64,000 nucleotides of DNA from an uncultured Candidatus Berkelbacteria bacterium (GTDB lineage Bacteria > Patescibacteriota > UBA1384 > UBA12157 > JAENIV01). The stretch is taken from contig OY969116.1 of NCBI GenBank assembly GCA_963698075.1, positions 542,131-606,130 of the forward strand, written 5' to 3'. Positions within the stretch are counted from its first letter, which is position 1, and every line of letters begins with the position of its first letter. The notes under the pieces are model-generated. The model was not told the DNA's origin, did not search any database, and saw nothing but the letters and a program-made list of their open reading frames with translations. This document shows positions 1 to 64,000 of this stretch, piece after piece. Made by a program: the position numbers and the translations under genes.

Positions 1-846
1 AAATCGATTAAATCGCCTTCTCGAGAAATTCCCTCGCCATAGATGATGTCAAATTCCGCCGTTCTAAAAGGTGGGGCAACTTTGTTTTTGACGATTTTTA
101 CTCTAACATGACTGCCAATAGGTGTCTCTCCTTCTTTAATCTGTTCAGTTCGACGAATATCCAAACGGATTGAAGCATAGAATTTGAGGGCCATGCCACC
201 AGACGTGGTTTCCGGATTACCAAACATAATTCCAATTTTCATTCTGAGCTGATTGATAAAAATTATGATTGATTTTGAGCGGGAGATTGCCCCGGTCAGT
301 TTCCTCAAAGCTTGCGACATTAAGCGCGCCTGGACGCCCACCATGGCATCGCCCATTTCGCCTTCAATTTCGGCCCGCGGGACTAAGGCGGCTACGGAAT
401 CAATGACAATGACATCCACCGCGTTAGACCGCACCAAAGTTTCGGCGATTTCTAGCGCCTGTTCGCCAGTATCGGGCTGGGAAATCAAAAGCTCTTCGAC
501 ATTAATGCCCAAACGCTTGGCGTATTCGGGATCAAAAGCATGTTCGGCATCAATAAAGGCGCCGACGCCGCCTTGAGCTTGCGATTCAGCAATCGCGTGC
601 AAAGCTAAGGTGGTCTTGCCCGTTCCTTCGGGACCGAAAATTTCAATAATTCGGCCGCGCGGAAAACCGCCGACTCCCAAAGCCAAATCTAAAGAAATTG
701 AGCCAGTGGGAATCGATTCGACTTGAAGACCGCGCTTTTCGCCAAAACGCATAATTGCTCCTGAGCCAAATTGCCTTTCAATTTGGCCTAAAGCCATCTC
801 GAGTGCCTCCTTCTTCTGTTTACTTTGTTCAGCCATAATATTCCTT
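1..846 (-). CDS. recA: Recombinase RecA (window-truncated; C-terminal end lies before position 1)
   Basis: Reverse-strand translation from the ATG at 844-846 gives [24 protein letters not shown]...[13 protein letters not shown]...IDAEHAFDP... with Walker A and canonical RecA core motifs. It is absent from the ORF track only because no stop lies inside the window. Confidence 0.9.
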
Positions 847-865
847 TCTTGCCCCCAACCGCATT

Positions 866-1008
866 CTGCGGGAAAATTCTAAATTCTAATATCTAAATCC
901 TAAACAAATTCTAATGTTTTAAATTCTAAATTACAAACAATTTATGAATTTTGAATTTGTGATTTGGAATTTGTTTAGAAATTCGGATTTAGGATTTCGG
1001 ATTTGTCA
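866..1008. repeat. AT-rich palindromic MITE-like element (ggatttcggattt family), full-length copy with inverted-repeat arms
   Basis: The left arm tctaaatcctaaacaaattctaa is the reverse complement of the right arm ttagaaattcggatttaggattt. The right half is homologous to 54658-54749. Confidence 0.6.
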
Positions 1009-1674
1009 TTAAAATTCTGCCAAAATTTTAATGACTTTCACTGTCTCTTTTTTCAAACGATTGGTCGCCCGAATCTCAATATTATTTAATCCTGGCTGGA
1101 GTTTGACGCTTTCATGAAAATTACCCTTATCATCAATAAAAATTGTCTGATCATTAATTGCCAAAGTGACTCCCTCATCGGTTTTACCAATAATCTCCAC
1201 GCTATCTTGGCGAATCACCTGATCAGCCACAGGTGAGGAAATTTCCAAATTCGGGGGTGAGGTAAAATTCCTGACTGAATAAAAAATATATCCCAGCAAG
1301 GCGGCGACAAATAAAACAGCTAGCCCCAAAATAATTGTTCTCGGTGTCAGATAGATTTTATTTTCTTTAAGATGAATTTTAGGAGAAATTGGCCGAACAT
1401 TGCCGACTGTTCCCCGTTCCTGCCGATAAAGCAGGATTAGTTCCTCTTTAGGAGCGCCTAAAAAATCAGCATATTTTGACAAAAAACCGATCGTGTAAAC
1501 ATCTTCTGGTAATTGGCTATAATCACCCTTCTCCAACGCCACAAGGTATTTTAAACGAACCCTGGTTTCTTCTTCGGCCTGCTCTAAAGTGAGACGGTTA
1601 CGACGACGATAAACTTTTAAGCGCTCGCCTAATGTTTTAGGACTAGGAAGTTGTCTGTGGGCAAATTCTTTCAC
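1009..1674 (-). CDS. RodZ-like cytoskeletal protein (N-terminal XRE-type HTH, one TM helix, C-terminal domain)
   Basis: The N-terminus LGERLKVYRRRNRLTLEQAEEETRVRLKYLVALEKGD resembles an XRE-type HTH. A hydrophobic helix (IILGLAVLFVAALLGYIFY) follows, then a C-terminal beta-rich domain. Confidence 0.55.
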   Translation of the reverse strand: MKEFAHRQLPSPKTLGERLKVYRRRNRLTLEQAEEETRVRLKYLVALEKGDYSQLPEDVYTIGFLSKYADFLGAPKEELILLYRQERGTVGNVRPISPKIHLKENKIYLTPRTIILGLAVLFVAALLGYIFYSVRNFTSPPNLEISSPVADQVIRQDSVEIIGKTDEGVTLAINDQTIFIDDKGNFHESVKLQPGLNNIEIRATNRLKKETVKVIKILAEF

Positions 1675-1717
1675 GTTTTAATTAAAGCAAAGAGTACTAA
1701 ATAGTCAAATACTTAGT

Positions 1718-1906
1718 TCATTGACCAAAATGGTGCTTAATTTTGTTCCAATCATCCATATTGAGAGAGCCAGTGGTCTCGTTTTGGCCCGAAGTGGTCG
1801 CCTCGGTGATTTTGGTCTTCAAAAATCTAATACTAAAAAAGCAAGCCACAATAAAAGCGAGAATCAATAAAACCACAATTAAGTTTTCTTTCCTGTCTTT
1901 AATCAT
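1718..1906 (-). CDS. Small single-pass membrane protein (hypothetical)
   Basis: 62-aa ORF in operon orientation with one hydrophobic helix (LIVVLLILAFIVACFF). An antisense ORF of equal length also exists. Confidence 0.35.
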   Translation of the reverse strand: MIKDRKENLIVVLLILAFIVACFFSIRFLKTKITEATTSGQNETTGSLNMDDWNKIKHHFGQ

Positions 1907-1932
1907 CTCGTCGTTTCACTCCTCCATGTAAA

Positions 1933-2544
1933 CTACTTGGTATAAACTTTTAAAGTGATGGTGGCCACTGAATCTTTATCTAATCCTTGCTGCGAGGCTA
2001 AATTAAAGTTATTCACTTGAACAAAATAAGGTAGATTTTCCAAATTTTTCAAAAAGAGCGCAAAACTGGTAAGTGTGCCTTTTAATTCAACGGTGTGCTC
2101 AATCGAACTGGCCGCACTCGTCTTGTTCGCACCCGTTGCTTGAGTAGCGTTGAAATTGACAGAAATTTGGACTCCGGCCGCTTGGGCGGCTTGTTCCAAA
2201 GCATTCTGATATTCCAAAAGGTTATCCGAAGAAGGTAGGCCGGCTTTGATTTTCGCTTCAAAGGGGGCGACTTCCTCCCAATTGTTCTTAAGATTAGCAT
2301 CAAGAGTATTATTCTTAATCGCGGTCATCAGTTGATTTTGCTTTGTTCCAAGCGCTGACGCTTTTTGGCTTAATCTAAGGCTAATATAGAGAATCAGCCC
2401 AGCGGCGATCACCAAAGTAAAAATAATAATTAGAAAAGATTTTCTAATCTGCCTTGTAATCCTCAATTGCGGATCTTCGGTATAGAGTCGCAATCGTTCG
2501 GTAACTGGGATTAAATTTGGCTTGACGTTTAAGTTAGTTTTCAT
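1933..2544 (-). CDS. pilO: Type IV pilus assembly protein PilO-like
   Basis: It lies directly downstream of the pilM/N gene. It has an N-terminal TM helix and a coiled-coil/periplasmic domain, the size and architecture typical of PilO. Confidence 0.5.
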   Translation of the reverse strand: MKTNLNVKPNLIPVTERLRLYTEDPQLRITRQIRKSFLIIIFTLVIAAGLILYISLRLSQKASALGTKQNQLMTAIKNNTLDANLKNNWEEVAPFEAKIKAGLPSSDNLLEYQNALEQAAQAAGVQISVNFNATQATGANKTSAASSIEHTVELKGTLTSFALFLKNLENLPYFVQVNNFNLASQQGLDKDSVATITLKVYTK

Positions 2545-3953
2545 TTTCTAGTTAAGGCCTCTTTTTTGAAAGTTATGCTGAGGGTAAAATTGACCAACTG
2601 CTCTTGGCTAAAATTGGTTGACGGCATCTGGACCGCCGAGACAAAATCTAGGGTCGAAATTGTGTCGCGAAAATTCGATAAAACATCGCGGGAAGTTGCT
2701 TGACCAATGATGGTTATAGTCTCGCCTGTCCCGGGATAGCTTATCGTCGTCAAAGTCACTCCTTGGGGTATATTTTTCGAAATTTCTTCGATTGGCCCTG
2801 ACCAAAAAGAAAGCTGATCTTCGATTTTTGCTTCTTTCTCGATTGAAGGTTTTAAATCATTGATATTTTTTTGGAGTTCGACGAGTTCAGAATTTTCGCT
2901 CTGACCTTGAAAAAGTTTTGCCAACTGACCATCGAGATTATTACCTAAGTAGTTCAAAAAGACGAGACTTCCAAAAAACATTGCCACCAAAAGTAACGAG
3001 GTGGCGACAACTATATTGGCAATTCCCCCATAAAAAAGCAACTTTCTTTTTTCTTCCGCCGCCACTTTAGCACCGACAGGCAAAAGTGATAAATAATTAT
3101 CATCTCGGGCCTCTATTAGGCCGCGGATGCCGGCGCCAACCAACGGCAAAGTCTGAACTCTAAATCCAGAAATTTGGAAAATCTCCGGCGTGGTTTTGAC
3201 CTCTAAATTAAAGGTCTGGCCTAAAGTGTGAGCTAGTTCTGGTTTTGCCCCCGAGCCATCCAAGATAAGATTGTCAATTTGATTTTGATTTTTCTCAACG
3301 AGGTAAAAATTCATCACTCGCCTTATTTCCGCCACGAGATTTTTAAACTGTTGGTCTTTGGGACCAACAATCTGAAACTCCCGAGCAAATTTGGGAAAAC
3401 CAGCACTGATAATTACCGAGGTCAAAATCTCTCCTTCGATATTTAAGACTAAAATGTTACCAGTCTTGCCAAAAACTCTTCCGATTGAACAGCTTTTGGG
3501 CTCGATGGCGATCGGCACGATTCCTGCTCGATCAAAAACCACAAGATAGTTGGTCAGATCTTTTTTGGTAATCGAAGAAATCATCACTTCCCCATCAACC
3601 TTCTGCCATCCCCAAGAGGTTTCTTCAATTTTACCCGGCAAGAGACTGGAAACATTGATTTCTATCGCTTCTTTCAGATCTTCTTCGGACAGATTAGGAA
3701 AAGTTTTGTAGGTCGTAAAAATTGCCGCTTCGGGCAAAGAAACAATCCAATGAGAACTGGAAAAATGATTCTTTCTTAAAAAATCTTTGAGAATTTGAAA
3801 AAATTGCTCTCCGTTAGTCAAGCGACCATTACTAACTAAACCGTCAGGTAACGGTGCTTCGGCGATTTTTTTTAAAATTAAATTTCGACCAGAATATCCG
3901 AGAAGAATCGCCCGGACGAATTTGGGATTTATCTCTAAGGCGGGAATTTCCAA
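2541..3953 (-). CDS. Type IV pilus assembly PilM (actin-like ATPase) fused to a PilN-like TM/periplasmic domain
   Basis: The N-terminal ~330 aa are PilM-like. A TM segment (GIANIVVATSLLLVAMFFGSLVFLNYL) and a PilN-like C-terminus follow. Its 4-nt overlap with the pilO start indicates an operon. Confidence 0.65.
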   Translation of the reverse strand: MEIPALEINPKFVRAILLGYSGRNLILKKIAEAPLPDGLVSNGRLTNGEQFFQILKDFLRKNHFSSSHWIVSLPEAAIFTTYKTFPNLSEEDLKEAIEINVSSLLPGKIEETSWGWQKVDGEVMISSITKKDLTNYLVVFDRAGIVPIAIEPKSCSIGRVFGKTGNILVLNIEGEILTSVIISAGFPKFAREFQIVGPKDQQFKNLVAEIRRVMNFYLVEKNQNQIDNLILDGSGAKPELAHTLGQTFNLEVKTTPEIFQISGFRVQTLPLVGAGIRGLIEARDDNYLSLLPVGAKVAAEEKRKLLFYGGIANIVVATSLLLVAMFFGSLVFLNYLGNNLDGQLAKLFQGQSENSELVELQKNINDLKPSIEKEAKIEDQLSFWSGPIEEISKNIPQGVTLTTISYPGTGETITIIGQATSRDVLSNFRDTISTLDFVSAVQMPSTNFSQEQLVNFTLSITFKKEALTRK

Positions 3954-3962
3954 CTGCCCCTC

Positions 3963-4532
3963 CTAATATGTTTCTTCCCACTTTTGAACGGTTAAAACTT
4001 CATCATTAACATTGACAGTGGCCATTATCTTGCGATAGGCCCTACCCACTTGAGCGGTGGAGGTTATTTCAAAAGCCGTGCCAGTGCCAGTTATCTTGAT
4101 TGTACAATTTCCATCTTGGATCGTAAAGCTTGGTGGTTGGCTTGAATCAGTTCTGGCTAATCTCATTAAAGCGTCCTCCAGACAGCCTCGGGCCAGAGCA
4201 TCGGCTCGCGTTGCTTGTCTGGCAACCTGGGAGATATTGACCTCAGAGGAGGATATCGTGGCCACGGCCAAAGCAATTGCCAAGGCAGCGGCAGTGATCA
4301 TCAAAATCGCCACTAACATTCCTTGACCAGGGTTCCTTGAAAAAATCGCCTCGGGTCGACCCGTTCGCTTTGGCCACCCTAGCCGACCTACTCGGTTGCT
4401 TCCGTTTCGCCTCGCGCCTGGCTGCGGCGAGTCGGAGCGCAACCTCGACCGGCGCGCGCTCAGGGTCTCACCTTGGCTCCTTCCATCAGTTTTAAGTTTA
4501 AAGTTGTTTTTCGCATGCATTTTTAGTTTCAT
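3963..4532 (-). CDS. PilX-like minor pilin N-terminal-domain protein. The true start is probably the ATG at 4317-4319; the upstream 71 codons are a GC-rich repeat element read in frame.
   Basis: MLVAILMITAAALAIALAVATISSSE...RADALARGCLEDALMRL matches the PilX_N architecture. Residues 1-71 (RRSRLRSDSPQPGARRNGSNRVGRLG...) are encoded by repeat copy 4347-4476. Confidence 0.45.
   Translation of the reverse strand: MKLKMHAKNNFKLKTDGRSQGETLSARRSRLRSDSPQPGARRNGSNRVGRLGWPKRTGRPEAIFSRNPGQGMLVAILMITAAALAIALAVATISSSEVNISQVARQATRADALARGCLEDALMRLARTDSSQPPSFTIQDGNCTIKITGTGTAFEITSTAQVGRAYRKIMATVNVNDEVLTVQKWEETY
4347..4476 (-). repeat. GC-rich MITE-like dispersed element, copy 1 (minus orientation, inside the PilX-like ORF)
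   Basis: The reverse complement aligns with 7229-7382 and 60717-60836 (gccaggcgcga...agtaggtcggctagggt...gaacgggtcgacccgaggc). Confidence 0.7.
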
Positions 4533-4680
4533 ATGTTGAACATAAGGAGCGAGTCATGTGCCTTCCAAAGTAAATCGCGCAGGCGAGGCGCATGGTTAAG
4601 GCCGAGCCGAGCGCTTAGGCCCAAAATCCACGCTGGGGATTTTGAGGCCGGTACTTTGAAGGCATTGACGAGAGACTTTT

Positions 4681-5199
4681 CTATTTCCCCTCCAATACTG
4701 CTGCGGTTTCGAATTCGCGAGAGAAATTATTTTGTTTAAAGGTTATTTTAAATCTTATTTGGACGCTTTGAGCCTGGCCATTGGCAAGATGTTTAAAAAT
4801 ATTTTCTGAGATATCGATCGGCGTCACTTCCACTTTTGAATCTGTCAGCGCCATTGCCTGTCCCCCGCCTTCTTGATAAAAAATTTGACCATTTTCTAAA
4901 GAAAAAATTACTGGCAAGGAATTGATCGTCAAATTTAAATTATTGGCGGGATACGTTCCGGAAATGGCGCTGGCTTGACTCGTGGCCAAACTCAAACGCT
5001 CACACAAAAAACGGGCGTTTTGGGTGACTTCTGTTTGACCTTGGGAGGCCCCGCGGTTCTGGGCAATCCGCGTCACCAAATCAATAACCACCACTAAAAC
5101 AATGGCCGTAATGGCCAAATAAATTAACAGCTCGATGAGAGTAATCCCAGGCCTTTTTCTTAATTTTAAATTTTTAATTTTAAATTTTAAATTTCTCAT
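4681..5199 (-). CDS. Type IV pilin-like protein (prepilin-type N-terminal cleavage/methylation domain)
   Basis: KRPGITLIELLIYLAITAIVLVV is a class III signal with Glu at +5. Confidence 0.7.
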   Translation of the reverse strand: MRNLKFKIKNLKLRKRPGITLIELLIYLAITAIVLVVVIDLVTRIAQNRGASQGQTEVTQNARFLCERLSLATSQASAISGTYPANNLNLTINSLPVIFSLENGQIFYQEGGGQAMALTDSKVEVTPIDISENIFKHLANGQAQSVQIRFKITFKQNNFSREFETAAVLEGK

Positions 5200-7200
5200 C
5201 TAATAGCTCCAATTTACTCGCACCCAATCAACGATGGGGCTCGTGGTTTCATCTTGGGTATCAAGACGAATTTTATAACGCAGATATCGAGCCGGCTGGG
5301 GGGCGGCAGCCGAATAAAGTCCCGTCCAAATATTTTCTCCTGTCTTAGTGGAATACCAGGTACCGGTACCATTTGGACCCGACCAATTCCAGGTAGCGTT
5401 ATCATTATTAGCGGCCAATTGAATCCTGACCGTCGTGTTGGGCGGTAAAGCCCCTTCTAAATTCCAGGAAATTCGATTAAAACCGCCGCCGCCAGGATTA
5501 CCGGTATCCAAACTTGAGGATATTAATTCTCCCCAAGGCACATAGACTTCGGTTGCCGAAACAATTAAATAATAAGATAAGTCAACAAAGCTCGAGTCAG
5601 TAAAACTCCCCCCAGAATTGGTTGATCTTGTGGTTAGCGAATTTATCCCATCCCAATTAAGCGTGTTATATTCAACCAAATTGGGATTCGATTGGTTAGA
5701 AATCAGATAATTTCGATTCGAGCTCGAACCGGGCGAAGAAAAATAGAGCCGAAATTGATGATTGGCTGGCAGCGTAATTGATGAAGAAAAATTATGTTCT
5801 ACCCAAGAAAAACTGGTGCCTAAAGTCGTCGTCGCGACATCGATAAAAGTCTCGGGGGGGTTGACTAAATTAACCCCCGCCGTCAAGTCGTATAGACTAA
5901 CATATAAATTATCGTTTGGCAGGTTGTTTGCCGAGGAAGCCACATACAAAGCCACTCCTGCAACTTCTCTTTGAGTTGTCAAAGTGAAAGTCTCCCCTTC
6001 AAACCGCGTCCCATAAATATTGCGGCTGGCCCGGGTGTCATAAGGATTACCTTCAAAAGTGTTGTCACTAAAACCCAAAAGATAAATTGGTTGTTGATTA
6101 AGCGCCAGCCAAGAAGTGCCGTTGTATCTTAAAGTATTAGCTGAGGGGTCGCTCCGGCCGGATTTGGGAACGATTGAGTTATTGGGCAGACTGGCGCGGA
6201 TGTTGATATAGCGACTGTTACTCGGTGTCTGGCCAGAGCCGCTCCATTGGACCACCAGATGATAAACATTACCGGCCACCAGCGGCGCTGGACTGGTTAA
6301 ATTGATCGTTTGCCAACCGGTCGCTCCAAAACTGGCGGTGTTTGAGGCCAAAAATGTTCCCGAGGGATAATGATTACTGCTGTCGTCATCAGCTTGGATT
6401 CCATATTGATAATTGACATTGGCGCCGTTACGTTGGCTGTCAATATAAATTCGAATTTGATTGACATTGCTACTTTGTTGAGCTGTAAAACGCATGGAGA
6501 CACGCCGATTGGCGGCATTGAGGCTATAAATATAAGTCGTCGTATTGGCGATGAATTGATTGCCATATTTTGAAGTTCCGGCGCTGGGAATCTTGGCCAA
6601 TCGTAAAGTTCCAGCGATGCTGGTATCAATGTCGCCCGCGGCCTTGAAATTTTGAGTTATTGAAAAAAATTTATTACCGCTCCAATCATTTTGTCGCCAC
6701 AAGGAATTTTGATAGCGTCCGAGAAAATTTACGAGCTCAATTCCTGCCGAGCCTGGCCAAGTCACCTTGACAGTAATTTTTTGTGTTCCAGGATCGTCGC
6801 GGCCGGGATTGTAAGTGGTTTCAATATTCCCTGCGCCGTTATTTCCGGTACGAGAGACATTATCAATCTGAATTTGGCGGTTAAAAGTTAAATTATTGAT
6901 TGTGATTTGTTCATCACCAGCAGCTAGCGACCAACTATTGGCATTATTAATAGCGTGGTAAGGGTTACTCGATCCTTTATTATTGGTTCCTAAGGGTCGA
7001 TAGAGATTATTCCAATTTTCCATCTTTAAGGCCTTGGCGGCCGCCATTGCCTCAGCAGCAAGGAGTCTGGCGCTGTCGGTTCGCCAAGATTCACTTCCCC
7101 CGCGAATACCGACTAAAAATAAAGGAATAATCCCGGCCAAAACAAAAGCAATTACCCCCACCCCGATGATTGTTTCGACTAAAATTTGCCCTTTTTTCAT
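5200..7200 (-). CDS. Large (666 aa) type IV minor pilin-like protein, possibly a tip-associated adhesin
   Basis: The N-terminus KKGQILVETIIGVGVIAFVLAGII is prepilin-like. A long Asn/Ser/Thr-rich beta-type extracellular region follows. Confidence 0.6.
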   Translation of the reverse strand: MKKGQILVETIIGVGVIAFVLAGIIPLFLVGIRGGSESWRTDSARLLAAEAMAAAKALKMENWNNLYRPLGTNNKGSSNPYHAINNANSWSLAAGDEQITINNLTFNRQIQIDNVSRTGNNGAGNIETTYNPGRDDPGTQKITVKVTWPGSAGIELVNFLGRYQNSLWRQNDWSGNKFFSITQNFKAAGDIDTSIAGTLRLAKIPSAGTSKYGNQFIANTTTYIYSLNAANRRVSMRFTAQQSSNVNQIRIYIDSQRNGANVNYQYGIQADDDSSNHYPSGTFLASNTASFGATGWQTINLTSPAPLVAGNVYHLVVQWSGSGQTPSNSRYINIRASLPNNSIVPKSGRSDPSANTLRYNGTSWLALNQQPIYLLGFSDNTFEGNPYDTRASRNIYGTRFEGETFTLTTQREVAGVALYVASSANNLPNDNLYVSLYDLTAGVNLVNPPETFIDVATTTLGTSFSWVEHNFSSSITLPANHQFRLYFSSPGSSSNRNYLISNQSNPNLVEYNTLNWDGINSLTTRSTNSGGSFTDSSFVDLSYYLIVSATEVYVPWGELISSSLDTGNPGGGGFNRISWNLEGALPPNTTVRIQLAANNDNATWNWSGPNGTGTWYSTKTGENIWTGLYSAAAPQPARYLRYKIRLDTQDETTSPIVDWVRVNWSY

Positions 7201-7228
7201 AATTTTATTCCTAATTTACGAATTCATG

Positions 7229-7382
7229 CGGCCGAGGGGAGCCCCTGAACGAATGGCGGTCTCGACTGCGCTCATTATCGATGAGCCAGGCGCGAATTGA
7301 TAAGGAAGCAGTCGAGTAGGTTGGTTAGGGAGCCTGCACTGCCGAAGGTAAGGCATTCATGTGAACGGGGCGACCCGAGGCC
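7229..7382 (+). repeat. GC-rich MITE-like dispersed element, copy 2 (intergenic)
   Basis: ggccgaggggagcccctgaacgaatggcggtctcgactgcgctc...gaacggggcgacccgaggcc. This is a GC-rich patch in an AT-rich intergenic region, homologous to the other copies. Confidence 0.7.
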
Positions 7383-7388
7383 AGTATT

Positions 7389-7832
7389 TCATTCGATCAT
7401 TCCTTGAGCATTAATGGTCAATTCTTGCGTTTTGGCGGCAGTGCCAGAGAGTGTTATCATCCCCGGATTAATCGGCTTGCCCGACCTTATCGAGAATTCA
7501 AGACTATCGCCGCCGTCTGTTAGATTCCAGCTTAAATTAGTTTTATTGGGTAAGACTCTGACTGAATTTTCTTTCGCATTAGCCGCATATCCTGAGCCAC
7601 TATCGGCGAAAATAACCACTCGGCCGGTCTCCAAGTGGACTCCCCAAAGTTTATCGTCAATTTGAGCCTCTGAATTGGCTTGAGCCTCTTTCAAAGCACC
7701 GAGAACCATTGTCTGAGCCGTCTCAATATCACCGGCCTGTCCGAAGGAAACCAGACTCAAAGAAGCCAATCCGGTCATGATGGCTAAAACCCCAACGACA
7801 ATAATAACTTCGATTAAAGTATATCCCTTCAT
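7389..7832 (-). CDS. Type IV pseudopilin (GspH/FimT-like)
   Basis: MKGYTLIEVIIVVGVLAIM is a prepilin leader with a conserved Glu. Confidence 0.7.
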   Translation of the reverse strand: MKGYTLIEVIIVVGVLAIMTGLASLSLVSFGQAGDIETAQTMVLGALKEAQANSEAQIDDKLWGVHLETGRVVIFADSGSGYAANAKENSVRVLPNKTNLSWNLTDGGDSLEFSIRSGKPINPGMITLSGTAAKTQELTINAQGMIE

Positions 7833-9037
7833 TAAATTGTTCCGATTAATTGATATATCGGCACCACAATCGAAATCGCCATTCCCCCAATAAGCAAACC
7901 AACAATGACCAGTAAAACCGGTTCGATCAAACTGGTTAAGGTTTTTAAACTATTATCGGCCTGCTCCTCATAAAAATCGGCTAATTCAAGCAAAATCTTA
8001 TCGAGCTGGCCAGTTTTTTCACCGACACTGATCACCGAAATTAATAATCCCGGAAAATATTTTTCATCGCCCCGAAAAGCATTGGCCAAAGAAACACCTT
8101 TAATAATCTTCTCTTTGGCTTCACGAACTATTTTTTTATAAATCGCCAAACCCATCCCCTCGCTGGTAATTTCTAAAGCTTCACCGATGGGAATCCCACT
8201 GGCCAAGAGCCCACCCAGTACTCGAGCAAACCTCACCAGCTCCATTTGTCTTAAAAGATTTTTGGAAATGGGTATCCGATATAGGAGACGATTAAAAAAA
8301 GCTTTGACTTTATCCAATCTTAATAAATATATTCCCAAGGATACCAAGATCACCAAAATGGCGATCGTTAAGGCCGGTTTGTATGAGGCCGCTTTGGCTA
8401 AGAAAAAAAGCACCCGGGTGGTCACCGGAATTTTTAGACTCGACCCTTCAAAAACCGTGGCCAGCCGAGGAATGACAAAGGTAATAATCAAAACTAAAAC
8501 ACCCAAAACGCCGGCTATTAAAACGACCGGGTAAATCAAGGCATTTTTGACCTTGGAAACAAGGGCGTATTCTTTTTTAAGTTGAAGATTTAAACGCCTC
8601 AGGGATTCATCCAATTTGCCTGAGGCCTCGCCTGCCTTGATCATATTGATAAAAACAGGACTAAAATCTTTGGGATAATGGCTTAATCCTTCCGACAAGG
8701 GTTTGCCATTTTCAATTGAGAATTTAAGATCACCTAAAATTAATCTAAAATAAGAATTACGAGTATCGGCGGCTAAAACATCTAAGGCCGGCGGCAGATT
8801 TACGCCGGCTTTAATCATCGTGGCCAGATTTCCGGTCAAACTGATCTTTTCAAGATAAGAAATTTTCTTCGAAAAAAGGGCGATATTTCTCAAATTTTTT
8901 TGTTTTTGAGCAACTTTGACGACTAATAAGTTTTCTGATCGCAAAAAATCAATGACCGTTTGGCGATCAACCGCCTCCATTTCCCCCTTTTTTAAATTAC
9001 TAGCCTCATCAACCGCCAAATATTCAAAAAAAGGCAT
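7832..9037 (-). CDS. pilC: Type IV pilus platform protein PilC (GspF family)
   Basis: It has two GspF repeats and three TM segments, a typical length of 401 aa, and sits immediately downstream of pilB. Confidence 0.85.
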   Translation of the reverse strand: MPFFEYLAVDEASNLKKGEMEAVDRQTVIDFLRSENLLVVKVAQKQKNLRNIALFSKKISYLEKISLTGNLATMIKAGVNLPPALDVLAADTRNSYFRLILGDLKFSIENGKPLSEGLSHYPKDFSPVFINMIKAGEASGKLDESLRRLNLQLKKEYALVSKVKNALIYPVVLIAGVLGVLVLIITFVIPRLATVFEGSSLKIPVTTRVLFFLAKAASYKPALTIAILVILVSLGIYLLRLDKVKAFFNRLLYRIPISKNLLRQMELVRFARVLGGLLASGIPIGEALEITSEGMGLAIYKKIVREAKEKIIKGVSLANAFRGDEKYFPGLLISVISVGEKTGQLDKILLELADFYEEQADNSLKTLTSLIEPVLLVIVGLLIGGMAISIVVPIYQLIGTI

Positions 9038-9048
9038 CCTTATTTCCC

Positions 9049-10770
9049 CTATTCTCTCGTTACTCTCAACACTTCATCTAACGTTGTCATGCCCGCTTCG
9101 ACTTTCCTAAAACCATCCTCAAGCATCGTCTTCATTCCTTCCTTAAGAGCTTGGGTTTTAATTTTTTCCGCCGGTGAATGGGCAACGGTTAAATTTTGGA
9201 TTGTTGTTGAAGTGGACAAAACTTCAAAAATGCCAATTCTACCGCGGAATCCCGAACCGCCACACTGCTCGCAACCTTTGCCTTTATAGATTTTAGTCGG
9301 CATTTTGATTCCATTTTCTCCACCAGAAAGCCCCGTAATTTGTTTTTTTAAATTTTCAATGTCTTTTTCGGAAACTTTGATCGACGTCACACAATTTTTA
9401 CAAATTTTTCTCACCAATCTTTGGGCAATCACTAAATTCAAAGTTGAGGCTAAAAGAAATGGTTCGACGCCAATGTCCAAGAGTCTCGGGATGGCGCCGG
9501 CGGCATCATTGGTGTGCAAGCTCGAAAGCAATAAATGACCAGTCAGGGCCGAATGAATAGCCATTTCAGCAGTTTCTTTGTCACGGATTTCGCCCACCAT
9601 CAAAATATCTGGGTCTTGGCGTAAGAGACTTCTCAAACCATCAGCAAAGTTGAGTCCAATTTTAGGATTAACCTGAATCTGATTAATTCTTTTAATGTCG
9701 TATTCGATTGGGTCCTCAATGGTGGAAATATTGACTTCCGGCCGGTTTAAGAGATGTAAAATCGTATACAAAGTCGTCGTTTTCCCCGAACCCGTCGGAC
9801 CGGTGGCCAGAATCATTCCATGCGGCCGCTCGATTGCTTCTTTGATAATTTTGAGATCTCTGGGAGACAAACCTAGTTCTTCTAAAGTCAAAAACCTTTC
9901 TGACTCCTCAAGCAAACGCATCACCACCTTTTCTCCATAAAAAGCGGGAATAATTGAGACACGAATCGCGGTACTATGATGTTCGCTTTCATAGCGAAAA
10001 CGGCCGTCTTGGGGAATCCGATGCTCATCAATTTTGAGGTCAGCCAGGATCTTCACTCTCGCCACTAAAGCCGGATGAATGGCAATTGGCAAATTAATAA
10101 TATCTCGAAGCAAGCCATCAACTCGAAAACGAATGATAAATTCTTTGGGGAGGCGTTCCATATGAATATCTGAGGCCCGTTGGGCAATTGCATATTCGAT
10201 GACCGTATCTAAAATATTGATCACCGGTAAATCTTTGGCGAGTTCGGCAATATTGCCTTGAGCCTTAGATTTCGCCACATTTTGCTCGATTATTTTGGTA
10301 AAATCCGAGGCAATCGATTTTTTATAAACTCCGAGGGCTTCGCGGAGATCGGTCTCCGTAGCAATAAAGGGAATTACTTTGAGGCCGGTATGTTTTTGGG
10401 CAAAATCAAGAGCATTGATGTCGCCTGGATCCGCCATGCCAAGCTTAAGGGCCTCCTGGCCATTTTGCTTTTCGCGGCCAAAAACAATCATTTTTCGAGC
10501 TTTGGCCATCTGTTCGGGAATTAGCTTGACGTCATCTTCAGAAATTTTGATTTTCCCCAAAGAGACAAATTGAACCCCAAAATAATCAGCTAAAATTTCC
10601 GCGAGATATTCTTCGGAAATATCGCCGTGTTCAACTAAAACATGACTGATATCACGATCAGTTTTTTGCGCCTCAGCTTCCGCCGAACTAAATTGCTTTT
10701 CATCGATAAAACCCGAGGCGAGCAAGGTTTTTTTTAATTCATCAGGGGTGATATGTAACATCTCATTCAA
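9049..10770 (-). CDS. pilB: Type IV pilus assembly ATPase PilB (GspE family)
   Basis: It has the Walker A GPTGSGKTTTLY, Asp/His boxes and a CxxC...CxxC tetracysteine motif (CKNC...CEQC), plus an N-terminal GspII domain. Confidence 0.9.
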   Translation of the reverse strand: MNEMLHITPDELKKTLLASGFIDEKQFSSAEAEAQKTDRDISHVLVEHGDISEEYLAEILADYFGVQFVSLGKIKISEDDVKLIPEQMAKARKMIVFGREKQNGQEALKLGMADPGDINALDFAQKHTGLKVIPFIATETDLREALGVYKKSIASDFTKIIEQNVAKSKAQGNIAELAKDLPVINILDTVIEYAIAQRASDIHMERLPKEFIIRFRVDGLLRDIINLPIAIHPALVARVKILADLKIDEHRIPQDGRFRYESEHHSTAIRVSIIPAFYGEKVVMRLLEESERFLTLEELGLSPRDLKIIKEAIERPHGMILATGPTGSGKTTTLYTILHLLNRPEVNISTIEDPIEYDIKRINQIQVNPKIGLNFADGLRSLLRQDPDILMVGEIRDKETAEMAIHSALTGHLLLSSLHTNDAAGAIPRLLDIGVEPFLLASTLNLVIAQRLVRKICKNCVTSIKVSEKDIENLKKQITGLSGGENGIKMPTKIYKGKGCEQCGGSGFRGRIGIFEVLSTSTTIQNLTVAHSPAEKIKTQALKEGMKTMLEDGFRKVEAGMTTLDEVLRVTRE

Positions 10771-11387
10771 ATTAATTTTGTCAAGCCGATTAAACTCAGA
10801 AAATTAATGTAAAAAGAAAAGTTACCAAGAACCAAAATAGCGAGACTTGTAAAGATTAAAAAAGGAGCGATTTTTAGACGCTCGTTCAAAAGATGCTTAC
10901 CAAAGACTAAACTTTGAAAGATTTGAAAAATTATCATTAAAATCAACGCCGCCACAATCAAAACAATAAGATTGGGAAAACCGACAATGAATACGGTTAA
11001 TAAAATCACCAACCAATCAGCTTCTTCAAAAAATGGACGCTTGACGAGGTGAGCAACAAGAAGAACAACGGCGACAAGAACAAAATCAATTGCGATCGTC
11101 ACCACCAAAGGCAAGAGATAATTGGCCCAAACATTATCGACAAAAAAAGAAGTCCCTTTACCAGGCAACAAATAAATTCCCAGGGTACTTTTTTTAAGCT
11201 GCCAATAAAAGATAAAGACGCGAGCTAAAAGTTGAAGGATGTAGGCGGCAACAATTACGATTGTCCATTTTTTCAAGAATTTAACCTGAATTTCGCCAGC
11301 AAGGATAATCTGACGAAACAAAATTATCAATAAAATCACCGCTAGTATTTGCGGAATCCAAAAAACTATCTGGTCAATCCAGATCAT
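10767..11387 (-). CDS. pilD: Prepilin peptidase PilD-like (A24 family) polytopic membrane protein
   Basis: A 206-aa protein with about six TM helices, sitting between pilA and pilB. Its start overlaps the pilB stop. Confidence 0.55.
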   Translation of the reverse strand: MIWIDQIVFWIPQILAVILLIILFRQIILAGEIQVKFLKKWTIVIVAAYILQLLARVFIFYWQLKKSTLGIYLLPGKGTSFFVDNVWANYLLPLVVTIAIDFVLVAVVLLVAHLVKRPFFEEADWLVILLTVFIVGFPNLIVLIVAALILMIIFQIFQSLVFGKHLLNERLKIAPFLIFTSLAILVLGNFSFYINFLSLIGLTKLI

Positions 11388-11391
11388 CTCT

Positions 11392-11470
11392 GCCCCTCCG
11401 CTCCTGAGTCCCGCCTCCGGCGGGAGCTCAGGAAGCCCCGCTAATGACGCTCCTGTGTGATTGAATGTAA
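11392..11470. repeat. Hairpin-containing repeat, copy 1 (between pilA stop and pilD start)
   Basis: gctcctgagtcccgcctccggcgggagctcaggaagccccgc is homologous to 12058-12110 and also includes a ccccgc...gcgggg long-range stem. Confidence 0.6.
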
Positions 11471-11523
11471 TTCAATAAACAGGAAGGAATTTTGCGGGGC
11501 ACGTGAATCTCAACTTATTTTAT

Positions 11524-12051
11524 TTACGGCAGTATCGTTAAATCCGTGCCCACTTCATAGCGAGCATTGTTATTACCACCATCAGCTGACTCTTTGGGAG
11601 TGTTATCAGTACTTTCAAAAACGCAGTCAATTTCGTAAGTTTTGTTGGCCACGGAAACGCCAAAACGATAATTGTGGTTCGCATCATTGGTCGGATCGAG
11701 CGGCAAAGCAGCAATTGGCGCTCCCGAAGAGACCGCGGTAAAGTCAAGTCCGGTAATCCAGCCTGTGCCGTCGTTCTTCTTCATGGCATTGGCCGAACCA
11801 ACAATCGGGAAGGTGCTGTAGGGTCCTGCCATTCCGGCAAAGTCATGGCTATCCGCCAAATAAAGATTGACCGACGTCGCCAGCGACGTCATATCAGAAA
11901 ATCGCTGCGAATCGCGGGATTTTTCCAAAATCCTTGCCGGGTTGATGGCAATGACAATAATAATTGCCAAAATCGCAATAATGGCAATGACAATTAAGAG
12001 CTCGATGAGGGTAAAACCTCTCCCATTAGATCTTTCTTGTACCAAATCCAC
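11524..12051 (-). CDS. pilA: Major type IV pilin (PilA-like)
   Basis: RGFTLIELLIVIAIIAILAIIIV is a canonical class III signal. The gene has a strong RBS (aggagg) and is a stand-alone highly expressed-type gene. Confidence 0.8.
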   Translation of the reverse strand: MDLVQERSNGRGFTLIELLIVIAIIAILAIIIVIAINPARILEKSRDSQRFSDMTSLATSVNLYLADSHDFAGMAGPYSTFPIVGSANAMKKNDGTGWITGLDFTAVSSGAPIAALPLDPTNDANHNYRFGVSVANKTYEIDCVFESTDNTPKESADGGNNNARYEVGTDLTILP

Positions 12052-12130
12052 CTCCTTCGCTCCTGAATTTCGCTTCTGCGATAGCAGAAAGAAAGTTCAG
12101 GAAGCCCCGCACCTGGCGCTTCTGCAATAA
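12052..12130. repeat. Hairpin-containing repeat, copy 2 (5' leader of pilA)
   Basis: gctcctgaatttcgcttctgcgatagcagaaagaaagttcaggaagccccgc has the same ctga-hairpin-tcaggaagccccgc architecture as 11392-11470. Confidence 0.6.
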
Positions 12131-12195
12131 CAGGACGTAGTCCGTTTTGCAGAAAGGAATGGTGCTGGGGTAATTATTTTTACTTGTAAATTTTA

Positions 12196-12591
12196 CTACT
12201 TTTTCTGTTCCGCTAAAAATGTCTCGACTTTTTTCACCACTTGTTGTGGGGTAACGTCGGTTTTAACCAGATAATCAACCGCGCCAAGTTTGAAACACTC
12301 AAAGACCGCGTCTTCTTGACCAAAATTGGTCAATAAGATCACCGGCGTGGTAAAAGTCGCTGGTTGGCTGCGAAGTTTCTTAAATAAAGCCAGGCCATCG
12401 AGTTTGGGCAGCATAATGTCAAGCAAAATCAAGTCAGCTTTTTCTTTGGTCGCCTTTTCCATGCCTTCGAGACCATCGTAGGCAACTATCACATCATAAC
12501 CATCAGAGACGAATTTACGCTCATACATTTTTACCAGCGTGACATCATCTTCAATGAAAAGAATCTTGGCTTTAGCCATTTTGTTCCTCAA
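12196..12591 (-). CDS. Stand-alone response-regulator receiver domain (CheY-like)
   Basis: ILFIEDD...LILLDIMLPKLDG...K. The Asp pocket and phospho-acceptor Asp are conserved, and there is no output domain. Confidence 0.8.
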   Translation of the reverse strand: MRNKMAKAKILFIEDDVTLVKMYERKFVSDGYDVIVAYDGLEGMEKATKEKADLILLDIMLPKLDGLALFKKLRSQPATFTTPVILLTNFGQEDAVFECFKLGAVDYLVKTDVTPQQVVKKVETFLAEQKK

Positions 12592-12710
12592 ACTAATTGT
12601 ACGATAAATAATCCAAAATGCAAAGTTGATTAGCGCTTTTACGGCACTGTAATACTCACCTGGCTGGCGTTCGAATAATCACCCGCGCGATATTTTATGA
12701 TGCTTCAACT

Positions 12711-14471
12711 CTAGCTATTATCCTCAAAGCTGGGATTAGTTAAGGGTAAATATTGAGCCGCATCGAGTTTAAAAGTAAAACCTTGAGCCCAACAACCGGT
12801 TAGTTGAATCGGCGCATTCTCAATTTTTTGTAACCCAGAGTCATCAGGCGGGTAAATGTTGACTGTCAGGTTTTTAGGAAAACTTTCCCCTATTTCATTT
12901 TTCTCCGGCAATAGAATCGATCCGTCTGAATCTGTGGTTCCTGAAAACCCTGAAAATAAATCGGGATATTTTTCAATTAACTCATTAGCTAAAGTTGATC
13001 CATTTAATTCAACTTTAGCATTTGGAACCGGTTCTCCTGTTAGGGCATTATCAATATTGATCTGTAAATAAGATACATGAGTGCGGAAAGTCAAATTTTT
13101 CTTTATTTGGGTAACCCCGGGATCGACAATCACCTCGTCTTGGACCCAAACCATCCATTCGTCAGCTTTAATCTGATAGGTTGTCGGAACTTGACTGGCA
13201 GGAACTGAAATTAGATAAACTATTTCCGTACCAATATAGTCGAAGTTTTCATCTAAAATAGCTCTTCTGGTTTTTAAAGCCCCATAAGTATTGCTTCCAT
13301 TCATGGCAACAAGCGTCATATGTTCGAGTTCGCTATTGATTGCTTCAATTGCATCAAAATTAGCTGCTTCATCTTCAGGTTTAATTATCCCCTCTTCAAG
13401 TAAAATCTTGGAAAGAACACTACTCATTATTGTGCAATCTTCTGGGCATTCCTCGCTTGGCATAATTAACTCGCCGGTGATTAGAACATCACCGTGGTAC
13501 TTTAAAGGGATTGGTGCATTAGGAATATTAACAAATATTAAGCTCGCTACAATCTGACCTTCAGAATTATCGAACCCCGAGTCTGTAGGTGGGGTAACCC
13601 AATAACTATAATGAATACCGGCGAGTTCGGTGACAAAAGTTTGAATTGGCCAGCTTTTAACAAATCTATATTCTACTTGTCCAGTAGTGGAATTGTAAGT
13701 TGCTGTCCCATCAGCCAGGACTGTGCCGTCGTCCAGCCGAAATTCGACTTTCGAGCCATCAAGTTTTTCGATCGGGTCAGTACTCTTTTGCCCTTCCAAT
13801 GTTCCGCTAAATAATACACTAATATTTTGATTAGTATTCCAAACCAGATAGGCCGCCGCTTGAGCCCGGGTGATCGGTAATCCATCGGAATAAGGCGAAA
13901 GATCACCAGAATAATTTGGTGGGACGACCAACGCCGCGGGATCGACGTTGAGCGCTTTGCTCAGCCATAATAGAAAATCGCCTTTGGTGACGGTATTCGA
14001 GGGGTAAAACACACAATGTCCCAATGGATCGGACGAACATTGGATTATTTGGCGCTGAAAGGCAGCTTGAATAAAACCCCAGGACCAGTAATCCGTCGGG
14101 ACATCGTCGAAAATTTGGGTCATGGGACAGGATATTTGCGGATCATCGGGAAAAGGATAATCATTAATACAGGAGGGAATTTTAGCCGTTCGCAAGATAT
14201 AAATGATCGCCTGATCCCGGTTCATTTGCAAGGCTGGGCGATAAGTGTCATCTGGATATCCACCTAAAATTTTGTTTTGAACCGATGAATGGGAATACCA
14301 GTAAAACCAATCCGAAGAGATTACATCGGAAAACCCTTGATAGTCAGTGGCGGTCGGTATAACTGTTGCTATGGACCGATTTTTAAATCTTATGATCAAA
14401 AAACCACCGGCTACCAAAATGACCATGAGTATGCCAATAATAATTTTTCTTTTGGATAAATTTATTTTCAT
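12711..14471 (-). CDS. Secreted SLH-domain surface protein
   Basis: It has a signal/TM segment and one SLH-like motif (GYPDDTYRPALQMNRDQAI), followed by a large extracellular region. Confidence 0.6.
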   Translation of the reverse strand: MKINLSKRKIIIGILMVILVAGGFLIIRFKNRSIATVIPTATDYQGFSDVISSDWFYWYSHSSVQNKILGGYPDDTYRPALQMNRDQAIIYILRTAKIPSCINDYPFPDDPQISCPMTQIFDDVPTDYWSWGFIQAAFQRQIIQCSSDPLGHCVFYPSNTVTKGDFLLWLSKALNVDPAALVVPPNYSGDLSPYSDGLPITRAQAAAYLVWNTNQNISVLFSGTLEGQKSTDPIEKLDGSKVEFRLDDGTVLADGTATYNSTTGQVEYRFVKSWPIQTFVTELAGIHYSYWVTPPTDSGFDNSEGQIVASLIFVNIPNAPIPLKYHGDVLITGELIMPSEECPEDCTIMSSVLSKILLEEGIIKPEDEAANFDAIEAINSELEHMTLVAMNGSNTYGALKTRRAILDENFDYIGTEIVYLISVPASQVPTTYQIKADEWMVWVQDEVIVDPGVTQIKKNLTFRTHVSYLQINIDNALTGEPVPNAKVELNGSTLANELIEKYPDLFSGFSGTTDSDGSILLPEKNEIGESFPKNLTVNIYPPDDSGLQKIENAPIQLTGCWAQGFTFKLDAAQYLPLTNPSFEDNS

Positions 14472-14645
14472 TTTAATTTTAAAAAGATTAAGATTTTAAT
14501 TTTTAAGATATTCAATGCCAAGGAGTAGCTACTTCGCCCCCTTCAAGTTGGATAGCATCCCAATAAACGGTGTCAGTTGGAATCGCCCCATTACTTAAAA
14601 GATGAATTCTGGCTTTACTGGTGGCAGTGGCGGTAAAAGTGACGC

Positions 14646-16691
14646 TTAATCTTTCCCACTGATCGAAAGTTTTCCCCCTGAAGAAAAGACTTGATTGACA
14701 TTTTGCGTGTCATGAACCCAAAGAATAGGCACGGCGTTGGCGCCGTTCTTGCGAAAGACATAAGCGGAGATGGTATATTTATTACCATTCTTTAAATAAG
14801 AAGGCGTATCTTGGTAGGAATAATCTTGACCGTTGCTATAAAACACCATTTTTAAAGATTGACTGCCGTCAAAAGCTTGATCTTTCGAGATTAAGGAACT
14901 TGAATGTCCCAAGACTGAAGATTTCCAACCCTTCAAAATCCGAGTGTGAAAAAACCGACAATCGCCTGTTCCTTTTCCCGCCGTATTAATGGCATAAGCA
15001 CGGTAAGAATAATCAGTATCTTGGGCAAGATCCCTGACATCGATTGAATATGTCCCGCTATTATAGGGGCCCGATTTTTGTTTTGGATATTGAATAATGG
15101 TCCCACCACAGCTTTTCCCATTATAAAGATAAAATCCTCGTTCGGTCGGTTGAGTAATACCAATAGATGTAATATTGCCATTTAAGGTAGAACCGTTTAT
15201 TTGAAGGTTAGAGGCATCCAGGGTGCTTAAAGTTGGCACCGCTTTTAAGGTTTTAAACGATTGGCAAGCGCTAATCCCCTCAAGAGGGGTTTTGGAATAG
15301 GCCTTATAAGAATAGATTGAATCTGGACTGAGTTGAAAAACATCGGCATTGTATTTGCCCAAAGTGGCATTAGGACCGGTCACCTTCGGATTTCGGACCA
15401 CGCTGCCAGTACAGTCATTACTGCTGTAAAGATAAAAACCTCGTTCGGTTATTTGGTCATAGCCAAGGCTCGTCAAGTTTCCGTTTAAAGTCGCACTGTT
15501 AAAGGAAATATTGGTGGCTGGATCAGCAATAATGACTGGGATAAAAGCCTTGCTCATAAAGGAGGCGGCTTGAGCGCGGGTAAGATTTTCAGTTGGATGG
15601 AAAGTGCCATCCGGGTAGCCGCTGATAATTCCCATTTTGGCTAAATATTCAATATATTTGTAGGCCCAATAAGTTGTGGGTACATCTTTAAAAGTTGGGG
15701 TTGTCGGACCAGCCGGAACTTTGGAGTCTACGCCAGCTAACGCTCGAGCCAACAAAGTTGCCATTTGGTCCCGGGTCATATTGGTAGTCGGATTGTAGTT
15801 TAAGGCGGGAAGAATAATACTTTTAATTTGGAGATACTGGATGTATTTATAGGCCCAGTAGGATGACGGCACATCGTTAAAGGGCGATTGATAATCAGTG
15901 ATAGAGGAACCGAGATCCAATTGCACGGCATCATAATAAATTGAGCCGTAGGCCCGATCAGTGACGGCGCGGATCCTAACACTGGTGGTTGCCGCTCCGG
16001 TTTTAAAACTGCAACTGACTCTTCTCCAGGAACCGCGACCAGCCGTGGCATTGGTATAGGCATGACATTCTTCGGGGATATCACTTAAATCAAAATATGC
16101 CCCACCAGAACCGGAGGCAATGAAGATATATCCGGAAAGGGCGTAGGTGGTATTGGGACTAACGGCAATCGAGTCTGATTGACTGGCCACCGAAATCGGC
16201 GAATAGTTATTGAGAAACCTTAGTGAAGCAGAACCGATAAAGGCTTTACTGGTTACTCGTAACATCCACTGGGAGCCACCCCAGATAGGGACACTCCAAT
16301 TGGCAGGCAGCTGGGTGTAGCCGGAAACATTATTTTCAAAGCTTGAATTCAAAACTGTCGCGGTCGGGGCAACTTTAACGTTTGCGTCTGATCCGGCGAG
16401 TGCTCGGCTAAGGAAAGCCGCGGCCTGATCCCGAGTGACCACCTGCTCGGGCCTGAAGGTGCTGTCCGGATAACCTTGGATAATGCCGGCGTGATTGGCA
16501 GCCTCAATTTGAGAGTAAGCCCAGTAACTCGGCGGGACATCAGAAAAAGATTGACCGGCAACCGTTTTGAGGCGAGGCAAGAATTTACCTGATTTTACCT
16601 GCCAGCCAAAAACCCCGAGACAAATTAAAACCATCACCCCAAAGAAAACGAGGATCACTTTTTTTCTCACCGAAATTTCTGACCAAAACAT
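14646..16691 (-). CDS. S-layer-like protein with three SLH domains followed by Ig/fibronectin-like repeats. A 3' frameshift is possible, with a continuing frame reaching 14523.
   Basis: There are three SLH repeats (FSDVPPSYWAYSQIEAANHAGIIQGYPDSTFRP..., FKDVPTTYWAYKYIEYLAKMGIISGYPDGTFHP...). After the stop, another frame encodes a plausible C-terminus ...DTVYWDAIQLEGGEVATPWH. Confidence 0.7.
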   Translation of the reverse strand: MFWSEISVRKKVILVFFGVMVLICLGVFGWQVKSGKFLPRLKTVAGQSFSDVPPSYWAYSQIEAANHAGIIQGYPDSTFRPEQVVTRDQAAAFLSRALAGSDANVKVAPTATVLNSSFENNVSGYTQLPANWSVPIWGGSQWMLRVTSKAFIGSASLRFLNNYSPISVASQSDSIAVSPNTTYALSGYIFIASGSGGAYFDLSDIPEECHAYTNATAGRGSWRRVSCSFKTGAATTSVRIRAVTDRAYGSIYYDAVQLDLGSSITDYQSPFNDVPSSYWAYKYIQYLQIKSIILPALNYNPTTNMTRDQMATLLARALAGVDSKVPAGPTTPTFKDVPTTYWAYKYIEYLAKMGIISGYPDGTFHPTENLTRAQAASFMSKAFIPVIIADPATNISFNSATLNGNLTSLGYDQITERGFYLYSSNDCTGSVVRNPKVTGPNATLGKYNADVFQLSPDSIYSYKAYSKTPLEGISACQSFKTLKAVPTLSTLDASNLQINGSTLNGNITSIGITQPTERGFYLYNGKSCGGTIIQYPKQKSGPYNSGTYSIDVRDLAQDTDYSYRAYAINTAGKGTGDCRFFHTRILKGWKSSVLGHSSSLISKDQAFDGSQSLKMVFYSNGQDYSYQDTPSYLKNGNKYTISAYVFRKNGANAVPILWVHDTQNVNQVFSSGGKLSISGKD

Positions 16692-16708
16692 TTCCCCTCT
16701 TTATTACT

Positions 16709-18817
16709 TTATACCATCGGTAAACTAAAATGGAAGGTTGAACCTTTGCCTTCAACCGACTCCACCCAAATCTTCCCGCCTTGTCTTTCCACCAATTGCT
16801 TGGTAATCCAAAGGCCTAAACCAGTGCCGGTAATTCGGCGAGTTTTATCGGTTTTAACGCGATAAAATTTTTCAAATAATTTTTCCTGACCTTCTTTAGA
16901 AATCCCCATGCCAGTATCTTCGACCGCGACAATCACTTCGTGCTCATTTTTACCCAAGGCGACAGTGACGCTGCCGTGCTCGGTATATTTAATGGCATTG
17001 CCGACCAAATTAATTAAAATCTGCCGCGTTCTTTCTGGATCGGCTTTGACTTGTTCCATTTCGTGTTTTTCAAATCTTAATTGTAAATTTTTATCTTTGG
17101 CTTGAATTTGGAGCTCTTTGACCACTTCCTCAATTAATTTAACAATGTCCATGGGAATTGGTTTGAGCTCAATTCTCCCCTGCTCAATCCGGCCGACATT
17201 TAACAAATCATCAACCAAATCGGCCAAGCGCTGATTGATTTTGATAATTTCTTCAATCATTTCTTTGAGTTCGCCTGATATCGGTCCAGCATCTCCTGTC
17301 AAAATCATATCCAAATAACCCTTAATCCCGGTAATGGGCGTCCGGAGTTCATGAGTAGCAATGGAGATAAGTTCCTGTTTCATTTGCTCGACTTCCAACT
17401 CATGGGTAATGTCGCGGAAAACGACAATTGCTCCCATTACTTTGTCATCGGCATCGCGCGTTGCCGCCACTGAAAGGTAAGCCGGAAAAAGGGTCCCGTC
17501 CCTCTTTTTAAGATAGATTTCTGATAAGGCCAGTTTTTTGCCGTCGGTCAAAACTTTAGGAATGGGCGAATCTTTGTCCTCAATCAGTTTGTTTTCTTTG
17601 TTCCATATCCCCAGTGTCTCTTTGATTGTTTTGCCGAGCAATTCCTCCTGTAAGTAACCTGTGATTTGTTCGCCGGAGGGATTAAGTAAAATAATTTTCT
17701 CAAGTTTATCGACGGCCAAAACCCCTTCGCCAATCGAGGATAAAAGGGCGGAGTCTTTTTTGCGTTCTTCTTCAATTTCCCTTAACATTTTCGAGGAAGT
17801 GACGACCACCGCTGCCTGTGAAGAAAGAATCATAAAAAGCCGCAAGTCATCCTCATGAAAATTGTTTTCTTTTTGGGAAAAAACATGAATTACGCCCAAT
17901 GTTTGTGATTTCACTTTCAAGGGGGCCGCCAAAATACTCTTTACCTCATTGAGACCAGCTCGGCGTAAAACTTGTGTCGTTTCTTCGTCGAGCCTGTTGA
18001 GCATTATGGGGATGCCTTTACAGAATGATTGGCCAGTGACGCCTTCATCGGGTCGGGTGCGAAAATCTTTCATTTGCGTCTCGGTCAAGCCAAAAGCCGG
18101 TTTCACCGCTCGGAGTAATTTTTCCTGGCCGTCATATAAAACTAAGGCTCCCTTGTCTGCACGAAGAGTCCGGGTGATTAAACCAATAATTGAAAAAAGA
18201 GTTTCTTCAAAATCAAACAAAGTCGAAATGCTTTTGGAAAGTTCGTTCAAAGCCTCGAGCTCGGCCAAGCGTTTGCGATTCTCTTCTAAAAGCTCGGCCG
18301 AACGGATACTGGCGATCGCCACAGCCGCTTGATTGGCAATCGAGGAAAATAAATTAACGTCTTTGGCGGCAAAATTTCTTTCTTTACGCGTAAAAACGCT
18401 CATGACCCCAATGGTTTGGCTGCGGACCATCATCGGCACTGTCACTAAAGAATGCATCGTCTCTGACAAGACTTTTGAAGCCACTTTTTCTTTGGTAAGA
18501 TCAGTGATTATTTTTGGCTGGCGTGATTTAACCACCCCCCAAGAGACTCCGCCCTTACTCGCGTGAATCGGCGGCTCTTTCATAATCTCTTCGCCCATGC
18601 CAATCGCCACTCGGCGAACTAAAAAATCCCCTTCTAAAGTCATTAAAGTCCCGGCATCAACATTGAGGGCCTTAAGGACCACTTCCAGTAAAGGTTCCCA
18701 AAGACTAGGAAGATCTTTGGCCTCGGCAATTATTTTTGAGATCCGATACCACGTGTCTAAAACAATTTTTAAATCATCCCCTGATTGTTCCGCCATTCCC
18801 CTCCTACTTTTTTTCAA
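16709..18817 (-). CDS. Sensor histidine kinase (GAF-GAF-PAS-HisKA-HATPase_c), cytoplasmic
   Basis: It has an H-box HELRTPITGIKGY and a G-box GTGLGLWITKQLVERQGG, with no TM segments. Confidence 0.85.
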   Translation of the reverse strand: MKKSRRGMAEQSGDDLKIVLDTWYRISKIIAEAKDLPSLWEPLLEVVLKALNVDAGTLMTLEGDFLVRRVAIGMGEEIMKEPPIHASKGGVSWGVVKSRQPKIITDLTKEKVASKVLSETMHSLVTVPMMVRSQTIGVMSVFTRKERNFAAKDVNLFSSIANQAAVAIASIRSAELLEENRKRLAELEALNELSKSISTLFDFEETLFSIIGLITRTLRADKGALVLYDGQEKLLRAVKPAFGLTETQMKDFRTRPDEGVTGQSFCKGIPIMLNRLDEETTQVLRRAGLNEVKSILAAPLKVKSQTLGVIHVFSQKENNFHEDDLRLFMILSSQAAVVVTSSKMLREIEEERKKDSALLSSIGEGVLAVDKLEKIILLNPSGEQITGYLQEELLGKTIKETLGIWNKENKLIEDKDSPIPKVLTDGKKLALSEIYLKKRDGTLFPAYLSVAATRDADDKVMGAIVVFRDITHELEVEQMKQELISIATHELRTPITGIKGYLDMILTGDAGPISGELKEMIEEIIKINQRLADLVDDLLNVGRIEQGRIELKPIPMDIVKLIEEVVKELQIQAKDKNLQLRFEKHEMEQVKADPERTRQILINLVGNAIKYTEHGSVTVALGKNEHEVIVAVEDTGMGISKEGQEKLFEKFYRVKTDKTRRITGTGLGLWITKQLVERQGGKIWVESVEGKGSTFHFSLPMV

Positions 18818-19184
18818 TCGCCTTTTCTACCATCGCCACCACATCCCTGGAGCTGGTTTTGTATTTTACTAAATAATCCTTGACCCCCAGGCGTTTCGCT
18901 TCCTCAATAAAAATTTCCGAAGTGCCAAGATTGGTCAAAATCACAATCGGAATGTTGCGGGTGGTCTCCTCTTGCTTAAGGTTTCTAATCACGGCAAAGC
19001 CATCAATAGCAGGCATCATGATGTCCAATAAAATACAATTAGGTTTTTCCCTGGACGCTGCAGCCATGCCCTCACCACCAGAATAAGCTGCTACCACCTG
19101 ATAACCGTCGTACTCAAATTTTTTGGAGTACATCCGCACCAACACGACGTCGTCCTCAATAATTAAAATTTTTCCTTTAGCCAT
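18804..19184 (-). CDS. Stand-alone response-regulator receiver domain
   Basis: ILIIEDD...ILLDIMMPAIDG...K. Its stop overlaps the kinase start by 14 nt, indicating translational coupling. Confidence 0.8.
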   Translation of the reverse strand: MAKGKILIIEDDVVLVRMYSKKFEYDGYQVVAAYSGGEGMAAASREKPNCILLDIMMPAIDGFAVIRNLKQEETTRNIPIVILTNLGTSEIFIEEAKRLGVKDYLVKYKTSSRDVVAMVEKAIEKK

Positions 19185-19199
19185 ATAGCCTCCGGTTAG

Positions 19200-19613
19200 C
19201 TATCTCACTATCCCCTTCACTTTCTCCACGATTTGGGCCGGCGTCATATCCGATTTAACCAAATAATCAGCCGCTCCCATTTTTTGCCCCTTTTCTCTGT
19301 CTTCGACTGCTCCACCTAGATTGGTGAGAAGAATGACCGGAATATCTTTGGTTGCCGCGTCAGCTTTAACTTTCTCCAAAACCTGAAAACCATCTAGTTT
19401 CGGCAGCATCACATCCAAAAGAATGATATTTGGTTTGGGCGAGGCCTTAGCGAGCTCGTCTAAGCCGGCCTGGCCATCAAAAGCCGCCAAAACCTTAAAA
19501 CCTTCTTTTTCAAATTTCCGGGTGTACATGCGGATTAAGATTTGATCATCTTCGACCAGTAATATAATCTTCTGTTGCTCCATAAGACCTCCTAAATTTA
19601 TGTTAAAACTCAA
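19200..19613 (-). CDS. Stand-alone response-regulator receiver domain (likely true start at MEQQKIILLVEDD)
   Basis: LLVEDD...ILLDVMLPKLDG...K, with no output domain. Confidence 0.8.
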   Translation of the reverse strand: MSFNINLGGLMEQQKIILLVEDDQILIRMYTRKFEKEGFKVLAAFDGQAGLDELAKASPKPNIILLDVMLPKLDGFQVLEKVKADAATKDIPVILLTNLGGAVEDREKGQKMGAADYLVKSDMTPAQIVEKVKGIVR

Positions 19614-19699
19614 AACGCAAATGTCAAAGTAACAGCAAAAAATTAAAATGATTTTCTTTTATGCTTTTAGTTGTAGTTTTAAGTTTTGACATTTTAACT

Positions 19700-20440
19700 T
19701 TAAGTTTCCCTTTTTGGTAACGCCAAACTAAAAGTTGAACCTTTGCCCGGTTCCGAATGTTCCAGCCAAAGTTTTCCGCCTTGGGCTTCGGTTAAACGTC
19801 GGGCCAAATATAATCCTAAGCCGGTGCCTTTTTCTTGACCCGCCAAGGAAAGATTGCCTTTGGAAAAAATCTCAAACAAACGATCTTGATCTTCTTTTTT
19901 AATTCCAGTGCCAGTATCAGCCACGTCAGTAATCACCCAATTATTATCAAGACGATGAGAAACCTTAATTTGCCCGTTCGCGGGCGTAAATTTGACCGCA
20001 TTGGAAACCAAATTCATTAAAATTTCTCGGGCGCGGTCGGGGTCGGCTCTGACAAAAAGATCCTCGGAAGATGGCTGATACTCTAAAGCTAGTTGCTTTT
20101 CTTTGGCCGGGATTTGAAAATCGGAAACAATCATTTTGGACTCGCGGCTGATATCAACTTGGCCAATTTTTAGCGAAATTTTTCCTTCTTGGATCCGGGC
20201 AACCTTCATCATGTGTTCGACCAAACGAATCAATCGATCATTGGCAATGTAGGCTTGGGCGATAAACTCCTTAACATCGTCGGAAATTGGCCCAGCATCA
20301 CCTTCCAAAATCATTGATAAATAGCCCTTAACGCCGGTCATCGGCGTCCGGAGCTCATGCGACATCACGCTTAAAAACTCCTGCTTTTGGGCTTCCAAAA
20401 GATGTTTTAATTTCTGGATTCTTGCTTTATCTTCTTCCAT
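19700..20440 (-). CDS. Soluble histidine kinase core (HisKA + HATPase_c only, no sensor domain)
   Basis: SHELRTPMTGVKGY, plus N/G boxes GTGLGLYLARRLTEAQGG. Confidence 0.8.
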   Translation of the reverse strand: MEEDKARIQKLKHLLEAQKQEFLSVMSHELRTPMTGVKGYLSMILEGDAGPISDDVKEFIAQAYIANDRLIRLVEHMMKVARIQEGKISLKIGQVDISRESKMIVSDFQIPAKEKQLALEYQPSSEDLFVRADPDRAREILMNLVSNAVKFTPANGQIKVSHRLDNNWVITDVADTGTGIKKEDQDRLFEIFSKGNLSLAGQEKGTGLGLYLARRLTEAQGGKLWLEHSEPGKGSTFSLALPKRET

Positions 20441-20457
20441 TGTAATAGTTTAAAAGT

Positions 20458-21105
20458 TTATACCAGTCGTTCTGGGGTTCTTTTAAGGACTGTGATTCTC
20501 TCGACAACTCCCTTAACCCCGAAGCCACCCATGCCAGCCCTGAGATAAACATTGGGCATAACTGTTCTTGTATAGTAAGGATAATTACTACCCGCTTTTT
20601 CAAACTCTGATTTCAACTGGTCAGCTATTTCTTCATTTAAACCAAAGGATCGAAAAACCAAGTCACGATATTCATTTCGAAAATCTTCGTCCGAAACACC
20701 GAGACTCTTTGCTCCCTCAACCTGTTCATCAGTTGGCGTAAAATCATAATTGATTGGTTCTTCTCTTTTCCCTCTTTGCATTTTAACCGCTCCCTCAGCC
20801 ACCTGTGTCATTAAATCACTGAGCATCGCTAGGATTTTTGCTTGCCGGACATCATAGTTGGCTTCTGCCTGATCGCGTGTCTCATTCGCCAATTTGTCTT
20901 GGGTGGCGGCCATTTCTAACCACTGTTTCACCATAGGATTCTCACTTTGATCGGGGTCGCCTCCCGCCAATTCTCTGGCTTGGGTTCTAAAATGGGCCGC
21001 TAACGAAGCATTTACGTTTTGTTGCCTCGCTATTTCCTCGGCCTTCGTTTCGTCCTCTTCCCAGCCTGGTTGTTTTTCCATCGGGTGCCATTTTTCTTCT
21101 TCCAT
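20458..21105 (-). CDS. Hypothetical acidic protein, no recognisable domain
   Basis: A 215-aa ORF with an RBS, sitting between the kinase operon and ftsK. Confidence 0.4.
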   Translation of the reverse strand: MEEEKWHPMEKQPGWEEDETKAEEIARQQNVNASLAAHFRTQARELAGGDPDQSENPMVKQWLEMAATQDKLANETRDQAEANYDVRQAKILAMLSDLMTQVAEGAVKMQRGKREEPINYDFTPTDEQVEGAKSLGVSDEDFRNEYRDLVFRSFGLNEEIADQLKSEFEKAGSNYPYYTRTVMPNVYLRAGMGGFGVKGVVERITVLKRTPERLV

Positions 21106-21119
21106 TTTACCTCATTTCA

Positions 21120-23381
21120 TTAAGGATTATTTTGAATATTATCATCTTCAACCCCTGGTGGCTGATTAGTTGGCTGATTGGCTGGCGGGTAGTTGGACGG
21201 TGGAGGTGGTTCTCGGAATGGTTGATGCCAATCTCCTCGCTGGCGATAATCTGGTTGACCATACGGCGGTCGCTGGCTGCCATGTTGCCGCGAAAATTCC
21301 TCACCTTGCCTATTCGCCTCGCGGCGAAGCGGGCCGATAGACGGATTCATTGGCGTCCGGGCCTGTTGACGCTCGTGGTCTAAAGTAATTGGGTCAATCA
21401 TCACGTCGCGCGGTTTGGCCCCATCAGGGGGACCAATCACCCCTTCTTGCTCGAGCATATCAAGTAAACGCGCGGCGCGGGCATAGCCCACCCGTAACCG
21501 CCGCTGAAGCAAAGAGGCTGAGGCCTTGCCGGCCATGACGACCGTTTCTTTAGCATCATTATACAACTCATCTTCGGCCATCAATTCGCCGCTCAAACCT
21601 CTTTCCGAACCGGCCCGATAAGTCAAGACTGTTTCATCATAATTGGCGTAACCTTCACGCTTTAAGAATTCAGTGACGCGGTTAATTTCTTTATCGGTCA
21701 CCATCACCCCTTGGACACGTTTGGGCTTACCCAATTCATTGCCAATGTAGAGCATATCGCCGTTGCCAAGCAATCGTTCGGCGCCAGCTAAATCAAGAAT
21801 GGTGCGCGAATCAACTTGAGAAGCCACGGCAAAGGCGATGCGGTTGGTAATATTGGCTTTAATGAGGCCGGTGATGACATCCACCGATGGCCGCTGGGTA
21901 GCCACCACCAAATGAATCCCAGTGGCCCGCGCCATTTGAGCTAGTCTGACAATGGCTGCCTCAACCTCGTTGGCCGCTTGCGCCATCAAATCCGCCAACT
22001 CATCAATGAAAATGACAATGTAAGGCAGTTTGCCGTTGGGTGGATTGGCGTTATAGGCCTCAATATGGCGGCGATTAGTTTCTTGAAATAGACGAAAACG
22101 GCGATCCATTTCCGCTACCGTCCATTTTAACGCGGAAATGGTTTGGTCAACATCATGAATGACCGGCGCCAGTAAATGGGGGACGCCATTATAGGGCGTA
22201 AATTCCACTCTTTTCGGATCAACCAAAATTAGTCTTAAATCCGCCGGCGAATTTTGATACAAAAACGACAAAATCATCGCATTAATACAAACTGATTTTC
22301 CCGAGCCAGTCGCGCCGGCAATCAAAAGATGAGGCATATTTTTGATATCAACGACAAAAGGTGAGCCAGCGACATCGCGGCCAAGCGCGGTGGTTAAATT
22401 TGACTTGGAATTTTTAAAATCTTCAGTCTCCAACACTTCTCGTAAAGTCACCAAAGCCGGCACTTTGTTGGGAATCTCAATTCCCACCGCTGACTTGCCC
22501 GGGATCGGCGCTTCAATCCTGATTGGATGAGCGGCTAAAGCGAGGGCCAGATCATTGGTCCGAGCCGTAATTTGATTGAGCTTGACTGCTGGCGCTGGTT
22601 TAAGGGTATATTGAGTCACCGCCGGACCAATATTGACGTCGCCCATAGTCACTTCAATCCCAAAATCTTTGAGGGTTTTTTGAACAATTTCGACATTTTT
22701 AGCAATGTTGCCCGATGTTGCTTTCGAGGAATTTTGGTCTAATAAATCAACTGGCGGGAATTCCCAAATTTTCTGGCCGACGTGAGGCAAACTTTGTTGA
22801 TATGGCGATGTCGCCGCCGAACGTCGCCCCAAAGTCGCAAAAACCGAGGCCTTGGGCTCGTTGACTCTCACCCCGGGTTCCATGGAACCGCTACCGAGTT
22901 TTGCCCAAAGGGCTTTAATCGAAGTGTTAAAAGTAACCAATAACGAGACAATGGCTAAGACAAAAACTAAGATAAGTGAAGCGTAAATCCCCAGGAAACT
23001 CGCAAATAAAGAACGGACACCCGAACCGATCCAACCGCCCAAAGGCGACAACAAGGCCGGGACAAAAATGAGCGATAAAATTGTCCCCACCACCGAGATG
23101 GGTTTAACTTGGAAACGCGAGGGCAAAAGCAGGATCGTGCCAAAACCCGCGAAAATAAAGGGAATGAGGTAACCAACGATTCCCCAAAGATTGATAGTGG
23201 TGCGATAGAAAAACCGACCAAAAGAACCAGCTAAATTAAACCAGCCCAAGAAAATGAGCAAACCCAAAATCAGTAAGATAAAAGCGGCGATTTCCCGGGT
23301 CGTATCGGGGTTCATCGTCCAATCAAGGTTTTCCCATATCGAAAGTCTTTGGCCCTTTCTTCGATATTTGCGTCTGGCCAT
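21120..23381 (-). CDS. ftsK: DNA translocase FtsK/SpoIIIE
   Basis: It has N-terminal TM helices, a RecA-like motor with Walker A GATGSGKSVCINAMI, and a gamma wHTH domain, plus a Pro/Gln-rich C-terminal tail. Confidence 0.9.
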   Translation of the reverse strand: MARRKYRRKGQRLSIWENLDWTMNPDTTREIAAFILLILGLLIFLGWFNLAGSFGRFFYRTTINLWGIVGYLIPFIFAGFGTILLLPSRFQVKPISVVGTILSLIFVPALLSPLGGWIGSGVRSLFASFLGIYASLILVFVLAIVSLLVTFNTSIKALWAKLGSGSMEPGVRVNEPKASVFATLGRRSAATSPYQQSLPHVGQKIWEFPPVDLLDQNSSKATSGNIAKNVEIVQKTLKDFGIEVTMGDVNIGPAVTQYTLKPAPAVKLNQITARTNDLALALAAHPIRIEAPIPGKSAVGIEIPNKVPALVTLREVLETEDFKNSKSNLTTALGRDVAGSPFVVDIKNMPHLLIAGATGSGKSVCINAMILSFLYQNSPADLRLILVDPKRVEFTPYNGVPHLLAPVIHDVDQTISALKWTVAEMDRRFRLFQETNRRHIEAYNANPPNGKLPYIVIFIDELADLMAQAANEVEAAIVRLAQMARATGIHLVVATQRPSVDVITGLIKANITNRIAFAVASQVDSRTILDLAGAERLLGNGDMLYIGNELGKPKRVQGVMVTDKEINRVTEFLKREGYANYDETVLTYRAGSERGLSGELMAEDELYNDAKETVVMAGKASASLLQRRLRVGYARAARLLDMLEQEGVIGPPDGAKPRDVMIDPITLDHERQQARTPMNPSIGPLRREANRQGEEFSRQHGSQRPPYGQPDYRQRGDWHQPFREPPPPSNYPPANQPTNQPPGVEDDNIQNNP

Positions 23382-23442
23382 TTTCTAAATCCCTCCAATT
23401 AGTTCTATTATACCATCTTTTTAATGTGTCTATATGTCTTTA

Positions 23443-23540
23443 GAGGCCGAAGTGGTGTCCCGAGTGAAGTGGCGGCGTCCCGAACGTAGTTCGAGACAGG
23501 GATGGAGTGGGTGCCCGAGAGCGAGGGATACCACGAGGCC
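23443..23540 (+). repeat. GC-rich MITE-like dispersed element, copy 3 (intergenic, upstream of ftsK)
   Basis: gaagtggcggcgtcccgaacgtagttcgagacaggg...gggtgcccgagagcgaggg is nearly identical to the stretch within valS at 63645-63738. Confidence 0.75.
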
Positions 23541-23564
23541 GAATAATTATAATAATTAACGAAA

Positions 23565-23597
23565 AAATCGCCTTTTTCTTAGGCGATTTTTTCATCC
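23565..23597. terminator. Bidirectional rho-independent terminator hairpin
   Basis: aaaaaatcgcc-tttttctta-ggcgatttttt is a perfect stem with A/T runs on both sides. Confidence 0.55.
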
Positions 23598-23719
23598 GTC
23601 TCTCGATGAAATTCCACAAATTTGCCGGTTTCCGGATCAATTTGAACTTCGATTTGTTCCGGCTCTTTGCCAGTGTCAATCTCTTGGGAAATCTCTTGAA
23701 TTGTCTCGTTCATGTCCAT
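23579..23719 (-). CDS. Small acidic protein (46 aa; MDMNETIQEISQEIDTGKEPEQIEVQIDPETGKFVEFHRETDEKIA)
   Basis: Reverse-strand ORF ending in the terminator hairpin. It is below the ORF-track size cutoff and is a speculative call. Confidence 0.3.
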   Translation of the reverse strand: MDMNETIQEISQEIDTGKEPEQIEVQIDPETGKFVEFHRETDEKIA

Positions 23720-23775
23720 TTACCCCGTTAGATGCGTCAGCTATCTAACTGGGGCCCTCCATTTTTATATTTATT

Positions 23776-23997
23776 TTAAGCGGCTTTTCTTTCCTGCTCG
23801 CCGCGATGAAATCGGATAATTTTTTGCCCTTCGGGTGCATTAGGATTATAAGTTCCTTCTTCCGTTTCTGGCTCTTGGACAAGAACCGTCAGTGGTCCAT
23901 GGCCGGTCTGCCAGACCTCTTCATGGCCAGGCGATAATTTAATTCCCGCCCTTTCCATTTCTTCCAAAGTCATTACCCCTTTTCCTTTTTCTATCAT
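23776..23997 (-). CDS. Hypothetical small protein (73 aa)
   Basis: It has a strong RBS (aggaggg) upstream of the ATG. Confidence 0.45.
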   Translation of the reverse strand: MIEKGKGVMTLEEMERAGIKLSPGHEEVWQTGHGPLTVLVQEPETEEGTYNPNAPEGQKIIRFHRGEQERKAA

Positions 23998-24131
23998 GCT
24001 CCCTCCTTGAGAGCTCCTCCTTAATTCAGGAGTATTAAATTATTGTAACATAATTTTCGCCGAAAGTCAAGGAGAACGAAAAGTCCTGGCTCGGTTGGCC
24101 AGGACTCGGAAAGGTTCGATCAGCTCGAAAG

Positions 24132-24932
24132 CTAAAGTGGGGCGATGACCATCTGGGTATAGCTGGCCTTCAAGGGAGGAAGTCGGATATCGCCGTACTC
24201 ATCCTCGTGGGTGACCTTGGCGCGGTGGTAGCGTCCGCCGACAAGATAGCCGCGGATCCCGGGAGAGATCTCGATGCCTGCAAGGCGCTTGACAACCTCC
24301 GGGAAATGGGCGCCTTTGAGCAGGAGGTCAACCACTGCCATCCTGATCCGACTTTCGGTCACCGCGCAAAGAAAGCCAAACTGCCAGAGGGGAAGACCCG
24401 GACAAGCCTCAAACTCAATCACCAAGGCAACACGAGTGTTATGCTCGACCTCATCGATTGCCAGTCTCTCCTTACCCAGGACAAACCATTCGTATCCGCA
24501 GGTTTGCCACTGCACCCCTTTGTTAATCCATTGGATTGTTGGTCTGCCTGTCCACCGATGGGTATAGACGGCCCAACCAGGTCCAGCATGATCGGCCGGG
24601 CCAATCTCATTGCTGGCGAAGGAAAGGAAGATGAGAATGGGAGAAAGACAACCGACAATCACTGCTCGAGCTAAGTCATCAAGATCACCTGAGCTGGCGG
24701 CCACAAGGAAACAGACTGTCGTACCGACCACTAGACCGGCGCAGATGAGGTCGACCAGCAAGCTCATTCGAAACCGAGTGAGCAGCAGTTTCTCATATCC
24801 GGGCAGATTGCTCTTGGTAACCATGTAGAAGAGTCGATTGAGATAGATGTACCATGTTGCCACCACAGCGACGAGCGCAACTAGCATGATTACGGTGGAC
24901 ATTGTTTCCCTCCCTGGGTAGGTTCCTGGCAA
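24132..24932 (-). CDS. Hypothetical polytopic membrane protein (GC-rich island)
   Basis: A 266-aa ORF with about four TM helices in the N-terminal half. GC is about 55%, against a backbone of about 40%. Confidence 0.45.
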   Translation of the reverse strand: MPGTYPGRETMSTVIMLVALVAVVATWYIYLNRLFYMVTKSNLPGYEKLLLTRFRMSLLVDLICAGLVVGTTVCFLVAASSGDLDDLARAVIVGCLSPILIFLSFASNEIGPADHAGPGWAVYTHRWTGRPTIQWINKGVQWQTCGYEWFVLGKERLAIDEVEHNTRVALVIEFEACPGLPLWQFGFLCAVTESRIRMAVVDLLLKGAHFPEVVKRLAGIEISPGIRGYLVGGRYHRAKVTHEDEYGDIRLPPLKASYTQMVIAPL

Positions 24933-25052
24933 GACATCCCAGATGTTCGTAAGATATCATTTTTTCTCTTTTTAGTCAACAACCGGCAGCGCGATTGAGA
25001 TTACAGAAACACGCCCTGGATCAGAGCGTGTTGAGAAAGTTCAATGTGAAGC

Positions 25053-25529
25053 TCAAATATAATGGATGCCGCGGGCATCCATGAAGACCCGCTGTTGAGA
25101 GTGGATGCTTTCCAAGAGAACACAGCTGGTGATGTAAAGGAAATGTTGTTGCTCGCCGATTTCGTCTTCGCTTAACGACCTTTTACCAGCAAGAATATCC
25201 TTGATAATGGCCCGGAAAGTCCTTGCCTGACGCGGCCAATCGCGAGGGTCAAATAACTCTCGTACGTTTTGACCCGCCTCCAAGAAGCGTTCGGCGCGCT
25301 CATAATCCTTAAGCTGTTTAGGGCTGATTTCCGTCAGCTTGTGAACTCTAAGTGAATGCAATAGCAAGGCGCAGAGTTGGCTTGCCACCGCAAGCATCGA
25401 TTTGACGTCAGGCAGGAATTGACCGTCTTCGCCCAAATGCTTGCCTCGTCGGATGTACTCCAAACCACAGACGCCGTTGTTGGCCATAACATCTAGATCG
25501 TGGTCTTCGAACAGCCCGTCAAACTCCAT
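25053..25529 (-). CDS. Hypothetical protein
   Basis: 158-aa ORF with no recognisable domain. Confidence 0.4.
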   Translation of the reverse strand: MEFDGLFEDHDLDVMANNGVCGLEYIRRGKHLGEDGQFLPDVKSMLAVASQLCALLLHSLRVHKLTEISPKQLKDYERAERFLEAGQNVRELFDPRDWPRQARTFRAIIKDILAGKRSLSEDEIGEQQHFLYITSCVLLESIHSQQRVFMDARGIHYI

Positions 25530-25586
25530 GGTTCACCCCCTATGAGTGGTGACTAAATAATATCAAACTGAATTTCAAAAGCAATA

Positions 25587-25614
25587 ACAAAAAGCGCGAT
25601 CGAGGAATCGGCCA
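25587..25614. repeat. Cassette-boundary direct repeat, copy 1 (acaaaaagcgcgatcgaggaatcggcc)
   Basis: It is identical over 24 of 27 nt with 27572-27600 and related to 26131-26159. Confidence 0.65.
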
Positions 25615-25626
25615 CAAAATATCAAA

Positions 25627-25857
25627 TTATTTCTTTAATAGTCTTTTGAGTTCTTCTTTATTTATTTCGGCAAATTTTAAAATATTATTCAAGGTTCCGG
25701 GTCGAATAATTTTATGATTTGGCACAATCACGGTTTTCTTAATCGGCTTTAATTTTCTTAATTTAATATGACTGCCTCTTTGGCTGATAACAATAAATCC
25801 TCTTTTTACGAGGACTTTTATGAGTTCTTTGGCCGAGATTTGAGGTAATTTACTCAA
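25627..25857 (-). CDS. hicA: HicA-family toxin (mRNA interferase)
   Basis: KELIKVLVKRGFIVISQRGSHIKL...VPNHKIIRPGTLNNILKFAEI matches the HicA/YcfA fold signature. Confidence 0.7.
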   Translation of the reverse strand: MSKLPQISAKELIKVLVKRGFIVISQRGSHIKLRKLKPIKKTVIVPNHKIIRPGTLNNILKFAEINKEELKRLLKK

Positions 25858-25865
25858 GAATCTCC

Positions 25866-26081
25866 TTAATGGCCAACTTCTAAAGGCACGATAAATTCTT
25901 TAATCGGCGCCTCGGGTAATTCCTCATCTTCCAAATATAAATCAATCGCTTCTTGAATATTTTTTAGGGCTTCTTCAAAAGTATCACCTTGAGAAAAACA
26001 ACCCGGAAGAGAAGGCACCGATACTGAATATCCCCCGTCTTTTTCTTGTTCAAATAAAACCGCTAAATTTCTTACTTTCAT
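25866..26081 (-). CDS. hicB: HicB-family antitoxin (probable start MKVRNLAV; the ORF-track start at 26132 is an upstream extension)
   Basis: It shows HicB/UPF0150-like sequence (YSVSVPSLPGCFSQGDTFEEALKNIQEAIDLYLE) and sits immediately upstream of hicA. Confidence 0.6.
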   Translation of the reverse strand: MKVRNLAVLFEQEKDGGYSVSVPSLPGCFSQGDTFEEALKNIQEAIDLYLEDEELPEAPIKEFIVPLEVGH

Positions 26082-26130
26082 TTTAACTCCTAACCAAAAT
26101 ATAGCACAAAAATATAAAAAATCAAACATC

Positions 26131-26159
26131 ACAAAAAGTGCGAGCGAGATGTCGGCCCA
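26131..26159. repeat. Cassette-boundary direct repeat, copy 2 (degenerate)
   Basis: acaaaaagtgcgagcgagatgtcggccca. Confidence 0.55.
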
Positions 26160-26162
26160 ATA

Positions 26163-26861
26163 TCAATATCCCTCCCCAAGTATTTTTGAATATTTCCAGA
26201 GGCCGTTAAATATCGATTTGTATGTTTCGGCAATAACCCGATCCGATATTAAATACCCAATCCCTCCATATTGATCCGAAATCATTAACACGCATTCGCC
26301 GAAAACCGCCATTGTTCCGTGAAAAGGCAGGGTCTTTTGCCCCAGCCGAACAATGCGACCGGTTCTGATAATTGCTTCTTGGGAATGGTATTTATGATAT
26401 CCTTTGGAAACCGGCGACCTCAAAACCCTGATCATAATTTTTTTACTAATTGATTCTTCAATATAATTTTCAAAAAACCTGTTTCCCAAAAGTTCAGTCG
26501 AAGTTTTGGAATCAATGATCCAGTCAACTTTTCTGGATGGATTTTGATCCAAAGTTAGTAATATCGCTTCTTTTAAGTTTCTTTTCCCTACGAAACACAA
26601 AAAATTCCCAAATTTGAGGTTTTTATTGGGAAATTCCTTAATTTCTTCTTGATTTAATATCGAATAGGTTCTTTTATTATTAACAATTTTCTCCGATATT
26701 AAACCCGCCAAAACCAAGTGATCAATAAAATTATAAACGGTTGTCCTCTTAACTTTACTCGCTTCCGATATTTGACTGACCGTCCCCGTCCTAATTTTTT
26801 GAATCGCCTTATAAACCGCGATCTCTTTTGCCGATAGGTTAGTATAAATCTTTTTTCCCAT
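26163..26861 (-). CDS. TrmB-like wHTH transcriptional regulator (paralog 1 of 3)
   Basis: It has an N-terminal wHTH (LSAKEIAVYKAIQKIRTGTVSQISEASKVKRTTVYNFIDHLVLAGLI) and a C-terminal TrmB-type domain. It is paralogous to 36433-37221 and 42214-42984. Confidence 0.6.
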   Translation of the reverse strand: MGKKIYTNLSAKEIAVYKAIQKIRTGTVSQISEASKVKRTTVYNFIDHLVLAGLISEKIVNNKRTYSILNQEEIKEFPNKNLKFGNFLCFVGKRNLKEAILLTLDQNPSRKVDWIIDSKTSTELLGNRFFENYIEESISKKIMIRVLRSPVSKGYHKYHSQEAIIRTGRIVRLGQKTLPFHGTMAVFGECVLMISDQYGGIGYLISDRVIAETYKSIFNGLWKYSKILGEGY

Positions 26862-27060
26862 TTTCTTTCCTTAATATTATGAATAGATATTTAAGAGTGT
26901 TGTCTATATTTTAGACATCGTGTCTTAAAAAGTCAAGAAATATGGTTTGAGGGGATAAAATGGTTAACAATATTGACAAGTTTGATAATATATGAGGATT
27001 CGGCAGAAAGCGATTTAATCTGCCGAACGAACCTGAACAAGAAAAGAAGAGGAGAAAAAG

Positions 27061-27489
27061 ATGTCTGAGTTCGAGAAGGAAATCAGGAACCGAATAGCAA
27101 CAGTAAGCAAGAAGATGGAAGGGATATTGATGACCGCTCTTCAGCTTGCAAAACAATGGAGAGCTAAGGTAGAAGCTACTCCTCCACCGATCGGAGAGCA
27201 CCCCTGGAAGGTGCGTGAGGAGAAAGGACCATCTCCTCTTGAACAGGTCTTCCCGCAACTCTGTGAATGCGAGTTGGAGGTTTTTGGGATTTTCTTTGAC
27301 GCTCTAAGTTGTACTGATGAGTTGAGTCCCCAAACCATAGAGAGAATCCGAATCCTCGAACCGCTCTTTGAGCTCACACGCGATAAGATCCGCGTGGGAG
27401 ATACAGAACTTCTAATGGATGAGTGGAGGGAAGTTTGGAGCGCGCAAGAAAGGTTGGCAGAACGCCAAAGACCTGCACCGAAACCTTGA
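27061..27489 (+). CDS. Hypothetical protein
   Basis: It has a strong RBS (gaggagaaaaag-ATG). The overlapping minus-strand ORF 26911-27258 lacks an RBS. Confidence 0.45.
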   Translation: MSEFEKEIRNRIATVSKKMEGILMTALQLAKQWRAKVEATPPPIGEHPWKVREEKGPSPLEQVFPQLCECELEVFGIFFDALSCTDELSPQTIERIRILEPLFELTRDKIRVGDTELLMDEWREVWSAQERLAERQRPAPKP

Positions 27490-27571
27490 GACATCCGGGG
27501 CCGATTGCCTAAATCCCCGACTATTTAGTCCCGCTTGACTAAAACAACAAGTCCGGCGGGATTTCTTTATC

Positions 27572-27600
27572 ACAAAAAGCGCGATCGAGGAATCGGCCCA
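27572..27600. repeat. Cassette-boundary direct repeat, copy 3
   Basis: acaaaaagcgcgatcgaggaatcggccca. Confidence 0.65.
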
Positions 27601-28204
27601 ATATTACTTTAAATTGTTGACCGTCCGTCGCGCTTTTTGCGTTTAGCTACCCGAGAAGCCATGCCCCTCGAATAGAATTTTGATAGACAGACGAGAACAT
27701 CCTATAGATAACTAGGCGTCATCCATAAGAAAAAATGTCTGCCTCTTGCCGGGTTTTTGGCCCGCGACGCTCTTCGAAGTTTACGCTCGCTGGCCTAAAA
27801 GAAGGTGCTACCTCCGCCTAACCTTGCTTGGTCAAAGTTTAAAACGGCTCTGGATCATGCGGATTGGATAGCCATACAACAGCCATCCAAAAACCTTAGC
27901 TGAAGGGTCTAAATGTTAAGAATCGCGAAATGCCGATTTAGTGATGATCGGGGGAACGGCGCGGGACGAAATTCAGGATTGACAGTCGGCGAATTTCCAG
28001 ATTAGCATGCGATTATTAAAAAACGGCAAGAAGGAAAGATACGAAAAACCCTCCTACATTTTCTTCTGGCCATTTTGCTAAAGTACTTTTGTTATTTTTA
28101 TCATAGCATGGATTTTGGCTATTGTCAATTCTCGCATCTTATCGCGGGGTCTTGACAAATGAAAATATTGTATTAGGATACGCCATTTAAACCTTATTAT
28201 AACG

Positions 28205-28235
28205 AAAAGTCCGCCCAAGAGCGGACTGATGGATG
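28205..28235 (-). terminator. Stem-loop terminator for the 28247-28624 gene
   Basis: tcagtccgctcttgggcggactttt on the minus strand. Confidence 0.5.
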
Positions 28236-28246
28236 ATAGAAAAAGG

Positions 28247-28624
28247 CTAGGTAATTCTTCCAGAAAGTGCCCTGGCATGATGGCGAATAACGGTGATTGT
28301 CTCGGGATCCAACAGCTCCTGCGCATCGCGAGCGAAAACACTCCCCAATGCCGATCCAGAAATAGTCATCATCCCATCAGAAAAAGTGATATCCGGACAA
28401 TCATTCAAGCAGGCATGGATTTCCGGCGAAAAACCAGAGCCTCTGAATCTGGCGATCCCTTGCAGTTCGCGACACTCATGCATCAACCCTTTGATTGCTT
28501 GATGGAAAACCATTCTGTCCCCGGGCAATCGTTTTCGGGCTGGCAATGCCGCCATCAAGCCCTGTAAGACGACCGGTAGTCTCGGATCAATCTGGATCTT
28601 CTGCTCGTCTTTCTTCCCCATCAC
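28247..28624 (-). CDS. Hypothetical protein (GC-rich island)
   Basis: A 125-aa ORF at the 3' end of the isomerase-like gene, on the same strand. Confidence 0.4.
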   Translation of the reverse strand: MMGKKDEQKIQIDPRLPVVLQGLMAALPARKRLPGDRMVFHQAIKGLMHECRELQGIARFRGSGFSPEIHACLNDCPDITFSDGMMTISGSALGSVFARDAQELLDPETITVIRHHARALSGRIT

Positions 28625-28756
28625 TCGCCCTCCTGGAGAAATGTCTATTACTAATTTACTTTTCTAACCCTTTTCTGTCAAGACAAGAAACACCCCGGCG
28701 GTAAACTACCCGCCGGGGCGCACATTGTGTTCGATCTTCTGAATATCCCTTCTTCG

Positions 28757-30364
28757 TCAGGCCTGGACCAGCCTCGCGAGCCCTGTGCCGCGACGGCGCT
28801 TGGCGATCTCGTCCGCCCCTGGCAGGAAGATATCGGCCTCGCCGAGCCCCAGGAAACGAGAGACCGTGTCCACCAGGTGGGCCTTCTCGCCCGCGGCAAC
28901 AGCGAAGTGATGGACAGTGGTCTTCCACTTCCCGTCGACGCCCAGGACGAGTGCCTCTTCGAGCTCATCGAAGGTGGCATCGTCCACGCCCACGTAGAAG
29001 TGGGTGCCCAGTGTCATGGGGCCGTTGACTACTAGCGCCTCAAAGGCAGCGAGCGAGAAGCTGACGCCGGCCGCGCTGTTCCGGTTGCAGAGCCGGGCCA
29101 GCGTCATTGGCGTCCCCTTCTCGAAGTTCCCTACACCATCGAGGAAGGCGTAGGCCGGCCGCGAGGTCGGGATGATCCAGCCCTGCCTGGCGACGCAGCG
29201 GGTGCAGTTGACCGAGGGGAACGGCCCGCAGTGCCAGACCAAGATCCCGATGATCTTTCCGTCATCGAGGATCACCGTGATGGTGATGTCCGCGAACATC
29301 GGCGGTTTGCCACAAGGGTCGAGGGCCTGAAGCATCATCATCGAGAGCAGGCCACCCCTGTCGGTCTCGCAAGCGACCGGCACGCCGTGGCGGAGCAGCT
29401 CACCGCCAACCATGCAGAGCATGAGCTGGTAGTTCTCCATGCACGCCGGCCAGCAGTTGTGGGTCAGCCCGTCGAGGTCGTACCTCAGGCAGAGTTCGAG
29501 CTCCGCGATGATCGCCGCGGCGATCCGTCTGGCCGCCTCAGGCGGGATCTGGCTGAGATCGATGCCGCGCACCTGCATCGCCTGACACTCTGCCTCGAGC
29601 ATCGGCTGGTCGGGGTCCTGAAGCAGGCTGACCACGCGTCCGAACAGCTCGACCTGATCGATGGGGACCACCTCGACACCGAACCGCGTCCCCAGGACCG
29701 CCGGGCTGCATTCGATCGCTTCGAAGGTGGGCTGGTCGCCGCCGATCTGGCCGATGCGCACGCCCCGCGACATGTTCCGTACTGCCCTAGCTGCGGCGAC
29801 GAAGTCGCGGAACTTGGCAATCTCCTTCTGGCTGCCGGGCTGGCTCTGGCCAACGTAGTCATAGTGGTAGACCCCGTAGTCGGCCACGAGCTTCGAGGCG
29901 GGCTGGAATCCACACCAGGCATCGGTCTCGCGCGTGCCGTCGGTGTTCGGGTAGCCATCGTAGGGCGCGAAGAGCAACACCGGTAGGCCGAGCTCCTGGG
30001 CGAGCACGGCGATTTCGTGCTCGCAGCCGTAGTTGCCGAAGCCCACCTCGAGCGCATCGGCACCCTTGAGCTTGAGGTCCGCCGCCAGGCGCAGCACATC
30101 TGTTCCCGGAGAGATCACACCGCCATCGATGACAGTGATGTCCTGGCGGCAACCAAGCTCTGCGAGCCTGGCTGCGTGTCGCTGGCCCGGTGCCTTCTGG
30201 CTGAAGACCTGCCGCGAAGCGGTCACCCGCACCAACCCGAGAGGCCACTGGGTACGCCGACATTCCTTCCACTGTCTTACCAGTTCTTCTGAACGGGTTT
30301 GCGTCGCCACGACTTTCACCTCCTCGGTTACCTCCAGGCTCACGCCTGTGAGGGGGACTGCCAA
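28757..30364 (-). CDS. L-fucose/L-arabinose isomerase family protein (COG2407-like)
   Basis: A 535-aa protein of about 62% GC with many spurious overlapping ORFs. The assignment rests on overall resemblance to FucI/AraA-like sugar isomerases and is uncertain. Confidence 0.4.
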   Translation of the reverse strand: MAVPLTGVSLEVTEEVKVVATQTRSEELVRQWKECRRTQWPLGLVRVTASRQVFSQKAPGQRHAARLAELGCRQDITVIDGGVISPGTDVLRLAADLKLKGADALEVGFGNYGCEHEIAVLAQELGLPVLLFAPYDGYPNTDGTRETDAWCGFQPASKLVADYGVYHYDYVGQSQPGSQKEIAKFRDFVAAARAVRNMSRGVRIGQIGGDQPTFEAIECSPAVLGTRFGVEVVPIDQVELFGRVVSLLQDPDQPMLEAECQAMQVRGIDLSQIPPEAARRIAAAIIAELELCLRYDLDGLTHNCWPACMENYQLMLCMVGGELLRHGVPVACETDRGGLLSMMMLQALDPCGKPPMFADITITVILDDGKIIGILVWHCGPFPSVNCTRCVARQGWIIPTSRPAYAFLDGVGNFEKGTPMTLARLCNRNSAAGVSFSLAAFEALVVNGPMTLGTHFYVGVDDATFDELEEALVLGVDGKWKTTVHHFAVAAGEKAHLVDTVSRFLGLGEADIFLPGADEIAKRRRGTGLARLVQA

Positions 30365-30558
30365 AACAGCTTGTTTCTTACTCTGCCACCTCCTCTCGCC
30401 CTTTGGGGAAACTTGGATTGTTCTTTTTCAACCCGCCCAAGGCGGATAATATCAAATCTTACCAAAAAGTTATATTAACTGTCAATATACAAAAAGCCCC
30501 GGTTGGCCTGCTGCACAAATCCGGAGCCTTCTGCTATCTATCTACTATAGAATTTAAA

Positions 30559-32280
30559 TTAAACCTCGATGATGACCGGTATCACCATTGGCCGTCTTTC
30601 TGTTTCCGCAAATAAGAATTCGCCCATCTCCTGACGCAGCGCTTTTTTAATAAAGTCCCAATTGGCCGGGTATTTTTCATTGTGTCGAGCAAACATTTTT
30701 TTAACTTCCTGACGGGCTTTGTAAACCAAATCTTCGCGTTGGCGCATATAAATAAAACCGCGAGAAATTATATCCGGGGAGGTGACAATTTTGCCGGTTT
30801 CGTGATCAACGGTTAAGATAACCACGAAAATGCCGTCTTTGGCCATTGCCTGACGGTCGCGCAAAACAATATTGCCGACATCGCCAACGCCTAAACCGTC
30901 CACCAAAACATAGGAGGCATCGGCTTTTTCTTGAGATAGCCGCGCCTTGCCTTGATAAATTTCAAAAATCTGACCATCTTCCATAACAAAAGTTTTTTCT
31001 TCCGAAATCCCCAATTCCTGCGCCAATCGGCCATGTAAAACAAGATGGCGAAATTCGCCGTGAATCGGCATAAAATTTTCTGGCTTAACTGATTCAATGA
31101 CTAATTTTAGTTCGTCCCGCTTAGCATGGCCTGAAGAATGGACTCTCTGCGTCTCGGCACCGTAATAAACATAGGCTCCAAGCCGAAAAAGATTGTTTAA
31201 ATTATCTTGAACTGTTCTTTCGTTGCCAGGAATCGCCGAAGCAGAAATAACCACCGTATCGCCTTTTTTAATGTGGACCTGCTTATGTTCGCCGCTGGCC
31301 ATCCTCGTTAAGGCCGAATATTCCTCGCCTTGTGAGCCGGTACAAAGCAGGACTAATTGACTATCAGGAATATTAGCAATCCGGCGGTTATCAACAATGA
31401 TGTTCTGAGGTACTTTCAAATATCCCAAATTCATGGCAATGTTAATTGCCTTATCCATCGAGCGGCCAAAAACTGCCACTTTCCGATTAGAACGCAAAGC
31501 CGCGTTAAGAACTCCTTGGATACGATCTAAGCTTGAAGCAAACGAGGTCACAATGATTCGTCCTTTGACCTTCCTAAAAATCGAGGTAATCGTGTCGTGG
31601 ACAACACTTTCGGAAATGTGACTAGTTTTATATTCAACATTAGTTGATTCCAAAAGGAGTAATTTAACATTTTGGCTCCCCATCTCCTTAAGTCTAACAA
31701 TTACTTTTTGCGATTCTTCTTTGTTGGGATCAAGTCTAAAGTCGGAAATATGGACGACTTTACCTTCAGGGGTGTCAATAATTAAACCAACATCATCCAA
31801 AAAAGTGTGGGAAAAAGGCATAAATTCAATTTTAAAAACGCCCAATTGTAAATGGTCGCCAGCTTTAACCACCCGGATTTTCGGATTTTGTTCAAACTCT
31901 TTCATTTTGGCTTCAATATAGCCGGCGGTCAGTTTGGTCGCATAAATCGGCGCTGGGATTTTCGGCCAAATATAAGGTATCCCGCCAATATGGTCTTCAT
32001 GGCCGTGGGTAAAAATAATTCCCCGGATTTTGTCTTTCCGCTCTTCTAAATAGGCGATATTGGGAATAATATAATCAATTCCCAGCATCTCGCCGCGAGG
32101 AAACATGATTCCGCAGTCGACAATAATAATATCGTCGCCGTATTCGTAAATGGTCATGTTTTTGCCAATTTCGCCGTTGCCGCCGAGCGGAATAACCCGC
32201 AGTCGAGGGGTAAAGGCGCGGAAAATTTTTACAGGTTTGGTTTGGCTGCCTTGTTGAGGCAAAGTAGCAATGTTGTTCAT
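30559..32280 (-). CDS. rnj: Ribonuclease J (MBL/beta-CASP)
   Basis: It has HGHEDHIGG and beta-CASP motifs and an RNase J-specific C-terminal domain, in 573 aa. Confidence 0.85.
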   Translation of the reverse strand: MNNIATLPQQGSQTKPVKIFRAFTPRLRVIPLGGNGEIGKNMTIYEYGDDIIIVDCGIMFPRGEMLGIDYIIPNIAYLEERKDKIRGIIFTHGHEDHIGGIPYIWPKIPAPIYATKLTAGYIEAKMKEFEQNPKIRVVKAGDHLQLGVFKIEFMPFSHTFLDDVGLIIDTPEGKVVHISDFRLDPNKEESQKVIVRLKEMGSQNVKLLLLESTNVEYKTSHISESVVHDTITSIFRKVKGRIIVTSFASSLDRIQGVLNAALRSNRKVAVFGRSMDKAINIAMNLGYLKVPQNIIVDNRRIANIPDSQLVLLCTGSQGEEYSALTRMASGEHKQVHIKKGDTVVISASAIPGNERTVQDNLNNLFRLGAYVYYGAETQRVHSSGHAKRDELKLVIESVKPENFMPIHGEFRHLVLHGRLAQELGISEEKTFVMEDGQIFEIYQGKARLSQEKADASYVLVDGLGVGDVGNIVLRDRQAMAKDGIFVVILTVDHETGKIVTSPDIISRGFIYMRQREDLVYKARQEVKKMFARHNEKYPANWDFIKKALRQEMGEFLFAETERRPMVIPVIIEV

Positions 32281-32840
32281 AGTTCTCCAATCTGTTTAAG
32301 AATTTCTGGTATTTTTTTAAAATCTTCTTTAATGGTGGTTTTTAAATTCGCTTGGTATAAGGCCGCGGCCGGGTGAAACATCAGCATATAGACCTGACCG
32401 GCTTTTTTGTAGGCCTTGCCGTGGACCTGAGAAATTGTACGGATTTGGGGAAAAAACTGATGCATTGAATGCCGACCCAAAGTGATGATCAGTTTCGGCT
32501 TAATCAGCCGGATTTGATCATATAAATAGGCGGTCGTACAAATCCGCACCTCTTCATCCAAGGGATCGCGATTATTTAAGGGTCGACATTTAACGATGTT
32601 GGTGATAAAAACATCTTCGCGTTTGATTTTGATCGAACCAAGTAATTCATCTAAGAATTGGCCGGCCTCCCCAACAAAAGGGCGACCGGTTTCATCTTCG
32701 CTCTCGCCTGGACCCTCGCCGATAATCAGGATTTCTGCTTTAAGATTGCCTTCGCCCGGAACCGCCTTTTTGCGGCTGCGGTGCAAAGGACACTGAGTGC
32801 ATGAACGGATATCGCGAGCAATTGATTCAAGAGTAGGCAT
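32277..32840 (-). CDS. Uracil-DNA glycosylase, family 4
   Basis: CTQCPLH...GEGPG...F...HPAAALY motifs. It overlaps the rnj start by 4 nt. Confidence 0.8.
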   Translation of the reverse strand: MPTLESIARDIRSCTQCPLHRSRKKAVPGEGNLKAEILIIGEGPGESEDETGRPFVGEAGQFLDELLGSIKIKREDVFITNIVKCRPLNNRDPLDEEVRICTTAYLYDQIRLIKPKLIITLGRHSMHQFFPQIRTISQVHGKAYKKAGQVYMLMFHPAAALYQANLKTTIKEDFKKIPEILKQIGEL

Positions 32841-33022
32841 ATAAATTATTTTCTAGAACGGAATAAATTCCTTCTTAAAAGAGAGCTTCTTTTATCGTTA
32901 ATTCTATTATAGCATATCTTGAGAAAAATGTCAAATATCAAAGCCCAAAACTACAACTTAAATGAAAAAGGAAATAATCTTTTTTGCTTTTAGTTAAAGC
33001 TTTAACTTTTGAGTTTTTAGTT

Positions 33023-33796
33023 TTAAACTTGGAGCTCGAGTAAATCTCGAGCGACAATTACTTCTCCTTTAAAAAATCTTGCCGCATCTTTTTTCGGATC
33101 GTATTTTTGTATATATAACGGCGCCATGTGGGTTATCACCAGCTTTTTGACCCCATTTTCAGCGGCGAATTTCCCTGCCCGTGAACCGGTAAAATGAGAT
33201 TTTGGCTGAACTTCATCGGGCCAAGCGGCTTCAACCATTGCCAAATCGGCATTTTGAAGACATTTTTTGAGACCTTCGGATTCGACCGAGTCGCCAGAAT
33301 AAGCAAAAACTTTACCTTCAGATTCGAGACGATAACAGATGGGTTTCATGCCGTCATTATGGATAGTCGGATAGGAATAAATTGTCCAGCCCTTGTCTTC
33401 AATTTTATCCTCGGATATCTCTTTGACCTCAATGTTATCAAGCGACCTTTCTCCATATCGGATGATGCGGACGATCGCCTTGAGATTTTCTAATGTTCCT
33501 TCTGGTCCATAAATTTTTAAGGGCTTAATCCTCACTGGCCATAAACCATGGTCAGCCGGTGGCGCGGTCGTGATATGTAAAAGAGTCACTAAATCATTAA
33601 CATGGTCCCCATGCCAATGGGTAATGAATAACGCGTCCAATTGATTAACATGAACGCCAATTTTTAAAAGCTGTTCAATTGCCCCTCGGCCAAAATCAAA
33701 ACAAAGATTTTGGCCGGCGGTTTGAACAAGATACGCCGCCGACCGCCTCTCCAATTCCGGTTGATAGGTGCCAGATCCGAGTATAGTTAATTTCAT
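33023..33796 (-). CDS. MBL-fold metallo-hydrolase (RNase Z/BN-like)
   Basis: It has HWHGDH and downstream His/Asp ligands. Confidence 0.6.
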   Translation of the reverse strand: MKLTILGSGTYQPELERRSAAYLVQTAGQNLCFDFGRGAIEQLLKIGVHVNQLDALFITHWHGDHVNDLVTLLHITTAPPADHGLWPVRIKPLKIYGPEGTLENLKAIVRIIRYGERSLDNIEVKEISEDKIEDKGWTIYSYPTIHNDGMKPICYRLESEGKVFAYSGDSVESEGLKKCLQNADLAMVEAAWPDEVQPKSHFTGSRAGKFAAENGVKKLVITHMAPLYIQKYDPKKDAARFFKGEVIVARDLLELQV

Positions 33797-33892
33797 AATC
33801 TAATTGTAATTTATTTTAGGATAGAAAAAAAGACCGTTCTCGGTCAGCGAGCCCAAAGGGGGCAGGCTCAAACGCGCTCGGCGTCTGGGCAG

Positions 33893-35344
33893 TTAGTTCG
33901 TTGGTTCCTCTTCGGAATCGTTGTCCTCGAAAACTCTCTCGAGGAGCTCAGTAGTCGGGTTGGCGATCTGTTTGACCGCCTCTTCCAGGTCGAGTTGGAT
34001 CCGGGCTTTGATGTACTTAGGCAACCGGTTCCACTCTTCCGCGGAGATTGTCGGCGAGATGTACGGGCGGACAACGGTGTAGCCCTCGGGGATGAAGCGT
34101 AAGACCTGGATACCGTACTGGGCTTCAAACTCCTGGACCGCTTGCCGCTGTTCGTCGCTCATGTTAGCGCGCCGCCGATGCATTCGTACATACCGGGGCG
34201 TGTAGGGTTCGCGGGACTCGAGAACCTTGCTCCGAACCGGCAGCTCGCGGTTGTAAACTACCCGTGGGATGTACGTCCAGCCAGTACAGATCTGTGGCTT
34301 CTCAGGCTTGGGCTTCTTCTTACCCTTCCCGCCTTCCTTCTGCGGCCGGCGGACGGTGATCTGCTTGGCGGTGACCAGATCGTGGTAGACCTGAACACAC
34401 AACCAGAGCAGATAGGTGTTGAACTTCTCTGGAACCGCATCTGGGGGAAGATACTCGGGTCTGTCGCGCAGTATGAACACAACATCGTTGATACTGAAGA
34501 ACGAAGACCCGTGTTCATGCTCCAGCTTGGCCATCAATCCCAAGGATGTTTCGTCGCGGGGAGACTGGTACACCTTGAGAATCATGGACCTGACCGGAGA
34601 CCTGGGATCATGGAAAACCACGATTGACCCTTCTGGGTTGGGTACGTAGCGGAAATTCGCCCAGGCATCCTCGAGAAGAGTCAAGATTGGACGCATGCTG
34701 GGAAACTGAGGCAGCCTATCCGCGAGGTCTCCAGAGCCCCTCAGCGTGTCTTCTGGATCGGGGATAAAGGCAGCATCATCAGGGCCGATGTCATTCATCT
34801 GAGCCGCCACGGGGAAGTGGAACCTCACAAAGTCGGTCTCGATTTGGAGCGGTTTCCTTAGTTGCCGCCAGATTGGCTCCCCCTTGGTCCCTATTAGCAC
34901 CGTGTCTTCGGAACCGGCCGCAAAATGCAGGAACCGCACTGAATAGTAGAGGAACACGTGAAGTGCTCCGTAGGGATTATCCTTGTCTAGCATCCTGTTC
35001 AGATCGGGCAGAAGTCCCAGAGCGGTCATCTCCTCCAGAATCCCGTATTGGAACGGGATGATCCGGTACTGGCCGCTGTTGACGATCCTGTCCAACATGT
35101 TCAGCAAGTATCTGACATAGTACTGGTTCATCTTATCCCTGGCATCGGCTAGTTTGAGCCCCGAAGTGCGCTCGAACTCAGCTTTACAGTGACGGAATAG
35201 TCCTACCAGCAGCCTGTTCGCTGAGCTATGCTCTGGTGGTAGTGCGAAAGGGAAGCCCTCGAACTCTAGTCCAGCCATCCCTTTCGAAAACAGAGTGTAG
35301 ACATCGGGCAAAGTACTTATGAGTAGGTCGATGTCTTGCCACAT
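33893..35344 (-). CDS. Orphan 483-aa protein with no recognisable domain (GC-rich island)
   Basis: A long intact ORF of about 56% GC with a basic patch RRPQKEGGKGKKKPKPEKP. The antisense ORFs are much shorter. Confidence 0.5.
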   Translation of the reverse strand: MWQDIDLLISTLPDVYTLFSKGMAGLEFEGFPFALPPEHSSANRLLVGLFRHCKAEFERTSGLKLADARDKMNQYYVRYLLNMLDRIVNSGQYRIIPFQYGILEEMTALGLLPDLNRMLDKDNPYGALHVFLYYSVRFLHFAAGSEDTVLIGTKGEPIWRQLRKPLQIETDFVRFHFPVAAQMNDIGPDDAAFIPDPEDTLRGSGDLADRLPQFPSMRPILTLLEDAWANFRYVPNPEGSIVVFHDPRSPVRSMILKVYQSPRDETSLGLMAKLEHEHGSSFFSINDVVFILRDRPEYLPPDAVPEKFNTYLLWLCVQVYHDLVTAKQITVRRPQKEGGKGKKKPKPEKPQICTGWTYIPRVVYNRELPVRSKVLESREPYTPRYVRMHRRRANMSDEQRQAVQEFEAQYGIQVLRFIPEGYTVVRPYISPTISAEEWNRLPKYIKARIQLDLEEAVKQIANPTTELLERVFEDNDSEEEPTN

Positions 35345-35541
35345 TTTCTGCTTCGCTCTCCTTTCCCCTGGATGTGTTTTATTCAGTTGTCGAGGTACTA
35401 AACCAAATGATCATACCATGATAAACGCTTTTTGTCAATCCCCAAAAGAGCCCTTGGCGAGTTTACATCGAGTAAACGAGATGCCTCGGGCTCTTTTTCG
35501 TATCTAGAATTTATAATATTCCCAGATTAGACCTACGAGGT

Positions 35542-36408
35542 CTACTCTTTCACTAATCCTAAGTACTCTTTTGCAATCGCAATATTAACCGGCCTCTGTT
35601 TGACCCCGCCAATTAATTTAGGGTTTAAACCACGGCTTTGCAGGGCCTGTTCAATCTGAGGTGATTGACTTTCAATTTCTTCATCAGTTTCGGCATCAAT
35701 CCTGACATCCGTTTTGGCCAAATTGTCGCATAAAAACAAGATGCCAATTTCTGTTTGAAATTCGGGAAAACCTGAAGCAATTTCTTGACAGGCCTGGCGG
35801 CACCCCTCACTTTGGGCGAAAGCAATAGTAAAACCTAATTCTGATTTCTTAGCGGCATCGCGCATTTTCCCGAGTTCGTAATGAAGCCCGGCACAACGGG
35901 CAATATAATCTACTTGACCATCAGTTAAACCATATGTCTGCTGTAATAAACCTCTAATTTCAGGATTTTCTCTGATAATACTTTCTGACTTGGCTTCATG
36001 GCCTTTGTAATCAGGTTCGAGCTTGCCATCTTTATCCTTAAAACCGCGGGCAAATTTCCCTAGATCATGTAAAGGGATGCTGGTTCGTAAAAGTTCCTCC
36101 TTAGTTTTGCCATCAATTTGACCAGATAATTTTGAGGCAACGGTCTCGGACAGGCCCCATTTTTGAAAGTATTCCTGCGCTTCAGTCCGATAAAACTCAG
36201 CAAACTTTCTCGTGTGAGTGATGATTCCGAACTGATGCCAAACGGCATCGTGTTCGACTGGATCGTCAGGGTTTTCCTTAAAATGAGCATTTTCTGGACG
36301 CTCCTCTATTAAACCAACGGCTAAACGAGGCAGCTCGTCCAACAGCCGTAAATCAATATCGGTCAAAGTTTCCCCAGGAGGGGTTGGTTCAGTCCCAAAT
36401 TTAGGCAT
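35542..36408 (-). CDS. HD-domain phosphohydrolase-like protein
   Basis: H...HD spacing (HQFGIITHTRKF ... IPLHDLGKF). Confidence 0.5.
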   Translation of the reverse strand: MPKFGTEPTPPGETLTDIDLRLLDELPRLAVGLIEERPENAHFKENPDDPVEHDAVWHQFGIITHTRKFAEFYRTEAQEYFQKWGLSETVASKLSGQIDGKTKEELLRTSIPLHDLGKFARGFKDKDGKLEPDYKGHEAKSESIIRENPEIRGLLQQTYGLTDGQVDYIARCAGLHYELGKMRDAAKKSELGFTIAFAQSEGCRQACQEIASGFPEFQTEIGILFLCDNLAKTDVRIDAETDEEIESQSPQIEQALQSRGLNPKLIGGVKQRPVNIAIAKEYLGLVKE

Positions 36409-36432
36409 TTTTTCTCCTTACTAAATTATTTA

Positions 36433-37221
36433 TTATTTCGAATGCTCCCACATAAACTCAAAGAAAATCCGCATCATCTCTGTGAGAGGTTTATTCTTAA
36501 TTATAACCGTAAAATTATTCTCAAATTCAACAAATAATATCTTATTATCTAAGATATTTGTTCCGCCTGGGTAGGCATATTTTTTTGGTAAATATCTTAT
36601 CTTATAATATTTTTCCTGAATCGCTTTCATTGGCCCAGGCAATTTTTTAACCCAAAGCAGCATTTTTGTTTCCAGGCCTGTTTTTTGTCTTTTTAGGGCA
36701 TATTTGGGAAAATCCGGCCAAGCATCCAATAAAGGCTGGGTGGCTCCATGAACTAAGAGTGGGATTTTTGCTTTAGCCATTCTTCGACAATCCGGCATAA
36801 TTGATTCGTAGGCGGCTTTAATCCCTTCTTTACCCTCAAAATATTCAACTTCGGGTCGAAATAAAGATTCTTTTTGCAGTTTTTTTAATTCTGGTAGTAT
36901 TTTTTCGATTTCTTGAGAAATGAGATCTAAATTATATTTTTTACCTTCGATATAGGATTTTAATAATTCCGGGTTTTCAACATTAAATTTCAAAATCCCA
37001 CCGGCTTTTTCCGTTTTTGAGGCAAGACCTTTATAAACTAAGTCTTCTAAAATGCCATAACAAGTGCTTCTGACAATACCGGCCTTTTGGGCAATCGTGG
37101 AAGCGGATGCCGAGCGCAATTCTAAAGCCGCCAAATATACTTTAGTCTCTTTATCATCAAAGCCCGCTTTTTTTAATAACTCTTCGTACTCCATACGACT
37201 AATCCTTTCTACACGAATCAT
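36433..37221 (-). CDS. TrmB-like wHTH transcriptional regulator (paralog 2)
   Basis: ETKVYLAALELRSASASTIAQKAGIVRSTCYGILEDLVYKGL. Confidence 0.6.
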   Translation of the reverse strand: MIRVERISRMEYEELLKKAGFDDKETKVYLAALELRSASASTIAQKAGIVRSTCYGILEDLVYKGLASKTEKAGGILKFNVENPELLKSYIEGKKYNLDLISQEIEKILPELKKLQKESLFRPEVEYFEGKEGIKAAYESIMPDCRRMAKAKIPLLVHGATQPLLDAWPDFPKYALKRQKTGLETKMLLWVKKLPGPMKAIQEKYYKIRYLPKKYAYPGGTNILDNKILFVEFENNFTVIIKNKPLTEMMRIFFEFMWEHSK

Positions 37222-37223
37222 AA

Positions 37224-37595
37224 CTAATTTAAAATTCTACGATATTTAACGCCTTCTTTTTTGAATAAAAATAAAATACCTAAATGAAGATTCTTGGCTT
37301 GTAGATAAGATATTATTTGGTTGATATCCTTTTGATAGAAATCGTTAGCCACTTTTAATTCGACCACAATCTTATTATCAATCAAGAAATCTAGATAATA
37401 TCTCCCGATCTTTTTCCCGTTAAATAAAATTGGACAATATAGCTCTCGTCTGAAAGGAATCTGGTTCTCCAATAACTCCTGGGCAAAAGCTTGTTGATAC
37501 ATTCTTTCATTATGACCATATTGCAATTGATTGAAGACATTAAATAACGCCCCCACAATTTTATAACTTAACTCTTTGTAAATAAGTTCTGCCAT
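37224..37595 (-). CDS. GxxExxY family protein (PD-(D/E)XK-like)
   Basis: The N-terminal region (IYKELSYKIVGALFNVFNQL) resembles the GxxExxY family. Confidence 0.55.
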   Translation of the reverse strand: MAELIYKELSYKIVGALFNVFNQLQYGHNERMYQQAFAQELLENQIPFRRELYCPILFNGKKIGRYYLDFLIDNKIVVELKVANDFYQKDINQIISYLQAKNLHLGILFLFKKEGVKYRRILN

Positions 37596-37724
37596 ATTTG
37601 CGTCTATTATTCGTGTCTATTCGTGAAAAAAAGATTCGTCGTTAGTTCTGCTCTTATTTTAACATTTTTGTCGGTTTTTGTCAACAATTGCTTATTTAAA
37701 TCATAATATCTTTGTCCCAAAGAC

Positions 37725-37753
37725 TTGACATTTTGTTTATAATGTGCTATAAT
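37725..37753 (+). promoter_or_regulatory. Consensus sigma70 promoter (TTGACA-17-TATAAT) followed by a ~100-nt leader
   Basis: ttgaca ttttgtttataatgtgc tataat. Confidence 0.6.
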
Positions 37754-37855
37754 GGTTAGTCACGATAGGAAAGGGTTTAACCCGAACCTGTCGGACTTGT
37801 CCCTCGAAGCCGTAAGGCGGAGTGGGATGAACCTGAAAATATAAGGAGAACCAAG

Positions 37856-38392
37856 ATGCGGAACCTAATGTTCGCCGCTACCCTGGTATGCCTGGCGGTT
37901 TCGCCCTGTCTGGCCAGCGAGAACCTGGACCTGTATGAAGGAGGAACGGTTGTCGCCACGCTCTGCGGCTTCGAGGATCTCGGTAACGGGTTCTCAACCA
38001 ACGGGTTTGTCGACATCAAGAAAGACGGCTGGTTCTCCAAGGTTCGCGTAGCGAAGATGGAGAATCAGGCCGGAGTGGCCGTCGAGCTCCGAAGCGCTTC
38101 TGGCGGCTACCGCGAGGTAGTCGGCGGACCGCAGCTCGAGCTCAAGGACAGTGCCGGCTTCGTCCGGACTAACTGCTGGAGCGATGGGACCCTCTCAATC
38201 TGGCAGCAACACACCCTCTCCCAGGACTTCTGGACCAATGGCTGGCTCGATGTCAAAAGAGGCCAGACTATGGCCGAGCTCCAAGTCGGCCACAAAGTCG
38301 CGCCAAGGGCGGACCTGATCGCCGAGTACCGGTTCGGCTCCAAGAGGGCCGAAACCGAGCTGGCAGTCGGAGTCCAATTCGGACTTCGGTAG
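37856..38392 (+). CDS. Secreted protein with signal peptide (GC-rich)
   Basis: MRNLMFAATLVCLAVSPCLASE is a signal peptide. The gene is about 58% GC. Confidence 0.5.
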   Translation: MRNLMFAATLVCLAVSPCLASENLDLYEGGTVVATLCGFEDLGNGFSTNGFVDIKKDGWFSKVRVAKMENQAGVAVELRSASGGYREVVGGPQLELKDSAGFVRTNCWSDGTLSIWQQHTLSQDFWTNGWLDVKRGQTMAELQVGHKVAPRADLIAEYRFGSKRAETELAVGVQFGLR

Positions 38393-38398
38393 TATCCA

Positions 38399-38426
38399 CC
38401 CCCGCCTTCCCAACGGAAGGCGGGGG
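38399..38426 (+). terminator. Strong GC stem-loop (possible terminator)
   Basis: cccccgccttcc-caac-ggaaggcggggg. Confidence 0.45.
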
Positions 38427-38504
38427 CAACTCCGAACTCTCAAGTTCCTTGAGGGCTGGGAAGTTGAAAATACACCGCCAGGATATCTGGCATAAGGAGA
38501 AAGA

Positions 38505-38928
38505 GATGATAAAGGCCATCAAAACCTGGATGGAACGATTGTTGTTCGTCTGTGGCCTTAGGACAAAGCCAGCCCGCTGCAACAAGTGCAGCAAGGTCTA
38601 TGAGACCTTCCCATGCCCAGAATGCGGCGTTGACCTGGTGAAGAAAGGCACCTTCAGTATCATCTGGCGACCAACGGATTGTGGCTATGTCTGGCAGTTA
38701 TTGGACCAGCAACGCCGATCGGTTTGTAGAAGATGTAAGCACCAGTTGGTCGAGGAATGCATCTGTTCGTGCCGGGAAGGAAGGATTGAGTTTCCCAGGG
38801 AAATCCCTCGGCAAAACAGAATCTTCATGGATGGGTTCTCAAAGATCTGCAGAGAATGCGGCTATGTGATCGGCAAAGGAGAGAAATGCCGTAACTGCGG
38901 GGCTTGGTCCGAAGAAGAAACCGACTGA
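38505..38928 (+). CDS. Cys-rich zinc-ribbon protein (six CxxC pairs). Start taken at MIKAIK; the ORF-track start at 38449 is an upstream extension.
   Basis: CNKC, CPEC, CRRC, CICSC, CREC and CRNC motifs. An RBS aaggagaaagag precedes the ATG at 38505. Confidence 0.5.
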
Positions 38929-39005
38929 TCGTATACTTGCCACCGTCCCGCCCCAATCAGGGGGCTGAACCTCTATTCAGGACCTCCACTGTAAGGATAC
39001 GCAGA

Positions 39006-39035
39006 CGGCGGCGCAGTAGCGCCGCCTTTTTTCGT
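39006..39035 (+). terminator. Rho-independent terminator
   Basis: gacggcggcgc-agta-gcgccgcc followed by tttttt. Confidence 0.7.
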
Positions 39036-39054
39036 ATTCCTTTAATTTATTAGA

Positions 39055-39564
39055 TCATAAAAATAAGGTAACCGCGTAAACCACTATCGCCAACAAAATG
39101 CCGTAGATGAGAACTCTAATAGACAAATGAGTGTAAAATTTTTTGGGGGCATTAGAATATTTAGTCAGGTTATACGCCTCGGTAATATAGGCGTCAAAAG
39201 CACTCTGTTCATCGCTTAAGACGTCGTAAACCTCCTCGCTATATTCTGAAAATCCCTTACTGGCAATATAATCATGATAAAAAATGCTTTCTTTTTGACC
39301 TTTTTTGCTTAAAAATTTCGGTGGTTTTAAGGCCAAAATAGCGCAGAATAAAGAGATAAATAGAGCAACTAAAGCCACTGAAAAGGCAATGTTTTTGGCT
39401 AAATTGTCGTGGTAATTACTGATGACAAAGAGAATTAAGACCGAATCAAAACCAATAATAATATTGGCTCGCGTATCAAGCATGTTGCGGATCTCGTTTT
39501 GTTTGCGCATTAAATCTGCCAGTAATTTCTGTTTGGTTTCTTGTTCGAGTTGTTTGGCTGCCAA
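39055..39564 (-). CDS. Hypothetical membrane protein (2-3 TM helices)
   Basis: 169-aa ORF with TM helices IIIGFDSVLILFVISNY and IAFSVALVALFISLFCAILAL. Confidence 0.4.
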   Translation of the reverse strand: MAAKQLEQETKQKLLADLMRKQNEIRNMLDTRANIIIGFDSVLILFVISNYHDNLAKNIAFSVALVALFISLFCAILALKPPKFLSKKGQKESIFYHDYIASKGFSEYSEEVYDVLSDEQSAFDAYITEAYNLTKYSNAPKKFYTHLSIRVLIYGILLAIVVYAVTLFL

Positions 39565-39590
39565 TAATCCTCCTGTTTGATTATAACAGA

Positions 39591-41678
39591 TTATTTCGCC
39601 GCTTTAATACTTAGCGAAACGCGTCCCCTCTCCTTATCAATCTCCATCACTTTCACCTTGACCACTTGGCCGATTTTGAGATAGTCTTCAATGCGGTTGA
39701 CGCGCTCGGGGGCGATTTGGGAGATATGGACCATGCCGTCCTGGTTGGGCAAAATCTGGACAATCGCGCCGATTTCATTGCCGCGCATTCTATCTTTGAC
39801 AATCGAAGTCACCGGCCCCTCATAGATTTCCCCAATTTGGACTTCTTTGGTCATATTTTCAATCCATTGAATCGCTTTTTGGCCCATCGCCGAATCAGTG
39901 GAGGCCACCATCACGGTGCCGTCGTCTTCCAAATCAATCGAAGTTACTTCTTTGCCGCCACATTCTTCAATAATTTTGCGGATGGTTTTGCCGCCCGGAC
40001 CAATCACATCACCAATTTTATCCACCGGGATTTTGAGTGATTTGATTCGCGGCGCATAAACCGAAAGTTCTCCTCGTGGCGCCGCTAAAACTTTCTCAAT
40101 TTTATCCAAAATTTCATTGTTGGCTTTCCGGGCCTGGGCCAAGGCCTCCTCCAAGATTTCAGTTCTAAGACCTTTTAACTTGGTATCCAATTGAATCGCG
40201 GTGATGCCTTTGCGAGTGGCGGTGACTTTAAAATCCATGTCCCCGGCAAAATCCTCAATTCCTTGAATATCGGTCAGGATCTTGTATTTGTCATCTAAAC
40301 TCATCAGCCCAATGGCAATTCCCGCCACTGGCGCTGAAATCGGCACACCCGCATCCATCAAGGCCAAAGTTGAACCGCAAGTTGATGCCATTGAAGAGGA
40401 GCCATTTGAGGATAGAACTTCCGAAACCACCCGAATGGTATAGGGAAAATCATCCCGCGAGGGCATCACTGGTTTGAGCGCTCTTTCAGCCAAGGCGCCG
40501 TGACCGATTTCGCGCCGAGATGCCGTGCGCATCGGCCGAACTTCACCGGTGGAAAACGGCGGAAAATTATAGTGGTGCATATAGCGTTTGGTGCCTTCTT
40601 CCTCCATAGTTTCAATCACTTGCTCTTCGCCCGGCGCACCAAGCGTCACAATCGATAAGACTTGGGTTTGACCGCGCGTAAACAAGGCAGAGCCATGAGT
40701 GCGCGGCAAAAGCCCAACCTCAATATTGATCGGCCGAATTTCATCGATTTTTCGGCCGTCAGGCCGGACTTCTTTTTCAACAATTGCCTGACGGACCTCT
40801 TTTTCCAAAACTTGACCAAAAGCGCTTTTTAATTCAACTTGTTTGTAATTACCCTCAAAATTTTCCAAAACGTGTTTTTCAAATTCGGAAATCGCCTCGT
40901 CGCGCTTGGACTTATCCATTTCGTGAACCACTTTGTCAAGTTTTTTGCCCAAGTATTTTCTGACATCTTTGATAATTTCCGGCTCAACCTCCTCAACCGT
41001 CTGTTTATCCGCAGATTTGAATTCCCGCTGCAGCGTGATGGCGGGCCGGAGCGCTTCAAAACCGGCTTTGACCGCTTCGATTAAGGTTTTTTCTTCAATT
41101 TCTTGAGCACCCGCCTCAAGCATCATAATTTTATCGCCTGTGCCCGCGACCACCAGATCTAAAGTCGAATTCTCGAGTTCGGTTTGGGTCGGGTTAATAA
41201 CTAACTTGCCGTCAAGCAGACCAACGCGCACCGCTGCCACCGGGCCTTCAAAGGGAGCGTGCGACAAAGACAAGGCCGCGGAAGCGGCAATAATTGAAAT
41301 CACGTCTGGCTCATTTTCCAAATCAAAAGAAAGAACCGTAATCACGATTTGGACATCATTGTAATAACCCTTGGGAAACAAGGGTCGAATTGGCCGATCA
41401 ATTAAACGGCAAGCCAAAACCGCCCCTTCTGACGGTCGGCCTTCGCGTTTGATAAACCGGCTCCCAGAAATTTTTCCGGCCGCGTAGAGCCGCTCTTCGT
41501 AGTCAACTAATAATGGGAAAAAATCAATCTCTTCTTTTGGTTCTTCCGCCACTACAGCAGTGGCCAAAACCACGGTATCGCCGTAGCGAACCGTGACCGA
41601 CCCCGATGCCAGTTCTGCCAGTTTACCAGTGGAAATAATTAAATCTCGTCCCCCAATTTGTGTTTTGTACTCCTTCAT
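39591..41678 (-). CDS. pnp: Polyribonucleotide nucleotidyltransferase (PNPase)
   Basis: It has two RNase PH domains, KH and S1 domains, in 695 aa, and sits downstream of rpsO. Confidence 0.95.
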   Translation of the reverse strand: MKEYKTQIGGRDLIISTGKLAELASGSVTVRYGDTVVLATAVVAEEPKEEIDFFPLLVDYEERLYAAGKISGSRFIKREGRPSEGAVLACRLIDRPIRPLFPKGYYNDVQIVITVLSFDLENEPDVISIIAASAALSLSHAPFEGPVAAVRVGLLDGKLVINPTQTELENSTLDLVVAGTGDKIMMLEAGAQEIEEKTLIEAVKAGFEALRPAITLQREFKSADKQTVEEVEPEIIKDVRKYLGKKLDKVVHEMDKSKRDEAISEFEKHVLENFEGNYKQVELKSAFGQVLEKEVRQAIVEKEVRPDGRKIDEIRPINIEVGLLPRTHGSALFTRGQTQVLSIVTLGAPGEEQVIETMEEEGTKRYMHHYNFPPFSTGEVRPMRTASRREIGHGALAERALKPVMPSRDDFPYTIRVVSEVLSSNGSSSMASTCGSTLALMDAGVPISAPVAGIAIGLMSLDDKYKILTDIQGIEDFAGDMDFKVTATRKGITAIQLDTKLKGLRTEILEEALAQARKANNEILDKIEKVLAAPRGELSVYAPRIKSLKIPVDKIGDVIGPGGKTIRKIIEECGGKEVTSIDLEDDGTVMVASTDSAMGQKAIQWIENMTKEVQIGEIYEGPVTSIVKDRMRGNEIGAIVQILPNQDGMVHISQIAPERVNRIEDYLKIGQVVKVKVMEIDKERGRVSLSIKAAK

Positions 41679-41680
41679 TT

Positions 41681-41741
41681 TGCCTTCTAGAAGGCAGAGA
41701 GCTGTAAAGCAAGTAACGAGATATCCTCCTTAGGATATATC
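41681..41741 (-). promoter_or_regulatory. rpsO-pnp intergenic leader with two hairpins; the proximal one sequesters the pnp RBS
   Basis: tgccttctagaaggca (41681-41696) contains the gaagg RBS; aggatatatcct lies at 41730-41741. Confidence 0.45.
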
Positions 41742-41783
41742 CTTATTCGCCTTACTACTCTTACTGCCTTAATATTATTTTAT

Positions 41784-42035
41784 TTATTTTTTAAGTCCCA
41801 AGTCTTTAATCAATTTCTCGTAAATCTTGGGGTCATTTTTCTTAAGGTAGTTTAACAATCTTCGGCGCTTGCCGACCATGATCAGCAAGCCCCGGCGCGA
41901 ATCAGAGTCTTTGGCATGTTTTTTTAAGTGTTTGGCCAATTCTTTGATTTTTAGCGTCAATAAAACCGCCTGAACCTCCGCCGACCCAGTATCTTTCTTA
42001 TGCGTTTGATACTTTTTAACCAAGTCTATAGTCAT
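41784..42035 (-). CDS. rpsO: 30S ribosomal protein S15
   Basis: 83 aa with conserved LKKHxKDxxSRRGL, in the classical rpsO-pnp arrangement. Confidence 0.9.
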   Translation of the reverse strand: MTIDLVKKYQTHKKDTGSAEVQAVLLTLKIKELAKHLKKHAKDSDSRRGLLIMVGKRRRLLNYLKKNDPKIYEKLIKDLGLKK

Positions 42036-42213
42036 CTTCTTCCTCTTAAAAAGTAGGCATTCTATTTTTTGACCAGATTTACAGTAGTCATATTCCTTTC
42101 AAAAAATAGCATTTTACTTGTATCATGCCCGCAGGGCATGTAGTTTTGCCATAATTCCTTTTTATTCTAACATACCCTGATATTTTTGACAATATCCAAA
42201 CGATAATCCTTGG

Positions 42214-42984
42214 TTATAAAACCTTTGGTTTTTTAGAACAGGCGAGCCACAAAAATTGATACATCACGCGCATCGTATCAGCAATCGCTTTGTTTTCTAA
42301 TATTGTCCCAGCAACGGGTTCTTCGAAAGCAAGAAGGGCAACTTTATTTCCGTAAATGATCATGGCCGATTTTAACTCAATTTTTTCAGGCAGGAATCGA
42401 AACTCTCGGAAGCCTGTATCTTCTAATCTCCATAACCTTTGCGCAAGTGGGTGCGGATCGCTAATAATAAAAGATTTTGTCTTACCAAACTGTCTTCTTT
42501 TTTTAGAAAAACGATCTAAAAGATCTTGGAAATCCAAATATTTTAATGCCGAACCAAATGAGCCAAACCAATATGGATCTTTTTTCTCTTTCAAAATGTC
42601 TTCAAAAATATGCCAGACATTATCTTTGCCTTCATAAAAACTAACGCTTGACCGATGAGGAAATTCATGAATCAGAGCCTTGAGCTGTGGGACGATCTCA
42701 CTGGCAATTAATTCTTTGTTTTTGAGATCTGATTTTTCTCTCGCTAAAATATCAAAAAAATGTTCTGGTTCCTCAGCTTCGACTGTCTTTTTGTTGCCGA
42801 CGATTTTCTGGTGAAGGAGGCCTCTTTCTATCAAATGATCGATCGCGTAATAGGAAGTGCTTCTTTTTACACCCGCTGCTTTAGCTAAAATTCGAACACC
42901 TGAAGGTCCAATCTTCAGGGACGTTCGGTAAATTGCTTCTTCAGTTTTTGTTAATCCAAAAGGAGATAAATTAATTTCTCTCAT
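42214..42984 (-). CDS. TrmB-like wHTH transcriptional regulator (paralog 3)
   Basis: LTKTEEAIYRTSLKIGPSGVRILAKAAGVKRSTSYYAIDHLIERGLL. Confidence 0.6.
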   Translation of the reverse strand: MREINLSPFGLTKTEEAIYRTSLKIGPSGVRILAKAAGVKRSTSYYAIDHLIERGLLHQKIVGNKKTVEAEEPEHFFDILAREKSDLKNKELIASEIVPQLKALIHEFPHRSSVSFYEGKDNVWHIFEDILKEKKDPYWFGSFGSALKYLDFQDLLDRFSKKRRQFGKTKSFIISDPHPLAQRLWRLEDTGFREFRFLPEKIELKSAMIIYGNKVALLAFEEPVAGTILENKAIADTMRVMYQFLWLACSKKPKVL

Positions 42985-43084
42985 TTTGTCCTTTGTCTAC
43001 TATATTCGACAACATCTATATTCTATAATATATGGCTATTTAATGTCAAGTGTCCCTGCATGTAAAGTGATTGTCCAATGACTA

Positions 43085-43113
43085 TTGACAAACAGAATAA
43101 AATCTGTTATAAT
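43085..43113 (+). promoter_or_regulatory. Consensus sigma70 promoter (TTGACA-17-TATAAT)
   Basis: ttgaca aacagaataaaatctgt tataat, about 25 nt upstream of the GTG start, with the RBS aagggagg in between. Confidence 0.6.
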
Positions 43114-43139
43114 AACTTGTTTGAACCTTAACAAGGGAG

Positions 43140-44117
43140 GTGACAAAGGTGTCACAGATAAACCCGATAGACGCGGGAATGGCGTTCATGCTGTCCCAAA
43201 AAGATGAAGATGGCTTTTGGCGTGAATTCGGCCAGCTTCGCCACGGGCCGTCTACTGCCTGGGCCAGCGCCTATATTGGCCGGTTGCTCCTACCTATCCT
43301 CAAGGCCAGAGGGCAGGCTCAAGTTCTGGACTCCACGCTTGGGGCGATTATCTCCAGTCAGAATCAGGACGGCGGTTTTTCCTACAATGAGTATGTCCCT
43401 TCTGACGCCGATTCTACCGCCAATGTCCTTCTTCTGGCTCAAGCGCTCGGAATTACGATCGAGGGCGCCGAACGAGCACTGTTGGGTCATCAACAGCCAG
43501 ACAATGGATTTTCGACTTACACGCCCGGGCACTTCGCGAGCATCCATCCGGACATGATCGCTGTTCTGCAATGCGAAGAGTGTCTGACGGACTACTGTTC
43601 GGGGAATTCCTGCCCCCTCTTCCCTGGAAGAGGCTGGTGTAGCTCCCATGTCTGCGTGACTGCTGTTGCTGCACAGGCATTAACTGACCGCCAGGCGAAA
43701 GCGGGTGTCTTGAAGTTCCTAACCGCCAAACAGCTCAGCTCGGGTCTCTGGCCGGCTTACTGGTGGATAGGACAAAACTACAGCACCCTCCAAGCGATCA
43801 AGGCGCTGGGTAAAGACAGGATGCCAAATCTGGAAACGCTGGTCGCCGGTCTAAAGAGGTCGGGTGTCCAGAACATTTTTTCGGTGGCTCTGGCAATCGA
43901 GGGGTTACTTCTGCTTGGTACCAGGCCTCCTGATCAGTTCGGCGACTGGTTGATAAGGAACCAATGCCCAGACGGCGGTTGGCCTTCTTCGCCGGTACTC
44001 CGCATTCCCAGACCGGATATGGAAAATCCGGAGGAAGCCAACGAGGTTCTGTTCGATCAGCACCGTCTTTTCTCAACAGTTCAGGCTGTCCATTCACTCT
44101 ATCTCTCAGGGAGGTGA
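43140..44117 (+). CDS. Prenyltransferase/squalene-cyclase-type alpha/alpha-toroid repeat protein (GC-rich)
   Basis: It has QxxDGGF/W repeats: QNQDGGFSY, QQPDNGFSTY and QCPDGGWPSS. The start codon is GTG. Confidence 0.5.
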   Translation: MTKVSQINPIDAGMAFMLSQKDEDGFWREFGQLRHGPSTAWASAYIGRLLLPILKARGQAQVLDSTLGAIISSQNQDGGFSYNEYVPSDADSTANVLLLAQALGITIEGAERALLGHQQPDNGFSTYTPGHFASIHPDMIAVLQCEECLTDYCSGNSCPLFPGRGWCSSHVCVTAVAAQALTDRQAKAGVLKFLTAKQLSSGLWPAYWWIGQNYSTLQAIKALGKDRMPNLETLVAGLKRSGVQNIFSVALAIEGLLLLGTRPPDQFGDWLIRNQCPDGGWPSSPVLRIPRPDMENPEEANEVLFDQHRLFSTVQAVHSLYLSGR

Positions 44118-44121
44118 GGAA

Positions 44122-44290
44122 AATGTGGTGGCATTACCTTCTGTATCCAGCAAACCTAATCGTAGCCACTATTCTCGCGGGCTATCTGCTATTCTGGGGC
44201 GGCAGAAACCCAGCGAAAAGATGGCCCGTCGGACTGCTGGCGATAGTCATTCTCGCCACCGCCTTTCTATCAGGATTACTCTACCGGTAG
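44122..44290 (+). CDS. Small two-TM membrane protein (56 aa, MWWHYLLYPANLIVATILAGYLLFW...)
   Basis: An RBS gggaggtgagg lies 6 nt upstream. It is probably co-transcribed with 43140-44117. Confidence 0.45.
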
Positions 44291-44368
44291 CCGTCAGAGC
44301 GAGCAACACAAAAGCCTGCTTAACCACAGCAGGCTTTCTCGTAATAAAAAATAGCTTATAAGTCCGAG

Positions 44369-45535
44369 TTACGCAATTTTACTTCTCTGAAACTCGCGGA
44401 TTTTCCCCAAAATCTCTTCTTCATTCGTCGCTAAACTTGCACCAGAGAGCTGAAACCCGGCGGCCCCCTCATGGCCGCCACCACCAAAAAGCTTGGCGAC
44501 GGCCGAAACATCAGTTCCTGGAACGACCGCCCGCAGCGATCCATCCAATTCCCCTGCCTTCTCCGCCAAAAGCAAAACAAAATCAATGTTAGGGGCACTT
44601 TTTAGGAGTTCGTCGATAACGCCGCTGGTCTCCGATTCTTGAGCTCCGGATGAGAGAAAGTCATCTTGGGAGATTTTGGCCCAAAGAAAACGGCTTTCCG
44701 GATCAAGTCGCACCGATTCCAAAATCCTTCCCCAAAGTTTCAGGGTTGACAAAGGTTTCGTCTTAAAAACATGACGAATAATTTCTTGCTGACGACCGCC
44801 AGCAGCCACCAATTGCGCCGCAACCGTCAAAGATTTCGGGGTGGTATTAGCGTTTTGAAAACTGCCAGTATCAGTTATAATCCCAGTCAAAAGAGCGGTG
44901 GCAATATCTTCATCAATTAATGGTCTTTCTCGCGCCAAAGATTCAATCAAAGAAACCAAAATTTCCGCTGAAGAAGTCGCGGTCAAATCAACCCAGTTGA
45001 TTTTGCCAAAAAAATCATTGCCAGCATGGTGGTCAATATTGATCACCGGCGTTTCGTAAAAAAGCGAGCTTTGGCCATCGTAGAGAGGTCCCAGACGTTC
45101 CAAATCGGGCGAATCGAGGACGATGATCAAATCAAATTTAAATGCGCCGTATGAGAAAGAAACGTCTTCATTGCGAAAAGTCCCTCCCAAGGGGGTGATG
45201 ACAATATTGAGTTTATTTTCTTCGGGCAAATGTTTATAACCCAACCGATCAACTTGAGTCCTGGAGGTATCAATGGTAATAATAAAATCCTTGGTGCCAG
45301 AAAAGCCCTTGGTCAAGTCAGCCGCGTGCGGCAAAAAACTAAAAGCTCCCGGAATAACTTCCGGCGCCACGGCCGTGACATCTTTACCTAATTTTTTGAG
45401 GACCAAATATAAGGCGATGAGCGATCCCAAAGCGTCGCCATCGGGATTAACGTGGGTTAAAACTAAAATTTTCTGGGCGGCGCTGATGGTTTGAGTTGTT
45501 TGTTGTTTGGGAGTAAGTTCCATATATTCTTCCAC
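44369..45535 (-). CDS. DHH/DHHA1 phosphoesterase (NrnA-like nanoRNase/pAp phosphatase)
   Basis: DHH motifs HVNPDGDALGS and DHH, with the DHHA1 motif GGGHEGAAG. Confidence 0.7.
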   Translation of the reverse strand: MEEYMELTPKQQTTQTISAAQKILVLTHVNPDGDALGSLIALYLVLKKLGKDVTAVAPEVIPGAFSFLPHAADLTKGFSGTKDFIITIDTSRTQVDRLGYKHLPEENKLNIVITPLGGTFRNEDVSFSYGAFKFDLIIVLDSPDLERLGPLYDGQSSLFYETPVINIDHHAGNDFFGKINWVDLTATSSAEILVSLIESLARERPLIDEDIATALLTGIITDTGSFQNANTTPKSLTVAAQLVAAGGRQQEIIRHVFKTKPLSTLKLWGRILESVRLDPESRFLWAKISQDDFLSSGAQESETSGVIDELLKSAPNIDFVLLLAEKAGELDGSLRAVVPGTDVSAVAKLFGGGGHEGAAGFQLSGASLATNEEEILGKIREFQRSKIA

Positions 45536-45672
45536 TAATTTTATTCGCTAATCTACGCTAATTTCTTGATTCGCGTTAATTCGCTTAAAAAAATTCGCGG
45601 ATAGCTCACTATCATAACAAATTGGCGAAACTAATGTCAATACTCTATATTACGATGTGCTACGATTAAAAC

Positions 45673-46116
45673 ATGCGTATCGAAATTGATCAGAGCGGAA
45701 GAATTGAATATACCAGTAAGCCAACGGTTATTGCCTTTGCCAACAGCAAAACATGTTCAATTATTTTCTTATCTCGTGATAAAAAATATTTACAAAAAAT
45801 CTTCAGAAAAGCTGGTGTACCGAATTTGTTCATAAATAAAACTTTCGCCATCTTGATATTTCTTCTCATCAAAGATTTTCTCAAATCGATTGATCAAATT
45901 ATTATTGATCACGAATATCTTGGTCATGATAAAGTTATTAAGCAATTTTTGCTTGAGTTCTTGCGCCGTCATAAGAAAAATTTTGATTCCCACGATATTT
46001 CTTTCCGCTATATTGGCAAAAAATCATCTGCCCATCGCATTGCTATCGAGGCTTACAGAACCAAGAGAGCAGATAGAAAAATAACCATCAAAGATATTCT
46101 CAAAATTGCATTTTAA
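45673..46116 (+). CDS. Hypothetical protein preceded by iteron-like repeats
   Basis: An AT-rich 147-aa ORF. Upstream, 45545-45600 carries about five copies of the attcgc(t/g)taa(t) motif. Confidence 0.4.
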   Translation: MRIEIDQSGRIEYTSKPTVIAFANSKTCSIIFLSRDKKYLQKIFRKAGVPNLFINKTFAILIFLLIKDFLKSIDQIIIDHEYLGHDKVIKQFLLEFLRRHKKNFDSHDISFRYIGKKSSAHRIAIEAYRTKRADRKITIKDILKIAF

Positions 46117-46317
46117 TAATGCAGCTACATTAGCATCATAAAAAATCGGGGAACGCTTAAGTGCAATTCTCTGTCTTGCAGTTCGGCGTCCTACCCGATC
46201 TTGATTAGATTGTACTATGACGTGAGACCGTTTGTCAAGGGTCGGTATTCTAAAAGGATAACAAAAAAAGAGGCCGGTTTCCCGACCCCTGTGCGTCTAC
46301 TGCCAAGGCTTTAGCTA

Positions 46318-46767
46318 TCACCAGGGATCTTGGCCCCATCTCTGCCAATTGGGAGGTAATTCTTGGTTAGCTAGCTTTGCCATCATCTCTTCTATTTCGG
46401 CGGGCAACTTGTAGTACTTAGCGATTTCTTCCAGTGTCTCCCTACAAGCGAAAGCGATGTCACGGCTTGAACCCCGCACGCCGCTGACGGGATGGCGAAT
46501 ACAATAGACATGATGACTCATCATTTTGTCGGCCATCTTCTCGACAAAGACCTGCAAACCCTCAGGCAGTTCAACGGGTTCGATGCTGCCGAGTTGGATA
46601 TCAACACTACCGCAGGCAGGACAGCGGAGAACTCTGACCTGGGCGACTTCAACTTCTGCCGACCGAGCCAGAATCTCACCGGCCTCACGACGAGGAAATT
46701 CATGCTTACAGTTATTACAGAGCATTTGCGTGCCTCTCCTCTCTGTCCGACCATAGTATATTAGCAC
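46318..46767 (-). CDS. Zinc-ribbon protein (CxxC...CxxC), GC-rich; likely start at MLCNNCKHEF (46725)
   Basis: CNNCKHEF...CPACGS. Confidence 0.4.
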   Translation of the reverse strand: MLIYYGRTERRGTQMLCNNCKHEFPRREAGEILARSAEVEVAQVRVLRCPACGSVDIQLGSIEPVELPEGLQVFVEKMADKMMSHHVYCIRHPVSGVRGSSRDIAFACRETLEEIAKYYKLPAEIEEMMAKLANQELPPNWQRWGQDPW

Positions 46768-46801
46768 ATAGGAGAGAAGTTGTCAATAATAGAACAATAA
46801 T

Positions 46802-46905
46802 CCTTTACAAATTTCCCCTTATTCCCGACCTCGCAGGTCTACTCTTTCAATTTGGCATAGTTTTGTGCCTAACCGATTTGCCCTCACTTACGAAGTGAGT
46901 GCTAA
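46802..46905. repeat. Cluster of three short intergenic motifs shared with 35529-35553, 47471-47492 and 54088-54115
   Basis: ctttacaaatttccccttat; gacctcgcaggtctactctttca; and ctcac-ttacgaa-gtgag. Confidence 0.55.
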
Positions 46906-47079
46906 CTGGGTCAAAGTTAATATATAATCAAATTGGATCGGTCGATGAATTTTTATTATATTTTTCCTCTATAGCTGGCAAGAGTTTGTAAGTTTTTTGT
47001 GAGAAGAATTTGGATACGAAAAAGGGGCCGGTAAGCCGGCACCCTTGTTTAGTATGCTGTATTGTGGGTTACGGATTCT

Positions 47080-47442
47080 TCACCGCTTTTCAAACGTGAC
47101 TAAAAGGGCCAAAGCGACGTTTATCGCTGTAAAAAATCCAGCGGTTAAAAACAATAAAGACTGGATGATCTGGTGGTGACTTAGTCCCAAAACAACCAGA
47201 TATATCAGAACGTTGACCGTTGCTAGAATAAAGATGGTTCGATCGGCAAAAAGCCTAAGTACCGAGAGTGGCCCGGCTGCTCTTTGTCGCTTTCTGACCA
47301 CAATGCAGGCCAACACCGCATTCAGCACCATCGAAATTACAATACTGGTCACCAAAGCACGATGAATCAAATCGTTCAGTGACTGGATGTCGGGCATCTC
47401 TTTGCCTCCTGTTGCGCCTTGGTCAACTTGATAACATAACAC
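47080..47442 (-). CDS. Hypothetical membrane protein (likely start MPDIQ at 47397)
   Basis: Three TM helices. The RBS ggaggcaaagag precedes the internal ATG. Confidence 0.4.
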   Translation of the reverse strand: MLCYQVDQGATGGKEMPDIQSLNDLIHRALVTSIVISMVLNAVLACIVVRKRQRAAGPLSVLRLFADRTIFILATVNVLIYLVVLGLSHHQIIQSLLFLTAGFFTAINVALALLVTFEKR

Positions 47443-47596
47443 TTTTCAATGGCTTTGTCAATGCATTAAATCTTTACAAATTTCCCCTTATCTGATATAT
47501 TCAACGTAGTTGAATAAAATTTTCAATTATTAATTTTTAATTTTAATTTAATTTGAAATTAGTAACTTGAAATTTAAATTATTCCTGAAAGGAATT

Positions 47597-47929
47597 ATGC
47601 CTCTTACCAAATCAGCCAAAAAGGCCTGGCGATCATCGGAAAGAAAGCGCCAAAGAAATCAAAAACAGAAAGTTGAATTAGAAAAAGCGCTGAAAAACCT
47701 GTCTCGCCGAGCCAAGGCGGAAGTGAGCGCAAGCATCAACGAGGTTATTTCTAAAATTGACAAAGCCGCTAAAACTCATCTTATTTCCAAAAACAAAGCC
47801 GCCCGGCTGAAGTCGAGGTTGATGAAGAAGTTCGGCACGCCAAAGAATGTTAAAACTAAAAGCGCAAATGTTAAAGCAACAACTAAAAGCAAAAAGGAAA
47901 TTCCAAAGAAATCTCCAAAGAAAAAATAG
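47597..47929 (+). CDS. rpsT: 30S ribosomal protein S20 with a Lys-rich C-terminal extension
   Basis: MPLTKSAKKAWRSSERKRQRNQ is an S20 N-terminus. The ORF-track start at 47567 is an upstream extension. Confidence 0.75.
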   Translation: MPLTKSAKKAWRSSERKRQRNQKQKVELEKALKNLSRRAKAEVSASINEVISKIDKAAKTHLISKNKAARLKSRLMKKFGTPKNVKTKSANVKATTKSKKEIPKKSPKKK

Positions 47930-48013
47930 TAAATTTCTTCGAAATAAATCTTTTTTCCTTTAAGCTGCAGTTTTTAGCTTTTAATTTTAAGTTTTAAGTT
48001 TTCAAGGAGGGTA

Positions 48014-48628
48014 ATGCTCGACGAAATTATCACTCCCGCCGAAGCGGAGCTCGCCTCAAAAGCAACCAAAGGCGAACTCTCTTTTTGGCAAAAATTTTTC
48101 TATGGCACCGGCTGTCTTTATGAATTGACCAAATGGATTATTGTTGTTCTAGTGATTGGCACTTTAATTCATTTCTATGTCGGGACTCTTTTTATTGTTG
48201 ATGGTCAATCCATGGAACCCAATTTCAAAAATGGTCAATATATTTTAGTTGATCGCTGGCAATATAACTTCGGGAAACCAGAAAGGGGTGATGTTGTCGT
48301 TCTGAAATTTCCCGGCGATCCTGAACACAAAAAATATATCAAAAGAATTATTGGGCTGCCTGGAGAACATGTCCAAATTATCGAGGGTTTTGTTTACATC
48401 AATGGTCAGAAATTGAATGAATCCTATATTCCTGCCGGCGTCTTAACCATTCCCAATTTAGACCGATGGCTGCGCCAAGATGATTATTTTCTCTTGGGCG
48501 ATAATCGCTATAATTCTTCAGACTCGCGAATTTGGGGGATTTGCCCAAAAAGAGACCTCATTGGTAAGGCTTTTTTTACGCTCTATCCGTTGGAGATGTT
48601 CGGCAAAATAGCCGAAACTAGCAAGTAG
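48014..48628 (+). CDS. lepB: Signal peptidase I
   Basis: GQSMEPNF (Ser nucleophile), KRIIGLPGE (Lys base) and GDNRYNSSDSR boxes. Confidence 0.85.
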   Translation: MLDEIITPAEAELASKATKGELSFWQKFFYGTGCLYELTKWIIVVLVIGTLIHFYVGTLFIVDGQSMEPNFKNGQYILVDRWQYNFGKPERGDVVVLKFPGDPEHKKYIKRIIGLPGEHVQIIEGFVYINGQKLNESYIPAGVLTIPNLDRWLRQDDYFLLGDNRYNSSDSRIWGICPKRDLIGKAFFTLYPLEMFGKIAETSK

Positions 48629-48727
48629 GTTAAGGTTAGGAAGCCAGTATGGTTTAGAGGTTAAGTCAGTAGGCCTTTTAGACCTAACCCATTAACCATT
48701 CCAGCGTCTTAACCCTAACCCTCTAAC
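48628..48727. repeat. MITE-like element with terminal inverted repeats ggttaaggttagg ... cctaacccattaacc (copy 1)
   Basis: The TIRs lie about 70 bp apart. The element is homologous to 60381-60486. Confidence 0.55.
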
Positions 48728-50254
48728 CTATTCAACAGTTGGTTCATGAGAACGGGCGAGATTTTCGGCCACATAGCCAATCAAGGGGAAAAGCTCTCTC
48801 GCAAAACTGTCCAAAGTAACCACGTTTTCATTGGATGAATACCAATCTGGCGGGCTGAAGCGCTCTTGGCCGAAACGCTTGGCCCAGTCAACTTCTGCCC
48901 CCAAAACCATTGAATAAGGCAGGTACTCTTCAAATTTACCCTGAAGCGCTTGAACCCCCGGGGCGGGTTTTTTGTCAGTTAAATATTCTCTAAATTCCAG
49001 CCATTCTTGAAGTTCTTGATTACCAAGATTAGTCCGCGCCGGCATAAAAGGCGCGAGCCGCACAATCACCGCCGCGGCAACCATTCCGCCGGCCCAAAAA
49101 AACAGACCATATTTAGGATCAGCGCCGAATATTGCCCCGAGCATAAAACCGGCGAAACTTAAGAAGAATAAAACTACGCCTGCATATTTCCACGCCAAGT
49201 GGACTTTGGCCGGGTTTTGAACAAAATAGCCGCGCTTGGTGGCCTCGTTATAAACTCCCAAATAAAATTTAGCAATTTTTCGGGAAAAAATGTGGCGACC
49301 AATCCGCATTTCGACATCAGCGACGCTACTTTTAATTGATCGGGGTAAAAAGACTTTTCCTAGCAATTCTTTTTCAAAATCTGATAATCCTTTCATTGAC
49401 CCAAAATCCGTCCCCCGGCGAATGCCAAAAGAAAATTGACCATTGCCTTTGTTGATAATGTAGATAAAACCACGTCTAGCCAAATCAATTAAAGTCGCGG
49501 CAATCTCTCGAGCGCCGACCACACCGTCAATCAAAACGCCGGGAATCGCCGGGGCGATTGTATCAGGCGGTCCCCCTAATTGACCGCGGATGGGGATCAT
49601 TTGGGCGCGTCGACGCTTTAAAATCATAAAAAGCATCAAAACAAGGGTGACTCCTGGCAAAACAATGGCAATGTAAAGCCAGATTTTTACCGGTAAATTA
49701 GTAATCGAAAATTCTAATACTTGCCAAAAATTTGGCTGGATCAAGCCCTTGGGTAAATCAGCGACAATCGTGAGGGTGGCTTGCGGTGAAATATCGGTCG
49801 CCTCATAAACTAAAGTTTGCGGATCGCTTAAATAAATTCTGGTCGAACCAATGCCATGGACAGCATAGACAATTTGGCGAACTTCTTCTGACTTAACTGG
49901 AGAAGGTAAGTGAACAATTCCTTGAAAAGCTGAGATATATTCACCAGTTGAATCAAAAACCAGAATTCTGAGTTCGTCATATTGCTCATAAAATCGCAGG
50001 GCGTGATTTTTCTTTTCGCCATCAATGGTGACGGTCCCGGTTTTACTAACCTCAATATTCATCGTTCTTTGATTAATCACTGAGTTAAAAGGTAAGTCTT
50101 TAAATTCGACTGCTGCCAAGGGTCGGCCAAAGATTTGCCAACCTAAAAAAACCAAGACCGCCACGCCGGCGAGGATGACAAAAAAGAAGGCTTTTTTTCG
50201 ATAAAAACCGATCTCACGAAAAAGCGCCTTAATCACTTCCCACGTTGACATCAC
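48728..50254 (-). CDS. DUF2207-like membrane protein
   Basis: It has an N-terminal TM helix, an extracellular domain and a C-terminal multi-TM region, in 508 aa. Confidence 0.45.
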   Translation of the reverse strand: MMSTWEVIKALFREIGFYRKKAFFFVILAGVAVLVFLGWQIFGRPLAAVEFKDLPFNSVINQRTMNIEVSKTGTVTIDGEKKNHALRFYEQYDELRILVFDSTGEYISAFQGIVHLPSPVKSEEVRQIVYAVHGIGSTRIYLSDPQTLVYEATDISPQATLTIVADLPKGLIQPNFWQVLEFSITNLPVKIWLYIAIVLPGVTLVLMLFMILKRRRAQMIPIRGQLGGPPDTIAPAIPGVLIDGVVGAREIAATLIDLARRGFIYIINKGNGQFSFGIRRGTDFGSMKGLSDFEKELLGKVFLPRSIKSSVADVEMRIGRHIFSRKIAKFYLGVYNEATKRGYFVQNPAKVHLAWKYAGVVLFFLSFAGFMLGAIFGADPKYGLFFWAGGMVAAAVIVRLAPFMPARTNLGNQELQEWLEFREYLTDKKPAPGVQALQGKFEEYLPYSMVLGAEVDWAKRFGQERFSPPDWYSSNENVVTLDSFARELFPLIGYVAENLARSHEPTVE

Positions 50255-50266
50255 CCTCCCTAAATC

Positions 50267-51214
50267 TTAGGTCTTTGCTATTTCAAAAATTAGCAGCTCC
50301 AAAGCCGTTCTTAACTCTATTTTACCAGTTTTTATCCGCACATCAAAATCGAGGAGTTTTGCATAAATTTGTTTTAGGTCCTCTAACGTGTATTTGGCCG
50401 CGATAGCGATGCTTTTTTGGACCACAAAAGGATGAAGACCAGATTTTTTGGCCAGCGTCCAGCGATTATTTGATTTTAGACGCTGGCTTAAATCCTTAAT
50501 CACCAGGAGATTGCGATACTGGTAAATAATCATCGTCAAAATATAAAGTTCATTGGCGCCGGTTTTTAAAAGCTTGTAAAGCTCCTTAGTCGCCGCCGGT
50601 AAATTTTTTTGCGCGGCCTCATCGATCAGATTAAAAATGTTCGCCTGAATTTGAGAATTAACCAAGAGTTCGATATTCTCAGTTGTCAGTTGTAAGTTGT
50701 AAGTTGTCAGTTTATCTATTTCATTCGTCATTCGCCACAAATCGTTGCCGATGTATTCGACAAGTTTTGAGATGGCCGCTGAATCAATAGCTCCGCCCCG
50801 GGTTTCGACTTCTTTTTTGACCCACCGTCGCAATGGCTCACTTTCTAATAATTTAAATTCTTCCATCTTGCCAGGCTGGTTAAGTTTTTTAAAGGGGGCT
50901 GTCCGGCGATCAGGAACACCCTCCTCAACAAAAACCAGGACCGTTGATTTGGGAACTTTGATCAGTGCTTCGGGAATTTTTTCTAAAATATCTTTCTTGC
51001 CATCTTTTAAAATATTTTCCACGATAACTAATCGTGATTTTGCCAAAAAGGGCATCGCCAAAATTTGGCGAATAAATTCGTCAAAAGTTATCGTTTTGCC
51101 ATCCAGCACGGCCAAATTCGTATCACCCAAAGAGGCAGAAATAAATTTCTCCTTGAGCGCTTTTAATTTTTGCCAAAGTCGATATGTATCTTCGCCATAG
51201 AAAAAAAGGATCAT
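50267..51214 (-). CDS. holA: DNA polymerase III delta subunit
   Basis: A 315-aa protein whose N-terminal region (ILFFYGEDTYRL) resembles DNA polymerase III delta. Confidence 0.6.
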   Translation of the reverse strand: MILFFYGEDTYRLWQKLKALKEKFISASLGDTNLAVLDGKTITFDEFIRQILAMPFLAKSRLVIVENILKDGKKDILEKIPEALIKVPKSTVLVFVEEGVPDRRTAPFKKLNQPGKMEEFKLLESEPLRRWVKKEVETRGGAIDSAAISKLVEYIGNDLWRMTNEIDKLTTYNLQLTTENIELLVNSQIQANIFNLIDEAAQKNLPAATKELYKLLKTGANELYILTMIIYQYRNLLVIKDLSQRLKSNNRWTLAKKSGLHPFVVQKSIAIAAKYTLEDLKQIYAKLLDFDVRIKTGKIELRTALELLIFEIAKT

Positions 51215-51298
51215 TTTCCCTCTTGACTTTTAGTCTACGCACATCATAACATATGTTATTTTAAGTTTAGCAAGCACGCTTGCCTAAGGGGAGGTACC

Positions 51299-52351
51299 TT
51301 GATGATCAAGCTCCAACCGGTAACGATCATTGGCTTGGGTTCATATGTTCCCAGCACCGTTCTCACTAATGATGATATCCGTGACCGGCGTCCCTCGGAC
51401 ATTCCAGAAACTGAATGGACCGGCGATGCCTGGATCTTCCCGCGCACCGGCATCAGAGAACGAAGGATTGCCCCCAAAGATTGGGGTTCATCTGATTTGA
51501 TGGTGCCGGCGGCTAACCGGGCACTCGCTGATGGAAATCTAGCTATCGGCGATATTGATCTGATTATCACTTCAACTTCTTTCCCCGACAAGGGTTCCGA
51601 CTGCCCCCGGACTTCCGAGATCTTCAAACATCTCATCGGCGCCCATCAAACCCCACTTTCGGTGACGGAAAACGCCGAATGCGCCGGGTTTGAGTGGGCC
51701 TCGATCCGCGCTCAAGAGATGATGACTCTCTACGGCTACGAGCGCGTGATGGTCGTCTCCGGCGACAAGACTAGTTCAGCCGCCAACCCCCGTGACCGCA
51801 AAACCTACCCTTTGTTCGGCGACGCCGGCGGCTGCGTCATTCTGGCCCCTTGCGATGAGGGTGACGGCTTCTTGGCCTCGGCTCGCGGCACCGATACCAC
51901 CTATATCGACGCCATTGAGATTCCCGCTGGCGGGTCGAAAATGCCAGCCACCCTGGAAACCGTCCAGCAAGGTCTTCATTATATGACAATGCCTGGCGGT
52001 AGCGATATGCTCAAGATCATTGGTGGTAAAGTCTTCCCCGACATTTGCCGCGAGCTTGTCGCTAAGGCCGGGATCTCCTTAGAGCAAGTCCGCCACATCA
52101 TTGCCCATCAAGCCAATATTCGCATCACCATTGCTGCTGAGAGGCGTCTTGGCACGCACCTCTTCAAGGAAACCCAGCTTTGGTTCGGCAATACCTCGGG
52201 CTCAAGCGTGCCTCTGGCTCTCGACACCCTCTATCTTCACGGCGATCTTGAGCCAGGTGATTACATCATCATCGTCGGTTTCGGCGCTGGCTTTATCTGG
52301 GGCGGCCTCTTGATGCGCTGGACCAAACCGCGGTTCCGATTCCAGGGGTGA
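51299..52351 (+). CDS. FabH-like 3-oxoacyl-ACP synthase III / type III KS (GC-rich)
   Basis: It has an active-site Cys in ENAECAGF and a His/Asn C-terminal half (HQANIRI, GNTSGSS). It is about 58% GC. Confidence 0.7.
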   Translation: MMIKLQPVTIIGLGSYVPSTVLTNDDIRDRRPSDIPETEWTGDAWIFPRTGIRERRIAPKDWGSSDLMVPAANRALADGNLAIGDIDLIITSTSFPDKGSDCPRTSEIFKHLIGAHQTPLSVTENAECAGFEWASIRAQEMMTLYGYERVMVVSGDKTSSAANPRDRKTYPLFGDAGGCVILAPCDEGDGFLASARGTDTTYIDAIEIPAGGSKMPATLETVQQGLHYMTMPGGSDMLKIIGGKVFPDICRELVAKAGISLEQVRHIIAHQANIRITIAAERRLGTHLFKETQLWFGNTSGSSVPLALDTLYLHGDLEPGDYIIIVGFGAGFIWGGLLMRWTKPRFRFQG

Positions 52352-52363
52352 AAGGAGGAGACG

Positions 52364-52690
52364 ATGAGAAGAGAAGTCTTCCTAGTTATCCGTCAGAATC
52401 CGGAGGCATTTTCGCTCACTCGTTTGGATGGTAATGTCACCACTATTCCCAATCTATGCCAACCACCCAAGGTATTCTTAGGCATTTCCGTCAATCGGGA
52501 TGAGCTGGGCGAAAATCCACCACTCCCCATCTTGCGCCGAGATCTTATAGGCGCATTGGCGCATCCAGTTTCTCCGCCCTTCGGTCAAGAAGACCAGCTC
52601 ATCGCCATCATGGTAGCTTCCGCGAAGGCTGATTGCAGCAGCCTTCGCGATTGCACCCTGGAAGAGGCCCTCACCCTCTGCGAACTATAA
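52364..52690 (+). CDS. Hypothetical small protein inside the biosynthetic island
   Basis: A 108-aa ORF with an RBS aaggaggagacg, starting 10 nt after the FabH-like stop. Confidence 0.4.
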   Translation: MRREVFLVIRQNPEAFSLTRLDGNVTTIPNLCQPPKVFLGISVNRDELGENPPLPILRRDLIGALAHPVSPPFGQEDQLIAIMVASAKADCSSLRDCTLEEALTLCEL

Positions 52691-52787
52691 TCCCGCCTGT
52701 TTACCAATCGATCTTTTCCCCGCCGCCCTTGAAAAGGGCGGCTTTCTGTATTAAAATATCTATATCCGCTAGGCTAGGAGGTTTGCC

Positions 52788-53291
52788 ATGGCCGGTATTC
52801 TCGATCTTTGCCCAGAGCCATTCCGCTTGCCCCAACCGCTCGCGCCGCGACTTTCCCATGGCGAAACTTGGATCCAGGTCGGAGCAGTTGTCGGCTACGA
52901 TCCGGAAACCAAGACCATCTACGCCACGCGCACTTTCACCGGCGAGGAAGAAATCAAGAATCCCGATCACTTCCCTGGATGGGTGATCATGGCTGGCGTC
53001 CTCCAGCAAGAGTTTGTCGCTCAGGCCGCTATCCAGTATGCCCTGTTCGACGCCCAATACGACGACTGTCTCTTCACCATCGTCCGAGTGGAGGCGGAGT
53101 TTCGCCAGCAGGTACCTGCTGGCACCGAACTCATGGCAATCTGCCGGCTCCTGACCTTGCCGAAGCCGGGCACCATCAAACTCGGCGATGCCGAATGCCA
53201 GCTATTAACAGCTGACTGTAAGCTGGTCATGTCGGCCAAAATCCGCTTCAAAGTCGTCACCAAAAGCAAGACGCCACTGGCCCAACTCTAA
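52788..53291 (+). CDS. FabZ/FabA-like hot-dog dehydratase
   Basis: HFPGWVIMAGVLQQEFVAQAA matches the FabZ catalytic His motif HFPGxPxMPGVL. Confidence 0.55.
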   Translation: MAGILDLCPEPFRLPQPLAPRLSHGETWIQVGAVVGYDPETKTIYATRTFTGEEEIKNPDHFPGWVIMAGVLQQEFVAQAAIQYALFDAQYDDCLFTIVRVEAEFRQQVPAGTELMAICRLLTLPKPGTIKLGDAECQLLTADCKLVMSAKIRFKVVTKSKTPLAQL

Positions 53292-53361
53292 CTGGGCCTC
53301 TTCCAGCGATCACCACCCCGCCTCCTCGGCGGGGTTCTCATATCTAGAGCTATTCTGATTA

Positions 53362-53958
53362 TTATTTAAGCGCTATTGCCTTTTCCCATTCCTTCTCCAG
53401 CCCCAATTTCTTAACCCACGAGAGCAAATATTTTCGATTGATATTACTGGCTTCTAAAACCGCTCTCACATCCTCCAGTTGTCTATCCGATCTGCTTTCA
53501 TGATACCATCGCAGTTTGGCGATAATGAGATCTTCTGGCGAAATAAATCTGATAAGTTTTCCGCCAATTTTTTTCTTTTTAGCGCGCTTTATTTCTAATT
53601 TTTGATGCTCATCTTGGCCTATCACAAAAAAATCGGCTTTGAGACCATATTCCGGCTCAATCAAATTAAACTCGCCCTTGTTTTTATAAGCAGCCAGCGC
53701 AGTATCTTTATTCAAATATCCAACTTTAAACTTCTTTAATAATCCTTCTGTTAGCTCTTCGATTTTCTCTCGAGAGCTAATTTCGATCACAATATCTAAA
53801 TCGGCCGTATAGCGAGGCCTGCCCCAGACTGACACGGCGACACCGCCCGAAACGGCATATTCGATTTTAAGCTCGTCTAAGGTTTGGCTTATTCCGACGA
53901 GAAACTGTTTGATGGTCATGTTTGAGTTCTTTGGCAAACTTGAAAAAATCATCCACAA
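53362..53958 (-). CDS. Nucleotidyltransferase-fold protein (AbiEii/MNT-like); likely start MTIKQ at 53919
   Basis: AVSGGVAVSVWGRPRYTADLDIVIE is the GS...DxD nucleotidyltransferase signature. Confidence 0.5.
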   Translation of the reverse strand: MWMIFSSLPKNSNMTIKQFLVGISQTLDELKIEYAVSGGVAVSVWGRPRYTADLDIVIEISSREKIEELTEGLLKKFKVGYLNKDTALAAYKNKGEFNLIEPEYGLKADFFVIGQDEHQKLEIKRAKKKKIGGKLIRFISPEDLIIAKLRWYHESRSDRQLEDVRAVLEASNINRKYLLSWVKKLGLEKEWEKAIALK

Positions 53959-54137
53959 TGGTTATCTTTTTATCCGCGGACATTTTTTTATAGATTTTGA
54001 TCTGCTTTTCTTCGGCTTTGTTCATCGCGATTTCATCATACAGCATGCCGCCTAATTTACAAATTCACCCTCACACCAAATATTTTGGTTGAGGGTCTAA
54101 CCTGTTTGACCCCACCTACGAAGTGGGGTTAGAATGG

Positions 54138-55124
54138 TCAGAGCAATTTTTGCTGGTTGTTAGCGCGTCGGGATTCCGGTAATCGCGAGATCAAGGATTT
54201 AAAACCGAGTTTATTTAGTAATTTGATAACGTTATTTTGATCGTAGTCGTGGATGCGTGAATCAGCTAAATTAAATTCGAGCGGGACATCATCAATAATT
54301 TTTGATAATTTTTGTGACAAAAATGCTTGCTCTTTGTTCTCTTTTAATAAGATTTGAACTTTTCCGCTAATTTTTGCAATATTTTTATAAATTTTTTCTA
54401 AATTTCCAAATTCGGAAATCAATTTCGCTGCGCCTTTTTCGCCAATCCCTGGCACCCCGGGAATGTTATCGCTCGGATCTCCTTTGAGCGCCTTAAAATC
54501 GACGAATTGTTTGGGCTCGAGTCCGTAGCGTTCGCGGACTTTCTCAACATCATACATCATCGCAGAATTTACGCCTCGCGCCATTGAATAAACCTTAGTT
54601 TGCTCATCCACCAGTTGTAGGCAGTCTAAGTCTCCGGTGACAATAATAAATTCAAGAGTAGGATTTAGGGTGTAGCGTTTAGCGTTTAGTGATTTGGAAT
54701 TTTGAATTTGGGATTTGTTTAGGATTTCGGATTTAGGATTTCGGATTTTCGCGATAATACTCGCGATCACATCCTCGCCTTCGTACCCTTCCACCGCAAA
54801 AACCGGAATATTCATCGCTTTCAAAATTTCTTTTGTATATGGCACTTGAGCCATTAAATCTTCAGGCATCGGCGCACGATGAGCCTTGTATTCAACATAT
54901 TCGATATGCCGTTTGGTCGGCTTGGGTAAATCAAAACCGCAGGCCAAATATTCCGGCTCTAAGGCTTTAATCGCCGCCAATAAGGCGCTCGTAAATCCAT
55001 AAGCGGCATTAAGCTGCACGCCTTTTTTGTTCGTCAAAGGCGGCAAGGCATAATAAGCCCTAAAAATCAAGGCAAAGGCATCAATTAGGACAAATCTATT
55101 CTTGATCATCTTTGCCAAAATCAT
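54138..55124 (-). CDS. 5'-3' exonuclease (Pol I N-terminal / FEN-like) carrying an in-frame repeat insertion. Start taken at MILAKMIK; the ORF-track start at 55268 is an upstream extension.
   Basis: FVLIDAFALIFRAYYALPPL...GDPSDNIPGVPGIGEKGAAKLI (H3TH). The stretch RNPKSEILNKSQIQNSKSLNAKRY is encoded by repeat 54658-54749. Confidence 0.75.
   Translation of the reverse strand: MILAKMIKNRFVLIDAFALIFRAYYALPPLTNKKGVQLNAAYGFTSALLAAIKALEPEYLACGFDLPKPTKRHIEYVEYKAHRAPMPEDLMAQVPYTKEILKAMNIPVFAVEGYEGEDVIASIIAKIRNPKSEILNKSQIQNSKSLNAKRYTLNPTLEFIIVTGDLDCLQLVDEQTKVYSMARGVNSAMMYDVEKVRERYGLEPKQFVDFKALKGDPSDNIPGVPGIGEKGAAKLISEFGNLEKIYKNIAKISGKVQILLKENKEQAFLSQKLSKIIDDVPLEFNLADSRIHDYDQNNVIKLLNKLGFKSLISRLPESRRANNQQKLL
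54658..54749. repeat. AT-rich MITE-like element (ggatttcggattt family), partial copy inserted in frame in the exonuclease gene
   Basis: gatttggaattttgaatttgggatttgtttaggatttcggatttaggatttcggatttt. Confidence 0.65.
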
Positions 55125-55162
55125 ACCATATTTTTCGAACAAAAGAAAGCCCTGAAGTAACC

Positions 55163-56512
55163 TCAGAGCTTTCGGAGTCGTTTTACCCAGCCCCAAATGC
55201 GGGGCACAAAATGGCCAAAAAGCAGTCGGAAGAAATTGAGCCGGCGAAGCGGATGGCGCCAAAACCAAGGATCAGTGATCAGCCGCCAAATCATATTTAG
55301 AATCCAGTAATAGCGATGATAGAGATTGCGCACTCCTTCCTCAAGCTCTTCCGGAGTCATTTGCGCTGGCTCAAAAACCGCATGGGTCCCGTCATACAAG
55401 CTAGGATCTAGCTTCCGAATCCTCCCCTCCCTTTGCCAGCGCCGATAAAGCTTGGTTCCTGGCAAAGGCGTCAGCACGGTGAATTGAGGCGCATCAGCCT
55501 TCAGTCGATTGAGCTCTCGGAAGGCCCGCCTAAACTCCGCGGGGGTATCACTGTCAAAACCGAAAATCATGGCTGGGATAATGGCGATTCCTGAACGATG
55601 GAGCAACCTTACCATCTCACGATATTGCTCAACTTTGTTAATGGCTTTGCCGGCCAACTCAATTGAGGCCGGGTTGAATGATTCGAAGCCAACGAAGAGG
55701 ACGGCACAGCCGCTTTTGGCTGCCAAGCGAGCCAGATCCGGCCTCTTAAGGAGAGTCATATCTGCCTGGGCAAACCAAGGGCGTCTGACCGGAATGAGCG
55801 CCCGAAAGAGCTCTTCGGCATAGTCGAAGTCAGCCACAATATTATCATTAGCAAAGACTAGCGGGCCTGGCGGCAAGCCGCGGATCTCATCGAGAGTGGG
55901 GCCAATCGGCCGAAAACGGACTTGCTGACCGGAGAACATCCAAACCGAGCAGAAATCGCAAGAGTTGGGACAGCCGCGGGCAGTCTGGAGGATGTTGAAA
56001 TAAGCATAGTCTCTGGGGTTCAGACCCTCTCTTTTGGGACTCGGGATATTCGCCAAACTGGGGGAATGCTCGGCCGTAAAGATGGCCGGCGCCACCCCAT
56101 CCTCGAGGGATGTCAAAAACCGCGACCAGCCACCTTCGGCCTCTCCTCGAAAAACATAGTTAGCTTGCTTGAGGCATTCTTGCGGACAAAACGTGGGATC
56201 AACACCGCCGTAGACAATAGGTATGCCTCGCTCTTGAAATCGAGCGGCGATGGCGTTGGCTCGAGGTCTGACAGCGCTCATCGTCACGGTAATTCCCACC
56301 AGATCCACGGGTAGATCGAAATTGATGGGACTGACAGATTCATCAACAATCGTTACTTGATAGCGAGGAGGTGTCAAGGCAGCGATCTGCATCAAAGCCA
56401 GTGGTGGAAAAAATGGTTTATATTGATGGGGTCCTGGACCGCCTGGATCGGCGGTAACCAGCAGTATCCGCTCAAGCCGCTTATTTTTCAAGGTTCTCAC
56501 CCCTTTCGTCAT
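55163..56512 (-). CDS. B12-binding (class B) radical SAM enzyme
   Basis: It has an N-terminal cobalamin-binding-type domain and the rSAM triad CPNSCDFC. It is about 56% GC. Confidence 0.75.
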   Translation of the reverse strand: MTKGVRTLKNKRLERILLVTADPGGPGPHQYKPFFPPLALMQIAALTPPRYQVTIVDESVSPINFDLPVDLVGITVTMSAVRPRANAIAARFQERGIPIVYGGVDPTFCPQECLKQANYVFRGEAEGGWSRFLTSLEDGVAPAIFTAEHSPSLANIPSPKREGLNPRDYAYFNILQTARGCPNSCDFCSVWMFSGQQVRFRPIGPTLDEIRGLPPGPLVFANDNIVADFDYAEELFRALIPVRRPWFAQADMTLLKRPDLARLAAKSGCAVLFVGFESFNPASIELAGKAINKVEQYREMVRLLHRSGIAIIPAMIFGFDSDTPAEFRRAFRELNRLKADAPQFTVLTPLPGTKLYRRWQREGRIRKLDPSLYDGTHAVFEPAQMTPEELEEGVRNLYHRYYWILNMIWRLITDPWFWRHPLRRLNFFRLLFGHFVPRIWGWVKRLRKL

Positions 56513-56549
56513 CAGGTGCCATTATACCACGACGGAATTTTATCACATA

Positions 56550-56580
56550 CGAAAAGCCCCCCGCCGCAGGCGGGGAGCCA
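56550..56580 (-). terminator. Rho-independent terminator for the 56593-58020 gene
   Basis: ggctccccgcctgcggcgggggctttt on the minus strand. Confidence 0.55.
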
Positions 56581-56592
56581 TGAGTCATGGAT

Positions 56593-58020
56593 TTATCTGA
56601 TAGAACCGGAAACCGGTGAGTCATCGCCTTCAAAATTCCGATAATAATCCCGATTGGTGACGAGGGCTTGGTCAGCCAAAGGGGCATAAACACCCGCCAA
56701 TTGCCGAATCTGATGGCAGAGCGGTTCCTCAATGACCGCTTCAGCCCCTTCGTGGGTCGGGTGAGCGCCACAGGTCCTCACGCAATGTTCAAGCCACTCA
56801 TTGTGGTCAATGATTATACAAGGCCTTAGCAGGTTGGGGTCGCGGCGGTTGTGGGCCCTGATCTCACGAAAGAAAGGGGAACTCAAAACATCCCAGAGAT
56901 GGCCGCCATTGGCCCAGATGTCTTTGATATTGTCCTTGGCAAAATGGATAAACACACATGGTTCCAAGTCGCCTCGGAAGTTGACGTGCAAATAGAGCTC
57001 GCCGCCGGCCATGCAGCCGCGAGTTAGGTGGCCGTCGTTCCAGAAGTCGGCGACAAAGATGGGCTTGGTACGCCTTAGATAGATAGTGTTGAAATGCCGG
57101 AGCCGATCGCGCTGTTCGGGCGTGATCATTAACTCCACGGTATTATCTTTGCCGACGGGCACAAAGATGAAGAACCAGCCGTAAAGGCAGCCGCGCTGGA
57201 TCATCTCGTCCACAAAGTCATCATGGAGAAAGTATTCCGCATTCGTGCGCATGGCGGTGGCGGAAAAACCGAAGAGCAGGCCGGCTTCATTCAATCGGGC
57301 CATGGTCTCTTTGGTTTTTCGATAAACCCCAGGGCCCCGCCGCCAATCAGTCATTGCCTCATCGCCCTCGATACTAATCGCTGGAGTGAAATTGCCCAGT
57401 GTTTGCATTGCTTCGATTTCGCGCTCGCCAATGGTGGTGCCATTGGTGTAAATGAGGAAAAAAGCATCTCTGTGCTTAGCATAAAGATCCAAAAGATCCG
57501 ACCGGACGAATGGTTCGCCGCCCGAGATGGTGTACATGAAGACGCCCATCTCCTTGCCTTCAGAAACGAGTCGATCCAGATCGTCGAAGGAAAGTGGATC
57601 GGGCCCCTTGGGATATTCGGCGGCATAACAACCACGGCAATGCAGATTACAGCGCATTGTCGGCGAAATCACCATGAGATAGGGCGGCACAACGCCATGA
57701 CGTCTGGCGAATTCCTGTCTGTTTTCACGTCCCCGCCAAGTGGCGTTGATGACCAGATTATCAATAATCGCCCGCCTGACGTTGGGATGTCGCCGCATTA
57801 GGTGCAGCGTCAGATCGGTTGCAGGATGACTGGCCTCATAAAGGCCTTTCAATTGGCGAAGCTGGGTTTGGAAATGCGCTCCTAGCCGGCGCCATTTTGA
57901 GGCAATGTTGGTCGCAGCAATCAGCGTCCTTCGGCTTCGACCAATGACAGCCGGATTCAGAGTCTTCTTGGCCACTTGTGACCAAAAGATCTGCTTGAAA
58001 AATCGTACCAGGAATCGCAC
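56593..58020 (-). CDS. Radical SAM enzyme with a Cys-rich C-terminal (SPASM/twitch-like) auxiliary-cluster domain
   Basis: It has CNLHCRGC and ISGGEPF motifs, and C-terminal Cys clusters GCMAG...C...CxxxC. Confidence 0.7.
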   Translation of the reverse strand: MRFLVRFFKQIFWSQVAKKTLNPAVIGRSRRTLIAATNIASKWRRLGAHFQTQLRQLKGLYEASHPATDLTLHLMRRHPNVRRAIIDNLVINATWRGRENRQEFARRHGVVPPYLMVISPTMRCNLHCRGCYAAEYPKGPDPLSFDDLDRLVSEGKEMGVFMYTISGGEPFVRSDLLDLYAKHRDAFFLIYTNGTTIGEREIEAMQTLGNFTPAISIEGDEAMTDWRRGPGVYRKTKETMARLNEAGLLFGFSATAMRTNAEYFLHDDFVDEMIQRGCLYGWFFIFVPVGKDNTVELMITPEQRDRLRHFNTIYLRRTKPIFVADFWNDGHLTRGCMAGGELYLHVNFRGDLEPCVFIHFAKDNIKDIWANGGHLWDVLSSPFFREIRAHNRRDPNLLRPCIIIDHNEWLEHCVRTCGAHPTHEGAEAVIEEPLCHQIRQLAGVYAPLADQALVTNRDYYRNFEGDDSPVSGSIR

Positions 58021-58102
58021 TTATCCTCACCTCCCTGTTTTCAGGTTCTCCCCCATTTCCAATAAAGTATATGCCAAAGGCACTTCTTTTTCAAGAGAAA
58101 GT

Positions 58103-59410
58103 TCATTGATTAAGTCTTTTGAGCAATAATTCTTTGGCCACTTTTTTATCTGACCAAGGAATTTTTTCATGCCCGACCACCATCCAATCTTCCGCCCCCT
58201 TGCCAGTGATGATAACAATGTCGCCCTTTTGAGCTAAAGTTAAAGCTTTTTCAATCGCCGCCCGCCGATCAAGAATTTTAAAAAAATTTTTGCCTTCAAT
58301 TTTCGGATTGGTTTTTGAGGCTCCCCGCGGTACACCATCAGCCACTTCTTCGATAATTCTTATCGGGTCTTCAGTATAGGGATCTTCATTAGTGATAATG
58401 ACCACGTCGGCGAATCTTCCCGCTAAAGCGCCCATAATCGGTCTTTTTGAACGATCGCGATCCCCGCAAGCGCCAAAAACCGCAATCAGCCGACCACGAA
58501 GAGAAGCTTGCAAAGTCGCAAAAATTTTTTCTAACGCGTCCGGGGTGTGAGCATAGTCAATAATGACCACAAACGACTGCCCCATTTCCACTTTTTCCAT
58601 CCGGCCAGGAATATTGTCAATTGATTCCAAAGCCTGCTTGGCCAGCCCCAAATTGATCTTAAGATCAATGGCAACGCACAGAGCCGCCAACGTATTATAA
58701 ATATTGAATTTGCCCGGCAATTTCAAATCAATCGCCACTTGCGTTTGGGGCGTCACCACCGTAAATAAACTACCGGTTGATTCCAAGATAATTTTTTTGG
58801 CTAAAATCTCCGGTTTTCTTGGACGTTCATTTTCTGGGCTTTCCGTTCCGTAAGTAATAATTTTCGGACCATCCATCTTCAAGAAAAAACTGGCTGATTT
58901 ATCATCCATATTGATAATTGCTGTCTCGGATTCTTGAAAAATTTTTGCCTTGGTGTCGCGGTATTCTTCGTAGGTTTTGTGATAGTCAAGATGATCATGA
59001 GTAATATTGGTCAAAACCGCAATTTTTGGCTCAATTGACCAAATGCGGTTTTGAGCGATTGAATGCGAGGTCGTTTCTAAAACCAACCAATGGCAGCCAA
59101 CCTTAACCGCCTCGCGCAGAAATTTCTGCAAAGCAAAAGGCGAAACCACCGTCATTTTGGTCCTGTTTTTCCATTCCCGGGCGCCAATTTTAAAATTAAT
59201 TGTCGTTGCCATCGCCACTTTGTAATTGGCCGCTTCCAAAATCCGAGCAATCATGTTGCAGGTGGTGGTTTTACCGTTGGTGCCGGTGACCATAATCACC
59301 CGAATATTTTTGGCCGGAAAGCGATAAATTGCCGCCGCCAATATTCCCCGAACTTTGTGGCTCCAAAGGATAAAAGATTGGGGTAAAGTTTTGCGTAAAA
59401 AATCCCTCAT
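58103..59410 (-). CDS. Mur ligase family protein (MurE/MurT-like)
   Basis: It has the P-loop MVTGTNGKTTT and Mur ligase middle and C-terminal domains. Confidence 0.7.
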   Translation of the reverse strand: MRDFLRKTLPQSFILWSHKVRGILAAAIYRFPAKNIRVIMVTGTNGKTTTCNMIARILEAANYKVAMATTINFKIGAREWKNRTKMTVVSPFALQKFLREAVKVGCHWLVLETTSHSIAQNRIWSIEPKIAVLTNITHDHLDYHKTYEEYRDTKAKIFQESETAIINMDDKSASFFLKMDGPKIITYGTESPENERPRKPEILAKKIILESTGSLFTVVTPQTQVAIDLKLPGKFNIYNTLAALCVAIDLKINLGLAKQALESIDNIPGRMEKVEMGQSFVVIIDYAHTPDALEKIFATLQASLRGRLIAVFGACGDRDRSKRPIMGALAGRFADVVIITNEDPYTEDPIRIIEEVADGVPRGASKTNPKIEGKNFFKILDRRAAIEKALTLAQKGDIVIITGKGAEDWMVVGHEKIPWSDKKVAKELLLKRLNQ

Positions 59411-60345
59411 CGTCGTCGAAAACTTTCTGCTAATTTAAATATTTTATACCATAACGGCTTATATACCAGGTCCCAACTACCAACGATATTGATTTTTTGT
59501 CCGCCGAATTGTTCTTTAAAAAAAGTCAAATTAGCGTATTTGTGATTTTCGCCCGCTTCCGGCGGCGCTATCGCCAATAAATCATAAATTTTACATCCCC
59601 GCTTTTTGGCTTCCAAAATTGCCTGCCAATGGGTCGCGTACGGTGCCATCACTTCTTTGTGCAATCGCGACGTTCCACCATACAAATATGAAGCCGCGCG
59701 GTCATAAAATGTAACAATGATTGCTGCCAAAGGAACATGATTATAGCGAGCAATAATTATCGCCGCTTCGCCTCTAGGATATAAACTTTTCATCATTTCC
59801 AAAAAATACTTCTTGTCGCGCAAAGAAAGTTTCTGATGTTCGGCAGTTTGCTGATAAAGGTCATAAAAAATTTCAATGCCATCATTTAATCGGTCAATGG
59901 GGCATATCGTCACCTCAACGCCGTGTTTTTGGCTGACTTTGATATTATAGCGTCCTTTCGGCTTCATCTGGGCTAAAATTTCTTCTTCGGATTTGGAAAT
60001 ATCAATTATTTGCCGCCATTCGGGCTGAAGTTCCTCGAAAGCTTTAATGAATTTTTTTTCACGCAATTTTTGAACCATTTTTTTATCATTTTCGTCCAAA
60101 ATTTCCAATCTTACAAATATGGTTCCATTTTTTTTAATATTTTTTTGTATTTTTTCTAAAAAATTTTGTAAATCTTTGATCGTCCTCCATTCAACCTCCG
60201 GCGCATACAAAAACGATAATCCCATTGGCAATGGTTTTTCCAGAACAAAAATATCATCGATTTTCTCGCTTTTCCAACCCTGCGAGACTTTAAGATCAAC
60301 CCATTCCTGGGTTTGTAATAAAGACTTCATGAGTTGATTATACAA
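59407..60345 (-). CDS. FemAB-family peptidyl/aminoacyl transferase
   Basis: It has a FemABX double-GNAT architecture in 312 aa, and its 3' end overlaps the Mur ligase start by 4 nt. Confidence 0.65.
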   Translation of the reverse strand: MYNQLMKSLLQTQEWVDLKVSQGWKSEKIDDIFVLEKPLPMGLSFLYAPEVEWRTIKDLQNFLEKIQKNIKKNGTIFVRLEILDENDKKMVQKLREKKFIKAFEELQPEWRQIIDISKSEEEILAQMKPKGRYNIKVSQKHGVEVTICPIDRLNDGIEIFYDLYQQTAEHQKLSLRDKKYFLEMMKSLYPRGEAAIIIARYNHVPLAAIIVTFYDRAASYLYGGTSRLHKEVMAPYATHWQAILEAKKRGCKIYDLLAIAPPEAGENHKYANLTFFKEQFGGQKINIVGSWDLVYKPLWYKIFKLAESFRRR

Positions 60346-60380
60346 CGACTTTAAGGTAAAATTAAAGTCGTTAGTTCAGG

Positions 60381-60486
60381 GGTTAAGGTTAGGATGCTAT
60401 TTTGGTCTATGGTCTAAAGTTTTAAGTCAATAATTAATCTAATAACCATTTACTCTTAACCAAACCAGCTTCTTTACCCTAACCCA
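60381..60486. repeat. ggttaaggttagg MITE-like element, copy 2 (divergent promoter region)
   Basis: ggttaaggttaggatgctattttggtctatggtctaaag...ccctaaccc. Confidence 0.5.
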
Positions 60487-60499
60487 AATACTATAAACT

Positions 60500-61750
60500 A
60501 TGAAAATATTAGCGATCGAAACATCTTGTGATGAAACAGCTGCATCTGTTATTGAAAAAACGCCATCGGGCGTTAAAATTTTGAGTAATATTGTTGCTTC
60601 GCAAATTGAGATTCATCAAAAATATGGCGGGGTTTTCCCCGAGCATGCCTCCCGGGCGCATGTCGAAAAAATAATTCCAGTAGTTGAACAGGCATTAATC
60701 CAGGCCGAAGGGATATCCCTGAGCGAGCGGCGGTCTCGACTGCGCTCCGTTTTTGGCGAGTCACGCATGAGCCAAAACGGAAGCAGGCGAGTAGGTCGGT
60801 TAGGGAGCCCAAATGCGAACGGGGTATCCCGAGGCCAAAATGATATTGATATTATCGCGGTAACGACAGGTCCAGGGCTGATCGGTTCTCTTCTAGTTGG
60901 GGTTAATTTTGCCAAAACTCTTTCATACGCGAAGAATTTACCCATAATTGGCATTAATCATTGGCTCGGGCATATTTACTCCAACTGGGCCGAAAAACCA
61001 TTTCCGCAGTTTCCTGCTTTGATATTGATCGCGAGTGGCGGACATACAGGTCTAGTTTTAATGAAATCGCACAAAAAAATAATTCCACTCGGCGAAACTT
61101 TAGACGATGCCGCCGGCGAGGCGTTCGACAAAGTGGCGAAATTATTAGATCTCGGATACCCCGGCGGGCCGGCGATAGCCGCTGCTGCCGCAGCTAAATT
61201 CAAAAATCAAAATGCAAAAAACAAAAAAACTGCAATTCAAAAATTAAAAATAGAATTTCCGAGAAGCATGTTGGACAGCGGAGATTTTAATTTTAGTTTT
61301 TCGGGCTTAAAAACGGCTGTATTATATAAATACAAAGAAGTGATTAGTCGTGATTCAGGAGTGATTAATAGTGATTTGTCGTCTGACAATCAATCACCTA
61401 ATCACAATAAATCACACGGCAAAGCCGCAAATCACTTAACTGCCGCTATCGCGGCCGAATTCCAACAAGCCGTCATTGATATTTTAATCGGCAAAACCAT
61501 CCAAGCCGCCTATGAATATCAGCCAAAATCCATCTGTCTCTGCGGCGGAGTGAGCGCGAATAAAGAACTTAGAGAACAAATGAAAAAGGCCGTTTCCGGC
61601 CTCCCCAGCCATCCATCCTTCCATGTTCCAGCCATCCACCTTTCAACAGATAACGCCGCCATGATCGGCATTGCCGCCGCTTATCACCTAAATGAAGCGA
61701 CCACATGGAAACGAGTGCATGCTAACGCTAATTTAAAACTCTACAACTGA
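60500..61750 (+). CDS. tsaD: tRNA N6-adenosine threonylcarbamoyltransferase TsaD (Kae1/Gcp), expanded by an in-frame repeat insertion plus low-complexity inserts
   Basis: Its MKILAIETSCDETAAS, HxxGH and GGVSAN motifs are canonical. The roughly 39-aa segment ERRSRLRSVFGESRMSQNGSRRVGRLGSPNANGVSRGQN has no counterpart in canonical TsaD and is encoded by repeat 60717-60836. Confidence 0.85.
   Translation: MKILAIETSCDETAASVIEKTPSGVKILSNIVASQIEIHQKYGGVFPEHASRAHVEKIIPVVEQALIQAEGISLSERRSRLRSVFGESRMSQNGSRRVGRLGSPNANGVSRGQNDIDIIAVTTGPGLIGSLLVGVNFAKTLSYAKNLPIIGINHWLGHIYSNWAEKPFPQFPALILIASGGHTGLVLMKSHKKIIPLGETLDDAAGEAFDKVAKLLDLGYPGGPAIAAAAAAKFKNQNAKNKKTAIQKLKIEFPRSMLDSGDFNFSFSGLKTAVLYKYKEVISRDSGVINSDLSSDNQSPNHNKSHGKAANHLTAAIAAEFQQAVIDILIGKTIQAAYEYQPKSICLCGGVSANKELREQMKKAVSGLPSHPSFHVPAIHLSTDNAAMIGIAAAYHLNEATTWKRVHANANLKLYN
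60717..60836 (+). repeat. GC-rich MITE-like dispersed element, copy 4 (in frame inside tsaD)
   Basis: ggcggtctcgactgcgctc...aaacggaagcaggcgagtaggtcggttagggagcc...gaacggggtatcccgaggcc is homologous to 7229-7382. Confidence 0.8.
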
Positions 61751-61752
61751 AA

Positions 61753-62253
61753 CTATTTGACAATCCCATATTTCTCTTCAAGCTCGGCTTTCCTTCCTTC
61801 CATTAACTCATATCTTGCCCGGTCTTCCGGCGTTTTTACAAGTCTTGCTGACGCTAATATTCTACTTATCTCTTGATATTCCTCTTGGGGCCCCATCGCC
61901 CCAATTGTCCTAAACAATGATTCCATTGCTTGTTTGTATTGCCATTGTTTTGATTGGACATCCTCTGGGCTACCCTGCTGAACAGAAACTTGATTTTGTA
62001 TGAAATCAACCATATCCAATTTAGTCTCAAGTAATTGATCTCTCATGCCACCTTTATGTGCATCAATCATGCCCCCAACGACTCCGACAATGTCTGGATT
62101 GGTTTTTTGACTTGGATCCATCGTAACAATCATTCTTACTAGCCGATTGCCTTCCGGATTTGTCCTATCTAGTAGTTGTGCCAGATTGCTTCTCGTTTCA
62201 TCCGTTAAAGTATCAGCAAATTTTATTGACTTTTCTGCTTCCAGATCCATCAA
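61753..62253 (-). CDS. Hypothetical protein
   Basis: 166-aa ORF with no recognisable domain. Confidence 0.4.
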   Translation of the reverse strand: MMDLEAEKSIKFADTLTDETRSNLAQLLDRTNPEGNRLVRMIVTMDPSQKTNPDIVGVVGGMIDAHKGGMRDQLLETKLDMVDFIQNQVSVQQGSPEDVQSKQWQYKQAMESLFRTIGAMGPQEEYQEISRILASARLVKTPEDRARYELMEGRKAELEEKYGIVK

Positions 62254-62334
62254 ACCTCCTTTGTTTTAAAAATAATTTGGCTAATTTTATTCTATTCTTG
62301 TCTAAATTTATGTCAAATGATAGGATAAGAGTAT

Positions 62335-64000
62335 GAAAGAGTTATCAAAAGCCTATGATCCAAAGGCAACTGAGGATCGCATATATTCTATGTGGGAGAA
62401 AAGCGGCGCATTTTCTCCCCAGCTAACACCTGAAACCTTAAACCTGAAACCTTTTGTGATTGTCATTCCCCCGCCCAATGTTACTGGCTCTCTCCATATG
62501 GGTCATGCTTTGAACAACACGATTCAAGATATTTTGATAAGACGCTCGCGGATGAAGGGCGTGCCGACTTTGTGGGTGCCGGGAACTGACCACGCAGGAA
62601 TTGCCACCCAAAATGTGGTTGAAAAGCAGCTCGCTAAAGAGGGTAAAAACCGCAACGATTTAGGCCGGGAAGAATTTGTCAAAAGAGTTTGGCAGCACGT
62701 TGACGAATACGGCCATATTATCATTGACCAGCTCAAGAAAATGGGCTGTTCCTGCGACTGGTCGCGCCAGCGCTTCACTATGGACAAAGACTATTCCAAA
62801 GCCGTCAAAGCCGCTTTCAAACACTATTATGACAAAGGTTGGATTTATCAAGGCGAGCGCGTGATTAACTGGTGCGTCCGTTGCCAAACCGCGCTTTCGG
62901 ATATTGAAGTGGAATACAAAGAACAGCCGACCAAACTTTATTTCTTTCGCTACGATAAGAATTTTCCTATCTCAATCGCCACCGCCAGACCAGAAACCAA
63001 ACTCGGCGATACGGCGGTGGCCGTCAATCTAAATGATAATCGCTATAAGAAATATGTCGGCCAAGAATTCGATGCCAATTTTGCCGGCAAAAACTTAAAA
63101 ATTAAAATTATTTCAGAGCCGTCGATTGATCCGAAATTTGGCACCGGCGCGGTCGGGATAACGCCAGCTCATTCAATCGTTGATGACGAAATCGCCGCCA
63201 AAAACAAACTCGAATCAATAAAAATTATCGATCAATATGGGAAAATGACCGAAGAAGCCGGCAAAGATTATGAAGGTCTCAAAACCGTCGAAGCCCGGGG
63301 AAAAGTAATTGAATGGCTTAAAAATAATAATCTCCTTGAAAAAGAAGAAGATATTACTAATAACATCAGCGTTTGTTATCGCTGCGGCAAAGAACTGGAG
63401 CCGCAACCTTCCAAACAATGGTTTGTCAAAATGTCAGAATTGATTAAACCGGCAATTGAGGCGATTGAAACCGATCAAATATCATTTACACCAACGCGTT
63501 GGAAAAAAATCTATCTAGATTGGATGAAAAACATCCGTGACTGGTGTATTTCCAGGCAAATCTGGTGGGGACACGGATTGCCAGTCTGGCAATCTGAACT
63601 CAAAAGTAAAAACTCAAAAGTAAAAACTGAAGAACAAAAAGACGACCGAGGGGATGCCCTGAGCGAAGTGGCGGCGTCCCGAACGCAGTTCGAGACAGGG
63701 CTGGGGTGGGTGCCCGAGAGCGAAGGGCGATCCGAGGGAGAAATTTACGTCGGAGACAATCCTCCCCCCGGTTATTCCCAAGTCTCCGACGTATTAGATA
63801 CTTGGTTTTCGAGCGCCTTGTGGCCTTTCGCCACGCTTGGGTGGCCTAAAGAAACAGATGATTTAAAATATTTTTATCCGACAACAATTCTCTCCACTGC
63901 CCGCGACATTAATATGCTTTGGGTGGTGAGGATGATTTTTTCTGGCCTTGAGTTTATGAAAGAAAAACCCTTCAGCCAAGTCTATGTTCATCCGACGATT
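62335..64000 (+). CDS. valS: Valyl-tRNA synthetase (window-truncated at the 3' end) carrying an in-frame repeat insertion
   Basis: It has a HIGH-region PPPNVTGSLHMGHAL and a CISRQ-WWGHxxP motif. The stretch RGDALSEVAASRTQFETGLGWVPESEGRSEGE before DTWFSS is encoded by repeat 63645-63738. Confidence 0.9.
63645..63738 (+). repeat. GC-rich MITE-like dispersed element, copy 5 (in frame inside valS)
   Basis: gaagtggcggcgtcccgaacgcagttcgagacagggctggggtgggtgcccgagagcgaaggg matches copy 3 at about 90%. Confidence 0.8.

Follow-up and report, generated by a model that had tools for sequence, protein, structure and literature searches.

A heptamer-built palindromic repeat of uncultured bacteria in a recA spacer and in the reading frame of an exonuclease gene

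Two loci in the window, as the whole analysed stretch of 64,000 nucleotides is called here, hold copies of one non-coding palindromic repeat built from AAATCCN heptamers: a complete element between recA and a rodZ-like gene, and a single arm read in frame within a 5'-3' exonuclease gene. The repeat is a cross-phylum palindrome family of uncultured bacteria and can, with a probability of roughly 55%, be understood as a widespread, non-autonomous selfish element analogous to the palindromic elements (RPEs) of Rickettsia. Such elements would spread by insertion via a putative trans-acting machinery and would persist where harm is small, i.e. just past stop codons and in intercistronic spacers, while single open-frame arms may persist in permissive surface loops of proteins. 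Mobility would then be the source of the patchy distribution, the character of the repeat would be selfish or near-neutral, and survivorship would account for the frame and strand of the translated copies.

The intergenic copy (866-1008) occupies the spacer that runs from the rodZ-like stop codon (1009-1011) to the recA start (836), both on the minus strand, with the following features:

3-836, minus strand: recA, N-terminal 278 codons, downstream of the element and running off the window start (translation; the syntenic gene in L140-L143 has RecA_N and RecA_C).
859-871, no strand: small GC hairpin CCGCA-TTC-TGCGG, adjoining the outer end of the T-type arm (fold).
874-935, plus strand: left arm of the complete element, T-type, A-rich strand plus, AAATTCT AAATTCT AATATCT AAATCCT AAACAAATTC... 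(family HMM match at 868-911, E = 1.7e-7; inverted repeat; fold).
936-1007, minus strand: right arm of the complete element, A-rich strand minus, AAATCCG AAATCCT AAATCCG AATTTCT AAACAAATTCC AAATCAC AAATTCA... (family HMM, E = 2.9e-13; the 874-1004 hairpin pairs it with the left arm).
1005-1035, no strand: hairpin with 15-nt arms GTCATTAAAATTCTG/CAAAATTTTAATGAC, overlapping the last 8 codons (VIKILAEF) and the stop of the rodZ-like gene (inverted repeat I4, 93% complementary).
1009-1674, minus strand: rodZ-like gene, HTH_25 plus C-terminal beta domain, upstream of the element (ORF; Pfam HTH_25 1e-18, Glucodextran_B 3e-10).

Because the 41-nt arms of the inverted repeat (874-914 and 964-1004) are only 76% complementary, the near-perfect palindrome of the preliminary description was an overstatement, and the element is better described as an imperfect palindrome with two heptamer-built arms. 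As RNA, the plus strand of 874-1004 folds into one long hairpin of -53.9 kcal/mol (z = -6.7), a value equalled by none of 200 shuffles; this strand is antisense to the genes, and the other strand reaches -44.1 kcal/mol.

A profile HMM built from 131 arms of other genomes only, searched against the 64 kb, found exactly three arms, at 868-911 (plus strand, 1.7e-7), 936-1007 (minus strand, 2.9e-13) and 54682-54752 (minus strand, 6e-16), the next-best match having E = 0.66. Since foreign arms single out exactly these three, the similarity goes beyond AT-rich low complexity. Positions 54692-54748 and 948-1004 are 87.7% identical over 57 nt (blastn E = 2e-15), the local alignment score of the exonuclease and intergenic copies is 84 compared with 31 for the best of 200 shuffles, and six of the seven window occurrences of the motif GGATTTCGGATTTAGG (≤3 mismatches, 1.4 expected) fall at these two loci. 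The original proposal that both are copies of one non-coding palindromic repeat is thereby confirmed. A scan of GTDB species genomes for the pattern AAATCCNAAATCC-N(1-29)-AAACAAATYCMAAAT gave at least 120 loci, and 13 IMG/VR viral contigs match as well, with the same palindrome in the flanks of every match. Among the matches listed, the genomes are labelled Planctomycetota, Desulfobacterota, CPR, Omnitrophota, Acidobacteriota, Nitrospirota, Chloroflexota and others, and all genomes among the at least 120 matches listed are MAGs; the repeat is thus one family over many phyla and not a peculiarity of the present organism. In carrier genomes a further site occurs about every 33 kb, and runs of as many as three adjacent intercistronic spacers are filled (L116, L135). 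Among PLSDB plasmids the search gave a weak partial match alone, to two Borreliella plasmids (56% of the query, 75% identity, E = 3e-3), and among cultured-phage genomes no match to the element; neither a published description of the AAATCCN palindrome nor an Rfam family for it was found.

A complete element measures ≈ 130-150 nt and consists of two inverted ≈ 60-nt arms separated by a short, variable loop. On the A-rich strand, from outside to inside, an arm comprises about four AAATYCN heptamers, the core AAACAAATTC, and degenerate units resembling AAATTCN, which end in ...CAAAAC. Usually the arms of an element are unlike, a T-type arm with an AATATCG heptamer facing a G-type arm with an AAGCACG heptamer (16 heterotypic T/G pairs, 3 homotypic, binomial p about 0.002), and this difference gives the element a polarity as well as internal mismatches that are conserved. 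The same consensus was obtained from 93 arms outside the pattern selection, in which AAA and C6 of each heptamer, as well as AAACAAAT, are ≈ 90% conserved. Uninterrupted AAATCCN-like heptamers directly before the core number mostly 1 or 4 per arm, a count of 1 being read as a run broken by a variant heptamer. The arms have a median GC content of 31% in host genomes of 31-69%, and the free heptamer positions alone track genome composition. Arm identity amounts to 0.717 within and 0.686 between genomes, and to 0.695 for the two arms of one element compared with 0.691 for unrelated elements; these values are unlike those of recent MITE bursts and point to a constrained consensus.

The copies at both window loci were gained, since relatives have empty sites. 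The rodZ-recA spacer measures 172 nt here and 151 nt in L140 (RodZ 86% identical), with the element and a GC hairpin in both, and it is empty in L141, L142 and L143 (16, 60 and 41 nt; RodZ 81, 72 and 68% identical). The two filled copies are one heptamer indel apart. In L140 the GC hairpin reads CCCCGCC-AAA-GGCGGGG, in the same place with the stem changed on both sides, and hairpins resembling 859-871 adjoin arms in L006, L064, L086 and viral contigs. No such GC hairpin is present in L141, L142 and L143, and because the empty sites lack it, the hairpin at 859-871 came with, or is part of, the inserted DNA. In the alignment with the empty sites, the four bases TGAC that follow the rodZ-like stop occur in filled sites only. 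The 874-1004 copy and the small GC hairpin entered the spacer past the rodZ-like stop codon and ahead of the recA ribosome-binding site, in the common ancestor of the present genome and its closest sampled relative.

The second locus lies in a gene whose predicted protein structure (AF2) matches M. smegmatis FenA, E. coli ExoIX and the Taq 5' nuclease:

54138-55142, minus strand: stand-alone Pol I-type 5'-3' exonuclease/flap endonuclease gene, 334 codons per public record P0001 (Pfam PF02739 and PF01367, precomputed for P0001).
54657-54743, minus strand: in-frame insert RNPKSEILNKSQIQNSKSLNAKRYTLNPT, 87 nt = 29 codons, between the helix ...DVIASIIAKI and the strand EFIIVTGD (ortholog and DNA alignments, pLDDT).
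54659-54690, minus strand: single arm of a second heptamer palindrome family (TAAACGC TAAACGC TACACCC TAAATCC), CTAAACGCTAAACGCTACACCCTAAA, fused to the first arm and read LNAKRYTLNP (exact 26-mer at 54664-54689).
54682-54752, minus strand: single AAATCCN-family arm, A-rich strand sense, AAATCCG AAATCCT AAATCCG AAATCCT AAACAAATCCC AAATTCA AAATTCC AAATCAC (family HMM, E = 6e-16; 88% identity to 948-1004).

The true start of this gene may be an ATG a few codons downstream. The copy is read in frame as ...IAKIRNPKSEILNKSQIQNSKSLNAKRYTLNPTLEFIIVTGDLD, and the shortest orthologs read AKVKGEGLEF at the insert position. Ortholog alignment, DNA alignment and tree agree that insert-less orthologs do not have the segment, so that the in-frame insertion into an exonuclease loop stands as first described. 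In a tree calculated without the insert columns, the AAATCC insert at site 1 appears in three separate clades (P0001, P0010, P0016), and every one of them has sisters that lack it; other orthologs (L001, L002) have the same arm in a second loop of this gene, and the inserts of the window and L001 are 89% identical compared with 73% for the adjacent 180 nt of the gene. Residues 138-160, between a helix (122-134) and a strand (164-169) of the FEN fold that are both modelled with confidence, have a pLDDT <50, and the insert models as a disordered loop at a permissive site. Because the A/C-rich strand is sense, it is translated as a hydrophilic, disordered loop of 29 residues between two catalytic motifs. 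The right half of the intergenic copy had been reported to recur at 54658-54749; this holds for 54682-54752, and not for 54659-54690, which belongs to the other heptamer palindrome family. The insert is thus a composite, with one arm each from two different families. The same second-family sequence makes up full palindromes between genes in L144 and L146, and in L145 it lies as an in-frame arm (LNAKRFTLNP) within an ORF, the translation of which looks like CTP synthase.

The gene ends flanking the elements comprise 70 stops and 34 starts, with stop gaps of ≤13 nt in 40%, and the flanking genes are convergent in 18, co-directional in 22 and divergent in 5 of 45 cases; this stop-proximal context with few divergent spacers is typical of tolerated repeats. 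Long open frames contain 21 of 122 arms, most without a complementary partner arm, and in 18 the A-rich strand is the sole open sense frame. About 4 of the 21 frames, on GC-rich contigs, look spurious as judged from their translations. Pfam-confirmed hosts of in-frame arms are TopA, MnmA, CysRS, TsaE, UvrC, TrmD and ATP-dependent DNA ligase; LeuRS (L016), a second TopA (L031), a second MnmA (L059) and a UvrD-like helicase (L042) are read as further hosts from translations. In the window, the tsaD, holA-like and valS-like genes also bear in-frame repeat-derived segments, in keeping with the earlier suggestion that the host lineage tolerates such insertions.

With the G-type arm first in 16 of 20 non-redundant co-directional cases, the elements are biased in orientation relative to transcription (16 to 4), and it is this bias, together with the closeness to stop codons, that makes a functional cis-acting RNA a possible, if clearly less probable, explanation. 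The element would be a long AU-rich hairpin with conserved internal mismatches, transcribed within operons, and would serve between cistrons as a signal for processing, stability or translation. It could, for example, be a substrate of an RNase III-type enzyme, as hairpins between cistrons in the early mRNA of phage T7 are, or offer an array of sites to a single-strand RNA-binding protein; in-frame arms would be by-products, and mobility would be compatible with such a role. The location within co-directional arrays or operons is consistent with it, as for rodZ-recA here, the three consecutive spacers of L116, several spacers of the viral contig L135, and the sites upstream of rplF (Desulfobacterota L012, L022, L093) or rplN (L097, as judged by translating the flanks) in four genomes, and so are the short stop gaps, the rarity of divergent spacers, the conserved T/G arm asymmetry, and the conservation of the core and of 6/7 heptamer positions across genomes of 31-69% GC. 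A post-transcriptional role has also been proposed for TAACTGA heptamer arrays (MacGregor 2015, PMC4679880). On the other hand, compensatory co-variation between the arms was not found, at both window loci some close relatives have the element and others do not, about one third of the arms, in-frame ones included, are partnerless and cannot form a hairpin, neither an Rfam family nor a terminator-like signal was found, and the better-folding strand in the window is antisense to the genes. The similarity values, the AT-rich arms, the orientation bias and the 89% vs 73% insert identity suggest a sequence-level constraint or function that a purely selfish, decaying element would not predict.

For the selfish-repeat reading, the closest analogues are the RPEs, palindromes of ≈ 100-150 bp that are confined to Rickettsia (Ogata et al. 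2000 Science, cited after PMC10969869). Both are palindromic, lie between genes and in frame in unrelated housekeeping genes, yield a fold-compatible peptide and have no known transposase; RPEs are not heptamer-built, whereas the AAATCCN family has one multi-phylum consensus. In frame, this family mostly occurs as single arms, and the arms of its complete elements differ systematically (T-type, G-type). REP/BIME elements and REPINs are RAYT-mobilised extragenic palindromes of ≈ 20-40 nt, GC-rich and species- or genus-specific (PMC3116915). They resemble the present family as non-autonomous palindromes at gene 3' ends and in operon spacers, without target duplications and suspected of being selfish as well as affecting mRNA (PMC3116915), but REPs are tied to a RAYT gene, and AAATCCN arms are ≈ 60 nt long, AT-rich, heptamer-periodic and cross-phylum; no RAYT-like gene lies near the 120 loci listed. 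PARCELs likewise involve translated dyad-symmetric DNA, patchy across distant microbes with apparently horizontal transfer, but they are inherently coding 25-residue protein-domain repeats arrayed in surface proteins, whereas AAATCCN elements are intergenic hairpins that occasionally lie in genes.

The first interpretation as a MITE, in the strict sense a lineage-bound deletion derivative of an IS moved by that IS's transposase via terminal inverted repeats, is improbable. Small size, lack of coding capacity, multiple copies, palindromic structure and presence/absence polymorphism would fit, but no target-site duplication or conserved target motif was found at the filled vs empty recA spacer or at 55 other element ends, and neither a transposase nor any recurrent neighbour gene occurs among the 120 loci listed. 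One consensus spans many phyla instead of one lineage, and copies within a genome are not markedly closer than copies between genomes. The missing target-site duplications and transposase were also counted against the selfish-repeat reading. Foldback-type transposons are eukaryotic elements of kilobases with long inverted repeats of short tandem repeats, some copies having coding sequences. Inverted arms made of short tandem units are found in both; no relationship is implied.

Local microsatellite-like expansion, in which slippage would create heptamer arrays independently at each site and the resemblance would be convergent low complexity, is very improbable and already largely refuted. The arms do consist of heptamers, and the window and L140 copies differ by one, but an ordered, non-repetitive layout (some four heptamers, a variant heptamer in constant position, the AAACAAATTC core, an inner segment) recurs at unlinked sites and in other phyla, the heptamer number before the core is fixed at mostly 1 or 4, and profile E-values go down to 1e-16. 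Heterocystous cyanobacteria have heptanucleotide STRR repeats. These and the TAACTGA direct repeats of Beggiatoaceae, Cyanobacteria and Bacteroidetes (MacGregor 2015, PMC4679880) share with the AAATCCN family a heptamer unit and a patchy occurrence over distant phyla with no evident transfer mechanism. TAACTGA repeats also occur within ribosomal-protein operons and occasionally in ORFs, but they form simple direct arrays in tandem, with a copy number that varies, and mostly lie immediately ahead of start codons (PMC4679880), in contrast to a palindrome of fixed architecture with a unique core, mostly just past stop codons (70 stops vs 34 starts). According to Mrazek 2007, as cited in PMC4679880, heptanucleotides are the most abundant long SSR class in most surveyed prokaryotic genomes, in line with slippage.

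An assembly or binning artefact, with low-complexity sequence wrongly joined into MAG contigs, is scarcely credible, even with all 120 genome matches listed in MAGs, a weak partial match in PLSDB and none in cultured phages, given that the reading frames of conserved genes continue unbroken to either side of the inserts, that the same insertions recur in independent NCBI, ENA, JGI and Logan assemblies, and that the element lies on megabase contigs and closed MAG chromosomes (CAWGOT010000003, 3.1 Mb; CP070694, 5.3 Mb). At the window loci an assembly artefact was ruled out, as L140 (JGI) shares the features of the recA spacer and L001 (NCBI GCA_016844295) the exonuclease insert.

A complete palindrome built of AAATCCN heptamers occupies the spacer between the rodZ-like gene and recA, and one arm of the same element is read in frame within the gene of a Pol I-type 5'-3' exonuclease; the two loci and the in-frame reading had been pointed out in the preliminary description.

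Features of the rodZ-recA spacer and of the exonuclease insert
836, - strand: start of recA
859-871: small GC hairpin, flanking the long hairpin
866-1008, between the recA start and the rodZ-like stop codon: contains an inverted repeat with 41-nt arms, 76% complementary
874-1004, + strand folded: predicted RNA hairpin, -53.9 kcal/mol, z = -6.7, one long hairpin
1009-1674, - strand: rodZ-like gene
across the rodZ stop codon: hairpin with 15-nt arms, flanking the long hairpin
54659-54690: arm of a second heptamer palindrome family, TAAACGC TAAACGC TACACCC TAAATCC
54682-54752: AAATCCN arm of the exonuclease insert

That the two AT-rich loci share one repeat was borne out: the right arm of the intergenic copy is found again at 54692-54748 (57 nt, 88% identical), with an alignment score far above those of shuffled sequences, and a profile HMM made from 131 arms of foreign genomes picked out three arms and no more across the 64-kb window (E 1.7e-7, 2.9e-13 and 6e-16; nothing further below E 0.6). 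The intergenic copy had been called a near-perfect palindrome, which is too strong a term for the complementarity of its arms. On the + strand its T-type arm reads AAATTCT AAATTCT AATATCT AAATCCT AAACAAATTC..., and the second arm reads AAATCCG AAATCCT AAATCCG AATTTCT AAACAAATTCC... In the closest relative (L140, RodZ 86% identical) the spacer is filled as well, with 151 nt as compared with 172 nt in the window; element and GC hairpin are present in both, the stem of the latter differing on both sides (CCGCA/TGCGG versus CCCCGCC/GGCGGGG). The spacers of three other relatives, L141, L142 and L143 (RodZ 81, 72 and 68% identical), are empty, with 16, 60 and 41 nt, and the stop codon leads directly to the ribosome-binding site. 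Empty sites exist in relatives at both window loci, and the copies were thus gained. A sigma-70-like TTGTAA-17-TAGAAT lies inside the element (936-908, - strand), directed at recA and not above shuffle expectation in the promoter scan; the AGAATTT heptamers generate repeated TAGAAT, i.e., -10-like hexamers. Outward promoters are known in other small repeats.

Five copies served as the starting set, two each in the window and in the foreign locus L001 and one in L002, those of L001 and L002 being located in orthologous exonuclease genes, and AAATCCNAAATCC - 15 nt - AAACAAATYCMAAAT is common to all five. A pattern scan for AAATCCNAAATCC/AAACAAATYCMAAAT with a gap of 1-29 nt, in one genome per GTDB species, returned at least 120 loci. 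The element consists of two facing arms of ~60 nt around a loop of 0 to ~170 nt, whole elements measuring ~130-150 nt (median ~146 nt). An arm, followed along its A-rich strand from outside to inside, opens with about four AAATYCN heptamers; the core AAACAAATTC comes next, and then degenerate units (AAAATTCRAATNTTCAAAAYTCAAAAC). In most arms 1 or 4 uninterrupted AAATCCN-like heptamers precede the core. As one arm per locus was chosen by the exact pattern, which inflates the similarity of the arms so chosen, the 93 non-selected arms were analyzed apart. Their consensus matches, with heptamer positions 1-3 and 6 and AAACAAAT conserved to ~90%, position 5 being C or T and position 7 free. Arms frequently contain a variant heptamer, either AATATCG (T-type) or AAGCACG (G-type), and elements with both arms typed are heterotypic in 16 cases and homotypic in 3 (p ~0.002); the element is thus asymmetric, and its internal mismatches are conserved. 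A complementary partner is present for ~60-65% of the arms, the remainder being single.

Every pattern match, among those listed, came from a metagenome-assembled genome, and the labels include Planctomycetota, Desulfobacterota/Deltaproteobacteria, several CPR groups, Omnitrophota, Acidobacteriota, Nitrospirota and Dehalococcoidia, furthermore Verrucomicrobiota, Lentisphaeria, Chlamydiae, WOR-3, Elusimicrobia, Bacteroidetes, some Gammaproteobacteria and one archaeal bin. Such third-party bin labels may partly be wrong; the taxonomic breadth of the family is nevertheless secure, since megabase contigs and closed MAG chromosomes are among the carriers. The element was also found in 13 viral contigs of IMG/VR; BLAST against the PLSDB plasmids gave a weak partial match to two Borreliella plasmids alone, and against the cultured-phage genomes of INPHARED no match. 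Carrier genomes have further element sites at a density of about one per 33 kb, and the median GC content of the arms is 31%, although that of the flanks spans 31-69%. A search of the open full-text literature for the literal DNA of the element, its encoded peptides, MITEs of these phyla and small dispersed repeats returned no description of it. When arm-encoded peptides were compared with a collection of 5.8 billion proteins, 378 candidates were obtained, 33 of them with E <= 1, mostly short unnamed ORFs without Pfam domains, a yield that says nothing on the number of real proteins with arms.

The insert of the window's exonuclease (P0001) measures 87 nt and keeps the frame (54657-54743, RNPKSEILNKSQIQNSKSLNAKRYTLNPT). 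It had been taken for the right half of the intergenic copy, which holds for 54682-54752 but not for 54659-54690, the arm of the second family, and the whole is a composite of arms from two heptamer palindrome families. Its window-specific junction found no match in a scan of metagenomes. Complete intergenic palindromes of the second family (TAAACGC/TAAACCC), each ending at a start codon, occur in the metagenome contigs L144 (1050-1190) and L146 (9940-10080), and an in-frame arm, LNAKRFTLNP, in an ORF of L145 whose translation looks like CTP synthase. A further contig, L147 (Ga0075108_10014581), matched the pattern of this family through a shared heptamer only; it contains a long array of (CCCTAAA)n, the plant/algal-type telomere repeat, and is probably eukaryotic DNA unrelated to the family.

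The window exonuclease has an identical counterpart among public proteins, its named relatives are Berkelbacteria or Patescibacteria, and the alignment of 36 orthologs shows two hypervariable loops. A tree computed with the insert columns left out has the loop-1 AAATCC insert in three separate clades, each with insert-less sisters; AAACCTG-type inserts, read as 'KTCNLKPET' at the same loop, appear in four separate clades, and in yet other orthologs an AAATCC arm sits at loop 2. The loop-1 inserts of the window and L001 are 89% identical and the neighboring 180 nt of the gene 73%, a contrast that does not by itself choose between transfer, gene conversion and constraint as candidate causes. One ortholog (P0010; L126, 6360-6461) has a short but complete AAATCC-type palindrome with both arms, in frame as IRSTKSEALNKSQYLNNKNSNSFEFRNSNFEF, hence whole hairpins, besides single arms, can survive in the exonuclease loop. 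AlphaFold2, supplied with the ortholog alignment, returned a confident flap-endonuclease fold (pTM 0.80), best matched among solved structures by M. smegmatis FenA, E. coli ExoIX and the Taq 5' nuclease. In this model the insert residues 138-160 have pLDDT values below 50 and connect a confident helix and strand; the ortholog alignment places them between the conserved motifs EGED and VTGD.D, which in this fold hold metal-binding carboxylates, the intervening helix-to-strand turn being directed away from the active site.

Among the matches listed, 21 of 122 arms are situated inside long open frames, ~4 of which look spurious from their translations (GC-rich contigs). For 18 of the 21, only the A-rich strand is open in the sense frame; a complementary partner is missing from most of these arms. 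Host proteins confirmed by Pfam are TopA, MnmA, CysRS, TsaE, UvrC, TrmD and an ATP-dependent DNA ligase; translations further suggest a LeuRS (L016) with two arms and one whole palindrome, a UvrD-like helicase (L042), a second TopA (L031) and a second MnmA (L059), the last two hit in the same loop as the Pfam-confirmed homologue of a different genome. Peptides of the A-rich strand are rich in K/S/E/I/R/N/P/Q, and the opposite strand would yield peptides of F/R/I/S/D/G. The bias in strand and frame can be rationalized if insertions survive where they are hydrophilic, keep the frame and fall into permissive loops.

By simple ORF calls, full elements with callable flanks lie between convergent (18), co-directional (22) or divergent (5) genes, and bordering gene ends are stops in 70 and starts in 34 cases, 40% of the stop codons lying within 13 nt of the element and the median gap to a start codon being 64 nt. 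Certain clusters (L116) have the element in three successive intercistronic spacers, and a viral contig (L135) has three elements in 4 kb, two of them within such spacers. The ribosomal-protein operon holds it in four genomes (L012, L022 and L093, upstream of rplF; L097, upstream of rplN), three labeled Desulfobacterota/Deltaproteobacteria and one Saccharibacteria. With the same crude ORF calls, elements in co-directional contexts tend to have the G-type arm first in mRNA sense (16 of 20 non-redundant cases, two-sided p ~0.01), and the window element agrees with this majority. A strand test by G-U versus A-C mismatches was dropped as biased, the 'top' strand being defined by the pattern-matching arm; no link to the gene strand was seen in it.

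The best-supported reading, to which we would give a probability of roughly 0.55, is that of a non-autonomous, essentially selfish palindromic repeat. It would insert by a trans-acting route and persist directly after stops and between the genes of operons, and in permissive loops of proteins where a single arm leaves the frame open. Four results are awkward for a purely selfish, decaying element. Arms of the same genome are hardly closer to one another than to foreign arms (similarity 0.717 versus 0.686), and partner arms of one element no closer than unrelated arms (0.695 versus 0.691), values that show no sign of a recent burst or of compensatory evolution; the same six of the seven heptamer positions and the core are kept across genomes of very different composition; and the element is polar with respect to transcription. 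These results keep alive a second reading, a functional cis-RNA or protein-binding signal, which is compatible with mobility and which we regard as clearly less probable, at odds of about one to three. More speculative, and somewhat less probable again, is the joint proposal that the AAATCCN palindrome is one flavor of a pan-bacterial superfamily of heptamer palindromes (TAACGC/TAAACCC, AAACCTG and AGTGATT being the other flavors met), its consensus held constant across phyla by conserved machinery, and that it serves as an intercistronic signal dependent on orientation and, in CPR, also supplies new loops to housekeeping proteins on a large scale. Such machinery might be a sequence-specific protein that targets the arms, either by binding the nucleic acid or as a nuclease, or else template-directed regeneration of the arms.

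A strict, IS-derived MITE is improbable; the preliminary description had spoken of a MITE-like element. The element does have the dimensions of one (below ~600 bp, non-coding and multi-copy; here ~130-150 nt, with three arms in the 64-kb window). Against this, neither direct repeats nor a shared target motif were found at 55 element ends, duplicated target bases are not visible between the filled (window, L140) and empty (L141-L143) recA spacers, and clustering of ORFs of at least 100 aa in the 8-kb loci of at least 120 listed copies yielded no transposase or recurrent mobilizing gene, ordinary housekeeping clusters being all that recurred; the spread over many phyla also speaks against it. 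Slippage in situ is very unlikely as the origin of the arrays: TRF does detect period-7 arrays, but a plain heptamer tandem repeat or microsatellite (LSSR/STRR/TAACTGA) is refuted by the fixed number and order of heptamers, the unique core, the inner segment and the inverted pairing. An artefact is next to negligible, an assembly artefact being excluded by the preserved frames and by the same insertions in independent assemblies.

Several known classes invite comparison. REP/REPIN sequences (short, GC-rich, strictly extragenic, species- or genus-specific) share with the element a 3'-end and intercistronic habit, also seen in BIMEs; membership is contradicted by the ~60-nt, AT-rich arms, by the arms in open frames and by the many-phyla spread. 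REP/REPIN sequences go with a RAYT (Y1 HUH transposase) gene in the genome, and none was seen in the 8-kb flanks or the 64-kb window. A search for intrinsic (Rho-independent) terminators on both strands of window positions 700-1200 gave no terminator-like site, and a terminator identity is further disfavored by elements inside operons such as that of the ribosomal proteins. Rfam 15 gave no match at gathering threshold over the whole window; in E-value mode, eight loci and window 600-1300 gave weak, sub-threshold matches only, to miRNA-precursor hairpin models (loci) and one PhotoRC-I (14 bits, window). RNase III-type processing hairpins, long imperfect double-stranded stems cleaved within polycistronic transcripts, would be no more than a functional analogy, the intercistronic position of the element being observed and its stem predicted in silico. 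Likeness to integron attC sites (core GTTRRRY absent), to IS200/IS605 ends (no conserved target tetranucleotide), to the tRNA T-arm and to a universal 16S segment was dismissed as chance.

The closest functional analogue is found in the Rickettsia palindromic elements, summarized in PMC10969869 as palindromic, ~100-150 bp long and in frame in housekeeping genes. The exonuclease insert and the arms in Pfam-confirmed hosts are likewise in-frame palindromic repeats of housekeeping genes with a fold-compatible peptide; with Berkelbacteria (CPR) as the host, the relation to RPE-1 to RPE-10 would be one of analogy, not membership. The TAACTGA arrays of Beggiatoaceae, Cyanobacteria and Bacteroidetes (PMC4679880) have in common with the element the heptamer unit, an unexplained cross-phylum spread and sites in ribosomal-protein operons; a TAACTGA-type position just upstream of start codons is contradicted by the excess of stops at element borders. 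None of the compared systems combines a fixed heptamer palindrome, two unlike arms, one consensus over many phyla and frequent in-frame arms.

Repeat families of bacteria are as a rule restricted to one lineage, and in-frame palindromic repeats in essential genes have so far been treated mainly as a peculiarity of Rickettsia. The repeat of this window has one recognizable consensus over many phyla of uncultured bacteria and some viral contigs, and in CPR genomes it repeatedly adds peptide loops to flap endonuclease, topoisomerase I, MnmA, aminoacyl-tRNA synthetases and others. Some of the low-complexity inserts that have been puzzling in CPR proteins are accounted for by it, as are short spurious 'hypothetical proteins' annotated on intergenic copies, and it offers a ready marker with which environmental populations can be compared for insertion and excision. 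A further question is that of a conserved machinery that recognizes or propagates heptamer-periodic hairpins in such distant hosts.

Other repeats were encountered in the window. The tsaD gene (60500-61750, + strand) has three in-frame, repeat-derived segments.

Repeat-derived segments of tsaD
first segment: GC-rich, …SERRSRLRSVFGESRMSQNGSRR…
61196-61251: A-rich, heptamer-like, KFKNQNAKNKKTAIQKLK
61339-61440: whole inverted pair of AGTGATT / AATCACN arrays, read as EVISRDSGVINSDLSSDNQSPNHNKSHGKAANH

In a holA-like gene (50267-51214, - strand), 4.9 tandem copies of TCAGTTG at 50679-50712 are in frame as LTTYNLQLTTEN; the reverse complement, CAACTGA, differs by a single base from TAACTGA, the heptamer of MacGregor 2015. 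At the N-terminus of a valS-like gene (62428-62452), AAACCTG/AAACCTT heptamers encode TPETLNLKPF; they recur in L002 (3346-3456), L010 and L092, and adjoin AAATCC elements in the last two loci (labeled Acidobacteriota and Planctomycetia, respectively). The AAACCTG heptamers are a third cross-phylum heptamer family. At 63597-63700, also valS-like, AACTCAAAAGTAAA occurs twice, followed in frame by the GC-rich segment GATGCCCTGAGCGAAGTGGCGGCGTCCCGAACGCAGTTCGAG, and similar GC-rich inserts ('HPERSEGS…') are found in the exonuclease loops of other Berkelbacteria (orthologs P0065 and P0076); these are presumably the GC-rich family of the preliminary description. Two GC-rich genes, in a genome of ~42% GC, were probably acquired horizontally: a 535-aa ORF (28757-30364, - strand) in the window's 66%-GC kilobase, and a B12-binding radical SAM gene (55163-56512, - strand; ~52% GC), with its domains taken from the syntenic ortholog in L002. 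The latter gene and the exonuclease ORF overlap at the annotated TTG start of this ORF.

What the first reader, a model, noticed from the sequence alone, without database searches (positions are those of the whole stretch)
4347..63738. GC-rich miniature repeat family with three sense-oriented, frame-preserving insertions into essential genes (tsaD, valS, a pilX-like gene)
Five copies of one ~100-150 bp GC-rich element were found: 4347-4476 (minus), 7229-7382, 23443-23540, 60717-60836 and 63645-63738. They share conserved termini, ...ccgaggggaNcccctgaRcgaaKggcgg at the 5' end and gaacgggg..cccgaggcc at the 3' end, and a variable core. Two copies are intergenic. Three lie inside ORFs in the sense orientation without breaking the reading frame. 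In tsaD the insert adds about 39 residues (ERRSRLRS...GVSRGQN) exactly at a surface loop between the conserved GISLS and DIDIIAVTTGPGL segments. In valS it adds about 32 residues in the variable region before DTWFSS. In the PilX-like gene it supplies an N-terminal extension. The tsaD and PilX-like inserts even yield related peptides (RRSRLRS...NGSRRVGRLG). This mirrors Rickettsia palindromic elements (RPEs), which also insert in frame into protein-coding genes. To my knowledge it has not been described for this kind of AT-rich, CPR-like genome.
Basis: seen in the sequence. Interest (0 to 1): 0.8.

Follow-up and report, generated by a model that had tools for sequence, protein, structure and literature searches.

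The report
Structured GC-rich mobile repeat in genes
A small GC-rich DNA element that folds into a conserved rod-shaped hairpin has spread through the tiny genomes of Patescibacteria (CPR), sitting between genes and also in frame inside working genes such as tsaD and valS, much like the palindromic elements of Rickettsia.

Summary
A profile built only from 39 copies found in other metagenomes hits exactly the five stated places in the window (E 2e-21 to 9e-11) and nothing else.

The element is a 95-155 nt family with a covarying multi-helix fold:
- a closing stem
- purine-rich internal loops
- a helix P2
- a variable central hairpin
- a conserved unpaired UAGGUYGGYUAGGG
- an optional extra hairpin

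I found 45 distinct copies, all on low-GC contigs. The named ones are Patescibacteria MAGs. There is no Rfam match and I found no paper describing it.

The tsaD and valS copies are in-frame insertions into loops that relatives lack. The third copy sits exactly where homologues of a ComGG/PilX-like pseudopilin have their start codon, so an N-terminal leader extension is plausible but unproven.

- 'GISLS' is encoded by the element. It is not conserved TsaD sequence.
- 'Sense-oriented' is a small-sample artefact. Elsewhere the family sits in ORFs in both orientations (P-type ATPase, MurD and GT2 antisense; DnaX sense).

One new result: untranslated copies between same-direction genes are almost always antisense to those genes (16:1). 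The G-rich strand is the one whose fold is conserved.

Best reading: a non-autonomous selfish element of the RPE kind, new for CPR. How it moves is unknown.

The parts
4344..4480 (-). Copy c1, long subtype (58-nt central hairpin). It is in sense orientation at the 5' end of the ComGG/PilX-like pseudopilin ORF.
   Evidence: nhmmer and CM hits. The ORF 3963-4532 is open through the element. Homologues without the element start M-x(2-10)-[GA]Q[GA]MLVAIL exactly where the element ends. The same arrangement occurs in L049, L077 and L092.
7229..7385 (+). Copy c2, long subtype with the optional extra hairpin P4. It is intergenic and antisense to both flanking pilin genes: 3 nt after the stop of 7389-7832(-) and 28 nt before the start of 5200-7200(-).
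   Evidence: Fold -64 kcal/mol, z -3.97. No frame is open on either strand.
23444..23543 (+). Copy c3, short subtype. It is intergenic, 62 nt upstream of the ftsK start and antisense to it.
   Evidence: Fold z -4.32. Antisense copies of other subtypes sit at the equivalent place upstream of ftsK in L027 and L050.
60702..60839 (+). Copy c4, long subtype. It is in frame and in sense inside tsaD, encoding about residues 68-113 (QAEGISLSE...NGVSRGQ).
63643..63742 (+). Copy c5, short subtype. It is in frame and in sense inside valS, encoding about residues 437-470 (DRGDALSEVAASRTQFETGLGWVPESEGRSEGE).
60500..61750 (+). Host gene tsaD (416 aa).
   Evidence: Pfam PF00814 precomputed. PDB TsaD matches.
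62333..64000 (+). Host gene valS. Its 5' part runs off the end of the window.
   Evidence: Match to 1gax ValRS, E 1e-149.
3963..4532 (-). Host ORF: a ComGG/PilX-like minor pseudopilin in a type IV pilus operon. The true start codon is uncertain.
   Evidence: ComGG match at 19 bits, below the cutoff. Homologue P0128 carries PF14341 PilX_N. The operon encodes PilM/N/O, pilins, PilC and PilB.

Best explanation
This is a family of non-autonomous, selfish mobile elements of Patescibacteria. Each is 95-155 nt and GC-rich, in roughly 40-45% GC genomes.

The G-rich strand folds into a conserved rod with these parts:
- outer stem GCC/GGC
- a GA loop
- stem P1
- tandem G.A and GAAA/GAAA loops
- helix P2
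- a variable central hairpin P3
- a conserved unpaired UAGGUYGGYUAGGG
- sometimes an extra hairpin P4

Shown:
- Copies are dispersed, and sites that are filled in one genome are empty in relatives.
- The fold covaries.
- Copies lie both between genes and inside ORFs, in either orientation, always with the host frame kept.

Inferred:
- New copies land more or less anywhere. Only those in tiny intergenic spacers, in permissive surface loops or in cleavable leader peptides survive, which is why the frame is always kept. Inside ORFs they are simply translated as extra, probably disordered, loop peptide.
- The element is copied or recognised as a single strand of the G-rich polarity (ssDNA or RNA) by an enzyme supplied in trans that I could not identify.
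- The folded sense RNA is harmful in untranslated mRNA. Sense copies therefore persist only where ribosomes read through them, and untranslated copies are nearly all antisense to the operon.
For: Family and spread:
- There are 45 distinct copies in independent assemblies. Four named genomes are all Patescibacteria MAGs.
- A profile that excludes the window recovers the five window copies.

Structure:
- 95.6% of cells are paired against 86.6% in shuffles. 66 cells show double-sided changes against 18.8 in shuffles, and 0/500 shuffles reach these values. Slid controls give 25-47% paired.
- P2 switches AU:32/GC:11 and CG:31/GC:12.
- P3 hairpins have unrelated sequence but all pair (median z -3.3).

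Strand asymmetry:
- MFE is -52.8 vs -42.3 kcal/mol (paired Wilcoxon p 8e-9 over 44 copies), with 171 vs 64 G.U pairs.
- In the curated helices there are about 50 G.U against about 11 A.C, including a predominant U.G at one P1 position.

Insertions:
- Empty sites exist in relatives.
- Host proteins are TsaD (3 sites), ValRS, DnaX, GT2 (2 sites), P-type ATPase, MurD, a YraN-like protein and pilin leaders.
- The TsaD insert is low-confidence in AlphaFold2 while the rest of the fold is confident.

Orientation:
- Intergenic copies in tandem gene contexts are 16 antisense to 1 sense. Translated sites are 9 sense to 6 antisense (Fisher p 0.0017). This is despite more open frames on the antisense strand (1.8 vs 1.2).

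Precedent: in-frame repeats of this kind are documented in other bacteria (PMC3184786).
Against: - No transposase, reverse transcriptase or longer autonomous version was found in the window or in the roughly 685 kb of loci held.
- No target-site duplication of 3 nt or more was found.
- No presence/absence polymorphism between near-identical strains was seen, so recent movement is not demonstrated.
- The same sites recur with different subtypes: upstream of ftsK in 3 loci, upstream of a response regulator in 2, and in the pilus operon in 5. This could mean a host function or site targeting rather than random insertion plus selection.
- If genes are co-oriented with replication, the G-rich strand of intergenic copies lies on neither the lagging-strand template nor the non-template strand of transcription. 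That does not fit known ssDNA transposition models.
- Translation of the inserts was not observed.
Confidence: 0.65

Rival explanations
1. A host-serving cis element. The hairpins would act in transcripts as 3' stabilisers, terminators, insulators or regulators between genes, like REP/BIME or ERIC. The copies inside ORFs would then be by-products.
For: - Untranslated copies sit 0-14 nt after a stop codon and 7-80 nt before the next start, in one preferred orientation.
- Equivalent positions are occupied in several genomes: upstream of ftsK, upstream of a response regulator, and in the pilus operon.
- Flanks on the 5' side are A-rich, so the antisense transcript has a U-rich stretch after the hairpin in some copies.
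Against: - In those copies the mRNA carries the worse-folding, pyrimidine-loop strand, while the conserved wobble pairs and G.A loops belong to the other strand.
- c2 and c3 have no U-tract, and no terminator was called at c2.
- About a third of the copies are inside ORFs or leaders.
- Subtypes differ at the same site, which suggests turnover rather than conservation.
Confidence: 0.15
2. An SINE-like retroelement. Sense transcripts of master copies, for example those in expressed genes or pilin leaders, would fold into the rod, be recognised by a reverse transcriptase (group II intron or DGR type, common in CPR), and be copied back into DNA.
For: - The fold of one strand is selected, with G.U wobble and RNA-like motifs: tandem G.A, GAAA loops and a modular optional hairpin.
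- Sense copies exist in transcribed ORFs.
Against: - No RT gene was seen near any copy.
- There is no poly-A or other 3' tail and no TSD.
- Known bacterial retrotransposition favours the lagging-strand template, which would give sense rather than antisense copies relative to co-oriented genes (my own knowledge, not tested here).
- G.T wobble and sheared G.A pairs also occur in ssDNA, so RNA is not required.
Confidence: 0.2
3. An intervening sequence removed from the mRNA (intron-like, a self-cleaving RNA, or bypassed by the ribosome), so that the host proteins are not actually extended.
For: - It is a highly structured RNA-like element placed precisely in essential genes.
- Sense-strand copies in untranslated regions are avoided.
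Against: - Every ORF copy keeps the frame open and in phase, although the conserved core length is not a multiple of 3.
- Six ORF sites carry it antisense.
- There is no match to any ribozyme or intron family in Rfam, even at E<=10.
- The ends are not conserved with respect to exon sequence.
Confidence: 0.03
4. Not mobile at all: ancestral protein segments or gene fragments that happen to resemble each other.
For: None beyond the conserved peptide signature.
Against: - Nucleotide-level similarity exists between ORF copies and intergenic copies.
- Some intergenic copies have stops in every frame.
- Unrelated host proteins carry the same element.
- Close homologues lack the segments.
Confidence: 0.01

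Closest known systems
Rickettsia palindromic elements (RPE; Ogata et al. 2000, as cited in PMC3184786)
   Same: - About 100-150 bp, hairpin-forming, many dispersed copies in a small genome.
- Found between genes and fused in frame inside protein-coding genes, including housekeeping ones.
- No associated transposase known.
   Different: - No sequence relation was tested or expected, and the phylum is different (Patescibacteria).
- This element is GC-rich within a lower-GC genome.
- It has a multi-helix fold with covariation, conserved purine loops, a conserved unpaired 14-mer and swappable hairpin modules.
- It shows a clear functional strand and an orientation bias that depends on whether the copy is translated.
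Bacterial MITE-like repeats that fuse with ORFs (BOX/RUP/SPRITE of pneumococcus, BRE of Bordetella, ERIC/RU of enterobacteria, Coxiella MITEs; PMC3184786, PMC5896051, PMC2759123)
   Same: They are small, non-coding, multicopy and able to fold. They are documented to extend or interrupt ORFs in frame at the 5' end, at the 3' end or internally.
   Different: - Classical MITEs are defined by terminal inverted repeats matching a partner IS and by target-site duplications. Here no TSD and no partner were found.
- The two arms are not simple inverted repeats. The loops are mirror-like purine.purine mismatches.
REP/BIME with RAYT, and IS200/IS605-derived hairpin elements
   Same: Function depends on a hairpin on one particular strand, recognised as single-stranded DNA. 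Such elements lack classical TIRs and TSDs.
   Different: - REPs are about 20-40 nt and extragenic.
- No RAYT or TnpA(Y1) gene was seen, and there is no conserved GTAG head.
- The orientation relative to the likely replication direction is opposite to the IS608 rule.
GC clusters and 'byp' elements of yeast mitochondrial genomes (my own knowledge, not checked here)
   Same: GC-rich mobile hairpins in an AT-rich compact genome that also land inside protein-coding genes.
   Different: Those are organellar. Byps are skipped by the ribosome. Here nothing suggests bypass, and the frames stay open.

Membership tests
In-frame-inserting miniature repeat (RPE-like kind) | Many dispersed copies of one short non-coding sequence | tested here: met
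   Five copies in 64 kb. 45 distinct copies in other assemblies.
In-frame-inserting miniature repeat (RPE-like kind) | Copies inside protein-coding genes that keep the host reading frame, at sites that are empty in relatives | tested here: met
   TsaD, ValRS, DnaX, GT2, ATPase and MurD carry copies. Sites are empty in relatives.
In-frame-inserting miniature repeat (RPE-like kind) | Palindromic or hairpin-forming sequence | tested here: met
In-frame-inserting miniature repeat (RPE-like kind) | The insert is actually translated and the host protein stays functional | not testable with these tools
   Indirect only: open frames, an essential single-copy host gene, and an AlphaFold2 model that keeps the TsaD fold with a low-pLDDT insert.
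RPE families of Rickettsia (homology) | Sequence similarity to RPE-1 to RPE-8 consensus | not tested
The different phylum and composition make homology unlikely.
MITE (classical) | Terminal inverted repeats | tested here: inconclusive
   The ends pair (GGCC...GGCC plus P1). However, they covary between copies and carry conserved mismatches, which fits a structural stem better than a transposase-binding TIR.
MITE (classical) | Target-site duplication | tested here: not met
   No direct repeat of 3 nt or more in the true flanks exceeds the permuted controls.
MITE (classical) | A related autonomous IS with the same ends | tested here: not met
   No 5' half is followed by a distant 3' half in any locus. 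All unmatched pattern hits are chance hits in 55-73% GC contigs. There is no transposase among the window ORFs scanned or among recurrent neighbours. Only about 0.7 Mb was searched.
REP/RAYT or IS200/IS605-type hairpin element | Strand-specific hairpin | tested here: met
REP/RAYT or IS200/IS605-type hairpin element | Cognate HUH/Y1 transposase in the genome | not testable with these tools
   The full 929 kb genome could not be fetched. None was seen in the window.
Known structured RNA family (Rfam 15) | A covariance-model match | tested here: not met
   No match at gathering threshold in the window. Only noise at E<=10 on c2 and c3.
Intron / self-splicing or excised element | No constraint on frame, a single orientation in genes, and a ribozyme core | tested here: not met
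   The frame is always open, both orientations occur, and there is no ribozyme match.

The most novel reading that the evidence does not exclude
The G-rich strand may be an active RNA, for example a processing or cleavage signal, or the template recognised by a mobilising enzyme. Its folding in untranslated mRNA would be harmful. Selection would then leave sense copies only where ribosomes unfold them (ORFs and pilin leaders) and antisense copies everywhere else. That would make this a new class of structured mobile RNA module whose survival depends on translation, rather than a passive RPE-like DNA repeat.
Probability: 0.2. Interest if true: 0.8.

Novelty: new member of a known kind. Interest (0 to 1): 0.55.

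Why it matters
CPR/Patescibacteria genomes are among the smallest and most streamlined known. Even so, this family occupies intergenic spacers and the coding sequence of core genes (tsaD, valS, dnaX, murD) in many lineages.

- Annotation: 'lineage-specific insertions' in CPR proteins, and inflated protein lengths, can be repeat-derived. The family is a ready marker for such cases.
- Protein engineering: the repeatedly hit sites are a natural map of permissive loops in essential enzymes.
- Mechanism: the family offers a tractable case for the unsolved question of how RPE-like elements move. It has a well-defined covarying fold, a functional strand and a strong context-dependent orientation bias. 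These predict what kind of enzyme to look for.

Tried and rejected
- Exact look-up of the window's TsaD to reach the rest of the 929 kb contig: not on record.
Then no hit reached E<=10, because short peptides cannot be significant at that database size.
- Genome-contig scan with a 3'-end pattern: too strict. It gave 4 true hits and 1 chance hit, and the source genome is not in that collection.
- Three viral-contig scans: nothing real. The 18-mer hits score only E>1 with the covariance model.
- Rfam at gathering and at E<=10: nothing.
- Core length modulo 3 as a test of frame selection: uninformative. Core lengths of genic copies fall in several classes, so the exact ends vary by 0-3 nt.
- Target-site duplication search: none.
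- Search for an autonomous version or a recurrent neighbouring enzyme: none. The recurrent neighbours are pilus, FtsK and response-regulator genes.
- Terminator reading for c2: no terminator-like site.
- The covariance model does not detect the other hairpin inserts in TsaD of L001 and L004, so those are separate families.
- Intron, intein and DGR readings were considered and dropped: both orientations occur, frames stay open, and the host genes are unrelated.
Full report
**1. Checking the observation**

Reading the five stretches showed one shared sequence pattern.
- The repeat finder independently paired c3 with c5 (88% over 81 nt), c2 with c4 (77-90%) and c1 with c4 in reverse complement (80% over 55 nt).
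- A profile of the five copies found only those five in the window.
- The fair test was a profile built from 39 copies taken from other metagenomes, excluding the window. It hit 60702-60837, 7229-7383, 4346-4479(-), 63643-63740 and 23444-23541 with E from 2e-21 to 9e-11. The next hit had E=2.
- A covariance model gave the same five.

**2. Anatomy**

Each copy folds into a long rod (z about -3 to -4 for four copies and -1.2 for c1). After collecting relatives I aligned 44 distinct copies. From outside to inside the architecture is:
- an A-R lead-in
- outer stem GCC/GGC, extended by a G-C pair that covaries with the flanking base
- a GARG/CGAG loop
- stem P1, about 9-10 bp
- a tandem G.A loop
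- a 2-bp GC step
- a GAAA/GAAA loop
- helix P2, (A/G)UG(C/G)C with G(G/C)C(U/C)
- a central hairpin P3
- a conserved unpaired UAGGUYGGYUAGGG (CAGGGMUGGRGUGGG in the c3/c5 subtype)
- in three copies an extra hairpin P4 (c2, L003 second copy, L066)

Covariation is strong:
- 95.6% of cells are paired against 86.6% in column shuffles.
- 66 cells show double-sided changes against 18.8 in shuffles. 0/500 shuffles reach either value.
- Slid controls give 25-47% paired.
- P2 flips between AU/CG and GC/GC states (32:11 and 31:12).

P3 ranges from 22 to 79 nt with at least five unrelated sequence types. All form hairpins (median z -3.3). The long type keeps its own internal motifs (GCUCCG...CGGAAGC and a GAGCCAGGCGCGA loop) with freely covarying stems.

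There is no Rfam family match at gathering threshold. At E<=10 on c2 and c3 only noise appears.

**3. Which strand matters**

It has 171 G.U pairs against 64.
- In the curated helices there are about 50 G.U cells against about 11 A.C cells. One P1 position is predominantly U.G.
- The internal loops are mirror-like purine.purine mismatches, not inverted repeats. They make sense only as a folded single strand.
- I infer that the element is selected as a single strand of this polarity. Whether that strand is RNA or ssDNA cannot be decided here.

**4. Distribution**

- A 3'-end pattern scan of one genome per species gave four true hits, all 'Patescibacteria group bacterium' MAGs, plus one chance hit.
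- A 5'-end pattern scan of metagenome contigs gave 84 loci. Profile search found 53 copies across all loci held plus the window, 45 of them distinct. The 5'-pattern loci without a copy are chance hits, almost all on 55-73% GC contigs.
- The window's TsaD lies on a 929,420-bp contig. Its closest named relative is TsaD of a Berkelbacteria genome, at 54% identity.
- The window itself encodes a type IV pilus operon, FtsK, S-layer-homology proteins and two-component systems.

**5. Copies inside genes**

*TsaD*
- The element covers about residues 68-113.
- Aligned relatives P0003, P0008, P0013, P0041, P0074 and P0089 have nothing there.
- In Thermotoga TsaD the region corresponds to a 12-residue link between residues 58 and 70.
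- AlphaFold2 predicts a confident TsaD fold with pLDDT 43-63 across the insert.

*ValRS*
- The element encodes about 32 residues between the WWGH and DTWFSS blocks.
- T. thermophilus ValRS has 26 residues there.
- ValRS of L001 and L004 lacks the whole segment.

*Other genomes*
- Sense copies: TsaD at two further sites (one gene carries two copies), DnaX at one site in two species, and a GT2 glycosyltransferase.
- Antisense copies: a P-type ATPase, MurD, a YraN-like protein and GT2. One GT2 gene carries one sense and one antisense copy.
- The frame is open in every case.
- 'Sense-oriented' is therefore not a family property.
- Usually only one sense frame is open, and 1.8 antisense frames on average. 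This is why sense inserts give similar peptides.

**6. The third window case**

- The ORF 3963-4532 is a ComGG/PilX-like pseudopilin (weak ComGG match; a homologue carries PilX_N).
- Eleven homologues without the element start with a short leader, M-x(2-10)-[GA]Q[GA]MLVAIL. In the window the element ends exactly where their start codon lies, and the next in-frame ATG is after the GQG motif.
- The frame is open through the element to an upstream ATG.
- The same arrangement, with different P3 subtypes, occurs in L049, L077 (good Shine-Dalgarno plus ATG upstream) and L092. Another pilin gene in L092 has a sense copy in its leader.
- With about 1.2 of 3 sense frames open, four in-phase cases are modest evidence (roughly p 0.03) that the element is translated as a long leader. 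Prepilin processing would then remove it. This is inference.

**7. Untranslated copies**

- With simple ORF calls, 17 intergenic copies (about 16 independent sites) have both neighbours on the strand opposite to the element. The neighbour's stop codon lies 0-14 nt from the element's 3' end, and the next gene's start lies 7-80 nt from its 5' end. c2 and c3 are of this kind.
- Only one untranslated copy (L029) is in sense in a tandem context.
- Against 9 sense to 6 antisense for translated sites, the difference is significant (Fisher p 0.0017; binomial 1 of 17, p 0.0003).
- Position is explained by genome compaction. Orientation is not.
- My preferred reading is selection against the folded sense RNA in untranslated mRNA. 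An insertion mechanism with strand preference is the alternative.
- If genes follow replication, as the window's GC skew and gene direction suggest, the bias is opposite to the IS608 rule.

**8. Mobility evidence and its limits**

For mobility:
- many dispersed copies
- empty sites in relatives
- unrelated host genes
- different subtypes at the same site
- other, unrelated hairpin families at the very same TsaD sites in L001 and L004

Against or missing:
- no target-site duplication
- no autonomous partner or recurrent enzyme gene
- no strain-level polymorphism

**9. Comparison with what is known**

- In-frame fusion of small repeats with genes is documented for RPE, BOX/RUP/SPRITE, BRE and enterobacterial RUs (PMC3184786), and for Coxiella MITEs (PMC5896051, listed).
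- I found no paper on such elements in CPR.
- By behaviour this is the RPE kind. By definition it is not a classical MITE, since it has no TSD and no partner IS. It matches no Rfam family.

**10. Verdict**

This is a real, widespread, previously undescribed family of the known RPE-like kind. The structural definition and the translation-dependent orientation bias are new and testable. The mechanism of movement remains unknown.

Noticed in passing
window 61345-61425 (tsaD residues ~284-308): A second lineage-specific insert in the same tsaD. It is an AT-rich imperfect palindrome made of GTGATT/AATCAC units (fold -31.6 kcal/mol) encoding ...SGVINSDLSSDNQSPNHN.... Similar peptides sit at different sites of TsaD in P0013, P0041 and P0078, so this looks like another in-frame hairpin family. 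There is no other copy in the window.
   Followed up: partly
L001 10001-11239 and L004 10001-11131 (TsaD genes of related contigs): Other GC-richer rod-hairpin inserts with GAGCGAGCG-like ends occupy the same two TsaD sites: two copies in L001 (SSEVQSESQTPQ...SLNDERA) and one in L004. The covariance model of the present family does not detect them. ValRS of L001 also has an extra segment after GWPK.
   Followed up: partly
window 869-1004 and 54685-54753: Arrays of AT-rich GGATTT/GAATTT-type units (84% identical over 64 nt between the two places). Similar 'GAATTCAGAATT' and 'AATTTAGGATTT' strings flank element copies in other contigs.
   Followed up: no
window 19600-19708, 32926-33026, 47845-48005, 63602-63628: An AT-rich repeat family (up to 86% complementary over 49 nt) at gene boundaries. 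One arm lies inside valS, immediately 5' of copy c5, in the K/N-rich stretch SELKSKNSKVKTEEQK.
   Followed up: no
window 28709-30287: A 65% GC island in a roughly 44% GC window. It is covered by a 535-aa ORF (28757-30364, minus strand) with no Pfam match. It may be horizontally acquired.
   Followed up: partly
L087 522-631 versus L009 6765-6874: The two share the same 5' flank and 5' part of the element, inside a P-type ATPase gene. The 3' part of the element and the flank differ, leaving the ATPase gene truncated in L087. This is either recombination between copies or an assembly chimera at the repeat.
   Followed up: no
window c3 with L027 and L050; L034 with L099; window c1/c2 with L092, L049, L077 and L029: Equivalent genomic positions are occupied in several genomes by copies of different P3 subtypes, and once in the opposite orientation. 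The positions are upstream of ftsK, upstream of a response regulator, and two places in the pilus operon. This suggests hot spots or turnover by recombination.
   Followed up: partly

Follow-up and report, generated by a model that had tools for sequence, protein, structure and literature searches.

The pilus locus in the 64-kb stretch of DNA analyzed here (the window) lies on the minus strand and begins with a stand-alone response-regulator receiver gene (12196 to 12582; Pfam Response_reg, E = 1.8e-23). This is followed by the major type IV pilin gene pilA (11524 to 12045), whose 173-amino-acid product matches Pfam N_methyl and NCBIfam pilin models, by a gene for a 206-amino-acid polytopic membrane protein of unassigned function (10767 to 11387), and by the genes for PilB (9049 to 10770) and PilC (7832 to 9037). 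A candidate sigma-70-like promoter, TTTGCA-17-TACAAT, which is a consensus match only, precedes the response-regulator gene on the same strand (12596 to 12624). It is the single promoter-like site upstream of the two elements described below, and a promoter and terminator scan of the window placed neither kind of site at either element. With the response regulator as the putative first cistron, these genes, from the response regulator through pilA and the membrane protein to PilB and PilC, seem to be transcribed as a single unit. The response-regulator/pilin gene order is conserved in five related loci (L115, L117, L003, L002, and L114).

An earlier note on this DNA had started pilA at an ATG and named the gene behind it pilD, and both assignments had to be changed. 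The pilin gene instead starts with the TTG at 12045, a start codon conserved in L115, L114, L129, L003, and L002, and the L001 gene was also called at 173 amino acids. The 206-amino-acid protein is not recognizable as PilD: it had no Pfam or NCBIfam match, to Peptidase_A24 or otherwise, a PDB profile search with it was empty, and although that peptidase has two catalytic Asp residues, no Asp was invariant across 8 orthologues.

Hairpin elements on either side of pilA

Two homologous elements, A and B, flank pilA, both on the minus strand. Element A (12053 to 12170; 118 nt) lies between the response-regulator gene and pilA, contains hairpins H1 (12105 to 12170) and H2 (12058 to 12104), and ends 0 to 1 nt before the Shine-Dalgarno sequence (SD) AAGGAGGTG (12049 to 12057). 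Element B (11394 to 11500; 107 nt) lies between the pilA stop codon and the membrane-protein gene, with H1 at 11436 to 11500 and H2 at 11399 to 11435, and is followed by the SD GAGGGG (11392 to 11398) and then by the ATG at 11387. A predicted A-rich single-stranded tract (12171 to 12195) separates the response-regulator stop codon from element A and has a counterpart at element B (11501 to 11523). Covariance model R1 scored element A at 132.9 bits and element B at 101.5 bits, and a covariance-model scan of all 64 kb with filters off returned no further copies.

The proposal in the earlier note that two homologous hairpin elements flank pilA was borne out by several measures. The composite pattern CTTCCTGA-N8-38-TCAGGAGCG had two matches in the 64 kb (11399 to 11435 and 12058 to 12104, minus strand), with 0 expected from 100 shuffles. 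A repeat search joined regions A and B by three collinear direct-repeat blocks of 78 to 81% identity and also detected the hairpin arms, the full A/B alignment had a mean column identity of 76%, and folding of the mRNA strand against shuffles gave z scores of −4.9 and −4.5 for the two copies. The length needed correction, since the repeats had been put at about 80 bp, and so did part of the long-range ccccgc...gcgggg stem, which is present but has its 5′ partner (12167 to 12170 and 11494 to 11499) outside the coordinates it had been given.

Judged by their identities, elements A and B are not a local (tandem) duplication of one copy, because they are each other's poorest match (58 to 62% identical, with a longest common exact run of 14 nt) and the nearest relatives of each are in other genomes. 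Their modules are 89 to 96% identical to modules elsewhere; for example, H1 of element B is 94% identical to H1 of L085, and H2 of element A is 96% identical to H2 of L084. A custom scan of the window for additional box hairpins (the box helix is described below) found one clean match (60744 to 60783) plus weak matches with short stems, all within open reading frames; these are probably noise, as about two are expected by chance. Hammerhead-like CUGA/GAAA strings in H2 of element A were dismissed because other copies do not have them.

Read 5′ to 3′, the element consists of about 20 nt of unpaired, A-rich sequence followed by H1, H2, and then the SD and start codon of the gene itself. H1 is a long irregular hairpin. 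Its closing helix is GCCCC/GGGGC, a box helix (CUUYCUG/CAGRAGCG) lies further in, and the conserved apex sequence A-Y-U-N-C-R-U occurs in 17 of 19 copies. H2 opens with the same box helix (GCUUCCUGA/UCAGGAGC), while its distal stem is variable and covarying. Of the 34 pairs predicted by RNAalifold, 17 show compensatory changes. When 19 sequences were tested against this structure, 95.9% of cells were paired, compared to 76% in shuffled and at most 50% in slid controls, double (compensatory) changes occurred in 26 of the 34 pairs, and none of 500 shuffles matched any observed measure. On the sense strand, G·U pairs (including a conserved U·G in 13 of the 19 sequences) outnumbered A·C pairs 20 to 3, which indicates that the sense (mRNA) strand is the strand that folds. 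The data strongly support a covarying structure that is conserved on the mRNA strand.

Sequence is conserved beyond pairing in two to three box helices per element, together with the U·G and a bulge; in H2 the search pattern itself accounts for part of this conservation. The boxes are also kept, with compensatory inner changes, in copies that were found by model and not by pattern, in L105 (CUUCCCGU/ACGGGAGCG) and L131 (CUUCCUGUU/AACAGGAGCG). A simple exonuclease barrier would need neither conserved boxes nor a conserved H1 apex, a hint that the element may have a specific trans-acting partner. The SD is predicted to be mostly unpaired (mean unpaired probability of about 0.57, compared to about 0.1 in the H2 arm) and stays mostly free in both minimum-free-energy and ensemble folds; there is no conserved competing fold. 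Read from the sequence, CUUCC would be able to pair with either the box or the genuine GGAGG. No U tract follows H2, which runs directly into GAGG or AAGGAGG, and given this and the empty terminator scan at both elements, an intrinsic terminator or attenuator was rejected.

A dispersed, lineage-restricted family

Additional copies were gathered by a pattern scan of metagenomes and then by covariance models (R1 and R2). The pattern scan gave 33 loci, 13 with full elements, and the models brought the total to 17 full copies and 3 H1-only copies, with lengths of about 107 to 136 nt and typically near 115 nt. Full copies precede genes for pilin, ribosomal protein L7/L12 (rplL), GAPDH (gap), FtsA, a histidine kinase, an oxidoreductase, a PilB-like ATPase, and small proteins. 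All 17 full copies have the orientation of the downstream gene, and in 16 of them the start codon follows the ...GAGCG end by 7 to 12 nt. Eight copies are intercistronic and start 3 to 26 nt past the stop codon of a co-directional gene: response regulator to pilin (twice), pilin to membrane protein (twice), response regulator to histidine kinase, rplJ to rplL, recX to a secreted protein, and recR to a small protein. Some others lie 23 to 52 nt downstream of sigma-70-like promoters. Canonical promoters are at variable upstream distances and absent from intercistronic copies, and a promoter carried by the element was rejected on this basis. The 22 nt upstream of the element (16 copies) are 56% A, 28% T, and 4% C, compared to 27% A in the window overall.

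Rfam 15 had no match in the 64-kb window at gathering score; over 11300 to 12300 a permissive E-value gave noise only (16 bits on the opposite strand, compared to gathering scores of 38 to 70), and 12 element-bearing loci returned tRNAs only. Viral contigs, phage records, and plasmid records contained no match that would point to a phage or plasmid origin, and no description of the element was found in literature on intergenic repeats or RNA motifs of CPR or Berkelbacteria. The repeats are a lineage-restricted, dispersed family of structured elements on the mRNA strand in one lineage of ultra-small, Berkelbacteria-like bacteria. Because copies are placed right before the ribosome-binding sites of many unrelated genes, the element is a general mRNA leader or spacer module, neither a pilus-specific switch nor a pilin-swapping cassette.

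Copy density varies from 2 per 64 kb in the window to 3 to 4 per 14 kb in L083 and L105. The family is modular, with H1-only and mini-H2 forms and with H1 and H2 types shuffled between copies, and the same subtypes precede unrelated genes in different genomes. Contigs were also seen to break within or beside copies, with L001 beginning at model position 20 of element A, and many pilin-bearing contigs in public assemblies are just 1 to 2 kb long.

Such placement could mean that unrelated genes belong to one translational or stability regulon, in which a specific trans-acting factor (an RNA-binding protein, an sRNA, or the 30S subunit) would read the element as a cis-regulatory leader. Recognition would be via the box helices, with their anti-SD-like CUUCC and SD-like GGAG, and the H1 apex, possibly with switching between SD-free and SD-sequestered states. 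The conserved sequence in box helices, U·G, bulge, and apex, the survival of the boxes in the L105 and L131 copies found by covariance model, the direct contact with the SD, and the alternative pairing open to CUUCC all agree with this idea. We nonetheless regard it as doubtful, as the downstream genes are functionally incoherent, the SD is mostly free with no conserved competing fold, the element could not be linked to any candidate binding protein, Rfam contains no matching riboswitch or leader family, and orthologous genes in close relatives lack the element. A ligand-controlled leader, or riboswitch, was rejected on the incoherence of the targets, the lack of a terminator after H2, and the mostly unpaired SD. 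It is similarly improbable that the element represents a new CPR class of portable, orientation-locked, SD-docking RNA module that installs itself exactly 5′ of ribosome-binding sites and whose repeated anti-SD/SD-like box helices and H1 apex are read by a dedicated trans-acting factor, either a protein or the ribosome; if true, this would amount to a genome-wide layer of post-transcriptional control for streamlined genomes with few transcription factors.

Pilus loci of relatives and the possible mobility of copies

Searches with nhmmer and models R1 and R2 did not find the element in 712 kb of sequence covering 80 PilB loci of diverse CPR species or, with the exception of L131, in 20 loci fetched via homologues of the pilin or the membrane protein (L115 to L134), and a conserved pilus-operon leader was rejected on these grounds. 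At the orthologous pilus locus of close relatives, occupancy is patchy, with a full copy, a stub, other hairpins, or nothing; these filled, empty, and stub states occur among relatives with 71 to 92% pilin identity. For example, the element is missing before pilA in L128 (92% pilin identity), L115 (90%), L129, L119, L122, L123, L003, and L002, and is kept at the response-regulator-to-pilin site in L114, with compensatory changes. Where element B is absent, a different hairpin occurs downstream of the pilin gene in L125, L119/L117, L134, and L115, and also in L114, on a contig that stops short of the next gene. These hairpins suggest that a structure has repeatedly been selected for at that site. 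Because the element is dispensable at orthologous sites, its function would be modulatory, or its copies partly selfish. The first reading offered by the earlier note, a conserved leader or processing hairpin for pilus genes, survives in part: the element is a covarying RNA structure that abuts the SD, lies between cistrons in about half of its copies, and has no U-tract terminator. Its conservation among pilus loci does not hold, given its absence from the 80 CPR loci and from most close relatives' pilA, nor does its restriction to pilus genes, given the copies in front of rplL, gap, ftsA, a histidine kinase gene, and small genes.

The other reading of the earlier note took the repeats as recombination substrates around a swappable or excisable pilin cassette, allowing antigenic or phase variation. 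Two directly oriented homologous elements, the sole copies in 64 kb, do enclose exactly one gene, that of the major pilin, and short pilin-bearing contigs are common in public assemblies. The pilin nonetheless keeps step with its flanks. Identities to L115 are 95% for the response regulator, 90% for the pilin, 90% for PilB, and 94% for PilC, and those to L117 are 87, 86, 88, and 88%, respectively; this parity holds with or without elements. Pilin orthologues (71 to 92% identity) are as conserved as flanking genes, with no sign of the allele replacement that the earlier note had suggested looking for in relatives, and relatives have the same gene order whether or not they carry elements. The further copies it had also suggested seeking do exist, before unrelated genes in metagenomes and before core genes in conserved synteny (e.g., rplJ-rplL), while tblastn and blastn of the pilin detected no silent or partial pilin copies in the window. 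The low identity of A and B, with so short an exact shared run, and the lack of a recombinase gene among the genes scanned at the locus also weigh against the cassette, which these sequence comparisons largely refute and which we consider very improbable. The resemblance to Neisseria pilE/pilS, in which a major pilin gene has conserved repeats nearby, ends there: that system has silent pilS copies, the Sma/Cla repeat, a G4-forming sequence, and pilin replacement, whereas the window has no silent pilin copies and relatives show no replacement. An integron-type, attC-flanked cassette was rejected because gene order is constant and no integrase was present among the locus genes scanned.

A further possibility is that the family is a mosaic repeat comparable to REP/BIME, BOX, or MITE sequences, largely selfish or neutral and of little or no benefit to host genes. 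Copies would spread at the DNA level, whether by a transposase, by recognition of single-strand hairpins, or by gene conversion, and would be tolerated only right upstream of an SD and in one orientation. The patchy states among relatives, the same subtypes before unrelated genes (L085 and L084, above), modularity, strong differences in copy density between genomes, and contig breaks in or near copies (L001 and the short pilin contigs) are what such a repeat would produce. A single orientation in all full copies and a fixed distance from the start codon in all but one are not, and neither is the conservation of loop and box nucleotides besides covarying stems or the retention of element A in L114 with compensatory changes. 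The contigs examined, including the surroundings of four L105 copies, contain no transposase or RAYT-like gene, and terminal inverted repeats and target-site duplications (below) are likewise lacking. Overall, a mainly selfish origin seems rather unlikely.

Comparison to individual repeat classes revealed likeness without membership. REP/BIME/REPIN sequences of proteobacteria (e.g., malE-malF and hisJ-hisQ) are likewise dispersed, often intercistronic, mosaic or modular, and variable in copy number between strains. REPs, however, have a GTAG head and a length of 20 to 40 nt, come as inverted pairs that mostly lie 3′ of genes, are RAYT linked, and have no fixed relation to an SD, whereas this element has about 115 nt, two hairpins in direct order, a locked orientation, and an end on the SD; at 107 to 136 nt, beginning with GCCCC and lacking a GTAG head, it was not assigned to them. 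The ERIC, Correia, and RUP MITEs and the mycobacterial MIRUs share with it a size of about 100 to 150 bp, intergenic location, cotranscription, and filled or empty sites between relatives, and MIRUs also lie between operon genes. A MITE carries terminal inverted repeats, is flanked by target-site duplications, and can be inserted in either direction. The ends of the element, GCCCCRGC... and ...TCAGGAGCG, are not mutual reverse complements, and filled compared to empty sites (the window against L115 and L003) showed no duplicated flank, so a MITE was rejected. MIRUs have small open reading frames overlapping neighboring genes and tandem copies, and were rejected because no open reading frame runs through the window elements, which are single and lie 24 to 26 nt past the upstream stop codon.

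A possible role in mRNA processing and stability

The aprE leader, SP82, the ermC stabilizers, and the cry3A STAB-SD are 5′ mRNA stabilizers or processed leaders of Firmicutes, in which a stable hairpin beside a strong SD at the transcript 5′ end protects against 5′-dependent decay. The element is similar in that one copy precedes gap and another precedes pilin behind a regulator gene; the Firmicutes leaders are single-locus features, whereas the element is a dispersed family with shared sequence. The RNase III processing sites of phage T7 (R0.3, R1.1, etc.) are related hairpins with internal loops that lie between cistrons, just upstream of ribosome-binding sites, and turn polycistronic RNA into stable, translatable units. 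The plastid intercistronic expression element does likewise (PMC2230500). Neither kind extends beyond a single phage genome or plastid operon, and they act via RNase III cleavage or PPR-protein binding. [quoted passage not shown] Cotranscribed extragenic hairpins of the REP/BIME type stabilize upstream mRNA segments and lead to differential expression within operons, ERIC repeats, like REP/BIME, influence the stability of operon mRNAs, and some of the 100- to 150-bp intergenic repeats modulate mRNA processing (PMC3184786). The predicted anatomy of the element, with an A-rich tract, hairpins of at least about 20 bp, and a free SD, would fit an RNase III or RNase Y site or a 5′ stabilizer, a fit that extends to anatomy only.

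The explanation that we favor, tentatively and at somewhat less than even confidence, is a cotranscribed module for mRNA processing or stability that also presents the SD, with a mechanism that is entirely inferred. The element would be transcribed along with its gene, inside operons or in 5′ untranslated regions, and an RNase Y/E-type endonuclease could cut in the A-rich tract immediately before the hairpins, or the hairpins themselves could be cut by RNase III. The downstream cistron would then begin with two stable hairpins beside a strong unpaired SD, which together would serve as a 5′ stabilizer against 5′-dependent decay, and the upstream cistron would be left with a 3′ structure at its end or immediately past it. 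The lineage encodes RNase J, and the downstream genes include those for typically abundant proteins, such as pilin, L7/L12, GAPDH, and FtsA. In the window, elements A and B would delimit a pilA segment, so that pilin mRNA could outlast and out-express its operon neighbors. Copies may be spread and lost via a DNA-level process, with H1 and H2 modules exchanged between them.

To our knowledge, CPR/Patescibacteria have tiny genomes with few known regulators, and their post-transcriptional control is almost wholly uncharted. The element is a covariation-supported RNA structure family that is not in Rfam and that lies in one orientation on the ribosome-binding sites of genes for abundant proteins. 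If mainly selfish, it would be the first described REP/BOX-like mosaic repeat of the lineage, a practical source of assembly breaks near pilin genes, and a strain-typing marker. If it instead sets mRNA stability or translation, it would explain the over-expression of an operon-embedded pilin behind a regulator gene and would supply a portable expression element originating in an uncultivated lineage.

Two hairpin-bearing repeats around the pilin gene

On the minus strand, the locus begins with a response-regulator receiver (RR) gene (12582..12196), followed by a 25-nt A-rich spacer, element A (118 nt, 12170..12053) with the Shine-Dalgarno sequence (SD) AAGGAGGTG, the pilin gene (12045..11524), a 23-nt spacer, element B (107 nt, 11500..11394) with the SD GAGGGG, a gene for a 206-aa membrane protein (11387..10767), and genes for PilB, PilC, and minor pilins. 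The earlier note had described paired repeats with hairpins around the pilin gene. With four adjustments that description was correct, because the composite motif CTTCCTGA-N8-38-TCAGGAGCG occurred exactly twice in the window versus none expected, a repeat search recovered three collinear blocks plus hairpin arms linking the two elements, the elements aligned with 76% column identity, and folding of the mRNA strand against shuffles gave z = −4.9 and −4.5. Both repeats exceed the ~80 nt first assigned to them, and the reported outer CCCC(R)GC/GCGGGG stem exists but closes the whole of the first, long irregular hairpin (H1), part of which falls outside 12052-12130 and 11392-11470. A box-like hairpin elsewhere (GCTTCCGTTTTGGC...GCCAAAAACGGAGCG, 60744-60783, minus strand), antisense inside a 416-aa ORF at 60500-61750, is probably noise, as about two such hits are expected by chance.

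Two gene calls changed. The mechanical pilin start was a GTG at 12051, inside the SD (region 12043-12051, minus strand), and an ATG had been proposed; comparison with five loci from other genomes (L115, L114, L129, L003, and L002) supports TTG at 12045, giving a 173-aa protein in which the leader MVQERSNGRG precedes FTLIELL. The name pilD is not warranted for the downstream gene: searches of Pfam, NCBIfam, and PDB gave no match for its product, no Asp was invariant, and the protein was not recognizable as a prepilin peptidase. Only 6 homologs were found among 5.8 billion proteins. In this lineage the place between major pilin and PilB is always taken by a polytopic membrane protein of 200 to 206 aa (window 10767-11387, minus strand; L115 3827-4444, L117 9318-9938, L003 4393-5001, L002 4380-4976), which may be an uncharacterized pilus component.

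A dispersed family of structured elements

A single scan of metagenome contigs with the exact pattern GGGGCTTCCTGA-N8-38-TCAGGAGCG returned 33 loci, 13 with the complete two-hairpin element and the remainder GC-rich chance matches. A covariance model (R1) built from 12 copies (alignment A2) detected more copies in those contigs (four within the 14 kb of L105, three within the 14 kb of L083, with H1-only forms among them) and a divergent copy at the orthologous pilin-to-membrane protein site of L131. Full copies, containing H1 and the second hairpin (H2), preceded genes for the pilin (window, L114), the 206-aa membrane protein (window, L131), a GAF-PAS histidine kinase of the pilus region (L105), a PilB-like ATPase (L085), FtsA (L113), ribosomal protein L7/L12 (L084), GAPDH (L089), a Gfo/Idh/MocA oxidoreductase (L087), a secreted Cys-rich protein and a small membrane protein (both L083), a DUF5652 protein (L099), a Zn-ribbon peptide (L098), and a conserved 44-47-aa peptide (L082, L105). 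Further copies were present in other genomes, before many unrelated genes.

All 17 full copies had the direction of the downstream gene, and in 16 (the exception being L104) the start codon lay 7-12 nt past the terminal ...GAGCG. Eight copies started 3-26 nt past the stop codon of a co-directional gene, at sites including rplJ to rplL, recX and recR to the gene that follows each, and RR to histidine kinase; others were preceded, at 23-52 nt, by canonical TTGACA-N17-TATAAT-like promoters. In the 22 nt before the copies, A made up 56% and C 4%. Past the H1-only copies (L105 7846-7934, minus strand; L083 13230-13342, plus strand) came GGGGTCTGCGC, a CCCCGTTAGAT...ATCTAACGGGG hairpin, and a canonical TTGAC(A/T)-N17-TA(T/C)AAT promoter, so by its arrangement H1 can also stand as a module of its own in another setting, ahead of a promoter. 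Also in L105, positions 1-940, downstream of the GAF-PAS histidine kinase, held no ORF longer than 84 aa and no Rfam match; the syntenic relatives L119 and L117 have genes there for a 23S_rRNA_IVP protein and for one of 159-189 aa.

RNAalifold predicted 34 pairs, 17 with compensatory changes. In a 19-sequence alignment, which was fitted to the model and so favors structure, 95.9% of cells paired versus 76% when shuffled and at most 50% with partners slid; 26 of the 34 pairs had double changes, and 0 of 500 shuffles reached any observed measure. The independent MAFFT/RNAalifold result agrees, and the two-hairpin structure is real. The folded strand is the mRNA-sense strand, because G.U pairs, among them a U.G conserved in the box helix of H1, outnumbered A.C by 20 to 3. 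Each element carries two or three box helices (5' CUUYCNG / CNGRAGCG 3'), and the H1 apex read A-Y-U-N-C-R-U in 17 of 19 copies. The search pattern imposes part of the H2 box conservation; copies found only by the model kept this box with compensatory inner changes (L105 CUUCCCGU/ACGGGAGCG, L131 CUUCCUGUU/AACAGGAGCG). Recognition of the leader by a specific trans-acting factor, by way of its conserved boxes and H1 apex, is an unlikely explanation.

No Rfam 15 family matched in the window and 12 other loci, nothing similar turned up among viral contigs or in records of phages and plasmids, and no published description was found in the literature. In behavior the element resembles known intergenic structured repeats and mRNA stabilizers, but it lacks the hallmarks of REP/BIME, MITEs, MIRUs, terminators, riboswitches, and pilE/pilS systems. 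Its own distinctive trait is strict orientation with direct abutment on the SD and SD-like plus anti-SD-like box helices.

The pilin locus in related genomes

A leader specific to pilus genes had been one earlier reading. With PilB as the handle, 80 loci from GTDB species representatives (712 kb in total) contained no element by nhmmer or by covariance model; this absence, together with copies before genes such as those for L7/L12, GAPDH, and FtsA, shows that the element is not a pilus-locus feature. The closest of the 80, L003 (77% PilB identity) and L002 (Berkelbacteria GW2011_GWE1_39_12, 70%), both keep the order histidine kinase-RR-pilin-membrane protein-PilB, with RR-to-pilin gaps of 114 and 27 nt, unrelated in sequence, and pilin-to-membrane protein gaps of only 28 and 17 nt.

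The other reading, recombination substrates flanking a swappable pilin cassette, is very improbable. In orthologous loci fetched via homologs of the membrane protein and pilin, pilin identity to the window tracked that of its neighbors, with no sign of allele replacement (L115: RR 95%, pilin 90%, membrane protein 82%, PilB 90%, PilC 94%; L117: 87%, 86%, 71%, 88%, 88%), and no partial or silent pilin copies were present within the 64-kb window. Elements A and B bracket the gene but were each other's worst match (H1 62%, H2 58% identity). The H1 of element B was 94% identical to the L085 copy before the PilB-like gene, the H2 of element A was 96% identical to the L084 copy before rplL, and the single L114 copy resembled both the H1 of A (82%) and the H2 of B (89%). 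The copies are thus, on sequence comparison, mosaic members of a module-exchanging family, and A and B do not form the two ends of a cassette that was inserted or duplicated. That the element is mainly a selfish mosaic repeat seems rather doubtful.

The site before pilA (site A) was empty in every relative except L114 (pilin identity 71%), which had a full copy there and a small hairpin after pilA (site B). By descending pilin identity, site B lay beyond the contig end in L128 (92%), held a stub, GCCCCGCAAATTTCAGCTGCGGGT, then the same SD in L115 (90%), was empty in L129 (87%), and held an unrelated AT-rich palindrome in L119/L117 (86%), a divergent full copy in L131 (85%), and a mini box hairpin in L134 (80%); it was empty in L122, L123, L003, and L002 (73-80%) and held a plain GC hairpin in L125 (72%). 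Relatives without element A had 2-4 direct copies of ATTAG(T/C)G(G/A) directly upstream of the pilin SD (L003 3780-3825, L122 3725-3750, L128 405-430, L131 1-50, L134 240-250), which may regulate pilA as a motif of another kind. In other Berkelbacteria-like genomes, AT-rich palindromes with aaattccaaat... units, a second and unrelated repeat family, occupy several pilus-operon intergenic gaps, including the pilin-to-membrane protein site (L117 9172-9318 and 11656-11900; L119 10519-10665; L122 4936-5056, 6780-6921, and 8129-8232). The Logan contig of the window's own genome (L001, 1-99) begins inside element A, at model position 20, and many contigs with orthologous pilins span just 0.7-2 kb, consistent with assembly breaks at repeats or strain variation around pilA.

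A possible role in mRNA processing and stability

Elements A and B probably lie between cistrons on a single transcript, because the only promoter-like site in the locus precedes the RR gene and neither element has a terminator-like site. An A-rich single strand leads into two stable hairpins and an SD mostly unpaired in the predicted ensemble, an anatomy that matches what is known of processed, stabilized mRNAs. We tentatively favor, at somewhat less than even confidence, an mRNA processing and stability module, with the pilA segment bracketed by A and B. Hairpins at the 5' end adjoining a strong SD guard against 5'-dependent decay, and these genomes have a gene for RNase J. [quoted passage not shown] Within operons, REP/BIME and ERIC repeats can alter the stability of the mRNA (PMC3184786). 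With a module on each side of pilA, the pilin segment would be protected at its 5' end and structured at its 3' end. Several relatives without element B have another hairpin at site B, which supports the same direction. Such bracketing would suit a system that needs far more major pilin than regulator or assembly proteins.
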